From Mustelus asterias (taxonomy: Eukaryota): a stretch of 64,000 nucleotides of DNA. The notes below the pieces were generated by a model. It saw nothing but the letters and a program-made list of their open reading frames with translations, had not been told where the DNA came from and searched no databases. Positions within the stretch are counted from its first letter, which is position 1; every line of letters begins with the position of its first letter. The stretch spans positions 50,220,001 to 50,284,000 of the forward strand of contig NC_135808.1 of NCBI RefSeq assembly GCF_964213995.1, read 5' to 3'. Below, one piece after another: positions 1 through 64,000 of the stretch. Made by a program: the position numbers and the translations under genes.

Positions 1-1116
1 TTTCCACCTGTGCTGCCACTTTTAAGGATCTGTGTACCTGTACTCCCAGATCTCTCTGTGTGTCTCTGCTCCTGATGGTTCTGCCATTTATTTTATAGCT
101 CCCACCTGAATTGCATCTACCAAAATGCATCATCTTGCATTTGGCTGGATTAAATTCTACCTGTCAATTCTCCACCCAATTTTCCAGCCTATCTGTGTCC
201 TGCTGTATTCTCTGACAATCTTCATCGCTATCCGCAACTCCAGCAATCTTAATATCATCTGCAAACTTGTTAATCAGACCAACTATATTTTCTTCCAAGT
301 CACTTGTATATATTACAAACAATAGAATCCCAGCACTAATCCCTGTTCAAGACCACCAGTTACAGACTGCTTCTTGAAAGCATGCAACGTTTTGGCCTCA
401 ACTGCTTTCTGTGGTAGCAAATTCCACAGGCTGAGCAGGCTCTGGGTGAAGAAATTTCTCCTCATCTCTGTCCTAAACGCTCCATCCTTAATCCACAGAC
501 TATAAGCCCTGGTTCTAGACACCATCGGGTATATCCTTCCTGCATCTTACCAATCTCATATCATCTGGTTCACCCAGGGCTGGGAACTTGAGTGTGCATT
601 TCTCCAACTTTAGTTCCTTCAATGTTTTGTTTGCTCTCAGAGCTTCCCCTCTCTCCTGCCATGCTTCATCATGTACTCTGCTCCAACACCTCACAACTGG
701 CATCAGGTCTGGTCTGAGTACACAACCAGGTCAACTGTCCAATTAAACTTCTCCAAGGATCCGTTTCTTCCTTGGACACTGGATCCTCTTTTTGTGAGGA
801 TCTGACCCGATTTATTGGATGGGATTAACATTTCCCAAATGATTGTCGGTTCAATGTCACACCTGACTTCTTTTGCTTCATGTTTTAACCGATGTGTTTA
901 AAAGCTCCTGAAGCCTGGCTTCCAACCTGGAATTCCTTCTTGATTTCATTGATCATCCATTGATCAAATTCAACAAAACCTCCCCACAGAAAATCACCCA
1001 CATTGATGATAAAGATTCCTGCTGCTCTCTCCTTGTGACACCAATAGAACATCGCAGAGTCAGCTTTCATCTGGAAACAACCCATTTTCAACAGGGCCGA
1101 CCTCAGAGAGAAATAC

Positions 1117-1940
1117 CAAGAACAAAGAAATTACATCACAGGACCAGGCCCTTCGGCCCTCCAAGCCCGCACCGACCATGCCGCCCGACTTAACTAAAAC
1201 CCCTCCCCTTCCGGGGATCATATCCCTCTATTCCCATCGCATTCATGTACTTGTCAAGACGCCCCTTAAAAGTCACTACCGTATCCGCTTCCACTACCTC
1301 CCCCGGCAACGGGTTCCAGGCACCCACTACTCTCTGTGTAATAAATCTGCCTCGTACATCTCCTTTAAACCTTGCCCCTCGCACTTTAAACCTATGCCCC
1401 CTAGTAATTTACTCTTTTACCCTGGGAAAAACCTTCTGAATATCAACTCTGTCCATGCCCCTCATAATCTTGTAGACTTCTATCAGGTCTCCCCTCAACC
1501 TCCGTCGCTCCAGTGAGAGCAAACCAAGTTTCTCCAACCTCTCCTCATAGCTAATACCCTCCATATCAGGCAACATCCTGGTAAATCTTTTCTGTACCCT
1601 CTCCAAAGCCTCCACATCCTTCTGGTAGTGTGGTAACCAGATTTGAACACGAAATTCCAAGTGCAGCCTAACTAAGGTTCTATAAAGCTGCAATATGACT
1701 TGCCAATTTTTAAACTCAGTATCCCGGCCGATGAAGGCAAGCATGCCGTATGCCTTCTTGATTACCTTCTCCACCTGCATTGCCACTTTCCGTGACCTGT
1801 GTACCTGTACACCCAGATCCCTTTGCCTATCAATACTCTTAAGGGTTCTGCCATTTACTGTATATTTCCTGCCTGTATTAGACCTTCCAAAATGCATTAC
1901 CTCACATTTGTCCGGATTAAACTCCAACTGCCATCTCATA
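1117..1940 (-). mobile_element. CR1 3' fragment
   Basis: WQLEFNPDKCEVMHFG...RRRLRGDLIEVYKI. Confidence 0.9.
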
Positions 1941-2130
1941 TTCATAATGCGGACAACACAAAGGTTGGTGGATTTGCGGATAGTTCATAATCCCCTATTC
2001 ATAATACATCATTCAATCCATAAACACCTGTTTAATTTCACAATTTTCCTTCTCGTTAACAGGCTTCTTTAGATGCTTCAAAATATTTCCCTTTGAAATT
2101 TCTCACCCCACAAAAATGCCGCATTTATAT

Positions 2131-2480
2131 CTTAGAATCCCTACAGTGCAGAAAGAGGCCATTCAGCCCATTGAGTCTACACTGACTCTCCGAAAGAGCA
2201 TCTTATCCAGGCCCACCCCTCTAACCCTATCCCCATAACCCCATACATTTACGATGGCTAATCGACCAAACCTGCACATCTTTGGACACCAAGGGCAATT
2301 TAGCATGACCAATCCACCAAACCTGCATATTTTCGGACTGTGGGAGGAAACCAGAGCATCCGGGGGAAATCCACGCAGACATGGGAAGAACGTGCAAACT
2401 TCGCACAGAGGGTGACCCAAGACTGGAATGGAACCCAGGTCCCTGGCGCTGTGAGGCACCAGTGCAAACCAATGTCCCAC
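2131..2480 (-). mobile_element. tRNA-derived SINE (HE1-like)
   Basis: tRNA-like head with A/B boxes, conserved central domain, CR1-type tail. Confidence 0.8.
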
Positions 2481-3831
2481 AGTCCCATATCAATCTGCAC
2501 TTCCAGGAGTATGTCACTAAAGTGGCGAAAAATATCTTCAAGCTTACTTTCCCGACAGTTGGGGATTCCACCCTGAGAACTTGATCCCCAAGTCTCTCCT
2601 CAAATTCCCGAGTTCCCAGTCTAGCTTTAGCCTTTCAAGTGCTGTTAGGGAGAGATGTTTCTGTACATATCCACTGTGAGTCAAGTCTGACTGTCTCCTA
2701 TCTGATATTTTAGTGGAAACTTCAAATTCTCTCCAACTCCTATTGTTTTGCTTCCTTTATCAACTTATCTTTCAATTGATTAGCAACTATTAAAACCTTT
2801 CCACACGGAAGGCTTCTGCTTCTAGTGACATTCTACCTTGTCCCACAGTTCCTTTTCTTATCATGCTCTGACCTCTACTCTTCCCCTCTCTCTATCTGAC
2901 ACATATAGGCAATTCTGTGGATGCGAAAGAGACTCCAGGATGGTATGTTGCCTCCCTGGTGCCAGGGTCCAGGATATCTTTGAATGGGCAGGGAGCATTC
3001 TGAAGGAGGAGGCTGAACAACCAGAGGTCGTGGTACATATTGTAACTGACGACATAGGTAGTGACATAGTCACTATGACTATGGGTCAAATCATCTTTCC
3101 CACATGTGATCAGATTCCTGATTCCAAGTTCATGATCTTTTCCTGGGATCACGACCTCTTTCTGTTTCAGAACTTACAGTGAGCTTCCTGGTCTTTCCCA
3201 TCCTGGCCTTATTTCCCAATCCACTGCCCGGATTTAGAACAAAGAACAAAAGAAAATTACAGCACAGGAACAGACTCTTCGGCCCTCCAAGCCTGCACCG
3301 ACCATGCTGCCCGACTGAACTAAAACCCCCTCCCCTTCTTGGGACCATATCCCTCTATTCCCATTCTATTCATGTATTTGTCAAGACCCTTAAAAGTCAC
3401 TATCGTATCTGCTTCCACTCCATCCCCCAGTAGCGAGTTCCAGGCACCCACCACCCTCTGTTTAAAAAAGTTGCCTCGTACATCTCCTTTAAACCTTGCA
3501 CCTTGCACCTTAAATCTATGCCCCCTAGTAATTGATTCCTCTACCCTGGGAAAAAGCTTCTGACTAATCATTCTGTCCATGCCCCTCACAATCTTGTAGA
3601 CTTCTATTAGGTCGTCCTCAACCTCTGTCGTTCCAATGAGAACAAACCACGGTTCTCCAATCCAAGCTCTAAGTTCATCTGCCTTACCCGTTACACTTCT
3701 CGCATTGAAACAAATGCTCTTCAGTTCACCAGACCCTCTTTGATCAGCAACCCCACCCTGCCTCCTCTTTCACTGAGTCTTACTGGCCCGACTCTCTCAT
3801 TCCCCTTCGGTCAATTCACCTTTGCTTTAGT

Positions 3832-3863
<32 letters not shown>

Positions 3864-4034
3864 CCCCCCGCCCTCCCGCGTTGCACTCGCAAACCTACCG
3901 GCCAGAATATTTACACCCCTCCAGTTTAGACGCAACCCATCCTTCTTGTACTGGTCACACCTGTCCTGGAAGAGATCCCAATGGTCCAGATATTTGAAAC
4001 TCTCCCTCCTACACCAGCTGTTCAGCTGCGTGGA

Positions 4035-5745
4035 GCCTGAAGAGATCGGAGAGGCGCTAAATGAATATTTTTCATCAGTATTCACGCAGGAAAAAGACAA
4101 TGGTGTTGAGGAGAATACTGAGATACAGGCTGTTGGACTGGACGGGATTGAGGTTAATAAGGAGGGGGTGTTAGCAATTCTGGAAAGTGTGAAAATAGAT
4201 ACGTCCCATGCGCCGGATGGGATTTATCCCAGGATTCTCTGGGAGGCTCGGGAGGAGATTGCAGAGCCTTTGGCTTTGATCTTTATGTCGTCATTGTCTA
4301 CAGGAATAGTGCCAGAAGACTGGAGGACAGCAAATGTTGTCCCCTTGTTCAAGAAGGGGAGTAGAGACAAACCTGGTAATTATAGATCAGTGAACGTTAC
4401 TTCTGCTGTGGGCAAAGTTTTGGAAAGGATTATAAGAGATAGGATTTATAATCATCTAGAAAGGAATAATTTGATTAGGGATAGTCAGCACGGTTTTGTG
4501 AAGGGTAGGTCATGCCTCACAAACCTTGTTGAGTTCTTTGAGAAGGTGACCAAAGAGGTGGGTGAGGGTAACGCAGTTGATGTAGTGTATATGGATTTCC
4601 GTAAAGCATTTGATAAGGTTCCCCACGGTAAGCTATTGCAGAAGATACGGAGGCATGGGATTGAGGGTGATTTAGCGGTTTGGATCAGGAATTGGCTAGC
4701 TGTAAGAAGACAGAGGGTGGTGGTTGATGGAAAATGTTCATCCTGGAGTTCAGTTACTAGTGGTGTACCGCAAGGATCTGTTTTGGGGCCACTGCTGTTT
4801 GTCATTTTTATAAATGACCTGGATGAGGGATGGGTTAGTAAATTTGTGGATGACACTAAAGTTGGTGGAGTTGTGGACAGTGCGGAAGGTTGTTGCAGGT
4901 TACAGAGGGACATAGATAAGCTGCAGTGCTGGGCTGAGAGGTGGCAAATGGAGTTCAATGCGGAAAAGTGTGAGGTGATTCACTTTGAAAGGAGTAACAG
5001 GATTACAGAGTACTGGGCTAATGGTAAGATACTTGGTAGTGTGGATGAACAGAGAGATCTGGGTGTCCATGTGCATAGATCCCTGAAAGTTGGCACCCAG
5101 GTTGATAGGGTTGTTAAGAAGGCGTACGGAGTGTTAGCTTTTATTGGTAGAGGGATTGAGTTTCAGAGCCAGGAGGTCATGTTGCAGCTGTACAAAACTC
5201 TGGTGCGGCCGCACTTGGAGTATTGCGTACAGTTCTGGTCACCGCATTATAGGAAGGATGTGGAAGCATTGGAAAGGGTGCAGAGGAGATTTACGAGTAT
5301 GTTGCCTGGTATGGTGGGAAGGTCTTATGAGGAAAGGCTGAGGGACTTGAGGTTGTTCTCGTTAGAGAGAAGAAGGTTAAGAGGTGACTTAATAGAGGCG
5401 TACAAGATGATCAGAGGATTAGATAGGGTGGATGGTGAGAGCCTTTTTCCTCGGATGGTGATGGCTAGCATGAGGGGACATAGCTTTAAATTGAGGGGTG
5501 ATAGATATAGGACAGATGTCAGAGGTAGGTTCTTTACTCAGAGAGTAGTAAGGGCATGGAATGCCCTGCCTGCAGCAGTAGTGGACTTGCCAACATTAAG
5601 GGCATTTAAATGGTCATTGGATAAACATATGGATGATATTGGAATAGTGTAGGTCAGATGGGCTTTAGATTGGTTTCATTGGTCGGCGCAACATCGAGGG
5701 CCGAAGGGCCTGTACTGCGCTGTAATGTTCTATGTTCTATGTTCT
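4035..5745 (+). mobile_element. CR1 (HER1-like) LINE, 5'-truncated, long open RT frame
   Basis: VPQGSVLGP, FVDD, RPHLEYCVQFWSP; (TTCTATG)n tail. Confidence 0.95.
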
Positions 5746-5749
5746 ACGT

Positions 5750-6480
5750 GTTGAGCTGTACTATCTTCCTATTTCTAGCTTCACTGGCACATGGCACAGG
5801 GAGTAATCCTGAGATTACAACCCTCGGGACCCTGCTTTTTAACTTTCTACCTAACTCCCTAAACTGCTGCTGCAGGACCTCATCACTCTTCCTGCCGATG
5901 TCGTTAGTACCAATATGTACCACAACCTCTGGTTGTTCAGCCTCTTCCTTCAGAATGCTCTCTCCCGTTCAAAGATATCCTGACCCTGGCACCAGGGAGG
6001 CAACATACCATCCTGGAGTCTCTTTTACGTCCACAGAATTGCCTATCCGTACCCCTAACTATAGCGTCCCCGATAACTATTGCTCTCGTGTTCTTTATCC
6101 CTCCCTGCTTAACAACAGAGCCAGCCATGGTGCCACTGCTCTGGCTGCTGCTGCTGTTATCCCTGATAGGCCATCCCCCCAACAATGTCCAAAATGGTAG
6201 ACTTGTTAGAGAGGGGATCGACCACAGGGAATTCCTGCACTGAATGCCTGCCCCTTCTAGCGGTCACCCATCTATCTGCCTGCACCTTGGGTGTCACCAC
6301 ATCATTAAAACTCCTGCCTATGATGCTTTCCGCCATCTTCATGCTCCTAAGTGCATCCAACTGCTGCTCCAACCTATCCATGTGGTCTGTGAGGAGCTGC
6401 AATTGGGTGCACTTCCTGCAGATGTAGTCTTCCGAGACGCTGGAAGCCTCACGGATCTCCCACATCTCCCAAGTGCCAGC
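5750..6480 (-). mobile_element. CR1 ORF1 fragment (zinc finger plus SGNH esterase); continues at 3660-4030
   Basis: YICRKCTQLQLL; VIGDAIVRGTDRQFCG..VCCLPGARV. Confidence 0.8.
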
Positions 6481-7412
6481 ATTTGACCGACATTTCTATC
6501 ACCAATTAAATTATTGAAGAAAATTTATTAAACTCTGACCTTCACTTCTCACATGAGGTTGGTCTTCATATCACTTACTTTCCCAGGATACTCTCTGGAT
6601 TTCTCCCTGCAGAATAACAGTTACGAAGCAAGAAGAAAGAAAACAAAACAAAAAGGGAAAACAGCATCTCCTCCCACTCTGCACTGAATTACCGCACTGT
6701 TCCAAATGGCCAAGTTTCAATCCCACTCTGGCTGCCTCAGTCACGCTGTCTCCCATTTCAAGTGCGCAAAGCTCTGATTTCCGGACCTTCCCTTTTTAAT
6801 TCATTTTTACAGGATGTGGGGATCGCTGGCTTGGCCAACATTTATTACCCATCCCTATTTGCCCGTGAGCTGCCTTCTTGAACTGCTGCTGTCCATGAGG
6901 TGTAGGTACATCCACAATGCTGTTAGGGAGGGAGTTTGAGGATTTTGACCCAGTGACAGTGAAGAAAGGGCGATATATTTCCAAGTCAGGATGGTGAATG
7001 TGTTGGTGGGGAATCTCCAGGTGATGGTGTCCCAGGTGTCTGCTGCCCTTGTCCTTCTAGGTGGTAGTGCTTGTGTGTTTGGAAGGTGCTGTTGAAGGAG
7101 ACTTGGTGAGTTCCTGCAGTGTATCTTGTAGATGGTACACACGGCTGTCACTGTTCATTGGTGATGGAGGGTTTGTGGAAGGGGTAACAATCAAGCAGGC
7201 TGCTTTGTCCTGATGGTGTCAAGCTTCTAGAATGTTGTTGGAGCTGCATTCATCCAGGCAAGTGGAGAGTATTCCATCACACTTGTGTCTTGTAGATGGT
7301 GGACAGGCCTTGGGGGTCAGGAGGTGAGCGTCTCACTGCAGGATTCCTAGTCTCTGACCTGTTCTTGCAGCCACGGTTTTCCTATGGCTCACCCAGTTCA
7401 GTATCTGGTCAA

Positions 7413-8090
7413 TGATGAAGTCAGGAATGGGTTAATGAACTTCAATACTCGAAGTGTCACAGTGACCTCTGTGATATTTAGAGCTTGTGTGAGAAATACT
7501 GTAGAACTCATGTTTACGTTCGGGTTTCCATGCTCATGTTTCCAGAACAGATAAGAGCACAGCTGTTGTATGTATTTCTGTTCAAGAATGTGGCTAATCC
7601 GCCATTTTGTATTCTTTAATTATGTATTGCTGTGTAACAATGGACGCCTATATCTCTGCCTTTTGTGACGTATTATGATACCTTCATATATATTCATCAT
7701 AACCTGTACCGATTACATTATACAAGTACCTACGAACGTATATAAATTGTTGTATGCCATTTAACTTGTTTGTGTGAAGACTGTAACTTTGTACGTTAGT
7801 AAGATACCCCACCTGTGCTCACAGAGAACAACAACACTCACGGCCTTGGGATAACCGTGAAGAAAACACCAAGGCAGCAAGGTTCACACAGGAAGATGTG
7901 CAACCGCCTGGGAACCTGTGAGCCTGGGAACCTGCGGACGTGCAAGGTGGGGTATAAATGTACGTGTTTAGCCTGTATTTGCTGAGACATCTGAGGCCAT
8001 GTTAGGCATCGGACGGTCTCCCACAATTGTGCAAATAAACCAAAGTATTTTGACCTACGAATAGACTCAGAGGTATCTTTACCTGCGACA
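7413..8090 (+). mobile_element. 5' LTR of endogenous retrovirus
   Basis: Begins TG where an older LINE fragment breaks off; TATAAA ~7953, AATAAA 8034; ends CA two bases before the PBS. Start is less certain than end. Confidence 0.75.
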
Positions 8091-8092
8091 AA

Positions 8093-8110
8093 TGGTGCCG
8101 AAACCCGGGA
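8093..8110 (+). promoter_or_regulatory. Primer-binding site, tRNA-Phe
   Basis: TGGTGCCGAAACCCGGGA is complementary to the 3' 18 nt of vertebrate tRNA-Phe. Confidence 0.9.
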
Positions 8111-8602
8111 CTGTTTACGGGACCAGTCGAATGGCCACGAATGGGAGACCGGAATAGTTACTGAACTTGATGAAGTGGGTCAAAATACATTGGGTGACCA
8201 TCTGTGATGAGAGAGTGTCTGAACTGATGAAAGACGTCTGAACTGAGCACATACGGACAAGGAGGCAATTGGCTCTGACACCCTGCCGTAAACTGACTGT
8301 TAAGAGGAGGAATCTCCCACGCTGATGTTCGGATTTGAAATGGGTGTCAGGGTTGCCTGAGGTGTGATGTTCAGGCGTGAGTGATGAGTGATCGATAGAG
8401 ACTGTCTGAGTGGTCCCGGAGTGGAAGGAAAAACCTTCATGTGAAAGCCAGCTGAATAAAAATATTGTGTAAGTGGTGGTACGGAGGGATCTGATCACCC
8501 CTGACAGGTATCACCGAACTCAGATAAGAGAAACCTGGGAGGGAGAGAGCGAGAAAGGAGATTAGAAGACTCCAAGGTGGTGAGTATGACCTTATCAATG
8601 AT

Positions 8603-9900
8603 ATGGCGGGACAAGGACAGTGGGGCCCGGGGTCCCTGATACCTGAATATATAATTAAGAGGGACAAACTCATTGAACAGATGATAAAAGGGGGATGGGA
8701 TTTAGACCACCCACTAGACCAACAACGAAAGTGGTTGGAAAAAGAAAAGAAAGACAGAACTAAGAAAATTGGGGTTCTCTTAGTTCACCAATTGGCTGGA
8801 TTAATTGGACAGGTCTCAGTCTTGAGTGAGAAATGGGCTGACGACAAAGCAAAAATTAAAATGTTGGAAACACGCAATAGCAAATTGGAGAAACAGAATC
8901 AACTTTTAGAGGACCCTGCCGGGGGATTCTTGCTTCCCTATGGGCCGGCCGTACAACCCACGGCACCAGTGGGAGACCCTGATGAGGAAGAGGTCCATGA
9001 TCTCGCTCCCATAACTCGGGCCGGGACGTTACAGCATCCCACTGCCCGATATAAACCCTTTACCCCAGGTGAAAGACGACAGATTTTGGCACCCCTGGGA
9101 AGGCTCCAGCCAAGGAGTAACAATAGCAAATTTTGGGCAGAACTGGACACCCTTTGGGTTGGACATCAGTTACATTTGCGGGATATACACCAGTTGGTAC
9201 GGGCTGTTTGCCCGCGGGATAAGTGGAGACTAATGGGTGACGGTGGGGTCCAGGCTAATGTCGCCGACCAAGCTCGGTTGGATTACCGAGGCGGAAGGTG
9301 GACGTACGCGACAGAGACAACCGCCGAGATCGAGGCAATGATTGAGCCATTTACTCGGTTTAAGGCGGAAGTCCAATGAGTCTTGGGTAATGCACCAACC
9401 AATTGGTCCAGACTTACCAATATTAAACAACAAAGGGGTGAAGGAGCCTCCGAATTTGGGGAGCGACTCTTTAGAGTATACCAAGAACGTTCGGGAACAC
9501 CCGAACAGATAGAGCCTTTTTCCAAGCATTTAAAGATGGGCTATCGCCAGCTCACCAGAAAATCCTTAAAATGGGAGTTCTCAATACCCAGGCTGATAAT
9601 GAATTAGTAGAATGGGCATCTGGAATTAGAGATGGACCAGATGAGAAACCATACCCACGAATAAAACAGGAAACAGTTAGTGCAAACAGTGGGGGGGCTA
9701 AACACAAGGGTGCGTGCTATAATTGTGGGAAACCGGGTCACTTTGCCAGAGGCTGTAGAGCTCCAAAGGGGGGCAGTGGAAAAGCCCCTACCTGCCTGTT
9801 TTGTAATAAGGTTGGCCACACTGAGGCCACCTGTTGGAGCAAGCACGGCAGACCGAGTCAACTGCTTCGCCCTCCCCTCATTGACGAGGGAGGGAATTGA
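8603..9900 (+). pseudogene. gag: ERV gag (one premature stop, one frameshift)
   Basis: MHR-like IKQQRGEGASEFGERL; two CX2CX4HX4C knuckles (CYNCGKPGHFARGC, CLFCNKVGHTEATC). Confidence 0.9.
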
Positions 9901-12900
9901 CGGGAGGCAGCCCCCACAAGCCTGGGCACAAAAGAGGGTAGAATCTACGTGTCTGCACTAGTCGGGGGAAGACAATGTGAAATGCTGGTGGACACGGGAG
10001 CCTCCATATCTATCACTGATCTACCCTTGCCCACCACCAATAAACTGATCTATATAAGGGGTGTTAACGGACAGAAGACCCCTGCCTACTTAAGTGAAAC
10101 CACCCTAGTAGAAATTAATAACCTGTATATACCTATGCGATTTTACGTATGTAGAAATAATGAAGGAACTATTATGGGAAATGACCTAATGAAGGAATAC
10201 AAAGTCTGAATAGATTAAGGGAAAGGTGAATTGATTTGGCCCCGCCCCAATGGGAGAAAAGACAGGGTAGGAACATATGTAAACCATTTAGGGACCATCC
10301 ATGCAGCATCTGCAACGGGACGTGACTGGCAGTTAGAAGGTACCGGATTTGGCGCCATCTGCGCCTCCGTCCCCGGTGTGTGGGCGGAAACGAAACTGGA
10401 TACTGGATTCGTCAAAATTGACCCTATAATAGTGGTAGGGCCAGAACATAAACCACATCGGCAAAACCCGATTAAGCCCAAAGGCAAAAAGGCAGTGGAG
10501 GAAATTGCGACGGGATTGGTAAAGAGAGGGATCCTACGGGAAACCACTCGTGCCACCAACTCCCCCACCTGGCCCGGTGTCTAAACCGGACGGGAGCTAT
10601 AGATTAACCATTGATTATACAGCTTTAAATAAAGTGACCCCGAAGCTACACCCCATCGTGGCCTCGCCCCTCCACCATTTTAAACGGGTTGTCACCATCC
10701 CATGGAATCTTCACGAGATTGGATATCGCCAACGGTTTGTCGTCCATTCCCCTGGACCCTAATTCGCAAGATAAATTTGCATTTACCGTGGGCGATAAGC
10801 AGTGCACATGGACTCGGCTCCCGCAAGGCTTCCATAACAGCCCGGCTATATTTCACCGGGTAATGAGTAAGATATTAGAACAGGTGGAAGTCCCAAAAGG
10901 GAGCACAATTCTGCAGTATGTAGATGATATCTTAATAGCCTCCGAAACTAGAGCAGAACATCAGACGGTGCTATACTCAGTCTTGAAACACTTAGAAGAA
11001 CAGGGACTAAAGGCGAGCCCCAGGAAAGCCCAAATCGGGAAAGAGCAGGTGTTATATTTGGGACACCTGATATCCCAGGGGACCAAAGAAATGCCATTGG
11101 ACAGGAAAACGGCCATTCAGCAAATGCCAAGACCAGTAACCGTCCGAGGGGTCAGGAAGGTTTTGGGACTGTTTAACTACAGTCGCAACTTTATACTGGA
11201 ATTTGCCAGGCTCGCCGAACCAATACAAAGGCTAGTAAAAGGGGGGAAACCCACTCTTGAGGTTATAGAGTGGGGATCAGAACAGGAAGAGGCATCTCGT
11301 AAACTAAAAGCAGAACTAATGACAGCTCCGGGACTTGGACTGCCCAACGCTAATAAAGATTTTCACATCTATTGTAATAATGAGGGGGGGTTTATTCGGC
11401 AGTAGTTACACAGGTCCATGGGGACAAGCAGCGACCAGTGGGTTATTATTCCACAGCGGAGGGCCCCGCAGTAGTCGGGTTGCCCAGATGTATAGCCGCA
11501 CTGGATTGAGCGGCATGGGCAGTAAGGGTCAGTGAGCCCATCATAATGACGGGGAATATTGTTTTGCTCACCAAACATACCTTAGTGGAAATGCTGAACA
11601 CAGGAAAATTGCGGTCTGTCTCAAATGTGAGAAGGGCGAAGTGGGAGGCAGTGCTTCTCCCACCCACTAAGTCCATCACCATTGTACGAGACATGGGAAC
11701 GAACCCCGCAGAAGGAATGTTAGGTGAAGGGGACCCACACACCTGTGGGGACGTAGATGAGGAGGTAGACGAAGGTAGAATAAAAGATGTGTCCCTGCAG
11801 GCACCAGATATGGTCCTATTTGTGGATGGATCACGGAAATGTGTCGATGGGTCACCACGAACAGGATGGGCGGTAGTGAATGCGGATTTACAAATTGTTC
11901 TAGCAGGAAGAATAGAGGGAGGCATGTCAGCGCAAGTAGCGGAACTGGTATCCTTGACTCAGGCTTTTACAGAGGCTGCGGGGAAAAGGGTCAACATTCA
12001 CACCGATAGTAGATATGCGTTTGGAATTATACATGACTATATGACAGTTTGGGGGAGAAGGGGATTTATCACAATGGGAGGCACTCCAATTAAACATGGC
12101 CAGATAATAACAACCTTATTGGGAGCCAGCGAGCTCCCATCGGAAGCCGCAGTATTGAAGGTAAAGCACACCACAAGGAACCAGATAAGCAAAGTCCTGA
12201 GTGGTATATGTTTAAGGGAAACCAGGCAGCCGATAGAGCGGCACGAGCTGCCTTGGAAACAGGGGAAGTGCCGGCCTTGCCAGCTGCCTCGAGTAAAATC
12301 GAAACCCCGATAGACATCTCACAGCTCCATGCTGATACCCCTGAAGAAGAACGTCTGAGGGGGAAAACTCAAAAGGAGCTACACCTGATGGAGGAGGGGT
12401 GGATGGAGATTAAATGATAAAGTCCGAGCCCCAGAATGTATCCAGCATACTCTGATGTGGTTACATCATGGGCTGTCGCATGTGGGGAGGGATGCCACGG
12501 TGACCAGTGTGGGGAAGGAATGGTGGTGGAAAGGAATGGGAGGGGACATTGCCCGATATTGTCACCGGTGCATAACCTGTGCACAGTATAACCCTGGAAG
12601 ACCCGTAAAAATCAGGATGGGGCACCAGCCTCGCCCTCAGGGTCCCTGGGAACACCTGCAAGTTGACTTTACAGGACCTCTCCCGCAGTCACACGGGAGA
12701 ACCTGCTGCTTGGTAATTATTGACCAATTCACCAGATGGGTAGAAGCATTCCCGACGAAAAATTGTACTGCCACTACAGTGGCCAGAATACTAGCTGAGG
12801 AAGTTATCCCAAGATGGGGGGTGCCTTTGCAAATAGACTCCGTTCAAGGCACGCACTTTACGGGGAAGGTTGTAAAAACCACATGTCAACTGATGGGGAT

Positions 12901-13492
12901 AAGACAGATATTTCACATACCCTACCACCCTCAAAGCTCGGGGATGGTGGAACATATGAATAGGACACTTACGATGTCCTAGGCAAAGGCCATGCAGGAA
13001 TCAGGAAAGAGATGGACAGAAGTATTACCCGCCATATTAATGGAACTCAGAGCCACCACAAATCGGACCACTGGGCTGACACCATATGAGCTAATGCCCG
13101 GAAGGGCTATGCAACTGCCCGAGTCCATCATTACCGGAGGGACAGATGGAGGCCCATTACGGGACAAGATTAGGCGATATGTATTAGAATTAAGCTCCCA
13201 ATTAAAAGATATGCGGAAAAAAGTACGGGACAAACAAATAGCGGTAGATGAGTACAATGAACTAGAACAGACCCCGGAGATACCCCCGGCAGGCAGCAAG
13301 GTTACGGTAAAAACCTTACCCGAAAAACCTGGATTCGCCCCCGAAGGGAAAGGCCCCTATGAGTTTATCATTAGTGGAGACACCTGTGCCTGTATAGGTA
13401 TGCAAGGCAGAGGTGTCTGGAAACACTGGGCCCAGTTGAAAGAATACACTGGCACCAATCGGAAAACATGTAATGGACAACAAAACAGTTAA
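9901..13492 (+). pseudogene. pol: ERV pro-pol (protease, RT, tether, RNase H, integrase), multiple disruptions
   Basis: LVDTGAS; RLPQGFHNSP...QYVDD; FVDGS..SAQVAEL..HTDSRY; HHCC and LQVDFTG...DDE core; GPY motif. Confidence 0.93.
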
Positions 13493-14769
13493 GAGGGGAG
13501 TAAAGGGTTAAACACCAGCAGGCTGAGAGTTTCTCTCTCTCTTGACAAGGGAAAGAGACAGAGAGAGAGAGGGGTGAAAGTGTGCGATCGAGAGCCACAT
13601 GTGGTGGAAGAGGGTATCGTAGATCAATGTTTAATAAACTATTCTCCCCAGTTGAAATTTTACAGTCGTGCATTACATTACAGCTGAAGAGTTGTAAGGA
13701 GAGCTAACCATTTAAGAGAAATAATTAATTATGCGCTCATCTTGAGCTTAAACCGGAGAATCTGTAAGAAAGTGTAAACGTCTTAATAAGTAGAGATATT
13801 TAAAAAGTGACAAAAATAAATGGATTTTTTGGATCAGGCTTTTGTTACAAAATGTACTCTTGATAGAATTGACAATGAAAAGATAAATGGAAAGAATTAT
13901 TCCTGCGTATTTGAAGTGATGATTAATCACTTGTTTATGTTCAGCTGAGGGAACTTACCCCTCCGGCTCTCTGCTGAAACGAGCAGAGAACTAATCCATC
14001 CTTTCCGCCACAGGAAATTCATGTTATAAGACTTGCAGTAATCTTAAGATATAGAGTCAAAACTTAAGAGAGAAGGGAGTTACAGAAGGTAGAATGGGAG
14101 TGTGTGTGTGTAATGCTGGGAATCATTATACGGCCATAATGCATTCTAATTAAAATGTGTTACACGGATCAACCATGAAACTGTATTAAATGCCAGACAG
14201 GCTAAAAGGGAGTGCCCGCCTATAATACCAAATTGGCAAATCCATATAATTGAGATAAGAAAATGCTGGGAAAGTGTTTGTTACAAACTGTTCGAAATTA
14301 AAGTGATGAGATTTCTTGAATTTACTTCTGTTTTGAGTTGAATTACAGTTTGGAAAACAGCAGAATAAAAGTGACTGTTAATCAACATTCAGTTTACTTC
14401 AATGTTTTATTTTCATCCCAGTTTAAGATGTTAAGTCTGAATAAATGTTGGAAGCTTCCATGTGTATCTGTGTGTTTAACAACGTGATTGCGTGAATGTT
14501 TTGTTGGTGTTCGCTTGAATGTTTTAATGTTGAGAAAGGAGTTAAACCTTGGAAGGACCATGTGCTCTTTCCTTGTCTTGAAGTTGAAATTATAAGAGTG
14601 TAGTTGAGACGTTAAAAGAAAGGTAACTTTGTGAAAACAAAGAAAAGCAGGAACAAAAGAATAAGATGAATATACTGTCTCTGAGTCAGTTTAAAGTGTA
14701 TCAAATCAGTGAAATGAATTCCTGACACAATATGTGGATAGGCCGACAAGAGGTGAGGCCACATTGGAT

Positions 14770-16253
14770 TTGGTGCTGGGAAATGAACCAGGCCAAGTGT
14801 TAGATTTGGTTGTGGGAGAGCACTTTGGAGATAGTGACCAACAATTCGGTGTCTTTTGTTATTGCAATGGAGAGGGATAGGGCCATATGGCAGGGCAAGG
14901 TTTACAATTGGGGGAGAGGTAATTATGATGCGATTAGGCAAGAATTAGGGGGCATAAGATGGGAACAGAAACTGTCAGGGAAAGGCACTAATGAAAAGTG
15001 GAACTTTTTGAAGGAACAAATACTGGGTGTCCTTGATAGGTATGTCCCTGTCAGGCAGGGAGGAAATGGCCGAGTGATGTCATATACATGGATTTTAGTA
15101 AGGCGTTTGATAAGGTCCCCCATGGTCGCCTTATGATGAAAGTAAGGAGGTGTGGGATAGAGGGAAAGTTGGCCGATTGGATAGGTAACTGGCTATCTGA
15201 TCGAAGACAGAGGGTGGTGGTGGATGGAAAATTTTCGGACTGGAAGCAGGTTGCTAGCGGAGTGCCGAAGGGATCAGTGCTTGGCCCTCTGCTCTTTGCG
15301 ATTTTTATTAATGACTTAGAGGAGGGGGCTGAAGGGTGGATCAGTAAATTTGCTGATGACACCAAGATTGGTGGAGTAGTGGATGAGGTGGAGGGCTGTT
15401 GTAGGCTGCAAAGAGACGTAGATAGGATGCAAAGCTGGGCTGAAAAATGGCAAATGGAGTTTAACCCTGATAAATGTGAGGTGATTCATTTTTCTAGGAC
15501 TAATTTAAATGTGGATTACAGGGTCAAAGGTAGGGTTCTGAAGAATGTGGAGGAACAGAGAGATCTTGGGGTCCATATCCACAGATCTCTAAAGGTTGCC
15601 ACTCAAGTGGATAGAGCTGTGAAGAAGGCCTATAGTGTGTTAGCTTTTATTAACAGGGGGTTGGAGTTTAAGAGCCGTGGGGTTATGCTGCAACTGTACA
15701 GGACCTTGGTGAGACCACATTTGGAATATTGTGTGCAGTTCTGGTCACCTCACTATAAGAAGGATGTGGAAGCGCTGGAAAGAGTGCAGAGGAGATTTAC
15801 CAGGATGCTGCCTGGTTTGGAGGGTAGGTCTTATGAGGAAAGGTTGAGGGAGCTCGGGCTGTTCTCTCTGGAGCGGAGGAGGCTGAGCGGAGACTTAATA
15901 GAGGTTTGTAAAATGATGAAGGGGATAGATAGAGTGAACGTTCAAAGACTATTTCCTCGGGTGGATGGAGCTATTACAAGGGGGCATAACTATAGGGTTC
16001 ATGGTGGGAGATATAGGAAGGATATCAGAGGTAGGTTCTTTACGCAGAGAGTGGTTGGGGTGTGGAATGGACTGCCTGCAGTGACAGTGGAGTCAGACAC
16101 TTTAGGAACATTTAAGCGGTTATTGGATAGGCACATGGAGCACACCAGGATGATGGGGAGTGGGATAGCTTGATCTTGGTTTCAGATAAAGCTCGGCACA
16201 ACATTGTGGGCCAAAGGGCCTGTTCTGTGCTGTACTGTTCTATGTTCTATGTT
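14770..16253 (+). mobile_element. CR1 LINE (internally deleted) inserted in the ERV
   Basis: 361-aa RT/C-terminal frame with FADD; TTCTATG tail. Confidence 0.92.
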
Positions 16254-17234
16254 TAATCGTAGTTCTGATTACCCCAAGTTACAGCAGGAGATTAACCTCA
16301 GTTGTTAATACAAATAAAGATGTTGTCCTTGAGTATTTTTGAACACCATGAATTGTTGGAACTTGTGTTACCAGTTAGTTATTTTTAAATGACATGATTA
16401 ATAATATGAAATTTGTGATGTTCCGATAACATGCAACAAATTACATAATTTAAACCATCTCACATTGATGATAGTTCTGTAAAATTATTTACTGCCGTTG
16501 GAATTGCGTGTGCCATCTATTGTTCAAGGTTTTCCAGATGTAAAAACACTGCAAAGCTTAAAACCTAGCCAGCTTGGAATCAAACCAAAACATTTCTAAT
16601 CAAGTAACAATTGTTATTGTTATATGTATTGTGCTTGTTATTGTTCTAAAATGCAGGGATTCTGATCTGGAGCAGTTCAAAAATAAAAACGACTTAAATT
16701 AAGAGGGTTTGGATATACCCAAGAGAATCAAATCCTGGAGAGCCTTAACCAATTTTATATGTTGATATATATTGTGTATTGATACAACATAATTCTGTGG
16801 AAGAAAAGGCTATTTATTCCAAACATTTAACCATTCTTTGCCATAATTTGTAATAATTTGCACAATTAACATTAACATGAGAGGAAGTGAAACCGGATTA
16901 CAAGGGAAAGAGAGAGAGAGAGAGAAAGAGTTGGTGACTGGCCTTACAACCAGACTCAAAAATCTTGCAGCATTCGACTGGACACAACAGATAGCTCATT
17001 CGGTTATCTGTGTTTTTAAAGAGCTGTGTCTGGCTCAGTGACCACGTAACACTGTTGTTTACCTCATGAGATAATCTGTCTATAGAGGGATCATTTCTGC
17101 TCAAACAAATGATCATATTAGATATAATGTAAGATACATCATACAAAGATCGGAGCTGTATAGTATATGATTTTAAGTACACTAAGCTCTCTATGCAAGG
17201 GGGGTATGTAGTTAAATGTATAATGCACTGGCTT

Positions 17235-17665
17235 TTGTGGCCAAAGGTATTGCCCACCATACTAATGAGATTAAGGGTTGCCACAAACCAAACAACCGGA
17301 TTAACCCCTTATGAGCTAATGACAGGACAGGCGATGCAATTACTAGAAAGCACCATAACAGGTGGGACTGATGTAGGTCCACTAAAAGATAAAATCAGGA
17401 GATATGTTTTGGAACTAAGCACCCAACTAAAAGGGATGCGTAAATTGGTAAAAGACAATTAGGAGATAAGAGACACAGAGAGAGAGCTTGAAATGCTCCC
17501 TGACATCCCAACAGCGGGACGTCCGAGTGAAAACAGTACCTGACAAATCAGGGTTTGTACTAAAATGGGATGGGCCGTATGAAGTTATAATTAGTGAAGA
17601 TACCTGTGCCTGCATAGACATAAGGGGGAAAGGTCATTAAACTCAGTTGAAAGAATATGCTGAAA
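17235..17665 (+). pseudogene. Second, diverged copy of the ERV integrase C-terminus
   Basis: WPKVLPTILMRLRVATNQTTGLTPYELMTG...GPLKDKIRRYVLELS parallels 13010-13200. Confidence 0.85.
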
Positions 17666-17818
17666 CTAATTGGGAAATTATGTGATATCCTCCCATTGCA
17701 GGAATGTACAGACAATAACCAACCTCCAAGCAAGCTGAACTGGTGCGCGGTGTTTCGCGCGGGCGGTAGCCTTTGGACCGTTGTATAACGGTCGCGCGGG
17801 TTATTAGTAAGTGATAAG

Positions 17819-18115
17819 ATGTTTTTCATGTTACTTCTCACGACCCTGGCCCTGTTAGCTATAGTGGGAAAGTATAGATGGAATTATGAGAATTTGGGGA
17901 TGGGACACAGTGAACATCTCTGTGACGATGACTCTGTCTATTGTATGAACACCTTTGTGTATATGTCTTATCTCTATGCATCACAATTGAATTTGAGCAA
18001 GTGCTGGGTCTGTTCACACATTCCCACGCACGGAGGAAAGGGAGGAATTCCTTTATTCCCTATCCCTTTATCAGCTCCAGATACACAATATCGGGACCTC
18101 TCAGGCCAGTTCTGA
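17819..18115 (+). pseudogene. env: Truncated ERV env (signal peptide plus SU N-terminus)
   Basis: Hydrophobic N-terminus and NLSKCWVCSHIP CxxC motif, directly after the integrase tail. Confidence 0.75.
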
Positions 18116-18852
18116 CGTTATCAGTAAAAACAGAACTGTTATACATTTTCTTAATCTGATTCTCCGCCTTACATTAGTTTAAAATTAATTTCATTTAATG
18201 TCCATATGTTAACATAAATTATTGCCAAATGCCTCAGCTAACCACTTAGTACTTTCCAGCATGATGGTTTCTCATTCGTCCATTACAACCGGACATTACT
18301 CACTTGTTGGCTAAAGCTATTTCCCTGTTGCCTGGATGCGGTAGATGCTACCGTAAGGGTCAAAGTGGAGGTTCCTACCAGCTCACTGCCAAGCTGAATA
18401 GACATGTGTTGCTGCATCCAGGGTCATGTCTATTCTATGTCTGGGCTGTGAATTGATTTAAACATTATGTTGCACAATGTGTTCCCTCATCGGGATCTCC
18501 CAGATATGAGTTTGCAAACTAATGGGTTCCCAGGCCTTTGGCTCGAAACATTTTACCTTTCCCACCATACCTTTCAGTACCTTGCATTGGCCAAAGTGTA
18601 CAATCACAGTAAAATACTTGAAATACATTTAGAATATCAACTTCTATGTCTTAAAATCATAGTTGTTTTAATTCTCTTACTGTGCTCACATGTGGGTAAG
18701 TTATCATTTAACTCCTTACTGTTCGCTCTGCCAGTGCTTGTACTCTCTAAAAATGAAGTGAAATGTAAAATAATCCCTTTCATCTCCCCATGGGGCTCGG
18801 TCTCAGATTGTTCTTGTGAAGCACGTGAATACAAGTTGTATTATATTGGCAG

Positions 18853-19140
18853 TTGTGTGTGTGGTGTGTGTGTGATGCCTCCCATATTTGATGAGCTGGG
18901 AATTGTGTGTGTGTGTGTGTTTTCGTGTGTGTGTTTTCGTGTGTGTGTGTGTTTTCGTGTGTGTGTTTTCGTGTGTGTGTGTGTTTTCGTGTGTGTGTGT
19001 GTTTTGTGTGTGTACGTCTGTGGGTGTGTGTGTGCGTGTGTGTTTTCGTGTGTGTGTGTGTTCGTATGTGAGTGTGTGTGTGATGCCACCTGTTGTTGAT
19101 GAGCTAGGAATTGTGTGTGTGTGTGTGTGTGTGTGGTGCC
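18853..19140. repeat. Compound (TG)n microsatellite
   Basis: TG runs punctuated by ttttcg. Confidence 0.9.
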
Positions 19141-19705
19141 TCCTGTGATTGATGAGGCAAATGCTTTAGGGGGTAAGGGGGGGTAAGAGGGCACGGGGGT
19201 GGGTGAGGGTTCGGATGCATTGTGGCTTTGGGTGAGTTTGAGATTGGGGGATATTGTGAAGGGCAGGTCAGGTCACGGGGTGGTTGGTGTTTTTTGGTGC
19301 TGCCAATCGGTCAGGTGGGTATTCAGGAAGCTGAGGGGGTCAGACAGGGGACATGTTTCAGTTTTACACTGACCCCGGTGTTGGAACTGCTCTGAATCGT
19401 TCTAACTTTTCCTGGGTAACAATTCTGGGCAGTAAGTCAGAAACATCTGAATTCTCCAGATTTCAGTCCGAGATTCAGAGAGTTCCAGACTCAGGGGAAT
19501 TCCCCATATAGATCCGGGATACGACCATCCGGAGATTGGAAGTTCTGGGTCAGGAGCTCAGACCAACCAAAGATGAGATAAAGAGGTGGACAATGAGAGT
19601 TTGAAAGGATCAAAGTGAGTTGGAGAGGTGGAGGGGGTTATGGAGGGAATTCCAGAGCTTGGAACCCAGGCAGCTGAAGGCTTGGCCACCAATGGTGGAG
19701 ACATT

Positions 19706-21005
19706 GGGCCTGATTTTACCATTTTCATTCCAAGTGCCGAATCTGGGCGCAATTCAGATCCGACTGAGAAATCTGCTTTCAGGCGCCCCCCATACACACC
19801 CAGCTTGATTAAAAAAACCGCGGGTTCCATTCGCGGTGTGGGCGGGGCGTAGCGCACCCGAAACGATCGGAGCTCTGAACTGCGCATGCGCAGTTGGAAA
19901 CAAATGTGAAAAAGTGTGCCCAAGTCAGATCGCTCCCGGACCGCAGAAAGCGGAGAAAGTGGCTCGGGAGCGAAAAGCGGGAGCGATGGCCCCCACAGAC
20001 ATCACTGTCCCCCTTATCAACGCCCCCCCCCACTACCCAGACCGATCGTGACTCCTGCCCCCTTCCCCCCCCCACCGATCACCCGCAGAGTGGCAGCGGA
20101 CTCCCCTGCCCCCCTCCCCTGCCCCACCAGAGATCCATCTGTGCCCCCCCCTGACCAGTGCCCCCCCCTGACCAGTGAGCGATCGGGCCTCCCCCCCCCT
20201 TCACCAGAGACACATCTTACCCGCCTCCCTCCTCCCCCCCCCATCTCAGAGAATGATCGGGCCTCACTCCCCCCACCCAGAGGAACATCTGACCCGCCTC
20301 CTCCTCCCTCCCCACCAGACAATGATCAGCCCTCCCCGCCCTCCCCACCACCAGACAACGATCGGGCCTCCCTCCACCCCCTCCCCATCTCCCCACCAGA
20401 GATACATCTGACCCGCCTCCTCCTCCTTCCACCCCCCCGTCCCCCCCGCCAAACCAGACAACGATCGGGCCTCCCTCCCCCCCACCCCGCCCCCCACTCC
20501 CCACCAGAGATACATCTGACCCATGTCCTCCTCCTGCGCCCCCTCCCCACCCCCAACCAGACAACGATCTGGCCTCACTCCCCTCCCCCCCACCCCCCCA
20601 ACCAGAGAATGTTCTGACCTGCCTCCCTCCTCCCCCCCACCACCGATCTGAGTCAGGGAGCCGCTGGAAGCTCTGAACTCGCTCTTCAGCAGCTGGAGCG
20701 CCCGATTCAGACTTTTATTCAGCATGTCCGTTTCGGCGCGATTCCGGGTCGGTGAACGTGGCGGTAAAGGGGGAAATGCTGATAAAGGTGGGCGGGCAGT
20801 TCATTAATTCAATTGAAATACATGCAAATACATTTAAATCACCGTTGCCCCCATTTCGGGTGCGAAGCGGATCGCCACCATTCCCGGGTCGGTAAAGTAG
20901 CCATCTGCGCGGACGCGGGCGCGGATCGCGTTAATGGCCTCACACCCGACTTTACCACGTTTTCCCACCCAAAAACGGGCGCGACGCAATGGTAAAATAG
21001 GGCCC
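19706..21005. mobile_element. Non-autonomous DNA transposon, PIF/Harbinger-like, with internal C-rich repeats
   Basis: Imperfect TIR GGGCC..ATTTTACCATT at both ends, 3-bp TSD ATT; CpG-rich. Confidence 0.75.
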
Positions 21006-22701
21006 ATTATGATCAGGAATGTACAAGAGGCCAGGATTAGAGGAACACAGATATCTCGAAGGGTTGTGGGGCTAGAGGAGATTCCAGAGAGAGGGAGGGA
21101 GTGAGGACATGGAGGGATTTGAAAACAAGGATGAGAAGTTTAAAATCAAGACATTGCTTGATCAGGAGCCAGTGTAGGCCAGTGAGCACAGGGGGTGATA
21201 GGGGAACGGGACTTGGTGTGAGTTCAGACTGGGACAGCAGAGTTTGGGATGAGCTGATGTGTGCGGAGGGTGGAATGTGGGAGAGCAGCAAGGAGTGTAT
21301 TGGGATAGTCACGTCTAGAGGAACAAAGGCTTTTTCAGCAGCAGATGGACCGAGAACAGCAGGTAGCTCTCATGGACAAGATGAGCTCAGAGAAGCCATG
21401 AGGGGGGATTGGAGAGAAACTAGAGAAAGATGTGAGTTCAGGGCTCGGGCGGGGGAGGTGGGGGGGGGGTGGTGGGGGGCGGGGGGGCAGGGGGGGGTAG
21501 AATTAGAGGATGTTTGTCCAGATGGTTAGAGGAAGGAAGGGACGTGGCAGAGGCAGCTGATTGGATTGTCTCAATCTTAGTCACAAAGACCTCGGTGAGA
21601 TCCTCACACTTGTTGCTGGAGGTGAGGGGGGAGGGGACAGGGGAGAGGGGTTTAAGAAGTTGGTCTGCAGTTGGGTAAAGAAGGCGGAGCTTATCTTCTC
21701 ATTCCAGGATGATCCTGGAATAGTCAGCAGTTTTAGCAGATGAGAGTAGGAGCCGGAAGTGTTTGAAGTGCTCCAGCCAGATCAGCCAGTGGATGGATGA
21801 ACCAGTTGTCCACCAGATCCTTTCAAGTCTGTGTCCCTGGGATGAAGTGAGTGGAGATGAGGCCGGAGCAGGGGGAACGGCCGGGGGGAGAGGGAATCAT
21901 GGTTTTATTGGGGATTAGGATATCAAAGGTGGGGGTGAGGGGGAGCCAATCAGTCGCTGCAGAAATGTTGTGGTGATCGGAGGGCCAGAGACTCGATAGT
22001 TGGGATTTGGAAAGTGCGGTTGTAAGTGAATGGACACAGCTGGAAGAGTTGGGTGAGGAGAAACAAAGGGGTTGCCTCCCCACAGAGCTGGTCTGAGAAT
22101 CAACTGGCTTCTGGTAAAATGAAATTTAAGATAGATGGGAATTGGAAAGTGCGGTTGTAAGTGGATTGGGGAATAGGTTTTTGCAGGGATGGATACAGAA
22201 GGGGGTAGGGTTGGGGGTGTGGAAGGAGGATGTGGCTGGGGAGTGATACAAGGAAGTGATCAGAGATGGTCTTATCTCTGATTGAAACTCTGGGAGCAGT
22301 GAGACCACGTGAGATTGTTAAGGTCAAGGGGGAGGTGGTGAATATGGGGTGGAGAATTGTGATTGTGATGGTTTAATCCCAGCAACTTTCAGTTTCTTTT
22401 CTGTTTTCAATCTTGTCACTCAAGAGATTCCAGATCAAACTGATCATTTTCAAATGAATGATCATTGGCTTTGAATCCAATCTTCTGCAGATGTGTCATT
22501 GATTGACAGACCAAGCAGCCAATCAGGACAATCACTTGGTGAAATGCAGCCAATCAGCCGATGGGGAGGTGGGACGTTTCCAAAGCACTCACCAGACAGA
22601 AACGGAATATTCTTAATGTTTATTACCTTTTACACATTGACATTGACAGAAAAAACAGCCCAGCCAGAGGAAGCTGGAGAAATTCACAGGGAGAATGGAG
22701 G

Positions 22702-22707
22702 TTTATT
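22702..22707 (-). terminator. Probable polyadenylation signal of the light-chain transcript
   Basis: AATAAA ~430 nt downstream of the C stop codon. Confidence 0.6.
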
Positions 22708-23139
22708 AAAACACTTGTGGAGATTTTCTCAATAACATGAGAATCCTGTCCCTTTAAACAGTGACTAAAGCTTCAATTGTAACTGCAGGGTGAGCAGGAA
22801 GGAGGTCTGGTTTACTGAAGCAGACACTTCACAGGGTCACATTATTATTGTACAGCTGACACTCTTCAGCATCTTCCAGAGGTTGTACTTGTTATCACGA
22901 GTCTGCACTGTCCCCATCAAACTCTCCCAGGACAGTAACACCACAGGGTTAAATACAAAGTAAAGCTCCCTCTACACTATACCAATAACGTGCTTTAACC
23001 CCTGACCCTCAGAAGTGTCTCAGACCCAGTCCCGAGGAGGAAGAGAGTTGTAATTCAATGCTGATAATGACCTTTGCCCTCCCAGCTCACCCCTGTTCTA
23101 TTCCAAGTTGTGCCTCCTCTGTGGACTGTCTCTAACACT

Positions 23140-23468
23140 CTAGGCACATTCTGATCTACTGACGCTCTTGCTGAGGGGCGAGGAGAGGCTGACGTGTGTG
23201 AGGGCACAGGAGAAGCGGGCGTTGGACTCCCAGTCGGAGCCAGAGAGGGTCAGCAGGCTGCTGACGCTGTAGGTGTTGTCTGAAGCTCGCAGGTAGTTGC
23301 TGGTCTGAATCCCGTTGGAAATGGCTGCACCGTCCTTCTTCCACTTCACCTCCACCTCATCGGGATAGAAGTGATTGGCAAGGCACACCAGGGTGGCAGT
23401 GCCCTTGGTCTTGACCTCCTCCGGGGAGGGGGGCAGCAGGGTCAGCGTGGGTTGCGAATTCTCACGGG
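23140..23468 (-). CDS. IGKC: Ig kappa-type light chain constant exon (RENSQPTLTLLPPSPEEV...ATLVCLANHFYP...W...YSVSSLL...FSC...SRSECA*)
   Basis: TTCTCTTTCAG acceptor in phase with J; C1-set Ig motifs; penultimate Cys for the H-L disulfide; TAG stop. Confidence 0.96.
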
Positions 23469-26400
23469 CTGAAAGAGAAGAGAAGGAATTTTAATCACTG
23501 CCATTTACAGGCTTTCAACTTCCCGAATATTGACTGGGATCAAATCAGTGTCAATGTTTCGATGTTGCAGAATTCTGAAAATCCATTCCGGGGGAAATTT
23601 TTTAACCAGCACGGAACAATCCCAACAAGCGAAGGGGCAGTTTTGGGCAGTTTTATAGAATGAATCTCGGCATGTGGAAGGTGTATCAGTGGGAGAGCAT
23701 TTGGGTAATAGTGATCATAATACAGTTAGATTTAGAGTAGTTACGGAAAAGGGGAAAGATCGATCAAGAGTAAACGTTTTAAATTGGGAAAAGGCCAATT
23801 TCACGAAACTGGGATTTGCCAAAATGGAGAGGAAACAGCGACTTGAAGGTAAATCAGTGTCAGAGCAGTGGGAGGATATTCGAGCTGGAGATGGAGTTCA
23901 GAACAAATATGTTCACACAAAGCAATAGCGTGGGACATTGCAAAGAGGATAACTAAGGAATGAATAGGGCAGGTCAGAGAGCAACAAGGTAACTTGTGTG
24001 TGGAGGGAGAAGACACGGTGATGGTTCTTCATGAATAATTTACATCAGATATCACAAATGAGAGGGATAAAGCTAACATTGTAGTTCAGGAGGAGAGGGA
24101 TTGTGAAATAATCAATGGGATAATGATAGTGTGGGAGGAGATATTAATGTGCTTATCATCTTTGAAAGTGGAGAAATTCCCAGGCCCGGGTGAAATGTAT
24201 CCCAGGATGCGAAGGGAAGCACGGGAAGAAAAAGCAGAGACTCTGACCATTATTTCCCAATCCTCTCTGGCTACAGGTGTGGTGTGGGAGGACTGGAGGA
24301 CGGATAATGCTGTTTAAAATTACAGGCTGATGGGATTCAAGGGAAAGTGGCACGTTCGATTTCAAATTAGTTCAGTGTCTGGGGGTAAAGGTTTGATTTG
24401 AAGCTGGTTAAATCATTTTGCATATATAAAGAAAGTTACAACAAATTCAGCACTGAAATGGTTAATAATGAGAGTATTTAAAGACACAGTGTCCCTTTAA
24501 GAGACTGTTAACCAGTCAGGAAGCTGGAACTATTGTTCAGTCTGTCTGGGGGAAACAGGTTGAGCATCAACAAACCTCAGATCACACACAGATCAGGAGA
24601 ACTTTATCCCAGAACATTGCAGCAGACTTGGATCAACACACTTCACACAGGATTCTGATTGGCTGTCAGTGTAGAAGCTTCCAGATTTCATTTCAAACCT
24701 TACCCCCAGCACTTGGCTGAGGTCAAGGGTGAGGTTAGAATTAGTCTCAGTGTCCAGGGGTCAGACAGGGTCACTGCTCCGAATGACCCCATGAACTCTG
24801 GAGGATGTGAGTGTGTGAATAATGAGTGAGGGTTAGGATCAGGAATCTCCAACCTCAAAGACAGAATTACATTTCTATAGCACCTGTCACCACCTCAGAA
24901 TGTCCCAAAGTGTTTTACAGCTCATTGTGCACAGCAAGATCCCAGGGAGCAGAGTGAGAATGAACAGATAAGCAGATTTGTAGTGATGTTGATTGAGGGA
25001 TAAATATTGAACAGTACATCGGGGTGAACTCCCCTGCTCTTCTTCCAATGGTACCATGGAATCTTTCACACCCCCTGAGAGGACAGATATCAGTTTGTCT
25101 CACCTGAAAGACGGCACCTCTGACAGTGCAGCACTCGCTCAATACTGCACTGGATCTCAGCCTGGATGATGTGGGATTTGAGGTATCATTCTGTTTCTGT
25201 GGATTCTCTGCTGCTTTCAGTTGAATGAAGAGTGCAGGAGGACATGGCAGGAGCAACAGCAGACATACTGAAAAATGAGGAATGAGACCACTTGGGGAGG
25301 GTGGAGCTGTTCCCCAGCCAGAGAGAGTGTCTTCAGGAGAGAGATGGAGAGCAGATTGTGGGAGGCCTGTAGTCTAGAGGGGGGACATTTAACCAGTCGC
25401 TGACAGGTGCTGAGCCCTTTCCCCATGAGGATTTTGGAAGTGGATGCGGAAAGTGGGAGGTGAACTAGAGAAATGTCTTTGTTGCTGCTGAAACTCTTGC
25501 TATCTGCTCAGTCACATCTAATAAACACACAGACAAATCAGACAAACATCAGTCTGTTTCTGTGGATTCTCTGCTGCTTTCAGTTCAATGAAGAGTGCAG
25601 GAGGACATGGCAGGAGCAACAGCAGACATACTGAAAAATGAGGTGTTAACCTGGTGAAGCTACAACACAGGACTGTGTGTCAAACAGCAGAAGCAGCAAG
25701 TGATAGACAGAGCTAAACCATCCCACAAACAATGGATCAAATCAAAACTCTGCAGTCCTGCCACATCCAGCCGTGAATGGTGGTGGACAATTAAACAACT
25801 CACTGGAGGAGGAGCTCCACAAATATCCCCATCCTCAATGACGGAGGAACCCAGAACATCAGTGCAAAAGATAAGGCTGAAGCATTTGCAGCAATCTTCA
25901 GCCAGAAGTGCCACGTGGATGATCCATCTCGAACTCCTCTGGAGGTCCTGAAGACGTGTGCTCCAGAACTTCCAGCGTCCCTAGCCAAGCTGTTCCAGTA
26001 CATCTACAACACTGGCATCAACCCAACATTGTGATAAATTACCCGGTTATGAGCTGTGCACAAAAAACAGGACAAATCCAATCCGCACGATAACCGCCCC
26101 ATCAGTCTACTCTCGATCATCAGCAATGTGATCTGAACATATCCAGAGCGATTACCAAGCAGCACTTACTCAGCAATAATCTGCTCACTGACACTCAGTT
26201 AGTGTTCCGCCAGGGTCACTCAGCTCCTGACCTCATTACAGCCTTGGTTCAAACATGGACAAAAGAGCTGAACTCCAGAGGTGAGGTGAGAGTGACTGCC
26301 CTTGACATCAAGGCAGCATTTGAGCAAGTGTAGCATCAAGGAGCCCTCGCAAAACTGGAGCCAATGGAAATCAGGGTTAAACTCTCCGCTGGTTGGAGTT

Positions 26401-27431
26401 ATACCCAGCACAAAGGAAGATGGTTGTTGTTTGGGGTTTAACTCTACAATCTATATTAATGAGCTGGATGAAGGGAATGAGAGGAATGTCACTAAACGTG
26501 CTGATGATAAAATGAAAAGTAGAAATACAAGTTGTGAGGAGGATACAGAGTCTGAAAAGGGATAGAGATAGGTTCAGTGAGTGGGAAAACATTGACAGAT
26601 GGAGTATAATGTGGGAAAATGTGAGATTGTCCACTTTGGCAGGAGGATTGAACAGAATACTAGTTAACTGGAGAGATTCTATCGAGTGATCTGGATGTCT
26701 TTGCATCCAATAATAGCAAGGAATTAGGAAGGCAAATGGAATGTTGCTCTTCATTGCAATGAGGATGAGTATAAAAGTAGGGATGTTTTGCTGCAGCTGT
26801 ACAGCACCTTGAGAACATCACACCTGGAATATTGTGGACACTTAGGGTCTCCATACTTAAGGAAGGATATAGTAGCATTGGAAAGAGTTCAGAGATGGTT
26901 CACGAGGCTGATTCCACTGAGTAATGGATTGTCTTATGAGGAAAGCTTGAGCAGGTTGGGCCAATACTCATTGGAGTAGAACTTATTCCACCACCTCAGC
27001 ACCATCTTCACCAGGGCAATTAGGGATGGGTAATAAATGCTGGTCTGCATAGAATCACAGAAAATAGGAAGAGGAGGAGGCCATTCGGCCCTTTGAGCCT
27101 GTGCCACTATTCATCATGATCATGCCTTCCCCACCAAATCCTTTGATCCTATTCACCCCAAGAGTTAAATCTAACTCCTTCTTGAAAACGTACAATATTT
27201 TGGCCTCAACTGCTTTCTGTGGTAGTGAATTCCACAGGTTTACGCCTCTCTGGGTGAAGGAATTTCTCCTCACCTCAGTCCTAAAAGGTTTACCCCATAT
27301 CCTCAGACTGTGACCCCCTCAAACTGGACGCTCCCAGCACTGGGAACATGCTTCCTGTATCTACCCTGTCTAGTCCTGTTGGAATTTTATTGATTTTTAT
27401 GTGATCCCCCATCATTCTTCTGAACTGCAGT

Positions 27432-27740
27432 GGGGGCAGCACGGTGGCACAGTGGTTAGCACTGCTGCCTCACAGTGCCAGGGGGCTAGGTTCGATTCCC
27501 GGCTTGGGTCACTGTCTGTGTGGAGTTTGCACATTCTCCCCATGTCTGTGTGGGTTTCCTCCAGGTGCTCCGGTTTCCTCCCACAGTCCAAAAGGTGTGC
27601 AGGTTAGGTGAATTGGCCAAGCTAAAGTCTCTCTCAGTATACCCGAACAGGCGCCGGAATGTGGCCACATGGGGATTTTCACAGTGACTTCATTGCAGTG
27701 TGAATGTCAGCCTATTTGTGACTAATAAATAAACTTTATA
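27432..27740 (+). mobile_element. tRNA-derived SINE with AATAAATAAACTTT tail
   Basis: ggcagcacggtggcacagtggttagcactgctgcctcacag...ggttcgattccc. Confidence 0.85.
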
Positions 27741-29224
27741 AAATATATAATCTTAACCAACGCAATCTCTCCACCTACATCAATCCCACTGTCGCAGAAA
27801 TCATTCCAGTAAACCTTTGCTGCACTCCCTCTGTCGTAAAAACATCCTTCCTCAGAAAAGGAGAGTAAAACTGTACACATTATTCCCAGTGTGGCCTCAC
27901 CAAGGCCCTGTATAACTGCAGAAAGACAGAATTACGAGGGACAGAGATAGGGTAGATATGAGGAAACTTTTCCCCTTAATCACAGAGGCAGCAGATTTTG
28001 AGGGACTTGAGGGAAATCTTTTCACCCAAAGGGTGCTGGGAATCTGGATCTCACTGCCTGAAAGGGTGGTGGAGGTGGGAGCACTCACAACATTTAAGAA
28101 ACATTTAGATGAGCGCTTGAAATTCCAAAGCATACAAGGCAACGGACCAAATGCTGGAAAATGGGATTGGAATAGATAGGTGCTTGGTGGCCGGCACAGA
28201 CATGGACAATAGAATCCCTGAAGTGCAGGCGGAGGCCATTCGGCCCATCGAGTCTGCATCGACTCTTACCCCATAACCCCATGTATTTACCTCACTAATC
28301 CCCCTCACCTGTTAGAATTTTATAGGTCTCCATGAGTTGCCTCTGAACTCCAGTGAATATAAGTCTTAACCAACTCAATGTCTCCTCATACATCAGTCCC
28401 ATTATAACAGGAATCAGTCTGGGATACCTTCTCTGCACTCCCTCTAGAGCAAAAATATCCTTCCTGAGATAGGGAGACCGAAACTGCGCACAATATTCCC
28501 AGTGCGGCCTCACCAAGGCCCTGTATAACTGCAGCAGGTCAGAATTATGAAGACATAAAGCAGATACGAAGAAACTTTTCCCCTTTTAGCAGCAGATTCA
28601 AAAACCAGGGAGCATAGATTTAATCTCAGAAGCAGAAGATTTTGAGGGATTGGAGGAAAAACTTTTTCACTCAGAGGCTGTTGGGAATCTGGAACTCACT
28701 GCCTGAAGTGGTGGGAGACACAGGAACCCTCATAACATTTAAGAAGTATTTAGATGAGCATTTGAAATTCCAAAGCATACAAGGCTACGGACCAAGTGCT
28801 GGAAAATGGGATTAGAATAGTTGGGTGCTTGAATGCCGGCAGAGACAGGATGGGCTGAAGGGCCTTTTTCTGTGATGTAAAACTCTTTGACACTCTGACT
28901 GAGCCAAGATGGCCGAGAATGTAAAGTGACCAGCTTCTGGAAAATTCCGATGTGGGTTGTATTTGACTGACTAGTCCCGAGAGAAGATGAAATGTCACAC
29001 CTGAAAGGTGTCAGGGGCTTCTTCAAACAGGAAATAGAAATGCAGATCGAAAAAATGCCGAAGCCTCAACTTTGATCTCCTATTGTTACGGTGACAATGG
29101 AGACTGATTATCACATCTCAGCAGACATCCAAAACCCATCTCCTGTTGAGTTATACCTCAGAATGCGGAAATGGTCTGAGTTCAAAGTAAACTGACTCAG
29201 GGGTGAAAGAAATCTCAGAAATCT

Positions 29225-29563
29225 CAGAACCCTACAGCACAGAAGGAGGCCATTCGGCCCATCGGGTCTGCACCGACCACAATCCCACCCAGGCCCTACC
29301 CCCATATCCCTCGATATTTTACCCACAAATCCCTCTAACCTATGCATCCCAGGACACTAAGGGCAATTTTTTTTAGCATGGCCAATCAACCTAACCCGCA
29401 CATCTTTGGACTTTGGGAGGAAACCGGAGCACCCGGAGGAAACCCACGCAGACACGAGGAGAATGTGCAAACTCAACACAGACAGTGACCCAAGCCGGGA
29501 ATCGAACCCAGGTCCTTGGAGCTGTGAAGCAGCAGTGCTAACCACTGTGCTACCGTGCCACCC
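29225..29563 (-). mobile_element. HE1-like SINE
   Basis: Same head, CR1-type tail. Confidence 0.85.
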
Positions 29564-30705
29564 CATTTCAGGAAACAACAGGGAAACGGGTTAAAAATCC
29601 AACTGCACACCTGAGCTGTGTGTACTGGTGCTGTGTGACAGAATGTGAGTTGAGACATTTTTCCGGGTGCTCCATATTCCTCCCACAGTCCAAAGATCTG
29701 CAGGTTAGATGGATTGGCCATGCTAAAATGCCCCTAGTGTGTTCTTTAGGTGGGTTAGCAATGGTAAATGCGCAGGGTTACAGGGATAGGGTGGGGAGCC
29801 TGGGTAAGAAGCTCTTTCAGAGAGTTGGTACAGATTCGATGGACTGAATAGCCTCCTTCTGCACTGTAGAGATTCAATGGCTAATAAAGGAATACGTGGA
29901 CTGTGTAAGGTTTCCACGGGTGAAGGGATCCATTTTAAATGAACCCTGTTGTGACCAATCGAGTGCGGGGTTCCAGCTGATTACTCCTCACCCAGGAGCA
30001 AAACAAAATGGGGATCCCATTCAGGAAGTTAACAAACGAGGGATCTTGTCTGAGGACTGGTCACAACATGTACACAGCAAGATCCCACACACAGCAATGC
30101 GAACAATCAGCATTTTCAGTGATGTTGGATCCAGGATAAATATCGGATTGAACTCGTCCCAGAGAGAAAGTAACTGAGAGTCTCCCCAAAAGCCTGGAAC
30201 ACTGAAGCCACTGGATTGTGGGCCCTGCTGTAGCTGTTTGTCATCAGAACTTTAGCAAGAGATAAGCAGGGAGTGGAGAGGGCAGAGTGAAAGCTGGGGG
30301 AGGTGGCACCTCGGTGTCTCACTGTGCTGGTGCTGTGATCAGTTATATCAGAGAGTGTGACAGGGAGTCCGACTTCACATCAAACTCTGCCTGTGTGTGT
30401 CACACTGAGACTGACAGGAGCCTAGAGAGTGATTTCACTCCATGCTGCAGGAATGTGAGCACAGTCTGCAAACGTCCAGATCTCCTCCACACGGTGGGTA
30501 AAAGCTGCTTACTTATATCTTGCTGCTTAAAGGGGGGAATGGAAGGAAAGAAATACAGCTGGGCTCCCTATTCCACACAATGTTCTTCAATCAACCATTT
30601 CATTGACTGCAGCTTCCTCACCAACACCTTCAACTATTCAGCATTTGTGTTTGAGAAAGTTTCAGCATTGAAAGGGTTAATAACGGAGGATTGGGCTTTA
30701 CTTAC

Positions 30706-30740
30706 TCAGTCTGAGTTTGGTTCCTTTACCGAACGTAAGG
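30706..30740 (-). CDS. IGKJ: Ig kappa-type J segment, cluster 1 (LTFGKGTKLRL)
   Basis: FGxG motif directly after the RSS, ending in A|GTAAGT phase-1 donor. Confidence 0.96.
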
Positions 30741-30779
30741 CACACTGACAGCTTCCAGTGCAGGAGCTGTACAAAAACC
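30741..30779 (-). other. 23-spacer RSS 5' of J, cluster 1
   Basis: On the + strand: CACACTG + 23 nt + ACAAAAACC (heptamer has one mismatch, CAC intact). Confidence 0.95.
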
Positions 30780-30818
30780 TCTGCTCTCTGCCTCACTCAC
30801 TCACTCACTCATCTCTTC

Positions 30819-31017
30819 NNNNNNNNNNNNNNNNNNNNNNNNNNNNNNNNNNNNNNNNNNNNNNNNNNNNNNNNNNNNNNNNNNNNNNNNNNNNNNNNNN
30901 NNNNNNNNNNNNNNNNNNNNNNNNNNNNNNNNNNNNNNNNNNNNNNNNNNNNNNNNNNNNNNNNNNNNNNNNNNNNNNNNNNNNNNNNNNNNNNNNNNNN
31001 NNNNNNNNNNNNNNNNN
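30819..31017. other. Assembly gap (N run) inside the V-J interval
   Basis: N run; the paralogous interval 63213-63297 is a GA-rich microsatellite. Confidence 0.99.
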
Positions 31018-31194
31018 GTTTTGTCGGGAGAGTTGAGAATTCTAATTTGAGATGATGAATCTTTCAGCTGCTCTTCATATGTGGACATGGAGAGTAAGAG
31101 GGAAACTCGAGGCCTTCAGCGAGCGGTGGACACCACAGGGACTGGAGTGTGTAGTGGACAGTGCAAATAATTTGTCCAGTTTCCTTTCTTGTCT

Positions 31195-31430
31195 TTATTA
31201 TATATTATATAAAACTGTGGGATGTGTCAGTACAGGAGGTGGGACTGTGTGTCCATTATTATATATTATATAAAACTGTGGGATGTGTCAGTACAGGAGG
31301 TGGGACTGTGTGTCCATTATTATATATTATATAAAACTGTGCGATGTGTCAGTACAGGAGGTGGGACTGTGTGTCCATTATTATATATTATATAAAACTG
31401 TGGGATGTGTCAGTACAGGAGGTGGTGCTG
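31195..31430. repeat. 61-bp minisatellite between V-RSS and J-RSS (~4 units)
   Basis: Unit tataaaactgtgggatgtgtcagtacaggaggtgggactgtgtgtccattattatatatta. Confidence 0.95.
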
Positions 31431-31440
31431 TGTGTGGGGG

Positions 31441-31468
31441 GGTTTTTGTAAGGCTCTGTATCACTGTG
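31441..31468 (-). other. 12-spacer recombination signal sequence 3' of V
   Basis: CACAGTG + atacagagcctt (12 nt) + ACAAAAACC, perfect consensus; V-12/J-23 is the kappa configuration. Confidence 0.97.
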
Positions 31469-31766
31469 TAGGGGTAGCTGCTATGTTGCAGACAGTAATA
31501 ATCAGCGACATCCTCATTCTGTACATTGCTGATTGTCAGGGTGAATCTTGTCCCAGATTGACTCCCACTGAATCGGTCGGATATTCCTGTGAATCGAGTT
31601 GCTGCATTATAGATCAGCAGAGCCGGTTTCTGTCCTTCTCGCTGTTGGTACCAATTCACGTAATTGCTAACAGATTGACTGGCCGTACAGGTGATGGTGG
31701 CGGTCTGGCCCAGGCTCACTGACAGCACCGGGGGAGACTGGGTCATGATGATGTCTCCACTGATAC
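31469..31766 (-). CDS. IGKV: Ig kappa-type (NS4-like) V exon, germline unrearranged, open frame
   Basis: Polypyrimidine-CAG acceptor; [23 protein letters not shown]...WYQQ...RFSGS...DVADYYC with canonical Cys/Trp/Cys; resembles shark NS4 kappa V. Confidence 0.96.
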
Positions 31767-31952
31767 CTGAGGGGTAATAGAGAAACAGAGTGAAGTAAGA
31801 ACTGTCACAGAAAGACGCTGTACAATGAGATATTGTTGGAGACACTGACTGTTCCTCTCCTTTCAGTATTTTCCCTTCAATCACAAGTCAGGAGAATTGG
31901 ATTGAAATGGAGAGCAGGAAAATATTAAAGGTGGAAGGAGAGAGATTTGTAC

Positions 31953-32001
31953 CTGCGATGCAGAATGCCAGAGGCCAGAGCAGCTGGATGGCTGAAATCA
32001 T
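31953..32001 (-). CDS. Ig kappa-type light chain leader exon, cluster 1 (MISAIQLLWPLAFCIA-G)
   Basis: ACC-ATG start, 16 hydrophobic codons plus 1 nt, then a GTACAA donor (phase 1); 186-bp intron to the V exon. Confidence 0.93.
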
Positions 32002-32060
32002 GGTGTGTGGTCGTGTCCCTGTGCCTGGTTACTGATAAACTCTCCCTTCACTGGGCTCTG

Positions 32061-32155
32061 CTTTATAAAGCTGCAGCCTGTCAGAGTCTCACTGCCTGTT
32101 CCTCAGTTTGTAAATGGTCTGACCCAGAGAAACCACGTCAGCACCTTTCACTTCC
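32061..32155 (-). promoter_or_regulatory. V promoter, cluster 1
   Basis: GGAAGTGAAA (Ets-IRF composite), TGACGTGG, octamer-like ATTTACAA and TATAAA ~65 nt upstream of the ATG; conserved in cluster 2. Confidence 0.7.
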
Positions 32156-33306
32156 TCTTCTTCTCTCTCCCTCCCTCAGTCTCTGTCTCTCTCACTCTCT
32201 CTGTATCTGTCCATCAGTCTCTGCCCCTCTCTGTCTGTCTCCCTGTCTTTCTCTCCTTGCCTTGCACCATTTCTGCTATCTCTCTTTCCCTACCGCTCTT
32301 TCCGTCTCTCTTCCTCTCTCACTTTCTTTCTCAGTTGTCCCTCTGTCTATTCATTTCCCCAGAAGAGACACCACCCTCCTGGTATCCACTCTGTCAGTCC
32401 CCTCACAATCTGATATGATTCAATAAGATCACCTCCCATCCTTCTAAACTCCAATGGGTCCAACCTGTCCAACTTTTCTTCACAAGATAACCCCTCACCC
32501 CAGGAATGTGTCGAGTGAATCTTCTCTGAACTGCTTCCAACACAATGATATCCTTTTCCAAATAAGGAGACCTAAACTGTACACAGTATTCCAGATGTGG
32601 TCTCACCGAGACCCTGTACAGCTGCAGTAAAACTTCCCTATTTTTATATTCCATTCTCCTTGTAAGAAACACCAACATTCCATTTCTCTTCCTAATCACT
32701 TGCTGTAGCTGCAGACTAACTTGTTGTGATTCATGTCCCAGGACAGCCAGATCCCTCTGTAGCACCGAGTTGTGCAATCTCTCTCCATTTCAATAGTTTA
32801 CTGCTGTTCTATTCTTCCTGCCAAAGTGGACACCTTCACATTTACCCAGGATATACTCCAAATGTTTAGCCACTCACTTCCTCTGTCCCTATCCCTTTGC
32901 AGACTCTCTACCTCCTCTTGATAACTTACTTTCCCACCTATCTTAGTGTCATTGGGACATCAGCTCCATTCACTCCCTTCATCCAAGTCATTGATATGGA
33001 TTGTGAATAGTTGTGGTCCCAGCACTGATTGTTCCAGAATTCCACTAATTACACCTTGCCAACCCCAAAACAATCATTTATCCCCTCTTTCTGGTTTCTG
33101 TTAGTTAGCTAACCAATCCTCTATCAATGCTAATATATTGCCCACACACCATGAGCTCGTATCTTGTGTGGTAACATTTGATGTGGTCATATATTAAATA
33201 CCTTTTGGAATTCTGTGTACATCACATCTACAAGTTCCTCTTTATCCACTTTGTGACTTCCTCAAAGGTGGACAATCACACATTTAGCATAAAGAAACTG
33301 CTCCTC

Positions 33307-33600
33307 GGGTGGTACAGTGGTCAGCACTGCTGCCTCATAGCGCCGGGGACCCGGTTTCAATTCCCAGCTTGTGTCACTGTCTGTGTGGAGTTTACACCTT
33401 CTCCCTGTGTCTGCGTGGGATTCCTCTGGATGCTCCGGTTTCCTGTCACAGACGAAGGATGTACAGGTTAGGTGAATTCGCCATGCCAACTTCTCCCTCA
33501 GTGTACCTGAACAGTCGCTGGAGTTTGGTGACTCGGGAATTTTCACAGTAACTTCATTGCAGTGTGAACGTAAGCCTACTTGTGACTAATAAATAAACTT
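33307..33600 (+). mobile_element. tRNA-derived SINE, left-arm specific
   Basis: SINE head and AATAAATAAACTTT tail; absent at ~60800. Confidence 0.8.
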
Positions 33601-33634
33601 TGCTTTTACTTTACATCCACCATGGTGTCCATGT

Positions 33635-34880
33635 CCCACTGGTGCCTCCAATAGGGACCAGTAAACATGGGCCTCCATCCCACTGGAGCCTCCAGTAGGG
33701 ACCAGTAAACATGGGCCTCCTTCCCACTGGAGCCTCCAATAGGGACCAGTAAACATGGGCCTCCTTCCCACTGGAGCCTCCAATAGGGACCAGTAAACAT
33801 GGGCCTCCTTCCCACTGGAGCCTCCAGTAGGGACCAGTAAACATGGGCCTCCTTCCCACTGGAGCCTCCAGTAGGGATCATAGAGGTTTACAGCATGGAA
33901 ACAGGCCCTGCGGCCCAACTTGTCCATGCCGCCCTTTTTGTTTTACAACCCCTAAACTAATCCCAATTGCTGTATTTGGCCCATATCCCTTTATACCCAT
34001 CGTACCCATGTAACTATCTAAATGCTTTTTAAAAGATAAAATTGTACCCGCCTCTACTACTACCTCTGGCAGCTTGTTCCAGACACTCATCACCCTCTGT
34101 GTGAAAAAATTGCCCCTCTGGACACTTTTGTACCTCTCCCCTCTCACCTTAAATCTATGCCCTCTAGTTTTAGATTCCCCTACCTTTGGGAAAAGATTTT
34201 GACTATCTACCTTGTCTATGCCCCTCATTATTTTATAGACCTCTATAAGGTCACCCCTCAACCTCCTACACTCCAGAGAAAAAAGTCCCAGTCTATTCAG
34301 CTTCTCCTTATAACTCAATCCATCAAGTCCCGGTAGCATCCTCATAAATCTTCCCTGCACTCTTTCTAGTTTAATAATATCCTTTCTATAATAGGGTGAC
34401 CAGAATTGCACACAGTATTCCAAGTGTGGCCTTACCAATGTCTTGTACAACTTCAACAAGACGTCCCAACTCCTGTATTCAATGTTCTGACCGATGAAAC
34501 CAAGCATGCTGAATGCCTTCTTCACCACTCTGTCCACCTGTGACTCCACTTTCAAGGAGCTATGAACATGTACCCCTAGATCTCTTTGTTCTGTAACTCT
34601 CCCCAACACCCTACCATTAACTGAGTAAGTCCTGTCCTGGTTCAATCTACCAGAATGCTTCACCTCGCATTTGTCTAAATTAAACTCCATCTGCCATTCG
34701 TCAGCCCAATTGAACAAGATCCCGCTGCAATTGGAGATAACCTTCCTCACTGTCAGTAAACATGGGCCTCCTTCCCACTGGAGCCTCCAGTAGGGACCAG
34801 TAAACATGGGCCTCCTTCCCACTGGAGCCTCCAATAGGGACCAGTAAACATGGGCCTCCTTCCCACTGGAGCCTCCAGTA
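33635..34880. repeat. 44-bp minisatellite split by a CR1 insertion
   Basis: Unit gggaccagtaaacatgggcctccttcccactggagcctccagta at 33635-33877 and 34753-34880. Confidence 0.9.
33878..34752 (-). mobile_element. CR1 3' fragment, left-arm specific
   Basis: CR1 ORF2 C-terminus; absent from the paralogous array. Confidence 0.92.
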
Positions 34881-36604
34881 GCTGAGCTTCAAACTCCACA
34901 TCCTCTCCATCACGTAAGCCTCTTATTTCCATCTCCACAACATTTTCCGTCTCTACACTACACCAGTCCCGTGAGCACAGTAACCTTAGCCCATTTGTCC
35001 CACCCCCTAACTCCAATATTCCAATATCCTCTTCTGGCTCCCTTCATCCATGCTCCATAAACTCCAACTTGTCCCAAATGCAGTGGGTCCGGACCCTGTC
35101 TCACACAAAGTGTCATTCCAACACTACCCCTGACCTCACTGACCTATGACCCCTGACCTCATTGCCCTTCAATTCTCTCCATGGACTCACTCCTCCCTAC
35201 CTCTGCGTCCTGCTGCAGACTCACATTCCCTCCCTCGCCTTCCATCTGCTGACTCTGTTCTCCTGCCCATCGCTGCTTCCTTCATCCCACCACTGACAGC
35301 AGAGTCTTCAGACGCTCAGGCCTTGCTCTCTGACCTCCCACCCTTAATCCCTCCCCTCTCCAAGTCTCTCCCTCCATCAAACTCCACCCTTTCACCCAAG
35401 CCTTCGATCTCTCTTCGTAATGTGCCCCGTGCCCTCCCCCATTCCTCTTACTGCTGCTCTTTGAAACATCTTTGAATGTTTCATACATTAAGGTGCTATA
35501 TAAATTCAGGTTTTATGTGGATTTTGGTTGGGGACATAATTGCACACGGTATTGAAGGCTTCTGCAGTCAAATATCCTGCTGACGGGATCCAGATTTCAA
35601 CACACAGAATGAGACATTGCATAAAGTAGGAATTATTCAAAATGTATTCATTGACGGGGTGTGGGTGTCACTGGTTATACCAGCATTTATTGCCCATCCC
35701 TAATTGCCCTTGAGAAGGTGGTGATAAGCTGCCTTCTTGAACTCAGTCCATGAGGTGTACATACACCCACAGTGCTGTTAGGGAGGGAGTTCCAGGATTT
35801 TGACCCAGCGACAGTGAAGAAACGGTGATGTATTTCCAAGTCAGAATGGCGTGTGGCTTGGAGGGAAACCTCTTGGTGGTGTTGATCTGCTGCTTTTGTC
35901 TTTCCAGATGGCAGTGCTCATGTGTTTGGAAGGTGCTGCCTCTGGAACCTTGGTGAATTTATGCAGGGTACCTTATAGATGCTACACATTGCTGCCACTG
36001 TTTGACAGTGGTGGAGGGATTTAACGTTTGCGAATGTGATGCTAATCAAGCGGGGCTACTTTGTCCTGGATGGTGTTGAGCTTCTTGAGTGTTGCTGGGA
36101 GCTCTACTCATCCAGACAAGTGGAGAGTATTCCATCACACTCCGGACTTGTGCCTTGTAGATGGTGGACAGGCTTTGGAGAGTCAGGATGTGAGTTACTC
36201 ACCGCAGGATTCCTATCCACTGACCTGCTCTTGTAGCCACAGTATTTATAGGCTGGTCCAGTTGAGTTTCTGGTCAATCATATCCAACAGGATTTTACAG
36301 TGGGGGATTCAGCAATGGTAATGACATTGAATGTCAAGGGGAGATGTTAAAATTCTCTCTTGTTGGAGATGGTGATTCCGTGGCACTTGTGTGGCACGAA
36401 TGTTCCTGCTTCAATATCTGAGGAGTTGTGAATGGTGCTGAGCATTGTGCAATCGTCAGTGAACATCCCCACTTCTGAAGGTTATTAATGAAGCAGCTGA
36501 AGATGGTTGTGTCTCAGACACTACCCTGAGGAACTCCTGCAGTGATGTCCCAAGGCAATCTCAGATAGAAATCCTATAACCACAACCATCTTCTCATCAT
36601 ATTG

Positions 36605-36880
36605 GGTGGCGCAGCGCCAGGGACCCGGGTTTGATTCCTCTTGGGTCACCGTCTGTATGGAATCTGCATGTTCTCCCTGTGTCTGTGTGGGTTTCCTCCG
36701 GGAGCTCCGGTTTCCTCCAACAGTCCAAAGGACGTGCTGGTTTAGGTGCATGCTAAATTCTCCCTCGGTGTACCCGAACAGGCGCCGCCAAGTGTGGCAA
36801 CTACAGGATTTTCACAGTAACTTCATTGCAGTGTTAATGTAAGCCTATTTGTGACACTAATACTGACACTTAAACTTTAA
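36605..36880 (+). mobile_element. tRNA-derived SINE, left-arm specific
   Basis: SINE body flanked by duplicated aaatcc(t/a)ataaccacaaccatcttc. Confidence 0.8.
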
Positions 36881-37423
36881 AATCCAATAACCACAACCAT
36901 CTTCCTTTGTGCTGGGTGTGACTCCAGCCAGTGGAGAGTTTTCCCCTGATTCCCATTGGCTCCAGTTTTGCTGGGCTCCTTGATGCCACACTCGGTCAAA
37001 TGCTGCCTTGGTGTCAAGGGCAGTCACTCTCACCTCACCTCTGGGGTTCAGCTCTTTTGTCCATGTTTGAACCAAGGCTGTAATGAGGTCAGGAGCTGAG
37101 TGACCCTGGCGGAACCCAAACTGAACATCAGTGAGCAGGTTGTTGCTAGTAAGTGCCGCTTGATAGAACTGTCGACAAATTAAATCACTTTACTGATGAT
37201 TGAGAGTAGCCTGATGGGGCGGTAAGTGGCCAGAATAGATTTGTCCTGTTTTTTGGTATACAGGACATACCTGGGCAATTTTCCACATTGCCGGGTAGAT
37301 GCCAGTGTTGTAGCTGTACTGGAACAGCTTGGCTCAGGGCGCGGCAAGTTCTGGAGCACACGTCTTCACGACTATTGCTGGAATATTGTCAGGATCCAGA
37401 GTTTTTGCAGTATCCATTTGTAA

Positions 37424-38541
37424 ATGTATCAAAGAACAAGAACAAAGAACAAAGAACAGTACAGCACAGGAAACAGGCCCTTCGGCCCTCCAAGCCTGTG
37501 CTGCTCCTTGGTCCAACTAGACCAATCGTTTGTATCCCTCCATTCCCAGGCTGCTCATGTGACTATCCAGGTAAGTCTTAAACGATGTCAGCGTGCCTGC
37601 CTCCACCACCCTACTTGGCAGCGCATTCCAGGCCCCCACCACCCTCTGTGTAAAAAACATCCCTCTGATGTCTGAGTTATACTTCGCCCCTCTCAGCTTG
37701 AGCCCGTGACCCCTCGTGATCGTCACCTCCGACCTGGGAAAAAGCTTCCCACTGTTCACCCTATCTATACCCTTCATAATCTTGTATACCTCTATTAGAT
37801 CTCCCCTCATTCTCCGTCTTTCCAAGGAGAACAACCCCAGTCTACCCAATCTCTCCTCATAGCTAAGACCCTCCATACCAGGCAACATCCTGGCAAACCT
37901 TCTCTGCACTCTCTCCAATGCCTCCACGTCCTTCTGGTAGTGCGGCGACCAGAACTGGACGCAGTACTCCAAATGTGGCCTAACCAGCGTTCTATACAGC
38001 TGCATCATCAGACTCCAGCTTTTATACTCTATACCCCGTCCTATAAAGGCAAGCATACCATATGCCTTCTTCACCACCTTCTCCACCTGTGTTGCCACCT
38101 TCAAGGATTTGTGGACTTGCACACCTAGGTCCCTCTGTGTTTCTATACTCCTGATGACTCTGCCATTTATTATATAACTCCTCCCTACATTATTTCTTCC
38201 AAAATGCATCACTTCGCATTTATCCGGATTAAACTCCATCTGCCACCTCTCCGCCCAATTTTCCAGCCTATCTATATCCTGCTGTATTGCCCGACAATGC
38301 TCTTCGCTATCCGCAATTCCAGCCATCTTCGTGTCATCCGCAAACTTGCTGATTACACCAGTTACACCTTCTTCCAAATCATTTATATATATCACAAATA
38401 GCAGAGGTCCCAGTACAGAGCCCTGCGGAACACCACTGGTCACAGACCTCCAGCCAGAAAAAGACCCTTCGACCACTACCCTCTGTCTCCTATGGCCAAG
38501 CCAGTTCTCCACCCATCTAGCCACTTCTCCTTGTATCCCAT
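37424..38541 (-). mobile_element. CR1 3' fragment, left-arm specific
   Basis: Open RT frame with FADD; (TTCTTTG)n tail; empty site at ~57730. Confidence 0.92.
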
Positions 38542-38846
38542 GCCTTATCTTTTGCACTGATGTGCTGGATTCCTCCATCACTGAGAATGGGGATATTTAT
38601 GAAGCCTCCTCCTCCAGTGAGTTGTTTAATTAATGGTGTCCACCAACATTCACGGCAGAGCTTTGCCCTGATCCATTGGTTGTGGGATGGTTTAGTTCTA
38701 TCACGTGCTGCTTCTACTGTTTGACACACAGTCCTGTGTTGAAGCTTCACCAGGTTAACACCTCATTTTACAATTTATCTGCTGTTGCTCCTGGCATGCC
38801 CTCCTGCACTCTTCATTGAATCAGGGTTGATTCCCTGGCTTGGTGG

Positions 38847-39375
38847 TAGGGAGGCCAGATGTCCGGCTTTAGGCCGGACAGTCCGGCTTTTGAGCACTCT
38901 GTCCTCCATCCGGCGCCACCTCGAGCCGGACGCTAATTTGTCCTCCTTTTTTGGGTCACAATGCCCGGGTACTGATTGATGACAGCACCGGGCCAATAGG
39001 AAGAGGAGTGGGACTGCCAATTGGATCGAATGAGGGAAGGTGGAGCTGTGCGTCGATTTAAGCCTGCGCAGTGCGAGTCATGGGGAGGCAGATCAGGGTT
39101 TATCTCTTGTATTGACAAACGGTAAGAGGAAAATGGCGGAGATCAGGGAGCGATAAATCTGGAGGATGATGAAGAAGGCTTTATAAGCATGTTGTACAAG
39201 TCCAAACCCCGAAAAAGAGTTTCCCGATGTCATATTTGCACCGAGCCAGGCCACAGCTCCAATGTTCAGCTCCGCATTAACGGCCGCCATCTTAATTGGA
39301 TGCGATATGCAGCAGTGCGCATGCGCGGCTGCCATCTTTGTCCTCCTTTTTGGAAATTTGGAAATGGCCACCCTA
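38847..39375. mobile_element. hAT-like non-autonomous DNA transposon
   Basis: TAGGGAGGCCA...TGGCCACCCTA termini, 8-bp TSD CTTGGTGG; empty site in the paralogous arm at ~57410. Confidence 0.88.
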
Positions 39376-39680
39376 CTTGGTGGTAATGGTAGAGTGGGGG
39401 ATATGCCGGGCCATGAGGTTACAGATTGTGGTTGAGTACAATTCTGCTGCTGCTGATGGCCCACAGTGCCTCATGGATGCCCAGTTTTGAGTTGCTAGAT
39501 CTGTTTGAAATCTATCCCATTTAGCACGGTGGCAGTGCCACACAACACGATGGAGGGTACCCTCAATGTGAAGATGGGATTTTATCTCCACAAGGACTGT
39601 GCAGTGGTCACTCCTACCGATACTGTCATGGACAGATGCATCTGCGGCAGGCAGGTTGGTGAAGATGAGGTCAAGTATGT

Positions 39681-40365
39681 ACAAGTATAGATACATAATT
39701 CCCTAAAAGTGGTGTCACAGGTAGATAGGGTCGTAAAGAGTGCTTTTGGTACATTGGCCTTTATAAATCAAAGTATTGAGTATGAGAGTTGGAATGTTAT
39801 GGTGAGGTTGTATAAGACATTGGTGAGGCCGAATTTAGAGTATTGTGTGTAGTTTTGGTCACCTAATTACAGGAAGGATATTAATAAGGTTGAAAGAGTG
39901 CAGAGAAGGTTTACAAGGATGTTGCCGGGACTTGAGAAACTGAGTTACAGAGAAAGGTTGAATAGGTTCGGACTTTGTTCCCTGGAGCGTAGAAGAATGA
40001 GGGGAGATTTGATCGAGGTGTATAAAATTATGATGGGTATAGATAGAGTGAATGCAAGCAGGCTTTTTCCACTGAGGCTAGGGGAGAAAAAAACTCGAGG
40101 ACATGGGTTAAGGGTGAAGGGGGAAAAGTTTAAAGGGAATATTAGGGGGGGGCGTCTTCACACAGAGAGTGGTGGGAGTGTGGAATGAGCTGCCACATGA
40201 AGTGGTGAATGCGGACTCACTTTTAACATTTAAGAAAAACATGAGAGGGGTGTGGAGGGATATGGTCCAGGTGCAGGTCAGTGGGACGAGGCAGAAAAAT
40301 GGTTTGGCACAGCCAAGAAGGGCCAAAAGGCCTGTTTCTGTGCTGTAATGTTCTATGGCTCTATG
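39681..40365 (+). mobile_element. CR1 3' fragment, left-arm specific
   Basis: CR1 C-terminus; empty site at ~57113. Confidence 0.9.
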
Positions 40366-41819
40366 TTTCTCCCTCTTGTTGGTTCCCTCCCCACCTGCCG
40401 CAGTCCCAGTCTAGCAGCTATGTCCTTTAGGACCCGGCCAGCTCGGTGTGTGGTGGTGCTACCGAGTAACTCTTGGTGATGGACATTGAAGTCCCCACCC
40501 AGAGTACATTCTGTGCCCGAGCCACCCTCAGTGCTTCATCCAAGTGCTGTTCAACATGGAGGAGAACTGATTCACCAGCTGAGGGTGGACGGTATGTGGT
40601 AACCAGGGGAGGTTTCCTTGTCCATGTTTGACATGTTACCGAGAGACTACATGGAGTCTGGAATGTTGTTGAGGATTCCCTGGATAACTCCCTCCTGACT
40701 GTATCCCACTGTGCCTTCTGTGCTGGGAGATTGGAGGTAGTGGACACGGTTCACCATTTTCTCCCGTCTCAGTAACAAACATCCAGCTGCTCTGAGCTCC
40801 TTCTTTCACTTCCTCTGTTGGTTACGTTTCAATCTTCCGATCTGACAGTCTTTGCAGTTATTTTTGACATTGGGGATTTGTGCTGTGGTCTGAATCTCTA
40901 ACAATAACTGTCCAATCAGTGAAAAGAACAGCAGCTCAGAGCAGTCAGGACTGAGGAGCCAGGCTCACTGGGAAACACATTGGGAAGATCAAAGCCATTG
41001 GTCTTCAGCTCCCGATACAAACTCCATCCCTCCCCCTGAGCACTGTCTGCTGCTCAACCAGACTCTCTACAACATTGGCCTCATCTTTGACGCCGATCTG
41101 ACCCTCCAAATCCTCCACATCACAAAGATTACTCTGCTCTCTCTTTCTTAGATCCAAAGTGGATGTTTTCACATTCTCCACATTGAACTCTATCTTCCAT
41201 TGTCTTCAGACCCCATCACAAACTCTGTTCCCTCAACACTGATTCCATCCCTTCCCCATTGGAGTGTCTGACACTGAACCACACACTCCACAGCCATGGT
41301 GTCCTATTTGACCCTGAGATGAGTTTCCCACCACATCATCCACTCCATCACTAAGACCACCTAGTTCCACCTCAGTAACATCTCCCGAGTACCCCCTGCC
41401 TCACATCATCCTCTGCTGAAAATCTCATCTGTGTCTTTGTTACCTCTGAACGTTACTATTCCAATGCTGTCCTGTCCGACCTCACACCCACCACCTCCGT
41501 TATCATCAGCTCACCCAGAACTCTGCTGCCCGGATCTGAACTCACACCAAATCCCGTTCACCCGTCACCCCCTGTGTTCACTGACCTACACTGACCCCCG
41601 GTCCAGCCATGCCCCGATTTTAACATAAACATCCTGCCTCTCAAATCCCTCCCTATCTTGCACCCTCCCTATCTCTGTAACCTCCTCTAAGCTGCCTAAC
41701 TTAGTGTGCTCAGTAATCTTGGATATGTGTCTCTCTATTGCTTCATCCAAGTCATTGACAAATATAGTGAAAAGCTGAGGCTTCAGCACAGACCCCTGGG
41801 GACATCACTATTCTTAGAA

Positions 41820-42170
41820 CATAGAATCATAGAAATCATAGAAACCCTACAGTGCAGAAGGAGGCCATTCGGCCCATCGAGTCTGCACCGACCACTATCC
41901 CACCCAGGCCCTATCCCCACATATTTTACCTGCTAATCCCTCTAACCTACACATCCCAGGACTCTAAGGGGCAATTTTTTAACCTGGCCAATCAACCTAA
42001 CCCGCACATCTTTGGACTGTGGGAGGAAACCGGAGCACCCGGAGGAAACCCACGCAGACACGAGGAGAATGTGCAAACTCCACACAGACAGTGACCCGAG
42101 CCGGGAATCGAACCCAGGACCCTGGAGCTGTGAAGCAGCAGTGCTAACCACTGTGCTACCGTGCCGCCCC
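41820..42170 (-). mobile_element. HE1-like SINE
   Basis: Full head and CR1-type tail. Confidence 0.85.
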
Positions 42171-42171
42171 A

Positions 42172-43335
42172 CATAGAACAGTACAGCACAGAACAGGCCC
42201 TTCGGCCCACGATGTTGTGCCGAGCTTTGTCTGAAACCCAGATCAAGCTATTTCCTCCCTATCATCCCGAAGTACTCCATGTGCCTATCCAATAGCTTCT
42301 TAAATGTTCCTAAAGTTTCTGACTCCACTATCCCTGCAGGCAGTCCATTCCACACCCCAACCACTCTGAGTAAAAAACCTACCTCGGACATCCTTCCTAT
42401 ATCTCCCACCATGAACCCTATAGTTATGCCCCCTAGTTACCGTTCCATTCACCCGAGGAAATAGTCTTTGAACGTTCACTCTATCTATCCCCCTCATCAT
42501 CTTATAAACCTCATCAAGGCTCCTCTCAACCTCCTCCGCTCCAAAGAGAAAAGCCCAAGTTCCCTCAACCTTTCCTCATAAGACCTACCCTCCAAACCAG
42601 GCAGCATCCTGGTAAATCTCCTTTGCACTCTTTCCAGTGTCTCCACAACCTTCTTGTAGTGAGGTGACCAGAACTGCACACAATATTCCAAATGTGGTCT
42701 CACCAAGGTCCTGTACAGTTGCATCATAACCCCACGGCTCTTAAACTCAAACCCCCTGTTAATGAACGCCAACACACTATAGGCCTTCTTCACGGCTCTA
42801 TCCACTTGAGTGGCAACCTTCAGAGATCTATGGATATGAACCCCAAGATCTCTCTGTTCCTCCACATTCTTCAGAACCCTATCTTTGACCCTGTAATCCA
42901 CATTTAAATTTGTCCTACCAAAATGAATCACCTCGCATTTGTCAGGGTTAAACTCCATTTGCCATTTTTCAGCCCAGCTCTGCATCTTATCTATATCTCT
43001 TTGCAGCCTACAACAGCCCTCCACCTCATCCACTACTCCACCAATCTTGGTGTCATCAGCTAATTTACTGATCCACCCTTCAGCCCCCTCCTCGAAGTCA
43101 TTAATAAAAATCACAAAGAGCAGAGGGCCAAGCACTGATCCCTGTGGCACTCCGCTAGCAACCTGCCTCCAATCGGAAAATTTTCCATCCACCACCACCC
43201 TCTGTCTTCGATCAGACAGCCAGTTACCTATCCAATCGGCCAACTTTCCCTCTATCCCACACCTCCTCACTTTCATCATAAGCCGACCATGGGGGACCTT
43301 ATCAAACGCCTTACTAAAATCCATGTATATGACAT
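42172..43335 (-). mobile_element. CR1 3' fragment (same subfamily as 14770-16253)
   Basis: Near-identical RT peptide. Confidence 0.92.
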
Positions 43336-43744
43336 CAATTCCAGCATCGGGTGCCTGTGTGGAGTTTGCATGTTCTCCCCGTGTCTGAGTGGGTTTCCTC
43401 CGGGTGCTCTGGTTTCCTCCCACAGTCTAACGATGTGCAGGTTAGATTGATTGGCCATGCTAAATTGCTCCTTAGCGTCAGAGGGACTAACAGGGTAAAT
43501 ACATGGGGTCACGGGGACAGGGCCTGGGTGGGATTGTTGTTGGCGCAGGCTCGATGGGCTGAATGGCCTAGTTCTGCACTGTAGGGATTCTATGATTCTA
43601 TGATTAGACAGGATGGAATTTGTAAAGTGATTCCAGGAGAGCTCTTTGCGTCAGTACGTCGACAATCCGACTCGGGATGAGCCAGTGCTCGATCTAATCC
43701 TCGGGAATGAAGCCGGGCAAGTTGTTGAAGTGTCAGTGGGGATG

Positions 43745-44700
43745 GGGAAGGTGGGCAGAGCAATGAAAGATGGAATTTAGTCCTGATACTTGTGAGGTGA
43801 TGCATTTTGGGAGATTTAATAAGGGTAGGATATACACAATGAACAGTAGGTACCGAGGGAGTATTGAGGAAAAAAGGGACCTTGGTGCAAAGTCCATAGA
43901 TCCCTGAAGGTGGCAGCACAGGGCGATAGTGTGGTGAAGAAGGCAATTGGAATGCTTGCCTTCATTAGTCCGGGGGCTTCGAACATGGCAGGAGGGAGGT
44001 CTTGGTACAACTTTATAAAACATTGGTTAGGCCACAGATGGAATATTGTGCGCAGTTCTGGTCACCACACTATCGGAAGGATGTGATTGCACTGGTGAGG
44101 GTGCAGAGGAGAATCACCGGGATGTTGCCTGGGATGGAAAGTCTCAGCTTTGAGGAGAGACTGGATAGGCTGGATTTGTTTTCCCTGGAGCAGAGGAGGC
44201 TGAGAGGGGATCTGATAGAGGTTTACAAAATTATGAGAGGTGTTGATAGGGTAGATCGTAAGAGACTTTTCCCCATGGCACAGGTGTCTAAGAGCAGAGG
44301 GCATAGGTTTAAGGTGAGAAGGAAGTGGTTTAGAGGAGATCTGAGAAAGAATTTTTCATGATGTGGAGATGCCGGCGTTGGACTGGGGTAAACACAGTAA
44401 GAGTTTTAACAACACCAGGTTAAAGCCATTTGCGACCAAATAAACCTGTTGGACTTTAACCAGGTGTTGTTAAAACTCTGAAAGAATTTTTCACCCGGAG
44501 GGTGGTGGAAATATGGAATGCGCTGCCTGAGAGGGTGGTGGAGGCAGGAACTCTCGCTACATTTAAGAAGCATCTGGACAAGCACTTCAATCACCAAGGC
44601 AGAGTAACTATGGACCAAGTGCTGGTAAATGGGATTAGTATAGATTGGTATTGGATGGTCAGCATAGACATGGTGGGCCGAAGGGCCTGTTTCTGTGCTG
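43745..44700 (+). mobile_element. Degenerate CR1 3' fragment
   Basis: LVRPQMEYCAQFWSPHYRKD. Confidence 0.85.
44359..44479. mobile_element. Internally deleted Penelope-like palindrome inserted in CR1
   Basis: Same family as 51029; 14-bp TSD GAAAGAATTTTTCA. Confidence 0.75.
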
Positions 44701-47367
44701 GGTAACTCTTTGATGCTATATGGAGTTGGAGCAGTTCTACCCCATAGAATGGCAGATGGGACGGAGAGGCCAAATTCATTTGCTTTGAGGACTTTGTCAG
44801 ACGTTGAGAAAATGTACTCACAAATCGACAAAGAAAGCCGAGCAGTTATCTACACAGTGAGGAATTTCACCAATACGTCTATGGGCGGCATTTCACCATC
44901 GTGTCAGACCGTAAGCCATTGTTGGGGCTTTTCCGGGAGGATAAGCCAGTGCCACCTATTGCCTCTGCCAGGGGGCAGAGATGGGCATTGCTACTGGCAA
45001 TAAACAGCTAAACCTTCCAGCAGAGGCCGGGAACAAGATCTCAAATGCGGATACATTGAGCCGCCTGCCGCTACCACAGACCATACCGTCACCGCCTGTT
45101 CCACAGGAGATAGTATTGGCTCTGCATTATTTGGACACTCTGTCTGTCTCAGCAGCCCACACTCAGACGTGGACAGATAGGGAGCCGGTGTTAGCAAAGA
45201 GCAAGAAAATGGTACTGACCGGGTGGCACTTGGACAAGGCAGAGCAAATGAAGCTGTATTTACATTGCAGGGACCAGATACCCTGCGAAGATGGGGTGCT
45301 ATTGTGGGGGGTCTCTGTCAGCGTCCACCCCCTGGGCAATGGCCATTGCTCCAAGAGTCACCTGGCCAGAGCAGAATGAAAGTGTTGGCCAGAAGTTATG
45401 TCTGGTGGCCTGGCATTGACAGAGACATTGAACAAACGGTTGGGCAGTGTGAGAAAATTGTCCGACTCAGCAAGCGATACCTCCACCAGCTTTTACAGAT
45501 GCACCATAGAAAGCATTCTTTCTGGTTGTATCACAGCTTGGTATGGCTCCTGCTCTGCCCAAGACCGCAAGGAACTACAAAAGGTCGTGAATGTAGCCCA
45601 ATCCATCACGCAAACCAGCCTCCCATCCATTGATTCTGCCGACACTTCCTGCTGCCTCGGCAAAGCAGTCAGCATAATTAAGGACCCCACGTACCCTGGA
45701 CATTCTCTCTTCCACCTTCTTCCGTCGGGAAAAAGATACAAAAGTCTGAGGTCACGTACCAACCGACTCAAGAACATCTTCTTCCCTGCTGCTGTCAGAC
45801 TTATGAATGGACTTACCTTGCATTAAGTTGATCTTTCTCTACACCCTAGCTGTGACTAACACTACATTCTGCACTCTCTCGTTTCCTTCTCTATGAACGG
45901 TATGTTTTGTCTGTATAGCGCGCAAGAAACAATACTTTTCACTGTATGTTAATACATGTGGCAATAATAAATCAAATCAAATCAAATCATCAGCAGACAT
46001 GCTCCCTTGGGATTGTCCGGGCTGTCCGTGGTCACGGCTTCGTGCAGATTTGGCTGGACATTTTTTGGGCAGATGTTCCTGATGTTAGTCGATGCCCATT
46101 CCAAGTGGCTGGACGATCAGCTCATGAGACCCATCACAGCTCCATTTACCATCGATAAACTGAGGCAGATCTTTGTGATCCATGGTCTTCCTGAAGCGTT
46201 GCTATCAGACAGCGGAGCAGCATTCACGCTGATGAATTTCAGACTTTGGTCAAGTTTAATGACATTTGTCCTGTCAGGTCAGCCCCCGACCATCCTGCCT
46301 CGAATGGGTTGGCGGAGCGAGCCATGCTGACGTTCACCGCTTCATGTGAAGCAGGTTCAAATGGCCGTTCCATTGCGATTGGGCAGTTATTTGCTGTCCT
46401 ACAACACTACACCTCACGCCATCACTGGGGTCATGCCGAGGTCACACCTGCAGAGTTGTTAATGGGTCGGTGCCTATGTACCTGTTTAGATTTAGTGTCT
46501 CCAAATTTGTCGGGGGGTGGGGGTGGAGGCTCGGCAAGCCTCTCAGAAAGAATATTGTGACTCTCAGAAAGGGGACGGATTGTTTAATGATGGCGATCTC
46601 ATGTTGAGAGGGAATTTGGGTGGCGGACCCACCTGGGCACCAGGGAGAGTTGTGGAGAAGACAGGACCAGTCTCATATTTGGGGGAGACACAGGGCCGAA
46701 GAGTTAAGGAGCATGTTGGCCACCTACGCAAGAGAGTAGAGCCAGTTCCAGGAGCTGAGCAAGTGGGCCCCGTATCCAGTTTGTGTGTACCAACCTCTGA
46801 ACAAGACAGTTCCATGTCCATGGTGAGGCCAAGGCAGCCTCTGGCTTGGGTGGGTGAGTCAGAGGAAGGGGCTGTCCAGGGCCTAGCTCCAGAGGTGGTT
46901 AGCACGTCCACCCCATCAGTGGATCCCGTGTCGATGGCTGCTGAAGAGCCCCTGACAGAGTTGCAGCGTTCCGCAAGGTTCCGGAAATCTCTGGACCAGA
47001 GATTTCCCTGGTGTCCCTTCTGTAATATTGTTGTTTCTCTGCCTATGTGTTAACTGTTTTACTTTGTGTTTTATCATAGGGAGTCCAAGATGTTGTGGGG
47101 GAAGGAGTGTGTGAGCCTGGCCCCTTTAAGGGGCAATCCTTCACGGGCCACATGACCAAGCTGGAGCCAATGGAGTGTGAAGATGTGATATTGGGCCAAT
47201 CGGGAGTGAGGGTGATCATTCCTGGGGCTGGAGGCTTCAGTTGGAGTCAGGATGTTGTTGGGAGTAGACCTGTATCGTTGTGCTGTTAAACCCTTCATTG
47301 TAAATAGTTCTCATCAATAAAGCCTTTAGTTAGTTATTTCCAAATCGAGTCTCCTCCAGTTATTACA
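44700..47367 (+). mobile_element. Degenerate Ty3/gypsy retrotransposon 3' half (RNase H, integrase, PPT, putative 3' LTR 47108-47367)
   Basis: YGVGAVL..ERP..RTLS..YSQIDKE; RMKVLARSYVWWPGID; VDAHSKW; HPASNGLAER; polypurine GGGGGAAGGAG then TGT...ACA with AATAAA. Confidence 0.85.
45455..45988 (+). mobile_element. Rex1/Babar-like LINE 3' fragment nested in the gypsy integrase
   Basis: FYRCTIESILSGCITAWYGSC...RTNRLKNIFFPAAVRLMN; (AAATC)n tail. Confidence 0.8.
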
Positions 47368-48290
47368 ATGAGCATCTGTACCACTTTGGATAGCAACAGT
47401 CTCTGATAACAGCAAATACACAGACTAACTATTAAACTGTAACAGTTTCACCAGCTGCTGTCACCCTCCCTACTTCCCTCCATTTATTCTGCATTCTCAC
47501 CATCTCCCCTCGATTTCTCACTGAATCCTCCAGTTTCCTAGTCTTTCCTGTGGCCAGGTTCACCTGCCCCCTTCCCCTTGGGATTGTTCGATTGCTTTGT
47601 TCCATCAACTTTCTGGTTGTGGTCAGGGTTCTCTCCACCGCTCCCCGAGACATTCGGTCTGGGGCAGCGTCGATGTTTAACCTCCTGTCCCACCTTGGAC
47701 TGAATACATAACCAGTGAGGGTCCGACCCACACGATGAGAGTTTGTCACCGTAAAGGAGTCAGGGATCTGTAGCAGAAAGTGTGATTAATGTCAGTCTCT
47801 AATCCTGCGGATAGGAATCTCATCCTGTCCATGGAAACCTTTCACTGAAAGGTTAAATCTCTGTTAACTGATCCTTGTACTGAATAAACTGTCAATTCTC
47901 TGTCACTGCTAATTTGTGTTGGATTGTTTTTAATCTTTCAATCAATTGTATTTTGTCATTTCTGTTGCTGTGGCGATAGCCTCTTGGTCAGGTTGTTGTT
48001 GTAAATGAGAATTGGTTCTCAACTGACTCACCTGGTTAAATAAAGATTCAGTAAAATAAATGTCTAAGATAAAAGCAAAATCCTGCGCATGCTGAAATCT
48101 GACACAAATCCCGGGCGTTCCGGTTCCCGCTGAACCATTACCTTATCCCTCACTCTGGCATCTCCTGGGTAGTCGCTCCCCCTCAAGACTCTAGACTTGA
48201 AACGTTGGCTCTACTCTCTCTCCACAGATGCTGTCAGACCTGCTGAGATTTTCCAGCATTTTCTGTGTTTGTGTGTGAAATAAATGACTC

Positions 48291-48616
48291 GGGAGGCACA
48301 ATGGCTCAGTGGTTAGCACTGCTGCCTCACAGCGCCAGGGACCTGGGTTCAATTCCGGCCTGGTGTGACTGTGTGGAGTTTGCACATTCTCCCGGTGTCT
48401 GTGTGGGTTTCCTCCGGGTGCTCCAGTTTCCTCCAACACTCCAAAGGTTAGATTGATTGGCCAAGCTAAATTGACCATGAGTGTCCCAAGATGTGTAGGT
48501 TAGAGGGATTAGCAGGGTGAATAAATGGGGTTGCGGGGATAGGGGCTGGAGAGGATTGTTGTCGGTGCAGATTAGCTGGGTCGATTGGCCTCCTTCTGCA
48601 CTGTAGGGGTTCTATG
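48291..48616 (+). mobile_element. HE1-like SINE
   Basis: Full head and CR1-type tail. Confidence 0.8.
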
Positions 48617-48780
48617 AGGTAGAAAGCAATCTCCTGTGAGAATGCAGCAGTGTGTAGGGGAGGTTTGGACTGTCTTGAAAGCCCCTTCAAGAGGTTTCTA
48701 TCCCTCTGCCCCTGATATGTTCCGTCATTATCTTCCTGTGATAAACTGATCAGAAATGTGATTGTGTTTCTCCCAGCTCC

Positions 48781-50040
48781 TGTCACGGGCTGTGTAACTA
48801 CTAATTCCTGTCAGTTTTCCTGTACATTGATAATATGGAATTTCTCCACAGTCTGATGTGTGTGTGGAGGCACCGTACTAAATCTTATATCTTCAATATC
48901 TGTCCTAACATTATCTATCAATTCCTGAGACAACATGTCCCATCCCCTCCCTTCAGACTGTGAGTCAGTCATATTAATGAGTTGGAACCCCTCTGGTCTA
49001 CTGTCCCCCTGAAGTTGTATGTCTGTCATTGGATTCACTTCCTGCTCTGTCACTCACACTCCTCCTGACTCTTTTCTTACCCAGGGGGCACAAGTTTGGT
49101 CACTTTCCTGTAGCCCCATCAGCCAATAAGGTCAGAACGAGGCTGGTCAAATTGTCGCTCACCTCCAGGCTCCCGATTGGAACATCCTGGTCCTTGCCAT
49201 CATTGGAGGGTAAATCCCGGGCATTCCGGTGCTCCCTTAACCATGACCTTATCCCTCACTCTGGCATGTCCTGGGGGAGTCGCTCCCCCTCATTTCATTC
49301 TGCTCCTCCTGCTGCTGTGTGAGCTCAGACCTCAATTCCTGAAGCTGTCTACACAACTCTACAATGTAGCTTCTTCTCCTCTCTTTCAATGGCCCAGTAT
49401 CTTCACTTCCAGTGAGGCTCCCAGCTCTGCCTGTCATCATGGTGTTAATCCTGTGTTCCTACTTTGTGTAGCTGATTAATACGCTCACTAATACACCCAC
49501 CCATCCTTTGTCCAGCTCTCCCTTTACCTGAACCCAACTTGTGGTCAGTTGTTGGGAAAAATTATTTTTCCAGATCCTTCAATTGTCTCAAACACAGATT
49601 CCTTCTCATTTCTTGTTTTTTATTCCTTCTGGCCACGATTCTCTTCAAGTCAGTTTCTCTATTGCCTCGATCGTTTAAAAAACTGTTTTCTTACTCTTTC
49701 GGCCGTATTAACCATTTCATGTCAAAGGAGGTGTGGGAGGTGGGGAGGTCTCTCACTCTGGATCTTTGCTTATCTCCCCCTGTCTGGTTCCAATGTCACA
49801 GCTGATGGCCAGATTATTAAATTCAGGTCTCTTCAGTCGTTTGTATGTTGTGTCCTTTTTCCCGCACTCCATCTCTGACCCTGAATCATTTGCTCAGAAC
49901 CTTTTACACAGACAATAGTTAACAACTTATCTGGTTCAGTTTGTCTGGAGGGACTTTCCAGTCCAATAAAGTGTTTTCATGTAAGGAGCGGTGAGAGTTC
50001 CTTTCAGAGTCTCACTGAGGTTCAGAACCGGACTCTGGAC
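48781..50040 (-). mobile_element. Heavily deleted ERV-related remnant
   Basis: MMTGRA...GPLKERRRSYIVELCRQLQEL resembles the ERV integrase tail; purine tract followed by a TGT...ACA segment at 49058-48781. Confidence 0.55.
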
Positions 50041-50355
50041 GGAACAGGAATGAGCGACTGGAACAAGTTTTGTGTTAAAACAACCATTTTATTGAATAAT
50101 GATAAAAAGAATATATAAGAAAGATAATGTGTATGAAAAGGAAGAAAGATAACTTTATTGAAAGGAGAAAGCACTCTGTATATATCTGAAGAATAGAAGA
50201 CAGTCGGATGTTTGTTTAAACACAAACGATAACCCCAATTTGCGCTGTTCCATGACAGCTCCCCCAGAATTGGTACACGTTACCCTCCCCTGGGTACACA
50301 CATGCCCAAGTTGCTGAGTAACCTCAATGGGTGAACACTACAGTCAGTCACTTAA

Positions 50356-50662
50356 GGGGCGATACGGTGGCACAGTGATTAGCACTGATGCCTCACAGGG
50401 CCAGGGAACCGGGTTCGATTCTCATCTTGGGTCACAGTCTGTGCTGAGTCTGCATGTTCTCCCCGTGTCTGTGTGGGTTTCCTCTGGGTGCTCCGGTTTC
50501 CTCCCACTGTCTGCAAGACGTGCTGGTTAGGAGTATTGGCCATGCTAAATTCTCCCTCAGTATACCCAAACAGGCGTCAGCGTGTGGCGACGAGGTGATT
50601 TTCACAGTAACTTCATTGCAGCGTTAATGTAAGACTAATTGTTGCATTAATAAATAAACTTT
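50356..50662 (+). mobile_element. tRNA-derived SINE
   Basis: Head plus AATAAATAAACTTT tail. Confidence 0.8.
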
Positions 50663-51028
50663 TGTTTAAACGTTTCTGTTTCCAACCCTTCCTCCTGTTG
50701 TCCCTGGGTGACTATTCCACCTTGGCTGCAGCACTCAGTCTCTGAAACAATGTCTCTTTAACCTGGATTTCTGGCTCCATTCCAGCCTTGTCAAAACTGT
50801 GACACTGTCTGTCCCAAAACAAATCTCAGTTCTTCCCACAGGGACCTCAATGTGAAGCAGACTTTGTAATATTCAGCTTGTTGACGGAGCTCTTGATGAT
50901 GTCTTCACATCTGTCATCAATCAGCTGTTATGTCCATCAATTAAACTTCATCTTCTGATGCTTCAGGTGAGCACACCAGATAAGATTCCTCAGCGACTTG
51001 GTCTGTAGACCAAGGCTCACAGAATGCG

Positions 51029-51232
51029 GTAGGCACGGTAAGTAGTCTCACAACACCAGGTTAAAGTCCAACAGGTTTATTTGATAGCACGAGCTTTCGG
51101 AGCGCCGCTCTTTCATCAGGTGATGAAGGAACAGCGCTCCGAAAGCTCGTGCTACCAAATAAACCTGGTGGATTTTAACCTGGTGTTGTGAGACTACTTA
51201 CTGTGCCTACCCCAGTCCCACGCTGGCAACAC
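51029..51232. mobile_element. Penelope-like palindromic terminal-repeat insertion
   Basis: ~180-bp inverted repeat 51029-51210 flanked by direct repeat CACAGAATGC. Confidence 0.75.
51088..51123 (-). ncRNA. Minimal type I hammerhead ribozyme motif
   Basis: CAC-CUGAUGA-aaGAGCggcGCUCc-GAAA-GCUC-GUG: core boxes, stem II, palindromic AGCU stem III, CAC/GUG stem I. Confidence 0.65.
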
Positions 51233-52610
51233 CACAGAATGCAGTAGAACAGTACCTGTAATAAACAAGAAACAACTTATTTTAATATTCTAACTTGAGA
51301 AAGTGGAGAAACAAAAGATTGAGTCTGAACAGCAGTTGTGTGGCCAGTCCAGAGAGAAAACACAATCTGGAAAAACAGCTCACCCCTGATTCTTCTTCTG
51401 AATGAATCCGAGCACAATCACAGCTGGGTTAAGATCCATGTGGATCAAATGAGAAAATACAAAATGAGTTCAAATATTAAAAATCAGAGCAGGGCAGAAA
51501 TAAAATGTAAAATACAAAACTGTAAAAGTTAGTGGCAGCAGCAGGCATCAGGCCTACACTCAGAATATTTTAAAAATAGAAATCAGGCCGATTTGACTTT
51601 TTTTCATTCATTCATGGGACATGGCATTGCTGGCTGGCCAGCAGTTATTGCCCATCCCTAGTTGCCCTTGAGAAGGTGGTGCTGAGCTGCCTTCTTGAAT
51701 CACTGCAGCCCACGGGCTGTGGGTTGACCCACAATGCCACTAGGGAGGGAATTCCGGGATTTTAACCCAGCAACTGTGAAGGAACGGTGATATATTTCCA
51801 AGTCAGGACAGTGAGTGGTTTGGAGATGAACTTGCAGGTGGTGGTATTCCCATGTATCTGCTGCCCTTGTCCTTCTAGATGGAAGTGGTCGTGGATTTGG
51901 AAGGTGCTGTCTCAGGATTTTTGGTGTATTGCTGCAGTGCATCTTGTAGATAGTACACACTGCTGCTACCGAGTGTCGGTGCTGGAGGGATTGAATGTTT
52001 GTAGATGTGGTGCCAATCAAGTGGGCTGCTTTGTCCGGGATTGTCAACCTTCTTGATTGTTGTTGGAGCTGCACCCATCCAGGCAAGTGGGGAGTGTTCC
52101 ATCACACTCCTGACTTGTAGATGGTGAATAGGCTTTGGGGAGTCAGGAGATGAGTTACTCACCGCAGTATTCCTAGCCTCTGACCTGCTCTTGTAGCCAC
52201 TGTGTTTATCTGGTGAGTCCAATTGAGTTTCTGGTCAATGGTGACCCCAAGGATGTTGACAGTGGGGGATTCAGTGATGGTAACACCATTGAATGTCAAA
52301 GGGCATTAGAGTGTCTCTTATTGGTGATGGTCATTGCCTGGCATTTGTGTGGCGTGAATGTTACTTGCCACTTGTCAGCCCAAGCCTGGATATTGTCCGG
52401 GTCTTACTGCATTTGAACATGGACTGCTTCAGTATCTGAGGAGTCGCGAATGGTGCTGAACATTGTGCAGTCATCAGCAAACATCCCCACTTCTGACCTT
52501 ATGATGGAGTGAAGTTCATTGATGAAGCAGCTGAAGATTGTTGGGCCGAGGACACGACTCTGAGGAAGTCCAGACATTAACATGTTTTGTGTCTTTATCA
52601 CCTTCCCCTC

Positions 52611-53403
52611 TGTTAAGAATTGGGGAAAATGAAAATAAACAAATGACATTGGGATAAAAGAAAATAAATCAGGGAGATGTCTGAAGAGATGTTGAGATGT
52701 GAATTGGCATCTCAGTGAGAAAAGCAAGTGTTTACTGAGGTACCTGAGGAAAGCAATGGGGTTTAGAAAAGATAACTTCAAAGTGGAAGGATAAGGAAAT
52801 CGACACGGAAATGCCCAAAGCCGATTCCACAGGGTGGGTAACATCAAAGGGAAAGAATGATATATCCATAGCACAGTGACTGGGGAAAAGGGGAGACAGA
52901 CACAGACACAGCTAACATCAGCACACACTCAGCTGCAGAAACAGTCTCCTGAAAAGAAGCAGCAGGTTTCACCTTCACGAAACTGAAGACAATTTTCCCG
53001 AACGCTGACACATAACCTGTGTGTGGTAATTATTCACTGGATTTAGCTCACAGAGTTACATAATATTGGATGTTGTTTTGGAACAAAGGGACATCTCAGT
53101 GTTCAGGAAATGTAGGTGATTGAGAACAAAGGGGTAGCTTCATGTAATAGTGTGTGTGTCTAGCCCTCAGTGTAGTTAAATATATTGTCGTGTATTATAG
53201 AGCTTGTGTGTTTTTTTTCTTTTACCTGGATGAATATTCTGTATTAATTGTTCACACAAAGACTGGACTATTTCTCCCTGGTTCACACACTTTTCCTCAC
53301 AGGATACCAGAGTGAAAATCGACACCACTAAGAACCAATGTTCCATGTTCCCATTCTGAGCTTTGAGATCCTCTCACATTTAACATCAGCGCGGTTCTTA
53401 ACA
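52611..53403. mobile_element. Solo LTR
   Basis: TGTTAAGAA...TTCTTAACA inverted termini flanked by 4-bp TSD CCTC. Confidence 0.8.
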
Positions 53404-55199
53404 CCTCAAACAACATTCTCTTCTCTGGAAAGTAACTCTGGAGATTGTTGCTGGTGATGTTTACATTTTAAAATGATTCCAGATCTGAATAGTTTTGTTG
53501 TTGAGCTGCCTGCTTTAACTCTGATACAAGTTACATTTCTGACAAACTTCAAGCTTTCGGGTTTATATTTTGGGAAGAGACAAACACATTTTAAACTCTT
53601 CCTTCAGCACAGAAGCTTTCAGCATCTGGATTTGTGTCAATTGTTGTCAAACCTTTTAAAATAAACATTTCCTGTTGAGAACTCGATCAGGACCCAAAGC
53701 TCAAATCTTTAAACTTTGTAAGAATTATAATTTCCACTTTCAAAACTGAAACTCCCTTTTCTTGATGTGTGTGACTTTGTATCCAGATTGAAAATCCCAC
53801 ATGTTTATCAACACATGTTGGTGGTGTTGTGGATAGTTTGGAGGGATGTCAGAAGCTGCAGCGTGACATAGATAGGATGCAAGACTGGGCGGAGAAGTGG
53901 CAGATGGACTTCAACCCGGATAAATGTGTAGTGATCCATTTTGGCAGGTCAAATGGGATGAAGGAGTATAATATCAAGGGTAAGACTCTGAGCAGTGTAG
54001 AGGATCAGAAGGACCTTGGGGTCCGGGTCCATTGGACTCTTAAATCGGCCTCACAGGTAGAGGAGGTGGTTAAGAAGGCATATAGTGTGCTGACCTTCAT
54101 CAATCGAGGGACTGAGTTTAGGAGTCCGGGGATAATGATGCAGCTATATAAGACCCTTGATCAGTGTGTCCATATCAGACCTCTTGTCCCCAAGCAAAAG
54201 ATACCATTGGCCCTGAAGGGGTTAAATCATTTTCTTTCAACATAAAGTAAAGGTTCTAAACCAATGTGCAAACTCCACACAGACAGTGACCCAAACCGGG
54301 AATCAAACCCAGGTCCCACTGTGCCACCTGGTTCTAAACCATGACCATGCTGTGGGAATAAAAATCTTCAGATCAATTCTCAGAGTCTTAATGCTGTCGG
54401 CAATCTTGTTCCATTTGTGGTTCTCTGAAAATAAAGACACAAGGTCCATTCTGCTCAGGGGAATGGATTCAGCAATCTGAAAGTTTAAGCAGTTGTTGCA
54501 AAGAGTTCACTCTGTGTTCGTCTGCAAGAGGCTGCTGCAAAGCTGCTTCATTTTCAACACAGAGAAAAGCTGGTGTATCTTTAGAGAACAATCAAACTCT
54601 GCTTTCTGGACAGAAATCTCAACTCAAACCTCATAACTTCAAACTTTGCTTTGTTTCATTATATTGTCCTTGAATCCAACTCATTATCCACATTGTGAAG
54701 CTTCAAATTGCTGAAACTTCACACACAAATGAGAAATTAGGGAAGGAAACACATGAAAGCTCACACACACAAATTCTTCATTGTACACAAACACACACAC
54801 ATAGAAAGATATGTATATTTCCATTCTGATAACAATTATATGAACAACATTAAACTTTCCGACTCAAAACAAAGCTACAAGTAGTAGTGGAGGGGGTGGG
54901 AGGAATCTTGGAGACTTCCACCGACAGGAACAATCTAAACAGCCGAAGCTCCCATTTCCTCAGTCCCTGCCTGTCACTGCTCAAGAACGCCCCGAGGGGA
55001 ACCCTCTCGGTCTGTCACTCACTTGCCCTCTCTCATGCTCTCGCTCCCTCTCTCTCTCTCTGTGTCTCTCACGATCTCTCTCTCTCTCTCTCCTGGATTA
55101 AAGCTTTAGCGATTTGCAGCAAATGAATTCATTTTCACCTTTTTAATTGTTTGAAACAATTCAGTGAGTGACATTTTGAGTCCCCAATCTACATTTTTC

Positions 55200-55975
55200 C
55201 CTCTCACTCACTACACTTGACACCAGGAAACGGTTAATACCATTTTACTGCACTGTGTCACTCACTACACCTGTCACTAGGAAACGGTCAATACTGTTTT
55301 ACTGCACCGTGTCTCTCACTACACCTGTCACTAGGAAACGGTCGATACTGTTTTACTGCACTGTGTCACTCACTACAGCTGTCACTAGGAAACTGTCAAT
55401 ACTGTTTTACTGCACTGTGTCACTCACTACAGCTGTCACTAGGAAACTGTCAATACTGTTTTACTGCACTGTGTCACTCACTACAGCTGTCACTAGGAAA
55501 CTGTCAATACTGTTTTACTGCACTGTGTCTCTCACTACACCTGTCACTAGGAAACGGTCGATACTGTTTTACTGCACTGTGTCACTCACTACACCTGTCA
55601 CTAGGAAACGGTCAATACTGTTTTACTGCACCGTGTCACTCACTACACCTGTCACTAGGAAACGGTCAATACTGTTTTACTGCACTGTGTCACTCACTAC
55701 ACCTGTCACTAGGAAACGGTCAATACTGTTTTACTGCACTGTGTCACTCACTACACCTGTCACTAGGAAACGGTCAATACTGTTTTACTGCACCGTGTCT
55801 CTCACTACACCTGTCACTAGGAAACGGTCAATACTGTTTTACTGCACTATGTCTCTCACTACACCTGTCACTAGGAAACGGTCAATACTGTTTTACTGCA
55901 CTGTGTCACTCACTACACCTGTCACTAGGAAACGGTCAATACTGTTTTACTGCACTGTGTCTCTCACTACACCTG
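55200..55975. repeat. 54-bp minisatellite (~14 units)
   Basis: Unit cactgtgtcactcactacacctgtcactaggaaacggtcaatactgttttactg. Confidence 0.95.
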
Positions 55976-56779
55976 AAATGGGGTGAATGAAATGATTTGA
56001 CTGAGATTGAAGTTAAAACATTCATTATTAGCTAGAGAATGGACAAATGTAGAGATGAAGGCATGATGGGAAATTGAGCCAATGTTATTGGAATGAACAA
56101 GGTCACTGAATCTTCAAATCCCAGCCCAGCCCTTCAGGGGTGAGATCAGGAAACACTTCGTCACTTGGAGACTGGTGGAAATCTGGAACTTTCTCCCTGA
56201 AAAAAAGCTGTTGAGGCTGCGGGGGAGCCAATTGAAAATGTTCAAACTGAGCTTCCTCCATCTGTCTCTACTATCCCCAAGTCTTTGCCTCTTCTCTCAC
56301 TGTTTGTGAAAACTCTCCTGTGTAGTCAGCTCATTCCGATTCCCGGGGGAAGAGGCTGGTCTTTGTGATGTGGAGGATTTGGGGGAGGTCAGATCGGGGT
56401 CAAAGATGAGGCCAATGTTGTAGAGAGTCTGGTTGAGCAGCAGACAGTGCTCAGGGGGAGGGATGGAGTTTGTATCGGGAGCTGAAGACCAATGGCTTTG
56501 ATCTTCCCAATGTGTTTCCCAGTGAGCCTGGCTCCTCAGTCCTGACTGCTCTGAGCTGCTGTTCTTTTCACTGATTGGACAGTTATTGTTAGAGATTCAG
56601 GCCACAGCACAAATCCCCAATGTCAAAAATAACTGCAAAGACTGTCAGATCGGAAGATTGAAACGTAACCAACAGAGGAAGTGAAAGAAGGAGCTCAGAG
56701 CAGCTGGATGTTTGTTACTGAGTCGGGAGAAAATGGTGAACCGTGTCCACTACCTCCAATCTCCCAGCACAGAAGGCAC

Positions 56780-59280
56780 AGTGGGATACAGTCAGGAGGG
56801 AGTTATCCTGGGAATCCTCAACAACATTCCAGACTCCATGTAATCTCTCAGTAACATGTCAAACATGGACAAGGAAACTAAATACCGTAACCCCCTCAGC
56901 TGATGAATCAGTTCTCCTCCATGTTGAACAGCACTTGGATGAAGCACTGAGGGTGGCTCGGGCACAGAGTGTACTCTGGGTGGGGACTTCAATGTCCATC
57001 ACCAAGAGTTACTCGGTAGCACCACCACACACCGAGCTGGCCGGGTCCTAAAGGACATAGCTGCTAGACTGGGACTGCGGCAGGTGGTGAGGGAACCAAC
57101 AAGAGGGAGAAACATACTCGACCTCATCCTCACCAACCTGCCTGCCGCAGATGCATCTGTCCATGACAGTATCGGTAGGAGTGACCACCGCACAGTCCTT
57201 GTGGAGATAAAATCCCATCTTCACATTGAGGATCCCCTCCATCGTGTTGTGTGGCACTGCCACCGTGCTAAATGGGATAGATTTCAAACAGATCTAGCAA
57301 CTCAAAACTGGGCATCCATGAGGCACTGTGGGCCATCAGCAGCAGCAGAATTGTACTCAACCACAATCTGTAACCTCATGGCCCGGCATATCCCCCACTC
57401 TACCATTACCACCCAGCCTGGGGATCAACCCTGGTTCAATGAAGAGTGCAGGAGGACATGGCAGGAGCAACAGCAGATGTACTGAAAAATGAGGTGTTAA
57501 CCTGGTGAAGCTACAACACAGGACTGTGTGTCAAACAGCAGAAGCAGCAAGTGATAGACAGAGCTAAACCATCCCATAACCAATGGATCAGATCTAAACT
57601 CTGTAGTCCTGCCATATCCAGCCGTGAATGGTGGTGGACAATTCAACAACTCACTGGAGGAGGAGGCTCCACAAATATCCCCATCCTCAATGATGGCGGA
57701 ACCCAGCACATTAGTGGAAAAGATAAGGCTGATACTGCAATGACTCTGGGTCCCGATAATAATCCAGCAATAGTCCTGAAGACTTGTGCTCCAGAACTTC
57801 CCTTGTCCCCAGCCAAGCTGTTCCAGTACAGCTACAACACTGGCATCTATCCGGAAATGTGGAAAATTGTACAGGTATGATCTGTATACCAAAAAACAGG
57901 ACAAATCTATTCTGGCCAATTCCCGCCCCATCAGTCTACTCTGCATCATCAGCAAAGAGATTGATAGAACTGTCGATGACACATTCTAACAGCTGTAATC
58001 AGCAATAACCTGCTCAGTGACACTCAGTCTGGGCTCCACCAGGGTCACTCAGCTCCTGACCTCATTACAGCCTTGGTTCAAACATGGACAAAAGAGCTGA
58101 ACCCCAGAGGTGAGGTGAGAGTGACTGCCCTTGACATCAAGGCAGCATTTGACCGAGTGTGGCATCAAGGAGCCCTCGTAAAACTGGAACCCATGGAAAT
58201 CAGGGGAAAACTCCACTGGTTGGAGTCACACCCAGCACAATGGTAGATGGTTGTGGTTCTAGGATTTCAATCTGAGATTGCCCCAGGACATCACTGCAGG
58301 AGCTCCTCAGGGTAGTGTCCTCGGCCCAACCATCTTCAGCTGCTTCATCAATGACCTTCCCTCCATCATAAGGTCAGAAGTGGGGATGTTCGCTGATGAC
58401 TGCACAATGTTCAGCACCATTCACAACTCCTCAGATCCTGAAGCAGTCTATGTCCAAATGCAGCAAGATCTGGACAATATCCAGGCTTGGGGTGACAAGT
58501 GGAAAGTAACAATCACACCTCGCAAGTGCCAGGCAAGGACCATCTCCAACAAGAGAGAATTTTAACATCTCCCCTTGACATTAACTGTCATTACCATCGC
58601 TGAATCCCCCACTATTAACATCCTGGTTGTTATGATTGACCAAAAGCTGAACAGGAAAAGCCATATAAATACTGTGGTTACAAGAGCAGGTCAGTGGTTA
58701 GGAATTCTGTGGAGAGCAACTCACCTCATGGCTCCCCAAAGCCTGCCCACCATCTACAGAGCACAAGTCAGGAGTGTGATGGAATACTCTGGACTTCCCA
58801 GGATGAGTGCAGCTCCAACAACACTCAAGAAGCTCAACATCATTCAGGACAAAGCAACCTCGCTTGATTGATTCCCCTTCCACTAACATTCAATTCCTCC
58901 AGCACTATTGAACAGTGGCAACCGTGTGTACCATCTACAAGATGCCCTGCATGAACTCACCAAGGTTCCTGAGGCAGCACCTTCCAAACCCACAACCACT
59001 ACTAACTGGAAAGATGCAGATCCCTGGGAACACAACCACCCGGAGATTCCCCTCCAAGTCCCTCACCATCCTGACTTGGAAATATAGTGCCATTCCTTCA
59101 CTGTCGCTGGGTCAAAATCCTGGAACTGCCTCCCTAACAGCACTGTGGTTGTGCCTACACCTCATGGACTGCAGCGGTTCAAGAAGGCAGCTCACCACCA
59201 TCTCCTCAGGGTAATTAAGGATGGGCAATAAATGCTGGTGTAGCCAGTGACACCAACTTCCCGTGAATGAATAAATTATT
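56780..59280 (+). mobile_element. Degenerate non-LTR retrotransposon of a second CR1/L2-like family (paralog at 35650-40720 minus; other pieces at 6795-7412, 25216-26430, 51600-52570)
   Basis: Endonuclease motifs LDLILTN...SDH; PQGSVLGPTIFSCFINDL..MFADD. Confidence 0.8.
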
Positions 59281-60409
59281 AAAAAGTTCTACATTACACA
59301 ATGTCCCATTCTGTGTGTTGAACTCTGGAACCTGTCGGCAGGATATTTGACTGCAGGAGCCTTCACCAGTGTCCAATTCTCACCCCAACTGAAATCCACA
59401 CAGAACCTGAATTTATATAGCACCTTAGTGTACAACACAGCCCAAGATGTTTCACAGAGCTGCAGTAAGGAATAGGGGTGGGAGGGGGTGGGGGTGGAGG
59501 AACGTTAAGAGGAGAGATTGAAGACTTGGGTGAAAGGATAGAGTTTGATGGGGAGAGAGACATGGAGAGGGGGAGGGATTAAGGGTGGGAGGTCAGAGAG
59601 TAGGGCCTGGGCGTCTGAAGGCTCTGCTGTCAATGGTGGGATGAAGGAAGCAGCGATGGGCAGGAGAACAGAGTTAGAAGATGGAAGGTGAGGGAGGGAA
59701 TGTGAGTCTGCAGAGGTAGGGAGGAGTGAGGCCATGGAGGGAATTGGAGGGCAGTGAGGTCAGGGGTAACAGGAGAGATTAAGTTAGTTAGGATTATATT
59801 CACTGAAGTTTGAGGATAAAGGGTAAACCTTTTAGAACTGAGGTGAGGAGAAATTTCTTCACCCAGAGGGTGGAGAATGTGTGGAATTCACTTTGACAGA
59901 ATGGGGTTGAGGCCAAAACTTTGTCTGATTTCAAGAAGAAATTAGATATAGCTCTTGGGACGAAAGGGATCAAGGGATATGAGAGGAAGGGGCCGGATCA
60001 GGATATTAAATTCGATGATCAGCCATGATCAAAATGAATGGTAAAGAAGGCTTGAAGGGCCGAATGGCCTACTCTTGCTTCAAGATTCTATATTCCTATG
60101 TCACTGAGGTCAAGGGTAACATGTCAGTGAGGTCAGGGGTGATGGGTCAGTGAGGTCAGAGGTAGTGTTGGAACGACACTTGGTGTGAGACAGGGTCCGG
60201 ACTCACTGCGTTTGGGACAAGTTCGGGTTTATGGAGTGTGGATGAAGGGAGCCGGGAGAGGATATCGGAATAATAGAGTTAGGAGGAGTGAGAAGCAGGG
60301 ATAAGAGTCTCTGCGCTCATGGGGCTGATGTAGTGTAGAGACGGACAATGTTGTAGAGATGGAAATAAGAGGCCTACATGATGGAGAGGATGTGAAGTTT
60401 GAAGCTCAG

Positions 60410-60785
60410 CTACTGGAGGCTCCAGTGGGAAGGAGGCCCATGTCTACTGGTCCCTATTGGAGGCTCCAGTGGGGAGGAAGCCCATGTTTACTGGTCCCTA
60501 TTGGAGGGTTCAGTGGGAAGGAGGCCCATGTTTACTGGTCCCTATTGGATGCTCCAGTGGGAAGGAGGCCCATGTTTACTGGTCCCTATTGGAGGGTTCA
60601 GTGGGGAGGAAGCCCATGTTTACTGGTCCCTATTGGAGGGTTCAGTGGGGAGGAAGCCCATGTTTACTGGTCCCTATTGGAGGGTTCAGTGGGGAGGAAG
60701 CCCATGTTTACTGGTCCCTATTGGAGGGTTCAGTGGGGAGGAAGCCCACGTTTACTGGTCCCTATTGGAGGCTCCAGTAGGACAT
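60410..60785. repeat. 44-bp minisatellite, uninterrupted paralogous copy
   Basis: Reverse complement of the array at 33635-34880. Confidence 0.9.
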
Positions 60786-62103
60786 GGACACCATGGTCGA
60801 TGTGGAGCAGTTTCTTTATGTTATAAATGTGTGATTGTTCACTTTTGAGGAATTCACAAAGTGGGTGAAGGGAACTTGTAGATGTGATATTTAGGGAATT
60901 CCAAAAGGTATTTGATAAATTGCCACATCAAATCTTGCTACACAAGATACAAGCTGATGGTGTGTGGGTAACATATTAGCATTAATAGAGGATTGGTTAG
61001 CGAACAGAGACCAGAGAGAGGGGTAAATGATTGTTTTGGGGTTGGGAAGCTGTAATTAGTGGAATTCTGGAACAATCAGTGCTGGGACCACAACTATTCA
61101 CAATCCAGATCAATGACTTGGATGAAGGGAGTGAATGGAGCTGATGTCCCAATGACAGCAGCATGGTCAGTGCAGGCTTAGAGGGTCGAAGGGCCTGTTC
61201 CTGTGCTGTAATTTTCTTTGTTTTTTGACACTAAGATAGTTGGGGAAAGTAAGTTATCAAGAGGAGATAGAGAGTCTGCAAACAGATGGAAACAAGGGAA
61301 GTGAGTGGCTAAACATTTGGAATATAACTGCGTAAATGTGAAGGTGTCCACTTTGGCAGGAAGAATAGAACAGCAGGAAACTATTGAAATGGAGAGAGAT
61401 TGCACAACTCGGTGCTACAGAGGGATCTGGCTGTCCTGGGACATGAATCACAACAAGTTAGTCTGCAGCTACAGCAAGTGATTAGGAAGACAAATGGAAT
61501 GTTGGTGTTTATTACAAGGAGAATGGAATATAAAAATAGGGAAGTTTTACTGCAGCTGTACAGTGTCTCGGTGAGACCACATCTGGAATACTGTACATTT
61601 TGGTCTCCTTATTTGGAAAAGGATATCATTGTGTTCGAAGCAGTTCAGAGAAGATTCACCCGACACATTCCTGGGGTGAGGGGTTATCTTATGAAGAAAA
61701 GTTGGACAGGCTGGGCCTGAACCCATTGGAGTTTAGAAGAATGAGAGGTGATCTTATTGAAACATATCAGGTTGTGAGGGGACTGACAGAGTGGATACCA
61801 GGAGGGTGGTGTCTCTTCTGGGGCAGAGTGAGATGAGTGGACAGATGGATAGAAGTGCTGGAGAGAAAGTGATGGAGAAGGAGAGCTGAACTGAGGAAGA
61901 GAGAGGGAGAGAATGATAAGAGAGAAAGAATGAGTGAAGGAGAGGGCAAAGAAGGAGAATAAGACAGGAACAACAAGAGAGAGAGACCGAGAGAGGGGGA
62001 ACAGAGAGAGGGGGAACAGAGAAGGGTGAATAGAGAGAGCGGGAGCAGAGACTGAGGGACAGAGACTGAGGGACAGAGACTGAGGGAGGGAGAGAGAAGA
62101 AGA

Positions 62104-62198
62104 GGAAGTGAAAGGTGCTGACGTGGTTTCTCTGGGTCAGACCATTTACAAACTGAGGAACAGGCAGTGAGACTCTGACAGGCTGCAGCTTTATAAAG
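62104..62198 (+). promoter_or_regulatory. V promoter, cluster 2
   Basis: Same motif string as the cluster 1 promoter, in reverse complement. Confidence 0.7.
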
Positions 62199-62257
62199 CA
62201 GAGCCCAGTGAAGGGAGAGTTTATCAGTAACCAGGCACAGGGACACGACCACACACC

Positions 62258-62306
62258 ATGATTTCAGCCATCCAGCTGCTCTGGCCTCAGGCATTCTGCA
62301 TCGCAG
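62258..62306 (+). pseudogene. Leader exon of V-deleted cluster 2 (MISAIQLLWPQAFCIA-G)
   Basis: Matches the cluster 1 leader except CTG>CAG (L>Q); GT donor intact; intron truncated at ~62439 and fused to the minisatellite that lies 3' of the V-RSS in cluster 1. Confidence 0.9.
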
Positions 62307-62439
62307 GTACAAATCTCTCTCCTTCCACCTTGAATATTTTCCTGCTCTCCATTTCAATCCAATTCTCCTGACTTGTGATTGAAGGGAAAATGCTGAAAGG
62401 AGAGGAACAGTCAGTGTCTCCAACAATATCTCATTGTAC

Positions 62440-63035
62440 CACCTCCTGTACTGACACATCCCACAGTTTTATATAATATATAATAATGGACACACAGTCC
62501 CACCTCCTGTACTGACACATCCCACAGTTTTATATAATATATAATAATGGACACACAGTCCCACCTCCTGTACTGACACATCCCACAGTTTTATATAATA
62601 TATAATAATGGACACACAGTCCCACCTCCTGTACTGACACATCCCACAGTTTTATATAATATATAATAATGGACACACAGTCCCACCTCCTGTACTGACA
62701 CATCCCACAGTTTTATATAATATATAATAATGGACACACAGTCCCACCTCCTGTACTGACACATCCCACAGTTTTATATAATATATAATAATGGACACAC
62801 AGTCCCACCTCCTGTACTGACACATCCCACAGTTTTATATAATATATAATAATGGACACACAGCACCACCTCCTGTACTGACACATCCCACAGTTTTATA
62901 TAATATATAATAATGGACACACAGTCCCACCTCCTGTACTGACACATCCCACAGTTTTATATAATATATAATAAAGGACACACAGTCCCACCTCCTGTAC
63001 TGACACATCCCACAGTTTTATATAATATATAATAA
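62440..63035. repeat. 61-bp minisatellite, expanded copy (~10 units)
   Basis: Same unit in reverse complement. Confidence 0.95.
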
Positions 63036-63336
63036 AGACAAGAAAGGAAACTGGACAAATTATTTGCACTGTCCACTACACACTCCAGTCCCTGTGGTGT
63101 CCACCGCTCGCTGAAGGCCTCGAGTTTCCCTCTTACTCTCCATGTCCACATATGAAGAGCAGCTGAAAGATTTATCATCTCAAATTAGAATTCTCAACTC
63201 TCCCGACAAAACACTGAGACATTGAGAGAAACAGAGAGAGAGAAACAGAGAGAGAGAAAGAGTGAGAGAGAAAGAGTGAGAGAGAAAGAGTGAGAGAGAA
63301 GAGATGAGTGAGTGAGTGAGTGAGGCAGAGAGCAGA

Positions 63337-63375
63337 GGTTTTTGTACAGCTCCTGCACTGGAAGCTGTCAGTGTG
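63337..63375 (+). other. 23-spacer RSS 5' of J, cluster 2
   Basis: GGTTTTTGT + 23 nt + CAGTGTG, identical to cluster 1. Confidence 0.95.
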
Positions 63376-63410
63376 CCTTACGTTCGGTAAAGGAACCAAA
63401 CTCAGACTGA
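63376..63410 (+). CDS. IGKJ: Ig kappa-type J segment, cluster 2 (LTFGKGTKLRL)
   Basis: Identical to the cluster 1 J, with GTAAGT donor. Confidence 0.95.
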
Positions 63411-64000
63411 GTAAGTAAAGCCCAATCCTCCGTTATTAACCCTTTCAATGCTGAAACTTTCTCAAACACAAATGCTGAATAGTTGAAGGTGTTGGTGAGG
63501 AAGCTGCAGTCAATGAAATGGTTGATTGAAGAACATTGTGTGGAACAGGGAGCCCAGCTGTATTTCTTTCCTTCCATTTCCCCCTTTAAGCAGCAAGATA
63601 TAAGTAAGCAGCTTTTACCCACCGTGTGGAGGAGATCTGGACGTTTGCAGACTGTGCTCACATTCCTGCAGCATGGAGTGAAATCACTCTCTAGACTCCT
63701 GTCAGTCTCAGTGTGACACACACAGGCAGAGTTTGATGTGAAGTCGGACTCCCTGTCACACTCTCTGGTATAACTGATCACAGCACCAGCACAGTGAGAC
63801 ACCGAGGTGCCACCTCCCCCAGCTTTCACTCTGCTCTCTCCACTCCCTGCTTATCTCTTGCTAAAGTTCTGATGACAAACAGCTACAGCAGGGCCCACAA
63901 TCCAGTGGCTTCAGTGTTCCAGGCTTTTGGGGAGACTCTCAGTTACTTTCTCTTTGGGACGAGTTCAGTCCGATATTTATCCCGGATCCAACATCACTGA

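Follow-up and report, generated by a model that had tools for sequence, protein, structure and literature searches.

A putative germ-line signal joint between two cluster copies in a head-to-head immunoglobulin kappa array of the shark Mustelus asterias

The locus examined here raises the question of whether a shark immunoglobulin light chain V segment can be joined to a J segment that belongs to another cluster. Reviews describe shark V(D)J joining as occurring within the cluster only and give the distance between clusters and their shared polarity as the reason (PMC5192425, PMC3014032), and for shark IgH, intra-cluster joining has been reported in cDNA and single-cell data (PMC2435157, PMC2191167). 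The window, a 64,000-nucleotide stretch of Mustelus asterias DNA, contains two Ig kappa clusters placed head to head, and a sequence-only reading proposed that the V segment of cluster 1 could join the J segment of cluster 2 by inversion. Two issues to address are (i) whether the components of such a join are in place and (ii) whether the surrounding DNA carries any record of joining between clusters.

Cluster 1 (c03) lies on the minus strand. Its leader exon L1 (31953..32001) is followed by a 186-bp leader intron, the V1 exon (31469..31766; open frame, V-set domain), a 12-RSS with no mismatches to the consensus (31441..31468, read 31468-31441), four units of a 61-bp minisatellite in the V1–J1 intervening sequence (IVS; 31195..31435), the J1 23-RSS (30741..30779, plus strand, one heptamer mismatch), the J1 coding segment (30706..30740) and the kappa constant exon C1 (23140..23468), which is open over 108 aa and encodes a C1-set domain. 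An asymmetric, repeat-rich spacer (approximate limits 33300..60800) leads to cluster 2 (c04) on the plus strand, where leader exon L2 (62258..62306; Leu11Gln relative to other clusters) precedes a V deletion junction (62438..62439), ten units of the 61-bp minisatellite (62439..63035), the J2 23-RSS (63337..63375, minus strand, read 63375-63337) and the J2 coding segment (63376..63410; LTFGKGTKLRL, GT splice donor intact). The J2 and J1 23-RSSs are identical, each with the single-mismatch heptamer CACACTG. The cluster 2 C exon is neither absent nor disrupted: C2 lies outside the window at G000:C8:50290074-50290402 (search match C8:50290042-50290442; 6667 bp, or ~6.7 kb, from the J2 RSS), with an open frame of 108 aa. 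Exon positions 14, 272 and 311 distinguish C2 from C1; C2 is identical to the C exon of c10, and c11, c13 and c18 have one C exon in common.

The geometry proposed for inversion is borne out. The signals of V1, J1 and J2 are the only three RSSs with one mismatch or fewer in the 64-kb window (200 base shuffles of the window gave none), the V1 and J2 signals obey 12/23 pairing, and cleavage at 31468/9 and 63375/6 would bring L1–V1 in front of J2 on the plus strand, with a signal joint remaining next to J1. V1 is 727 bp from its own J1, a distance that takes in a 199-N run at 30819-31017, and 31,907 bp from J2, making J1 44 times closer. A second opposite-strand J is available to V1 at 40.8 kb.

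An arrangement of L-V-12RSS, 23RSS-J and a single C1-set exon in one polarity is that of a cartilaginous-fish Ig kappa minicluster, and the NS4 (type III) hallmarks are present: the leader intron is 186 bp in 17 of 18 cases (593 bp in c21), and J matches the published JL5 primer when the primer text and J are compared by eye. A PDB search returned generic Ig C domains and was uninformative on isotype. The window pair is one of nine head-to-head pairs in an NS4 array of 0.92 Mb (C8:50.17-51.09 Mb) with 18 V, 21 J, 21 leaders and 22 C, arranged as 21 J–C clusters of which 18 have a V (18 of 22 units are complete). The frames of the 18 V and the 22 C are all open, and none of the 18 V is joined. 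The array is mosaic. The parts of each cluster share an orientation and whole clusters alternate strand, and a V and a J of opposite polarity from separate clusters lie within tens of kb; each V already has opposite-strand J's nearby. Neither premise given for the intra-cluster restriction, long distance and same polarity, holds for this array. We found no report of a head-to-head shark kappa array in the literature searched, with most subscription journals outside the search, and the layout may already be on record in the cluster coordinates of table S1 of PMC12227049.

The spacers of the eight pairs c01–c16 all have one orientation, and on this ground a germ-line inversion of the window pair or of c07/c08 is rejected. 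Inverted spacers occur at c17 and c18, and c21/22 contains a flip; no unassigned RSS was found near any of these. An orphan C, c20o, retains ~340 bp of intron with no RSS nearby, and its origin as a RAG product is unsupported.

Cluster 2 does lack a V of its own. It keeps the promoter, the leader exon and part of the leader intron, which then abuts the V–J minisatellite directly, so both V and its 12-RSS are absent. The deletion removes at least 395 bp (intron end, V and 12-RSS); provided that its right end is the first minisatellite unit, the junction has 2 bp of microhomology (AC). Neither end is at a heptamer, leaving a RAG origin unsupported, and resection after a RAG break is conceivable as a source. 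The same junction is present in c04, c10 and c12, carried in 48–60 kb duplication blocks that are 0.13–0.44% divergent, and each of these three copies faces a cluster with an intact V. The first two are nearly identical, with 61 mismatches over 48 kb, and could represent a very recent duplication; c12 differs from them in minisatellite and C exon, which, with the junction in three copies, argues against an assembly error, and that explanation is rejected. Two of the three copies, c04 and c10, also carry the Leu-to-Gln change in the signal peptide. A deletion made without an RSS, copied within duplication blocks and accompanied by this leader change leaves unsupported the special role suggested for the V-less cluster, which is likely a pseudogene whose deletion has been copied three times.

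One possibility is that the V-less cluster serves B cells as a functional spare J–C acceptor, to which V1 is joined through a 32-kb inversion, and that it is retained as a move toward combinatorial organization. This view draws on the correct 12/23 geometry, on the intact RSS, J2 and C2, and on the three V-less copies opposite intact V segments, where the J would have no local 12-RSS competitor. It also has precedents: inter-cluster inversions in zebrafish extend up to 81 kb (PMC3014032), and strong mouse kappa RSSs allow orientation-independent diffusional joining (PMC11153149). However, J1 is by far the closer partner, recent duplication alone predicts the intactness of cluster 2, the leader change affects c04 as well as c10, and the germ line holds no record of inversion, with no RSS-bounded inversion, V1–J2 join or joined VJ in the assembly. 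The J's of all clusters are identical in reading over their first 60 bases, so J2 would bring no J diversity; V1 loses its RSS on joining J1, so the suggested editing of a V1–J1 join through J2 is impossible. We regard an acceptor role as improbable, and we would put retention of the cluster for V1–J2 joining slightly lower still. In B cells, V segments would mostly join their own J by short deletion, and the near-consensus RSSs would permit V1-to-J2 inversion, probably as a minor, unselected by-product. That such joins could be detected at depth in B cells is possible, if somewhat doubtful.

A record of joining between copies is apparently present ~120 kb outside the window. Cluster c07 contains a 12-RSS|23-RSS signal joint (G000:C8:50402750-50402816, loci L019/L091) in which two heptamers are fused exactly at C8:50402777/8, with no nucleotides lost or inserted, giving the order V-12...23|12...23-J. 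The 47-bp partial J match found beyond the 21 J's sits here. The joint pattern has one match genome-wide (a reversed control pattern has none), no N gap is near, and the V–RSS and RSS–J borders are unprocessed. No joined kappa V or J, and thus no reciprocal coding joint, is present in the assembly, as expected if that product was excised or lies on the other chromatid. The joint is known from one assembly. In four of 24 public runs (organism A), available as shallow contigs with rare variants dropped, no contig spans it, and contigs in the same four sets run through both heptamer borders, which lends the joint no support.

The sequences on either side of the joint belong to different lineages. 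The V-proximal IVS of c07 (628 bp) is letter for letter that of c11, the V coding sequences differ at one base, and the 6 kb upstream differ by six substitutions. Beyond J, the first three 1.5-kb blocks of c07 differ from c11 at 21, 58 and 56 positions (135 in 4.5 kb), whereas c11 and c13 differ at 3, 4 and 10; around C, the corresponding values are 66 differences in ~4.4 kb and none in 4.5 kb. Alleles specific to c11/c13 at offsets 65, 194 and 243 past the J heptamer do not occur in c07. The J-proximal IVS of c07 shares a three-unit GAGT tract with the plus-strand clusters c06, c08 and c14, and it carries four tested minisatellite variants, recurring periodically, that are absent from the rest of the 0.96 Mb read; no intact copy of its source is therefore present in the assembly. 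The c07 intron near C is again close to c11/c13 (6–16 substitutions per 1.5 kb), making the distal limit of the foreign tract indistinct. A V/J lineage split also exists between c17 and c18 (3 differences on the J side, 19 on the V side) without a signal joint, so ordinary crossover or conversion could have added to the switch at c07. The c07/c08 spacer has the standard orientation and is collinear with that of c13/c14. This pattern indicates at least one joining event between RSSs of two different cluster copies in the array, although the two copies may be alleles that have diverged and not paralogues. The proposal of inter-cluster joining is partly supported, in that RSSs of two copies appear to be linked, but the recorded event is most simply not an inversion.

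The account that we favor, and consider rather probable, is that the window is one pair of an array, that its V-less cluster is likely a pseudogene and that the c07 joint is likely a germ-line RAG join of two copies, most simply two in the same orientation. In this mechanism, RAG would pair the J 23-RSS of an upstream, c11-like copy (a) with the V 12-RSS of a downstream copy (b) on the same strand; the coding ends would pass to a lost circle or to the other chromatid, and ligation of the signal ends on the chromosome would yield Va-12-IVSa-23|12-IVSb-23-Jb-Cb in one step. The same V-12...23|12...23-J product of intercluster germ-line recombination is drawn in Figure 2B(ii) of Lewis & Wu 2000 (PMC2193153), where events i and iii are the only ones backed by shark evidence. 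The RSS layout of c07, taken alone, is D-like, and a more ambitious interpretation would have c07 as a D segment being born in an array that recombines across clusters, an intermediate between cluster and translocon. In that case RAG would cut the joint again, treating it as a D of zero length, and the light chain would be assembled in two steps, V-(D)-J, with added diversity at the junctions; V1-to-J2 inversion into V-less clusters would be part of the recombination across clusters. The D-origin model of Lewis & Wu requires a junctional insertion to serve as D (PMC2193153), whereas no coding base lies between the two inward-facing RSSs of c07, and we consider this interpretation unlikely.

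Other origins of the joint can be weighed against a germ-line join of two copies. Re-entry of a small excised V–J circle into a germ-line cluster, through either RAG re-cleavage or homologous recombination, would yield the same layout, and if an ordinary crossover then swapped the flanks, the mosaic nature of the array and the return of c07 to c11/c13-like sequence near C would fit as well. However, that second event would have to lie no more than ~65 bp from the J heptamer or exactly at the V end, the V–RSS and RSS–J borders show no processing, and the circle would again have to come from another copy, given that both IVS copies are intact and differ from each other. Such a history seems rather unlikely, and re-integration of a cluster's own circle as sole cause is rejected because IVS copies and flanks differ. 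A somatic origin in B cells of the sequenced tissue, or creation by the assembler, would account for a joint seen in one assembly of a highly repetitive region and missing from four shallow contig sets. Yet an exact heptamer fusion would require real molecules, the J-side copy b occurs only in joined form although germ-line reads would be expected to prevail, there is no N gap close to the joint, and the private minisatellite variants are periodic, unlike read errors; we judge this very unlikely.

Inversion between head-to-head clusters in the germ line gives exactly such a junction, and the GAGT tract common to plus-strand clusters, together with the inverted spacers at c17 and c18 and the flip in c21/22, could point to c07 as its remnant, the joined partner and inverted spacer having been lost later by crossover. 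Against this, the c07/c08 spacer is standard, no joined VJ is present, the inversions elsewhere lack an unassigned RSS and at least two further events would be needed, which makes a remnant of inversion extremely unlikely.

Comparison with known systems places the putative germ-line join in context. Nurse shark NS4 (Lee et al. 2000, PMC2193156) shares the 186-bp leader intron, the split V-12/23-J, the JL5-matching J and the multi-copy clusters, and RAG activity in germ cells is established there. Its germ-line products are coding joints, whereas no V is joined in Mustelus asterias and the product is a reciprocal signal joint between two copies. The horn shark IgH hybrid joint (Kokubu 1988, via PMC2193153) is another germ-line product of RAG that is not a coding joint, but arose by inversion of a D–D spacer within a cluster. 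Inversional joining at zebrafish IgL (Zimmerman et al. 2008, PMC3014032) involves similarly close clusters with opposite-polarity V and J over tens of kb; there, V is often inverted within the cluster and inter-cluster joins are shown in cDNA, whereas Mustelus asterias clusters are co-oriented internally and alternate, and are known from genome sequence alone. Mouse Igk (Zhang et al. 2024, PMC11153149) also has near-consensus kappa RSSs and both orientations available, with RSS strength in the Mustelus asterias array judged by consensus match alone, but is a translocon with one C and CTCF-based Cer/Sis elements rather than many clusters.

The array thus breaks both premises of the intra-cluster rule and carries an apparent physical record of an inter-copy join. 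No shark germ-line signal joint is reported in the literature searched, which left out most subscription journals. If the c07 joint is germ-line, it would be direct evidence for the intercluster signal joint as a D-segment precursor, the one step in the Lewis & Wu scheme without prior shark evidence, and would show RAG altering the number of cluster copies in the very recent past, with the V side and its twin ~0.1–0.2% apart. With the SNPs now mapped, the long-standing question of whether joining stays within a cluster or crosses between clusters can be tested directly for a light chain.

Two Ig kappa clusters face one another in the window. Cluster 1 is a complete minus-strand light-chain unit: L1 (32001–31953), V1 (31766–31469) with its 12-RSS (31468–31441), J1 with its 23-RSS (30741–30779) and C1 (23468–23140). 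Cluster 2 occupies the plus strand and contains a promoter, L2 and J2 (63376–63410) with its 23-RSS (63337–63375), and it lacks a V. The chain matches kappa, since it shares its leader intron length (186 bp) and its J sequence with nurse shark NS4 (Lee et al. 2000, PMC2193156). Three near-perfect RSSs are present in the window, versus none in 200 shuffles. The sequence-only reading, in which V1 could join J2 by a ∼32-kb inversion and the V-less cluster may serve as a spare J–C acceptor, holds in part. The V1 12-RSS and the V-less J2 with its 23-RSS are confirmed on the window sequence, the geometry proposed for the inversion is correct and the C2 exon is present, lying outside the window with an open frame 6.7 kb past the J2 RSS. 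What is not supported is a special role of the V-less cluster. V1 could join J1 by deletion (727 bp) or, by inversion, either J2 (31.9 kb) or the c02 J (40.8 kb), and same-strand J segments are further off (∼75 kb). Given these options and an array of head-to-head pairs, opposite-polarity partners are the rule and not peculiar to cluster 2. A V1–J2 inversion at low frequency in B cells is plausible because near-consensus kappa RSSs could permit orientation-independent joining, as described for mouse Igk (PMC11153149).

Sequence searches located 18 V, 21 J, 21 leaders and 22 C, every one within C8:50.17–51.09 Mb, and no additional close V emerged from a protein search. We read 0.96 Mb as tiles and numbered the units c01–c22 (clusters 1 and 2 are c03 and c04). 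Every V (18/18) and C (22/22) frame is open, and the J sequences are identical over 60 bases in 21/21. There are nine head-to-head pairs; c17 and c18 are unpaired plus-strand clusters with inverted spacers, and c19 lies opposite an orphan C. Spacer orientation is uniform in the eight pairs of c01–c16, and the c21/22 pattern fits a flip at a non-RSS inverted repeat internal to the spacer (window 39,376–41,128 versus 56,360–57,416, 96–98% identical).

Cluster 2, which lacks a V, is probably a pseudogene that has been duplicated. At 62438/9 its leader intron is fused to the V–J minisatellite with loss of at least 395 bp; the junction has at most 2 bp of microhomology and a heptamer at neither end. 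The identical junction recurs in c10 and in c12; the duplicated blocks that contain it measure 48 kb (0.13% divergence) and 60 kb (0.33%). In addition, c04 and c10 share the signal-peptide change Leu11Gln. At so young an age, an intact RSS, J and C would be expected without selection. Direct splicing of L2 (62258–62306) to C2 is predicted to be in frame; the product would be a kappa constant domain that carries a signal peptide and no V.

Scanning the tiles for RSSs yielded 41 signals. Each of the 18 V and each of the 21 J accounts for one, and the remaining two are fused heptamer to heptamer at C8:50402777/8 within c07. In transcription order c07 reads V-12-IVSa(628 bp)-23|12-IVSb(1425 bp)-23-J-C. 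This was the sole genome-wide match to the joint pattern with 0–12 inserted bases allowed, and a control pattern gave no match genome-wide. No contig spanned the joint in four shallow contig sets of organism A, from 24 listed runs. IVSa matches the IVS of c11 base for base, the two V segments are one base apart and the 6 kb upstream differ by six substitutions. In successive 1.5-kb blocks past J, c07 and c11 show 21, 58, 56, 6 and 16 differences, versus 3, 4, 10, 8 and 0 for c11 and c13; around C (∼4.4 kb) the counts are 66 and 0. IVSb carries private minisatellite variants. Four relations qualify as V-side twins (nearest neighbours, at most six differences in 900 bp), of which c01/c09, c08/c14 and c11/c13 are also twins on the J side (0, 1 and 3 differences), yet c07/c11 has 11 J-side differences. 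As a counter-example, c17/c18 are J-side twins (3 differences) but differ at 19 V-side positions without any joint, and ordinary recombination therefore also separates V and J sides. The assembled sequence shows that in c07 two distinct IVS copies meet at a precise 12/23 signal joint. Neither a reciprocal coding joint nor an inverted spacer goes with it.

We consider it somewhat probable that the full mechanism was a germ-line RAG join between two cluster copies. RAG would have brought together the 23-RSS of J in an upstream copy and the 12-RSS of V in a second copy, either downstream on the same strand or on a misaligned chromatid; the V–J–C coding product would have been lost and the signal joint retained with deletion of about one repeat unit, all in one step. 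Models in which the joint arose by re-insertion of a circle or by inversion each require at least one extra event near the joint. Under every one of these models, RSS-bearing DNA of two different copies took part. Copies a and b, supplying the V and J sides, may be alleles, and paralogues are favoured because the J–C introns diverge by 1.4–3.9%. The probable germ-line status of the joint depends on copy b, which the assembly contains in no form other than the joined one; it does not depend on reads.

Shark joining is described as intra-cluster in reviews (PMC5192425, PMC8355894, PMC12227049), a view resting on IgH, whose miniloci in the data concerned are separated by at least 120 kb (PMC2435157, PMC2191167); Zimmerman et al. 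explain the restriction by distance and shared polarity (PMC3014032). Germ-line RAG products were already known as coding joints and one hybrid joint (PMC2193156, PMC2193153). Lewis and Wu postulated that D segments come from intercluster signal joints with insertions, and gave shark support for their other two events only (PMC2193153). The c07 layout is like their intermediate, although its insert is of zero length where theirs has an insertion; c07 works like that intermediate and is not a D segment. No published report of such a joint was found in the open papers covered. Of note here are the architecture of the array and its signal joint.

Several further features of the array were observed. 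Across c01–c22 the V exons vary in CDR1, CDR2 and CDR3, and leaders, promoters and J are nearly invariant. CDRs are shared between clusters as a patchwork (e.g. CDR1 of c02/c16, both with an additional Cys there). Together these patterns are suggestive of gene conversion, or of selection acting on the CDRs. A 61-bp AT-rich minisatellite occupies the V–J spacer of all clusters (window 31195–31435 and 62439–63035 included); its unit number varies from 4 to >57, so that V–J distance spans 628–3997 bp, and its length may bias cluster usage. The inter-cluster spacer carries a 54-bp minisatellite (14 copies, window 55204–55975) that is many kb long in c21/c22 (C8 ∼51.06–51.07 Mb). The orphan intact C exon c20o (C8:50977540–50977940, +) lacks L, V and J, and retains ∼340 bp of intron with repeat-flanked insertions in front.

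The C exons of c02 and c03 are arranged tail to tail, and between them lies a broken retrovirus-like element (window 8,500–13,500, plus strand, and ∼17,100–18,100). The frames of this element, judged by eye from the ORF list, are presumably a fragmented gag (zinc knuckle), protease, RT, RNase H, integrase and an env-like piece. A second Ig light-chain-like array at C13:60.08–61.41 Mb has 18 V matches at 40–52% identity, many of them ∼19 kb apart on a single strand. All three of the units examined there have germline-joined VJ without RSS, which we take to be the arrangement described for shark lambda/type II.

Follow-up and report, generated by a model that had tools for sequence, protein, structure and literature searches.

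Cluster 2, one of two Ig light-chain clusters in the 64,000 nucleotides analysed here (G000:C8:50,220,001-50,284,000, hereafter the window), is probably a young pseudo-cluster, i.e. an Ig kappa minicluster in which one 395-bp deletion removed the V segment together with its 12-RSS and was then copied to three places. On its own, a V-less cluster amounts to a damaged copy of an Ig gene and is of limited interest; the surrounding array is of greater importance. The accepted view is that rearrangement of shark Ig genes stays inside each cluster, and the products by which RAG activity in the germline has been recognised are coding joints and a single hybrid joint. We tentatively propose that this genome may record recent germline RAG activity between clusters, namely in a kappa cluster (G) with a zero-length D, in three joints of TCR-delta type and in V-less J-C units that could be used as targets. 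If this is true, an inter-cluster signal joint kept in the genome would supply the RAG product that had been missing, and it would become testable whether D segments arise from such joints and whether shark light chains join across clusters. For the latter question the V-less J-C units would offer a clean assay, because any V in front of them must be that of another cluster.

The kappa array

Searches of the animal's own genome revealed shark Ig kappa genes of the NS4 type in 21 clusters, which form a 0.9-Mb array. All matches lie on C8:50.17-51.09 Mb and comprise 21 promoters and leaders, 18 V segments, 21 J segments plus one bare 23-RSS, and 22 C exons. The clusters were named A to U in their order, and the window holds clusters C (cluster 1) and D (cluster 2). 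Assignment to NS4 is based on the published nurse shark NS4 primers, which show two mismatches to the leader and one to J, on the leader intron, which measures 186 bp in an intact paralogue as it does in NS4, and on the single open C exon with a phase-1 acceptor, which is also present in cluster 2. NS4, or type III, corresponds to kappa according to PMC5192425. A PDB search confirmed only that the V is an Ig light-chain V.

A V with a 12-RSS faces a 23-RSS-J in 18 of the 21 clusters, the exceptions being cluster 2 (D), J and L. The V exon is open, the 12-RSS intact and the leader identical in all 18, and J-kappa is identical across all clusters. The split V-12RSS/23RSS-J arrangement and the many near-identical miniclusters resemble shark kappa NS4 and horn shark type III as described in PMC2193156. 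About 10% of the NS4 genes are germline-joined in that account, whereas none of the 18 V segments is joined to J here; further differences are the three V-less clusters and an intervening sequence made of a variable minisatellite.

Cluster orientation mostly alternates, at a spacing of 25-75 kb, and the pairs A/I, D/J, H/N and K/M are near-identical. Clusters B and P have similar 5' flanks (99.1%) but not 3' flanks. Cluster T carries a 407-bp insertion within its leader intron, and the J-C introns of clusters S and T extend over 14-16 kb. An orphan open C-kappa exon lies at C8:50,977,560-50,977,940, in a neighbourhood free of matches to J, V or promoter. The minisatellite between V and J comprises 4-59 units and thereby sets a V-J distance of 0.6 to 4 kb, which may influence the rearrangement rate. 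Further minisatellites of 54 and 44 bp, common to the clusters, are located upstream of kappa promoters (55204-55975, 60410-60778 and 33634-33877 in the window). Judging from the sequence, with its orphan C, its 4-59 repeat units and its exchanged 5' and 3' flanks, the array is structurally unstable.

The V deletion and its copies

Cluster 2 lies on the forward strand. Its kappa promoter and 5' UTR (62100-62257), with the TATA-like motif TTTATAAA at 62190-62197, are as in the V-bearing clusters. The leader exon (62258-62306) ends in a phase-1 donor and carries a T>A change at 62289 that replaces Leu11 by Gln. Of the leader intron, which measures 186 bp in full, the first 133 bp follow (62307-62439), and the acceptor is gone. 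At the deletion junction 62439/62440 (62438-62441) the intron passes directly into a 61-bp minisatellite of 9.8 units (62440-63035), which is present in all 21 clusters and offers one cryptic AG per unit that leads to a stop. The remaining V-J intervening sequence with a GA-rich microsatellite (63036-63336), an intact 23-RSS (63337-63375; nonamer 63337-63345, heptamer CAGTGTG 63369-63375) and J-kappa (63376-63410, encoding FGKGTKLRL, with its donor GT at 63411) complete the part within the window. The open C exon of the cluster follows 6.7 kb past J, beyond the window (G000:C8:50,290,074-50,290,402).

Cluster 1 provides the intact counterpart on the reverse strand and points away from cluster 2. 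Its leader-V-12RSS-IVS-23RSS-J unit spans 30697-32001, with the leader at 32001-31953, the V exon at 31766-31469 (298 bp), the 12-RSS at 31468-31441 and the V-J minisatellite at 31195-31435; its C-kappa exon lies at 23140-23468. Between the promoter and 62439 the two clusters differ by three substitutions, after which the 61-bp repeat begins in cluster 2. The stretch at 31425-31819, containing the 3' part of the intron, the V exon and the 12-RSS, has no counterpart there. This bears out the earlier note on this DNA, which had reported a loss of at least 395 bp including the intron acceptor, V and the 12-RSS, with promoter, leader donor, 23-RSS and J retained; all four were found intact. In comparisons with all 18 clusters that carry a V, 395-396 bp are missing each time, and two bases (AC) at the junction can be assigned to either side. 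End joining at a microhomology of 2 bp would have sealed the break.

Two other origins of the deletion were considered and dropped. A RAG-exact origin was rejected with neither breakpoint at a heptamer border, although a resected RAG break is possible. A join between two clusters was considered as well, as clusters D, J and L are similar to H/N upstream (95-97%) and to B/F downstream (97.5%). This switch of flanks cannot be placed at the deletion junction, since a comparable exchange is seen between B and P, which both retain V.

The earlier note had described the junction for cluster 2. A comparison of the 21 clusters revealed the same base-exact junction in clusters D, J (C8:50.508 Mb) and L (C8:50.583 Mb), one of which, L, encodes the usual Leu in its leader and has 14 repeat units, compared with 10 in D and J. 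All three have kept J, the 23-RSS and an open C exon, which points to one deletion that was copied afterwards. Over 27 kb, 15 sites distinguish D from J (99.94% identity), while D and L are 98.7-99.4% identical; hence, there are at least two distinct copies, and D and J may be a very recent or a false duplicate. The divergence of L, its unit number and its Leu leader suggest that a single deletion was followed by the Leu-to-Gln change in one branch and make a collapse unlikely. This change is the sole leader variant among the 21 clusters and is confined to the V-less clusters D and J. It would have arisen after the deletion as a sign of decay, and pseudogene decay, which the earlier note had named as the alternative, fits the cluster best. 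No changes in C or J are private to the V-less copies, as the three sites at which their C exons differ vary in V-bearing clusters too. What speaks against a pseudo-cluster is that damage after the deletion is found only in the leader, and that the allele was retained in three copies.

That the loss of V reflects an assembly error beside the minisatellite appears highly improbable. The junction does adjoin a tandem repeat and is without confirmation from a read set, and one of the nearly identical clusters D and J may be a false duplicate. However, the junction is base-exact at three places with differing arrays (10, 10 and 14 units), the V-less copies have differing leader alleles and a flank divergence of 0.6-1.3%, and V was kept in the 18 other clusters next to arrays of up to 59 units. 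One contig of a DNA run (X4) crosses the junction position unbranched, which neither shows nor excludes the deletion because contigs prune rare branches. A metagenome scan for the V-less junction gave no matches.

Products and possible uses of a V-less cluster

The leader donor is in phase 1, as the earlier note had stated, and splicing of the leader to the cluster's own C exon yields an open frame of 125 amino acids. If the promoter is active, most RNA would either be spliced to the cryptic acceptors of the repeat and meet an early stop, or skip to C. The latter would give a leader-C-kappa fragment of a type that is known as a by-product in mammals. In mouse and human, V-less kappa chains arise from skipping of the V exon in rearranged genes, with the leader exon fused to C-kappa in frame as in the predicted product of cluster 2, and cause ER stress and plasma cell death (bioRxiv 2024.08.30.610519); in cluster 2 such a form, as yet a prediction, would be fixed in the germline. 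V-less IgW transcripts with the leader spliced straight to a constant exon occur in spiny dogfish (8% of IgW) and nurse shark, as described in PMC5192425. These were seen as RNA and are ascribed to alternative splicing of a heavy chain, whereas the cluster 2 form is a predicted kappa product, but they indicate that V-less RNA is not always noise.

The earlier note had further suggested a lambda5-like leader-J-C product. The mammalian lambda5 gene (IGLL1) has no V, works independently of rearrangement and encodes a non-Ig unique region between leader and J. Cluster 2 resembles it in that V is missing, rearrangement would not be needed and a J-C order is possible. It differs in that it is kappa and not lambda, has no unique region and no proper J acceptor, has kept its 23-RSS, is of recent origin and has only a hypothetical partner. 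The AG of the heptamer does provide an in-frame leader-J-C product, as had been proposed, but the supposedly variant heptamer is nothing special: CAGTGTG is common to all 21 clusters, and a particular role of it was discarded. Its poor pyrimidine tract, also pointed out before, is confirmed by pyrimidine fractions of 0.50 for the heptamer AG, 0.70 for the repeat AGs, 0.85 for the true V acceptor and 0.80 for the true C acceptor, a crude score rather than a trained model. Ten repeat units thus have a better tract than the heptamer AG, and each of them leads to a stop at codon 22. In place of a unique region, the in-frame options would supply no more than 18 residues, encoded in the RSS region and reached through purine-rich AGs. 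Neither an acceptor of normal strength in front of J nor a conserved or private feature other than the leader change was found, and the lambda5-like reading is unsupported.

For these reasons, a functional rearrangement-independent chain (leader-C or leader-J-C), either lambda5-like or as a secreted C-kappa partner, is very unlikely to be encoded by the cluster. Its open frames, the unchanged promoter, the presence of three copies and the normal leader exon of copy L are compatible with such a role. The intact frame is uninformative, however, because the neutral probability that leader and C escape any inactivating change is 0.83, 0.68 and 0.47 at branch lengths of 0.5, 1 and 2%, respectively, using rough rates. 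The end of the signal peptide is affected as well: the last four leader residues were encoded in the deleted exon, and the best hydropathy over eight residues decreases from 2.66 in the normal leader to 2.18 in cluster L and 2.0 in cluster D. The toxicity of V-less kappa chains in mammals also argues against a function, as does the situation in fish, for which no component of a surrogate light chain is known, lambda5 and VpreB included (PMC5192425).

We also searched RNA and DNA runs and protein collections. Among the 24 runs listed, the best share of words from the cluster D C exon and UTR was 0.61, and none of the runs could be attributed to this animal. Four runs were placed on the leader-V-J part of the intact cluster P, a stretch that leaves C outside; three of them gave cover and one (X7) none, and the placed contigs had 71 loose ends, with 844 pieces beyond those listed. 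Contigs of RNA run X1, of unspecified tissue, contain the leader-V splice (depth 540) and, in this run only, two V-J joints with added bases. A leader-J joint was not among the joints listed for this run, the contigs of which drop rare forms. Cover of 1.5 repeat units at depth 88 in the same run fits unrearranged and V-less RNA alike. A protein search with the C exon gave two matches, both partial V-J-C chains and the two that scored among 17 candidate proteins of 59-189 amino acids; it is a weak search because the collection contains few shark proteins. Partial V-J-C proteins of shark-type kappa (97% and 84% identical to this C) are present under bacterial names in public records, likely as contamination.

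Cluster 2 alone would be unable to assemble a VJ. Its single plausible remaining use is passive, namely as a spare 23-RSS-J-C target for the V of another cluster; the V of cluster 1, for example, could join the J of cluster 2 by a 32-kb inversion. That V-less clusters serve in B cells as extra J-C acceptors, which the V of an oppositely oriented neighbour joins by inversion, is nevertheless unlikely. Such acceptors would add a route for rearrangement or editing, and 23-RSS, J and C are intact in D, J and L. The mostly alternating orientation and the spacing of the clusters would suit inversional joining, which has been demonstrated between zebrafish IgL clusters (PMC3014032), and cluster G contains an exact signal joint with flanks of two lineages (see below). 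Against this, 97 shark IgH intermediates were within-cluster, with one possible exception (PMC2435157), and shark IgL is likewise described as within-cluster in PMC3014032 and PMC12227049. Moreover, no diversity would be gained by joining across clusters, as J is identical in all of them.

Signal joints in cluster G and in TCR-delta contigs

Cluster G, on the reverse strand and 119 kb past the window end, contains a signal joint at C8:50,402,778/50,402,777. It is laid out as V-12RSS-IVS-23RSS/12RSS-IVS-23RSS-J-C, with the two inner heptamers fused without loss or gain of bases and no nonamer mismatches on either side. The pattern of the joint has a single match in the genome, while the reversed control has none. 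As a further control, 15 of 84 sites with the bare palindrome were checked and showed 7-13 nonamer mismatches each. A search for a 23-RSS followed by GTGCAC gave seven matches, six of which were dropped as they are without a second RSS.

Over the 11.2 kb that precede the joint, clusters G and K match without a gap (20 mismatches in 11,223 sites); from there on G diverges. Upstream, G shares 19 of 19 sites private to K/M (seven clusters aligned); in the 4.5 kb from J it shares none of 17 (nine clusters aligned). The flanks of the joint thus come from two lineages, against a background in which flank swaps also exist, as in the B/P pair, which has no joint at all. A second contrary observation is that G becomes K/M-like again around C, at about 0.7%. 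On balance, the joint probably resides in the germline and, with similar confidence, connects two clusters, and it is likely that RAG acted between clusters of the array at least once. In the simplest path, a K-like cluster would have contributed the 23-RSS and a downstream cluster the 12-RSS to a RAG joint, the coding counterpart of which would have been lost.

It is possible, though we regard it as the less probable account, that the joint in cluster G instead goes back to the re-insertion of an excision circle, or to a somatic molecule from a lymphocyte that entered the assembly. RAG can re-insert excised circles into Ig and TCR targets, which gives the same order of parts (PMC1820826). The joint is known here from the assembly alone, flanks are exchanged in the array without a signal joint as well, and the halves of three TCR-delta joints (see below) have unrearranged counterparts of 98-100% identity on other contigs. 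Re-insertion of a circle, however, keeps the flank of the host (K) after J and would need a second exchange, whereas G has lost all K/M-private sites at this place; in addition, the RSS-J border of G is untrimmed. A somatic molecule requires both intact parents, but an intact 5' half of G's downstream lineage is not among the matches, and neither is a joined VJ or a spare J-C unit with J. The 20 differences between G and K upstream of the joint also speak against this account. The joint was absent among those listed for X4 and X2 contigs on a paralogue, in which such links are pruned, and a metagenome scan for it gave no matches.

An inter-cluster germline join would connect cluster G to an older idea. 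Lewis and Wu (2000; PMC2193153) postulated that signal joints between clusters, with bases inserted, gave rise to D segments; the shark evidence they cited concerns coding and hybrid joints only. From its sequence alone, cluster G is likely the zero-length D intermediate of this scheme. Germline RAG joining in sharks has been described for NS4 coding joints (PMC2193156). Cluster G and three TCR-delta sites resemble the published shark products, i.e. joined VJ and VDJ and a hybrid-joint inversion, in being RSS-exact, but are signal joints and not coding or hybrid joints (PMC2193153, PMC2193156). A literature search, covering mostly openly available papers, found neither signal joints nor V-less kappa clusters reported from the germline of a shark, and the accessible part of PMC13433984 contains nothing on either.

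Pattern searches and their follow-up revealed these three further exact signal joints in contigs C122, C110 and C71, which we take to be NAR-TCR/TCR-delta-like from the likeness of their motifs. The joint at C122:398,928/929 is one end of a 5.77-kb inversion (C122:393,165-398,929) relative to an intact paralogue at C71:12,223,955-12,229,725, with which it is 99.5% identical and from which it diverges further out. The other end of the inversion is a coding joint between V-delta and NAR-D with one base lost and none added, so that one signal joint of TCR-delta type has its reciprocal coding joint. At C110:113,696/697, a D-delta 12-RSS is joined to a NAR-V 22-RSS; 0.8 kb further on (to 114,480), an inverted NAR V lies directly against an RSS of J type whose heptamer is altered, forming an imprecise, hybrid-like joint. 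At C71:14,376,803/804, the 5' 12-RSS of D-delta, the same as in the C110 joint, is joined to a 23-RSS; no J motif was found in the next 55 kb, and an inverted V 23-RSS lies at C71:14,432,184. The contigs concerned are fragmented, and an allelic or somatic origin appears more plausible for these joints. Their exactness does not separate germline, allelic and somatic origins, because signal joints in thymocytes are mostly exact as well (PMC2192893). At C110:85,014-85,071, a NAR-TCR-like V is directly followed by a 12-RSS, which is likely a germline V-D join.
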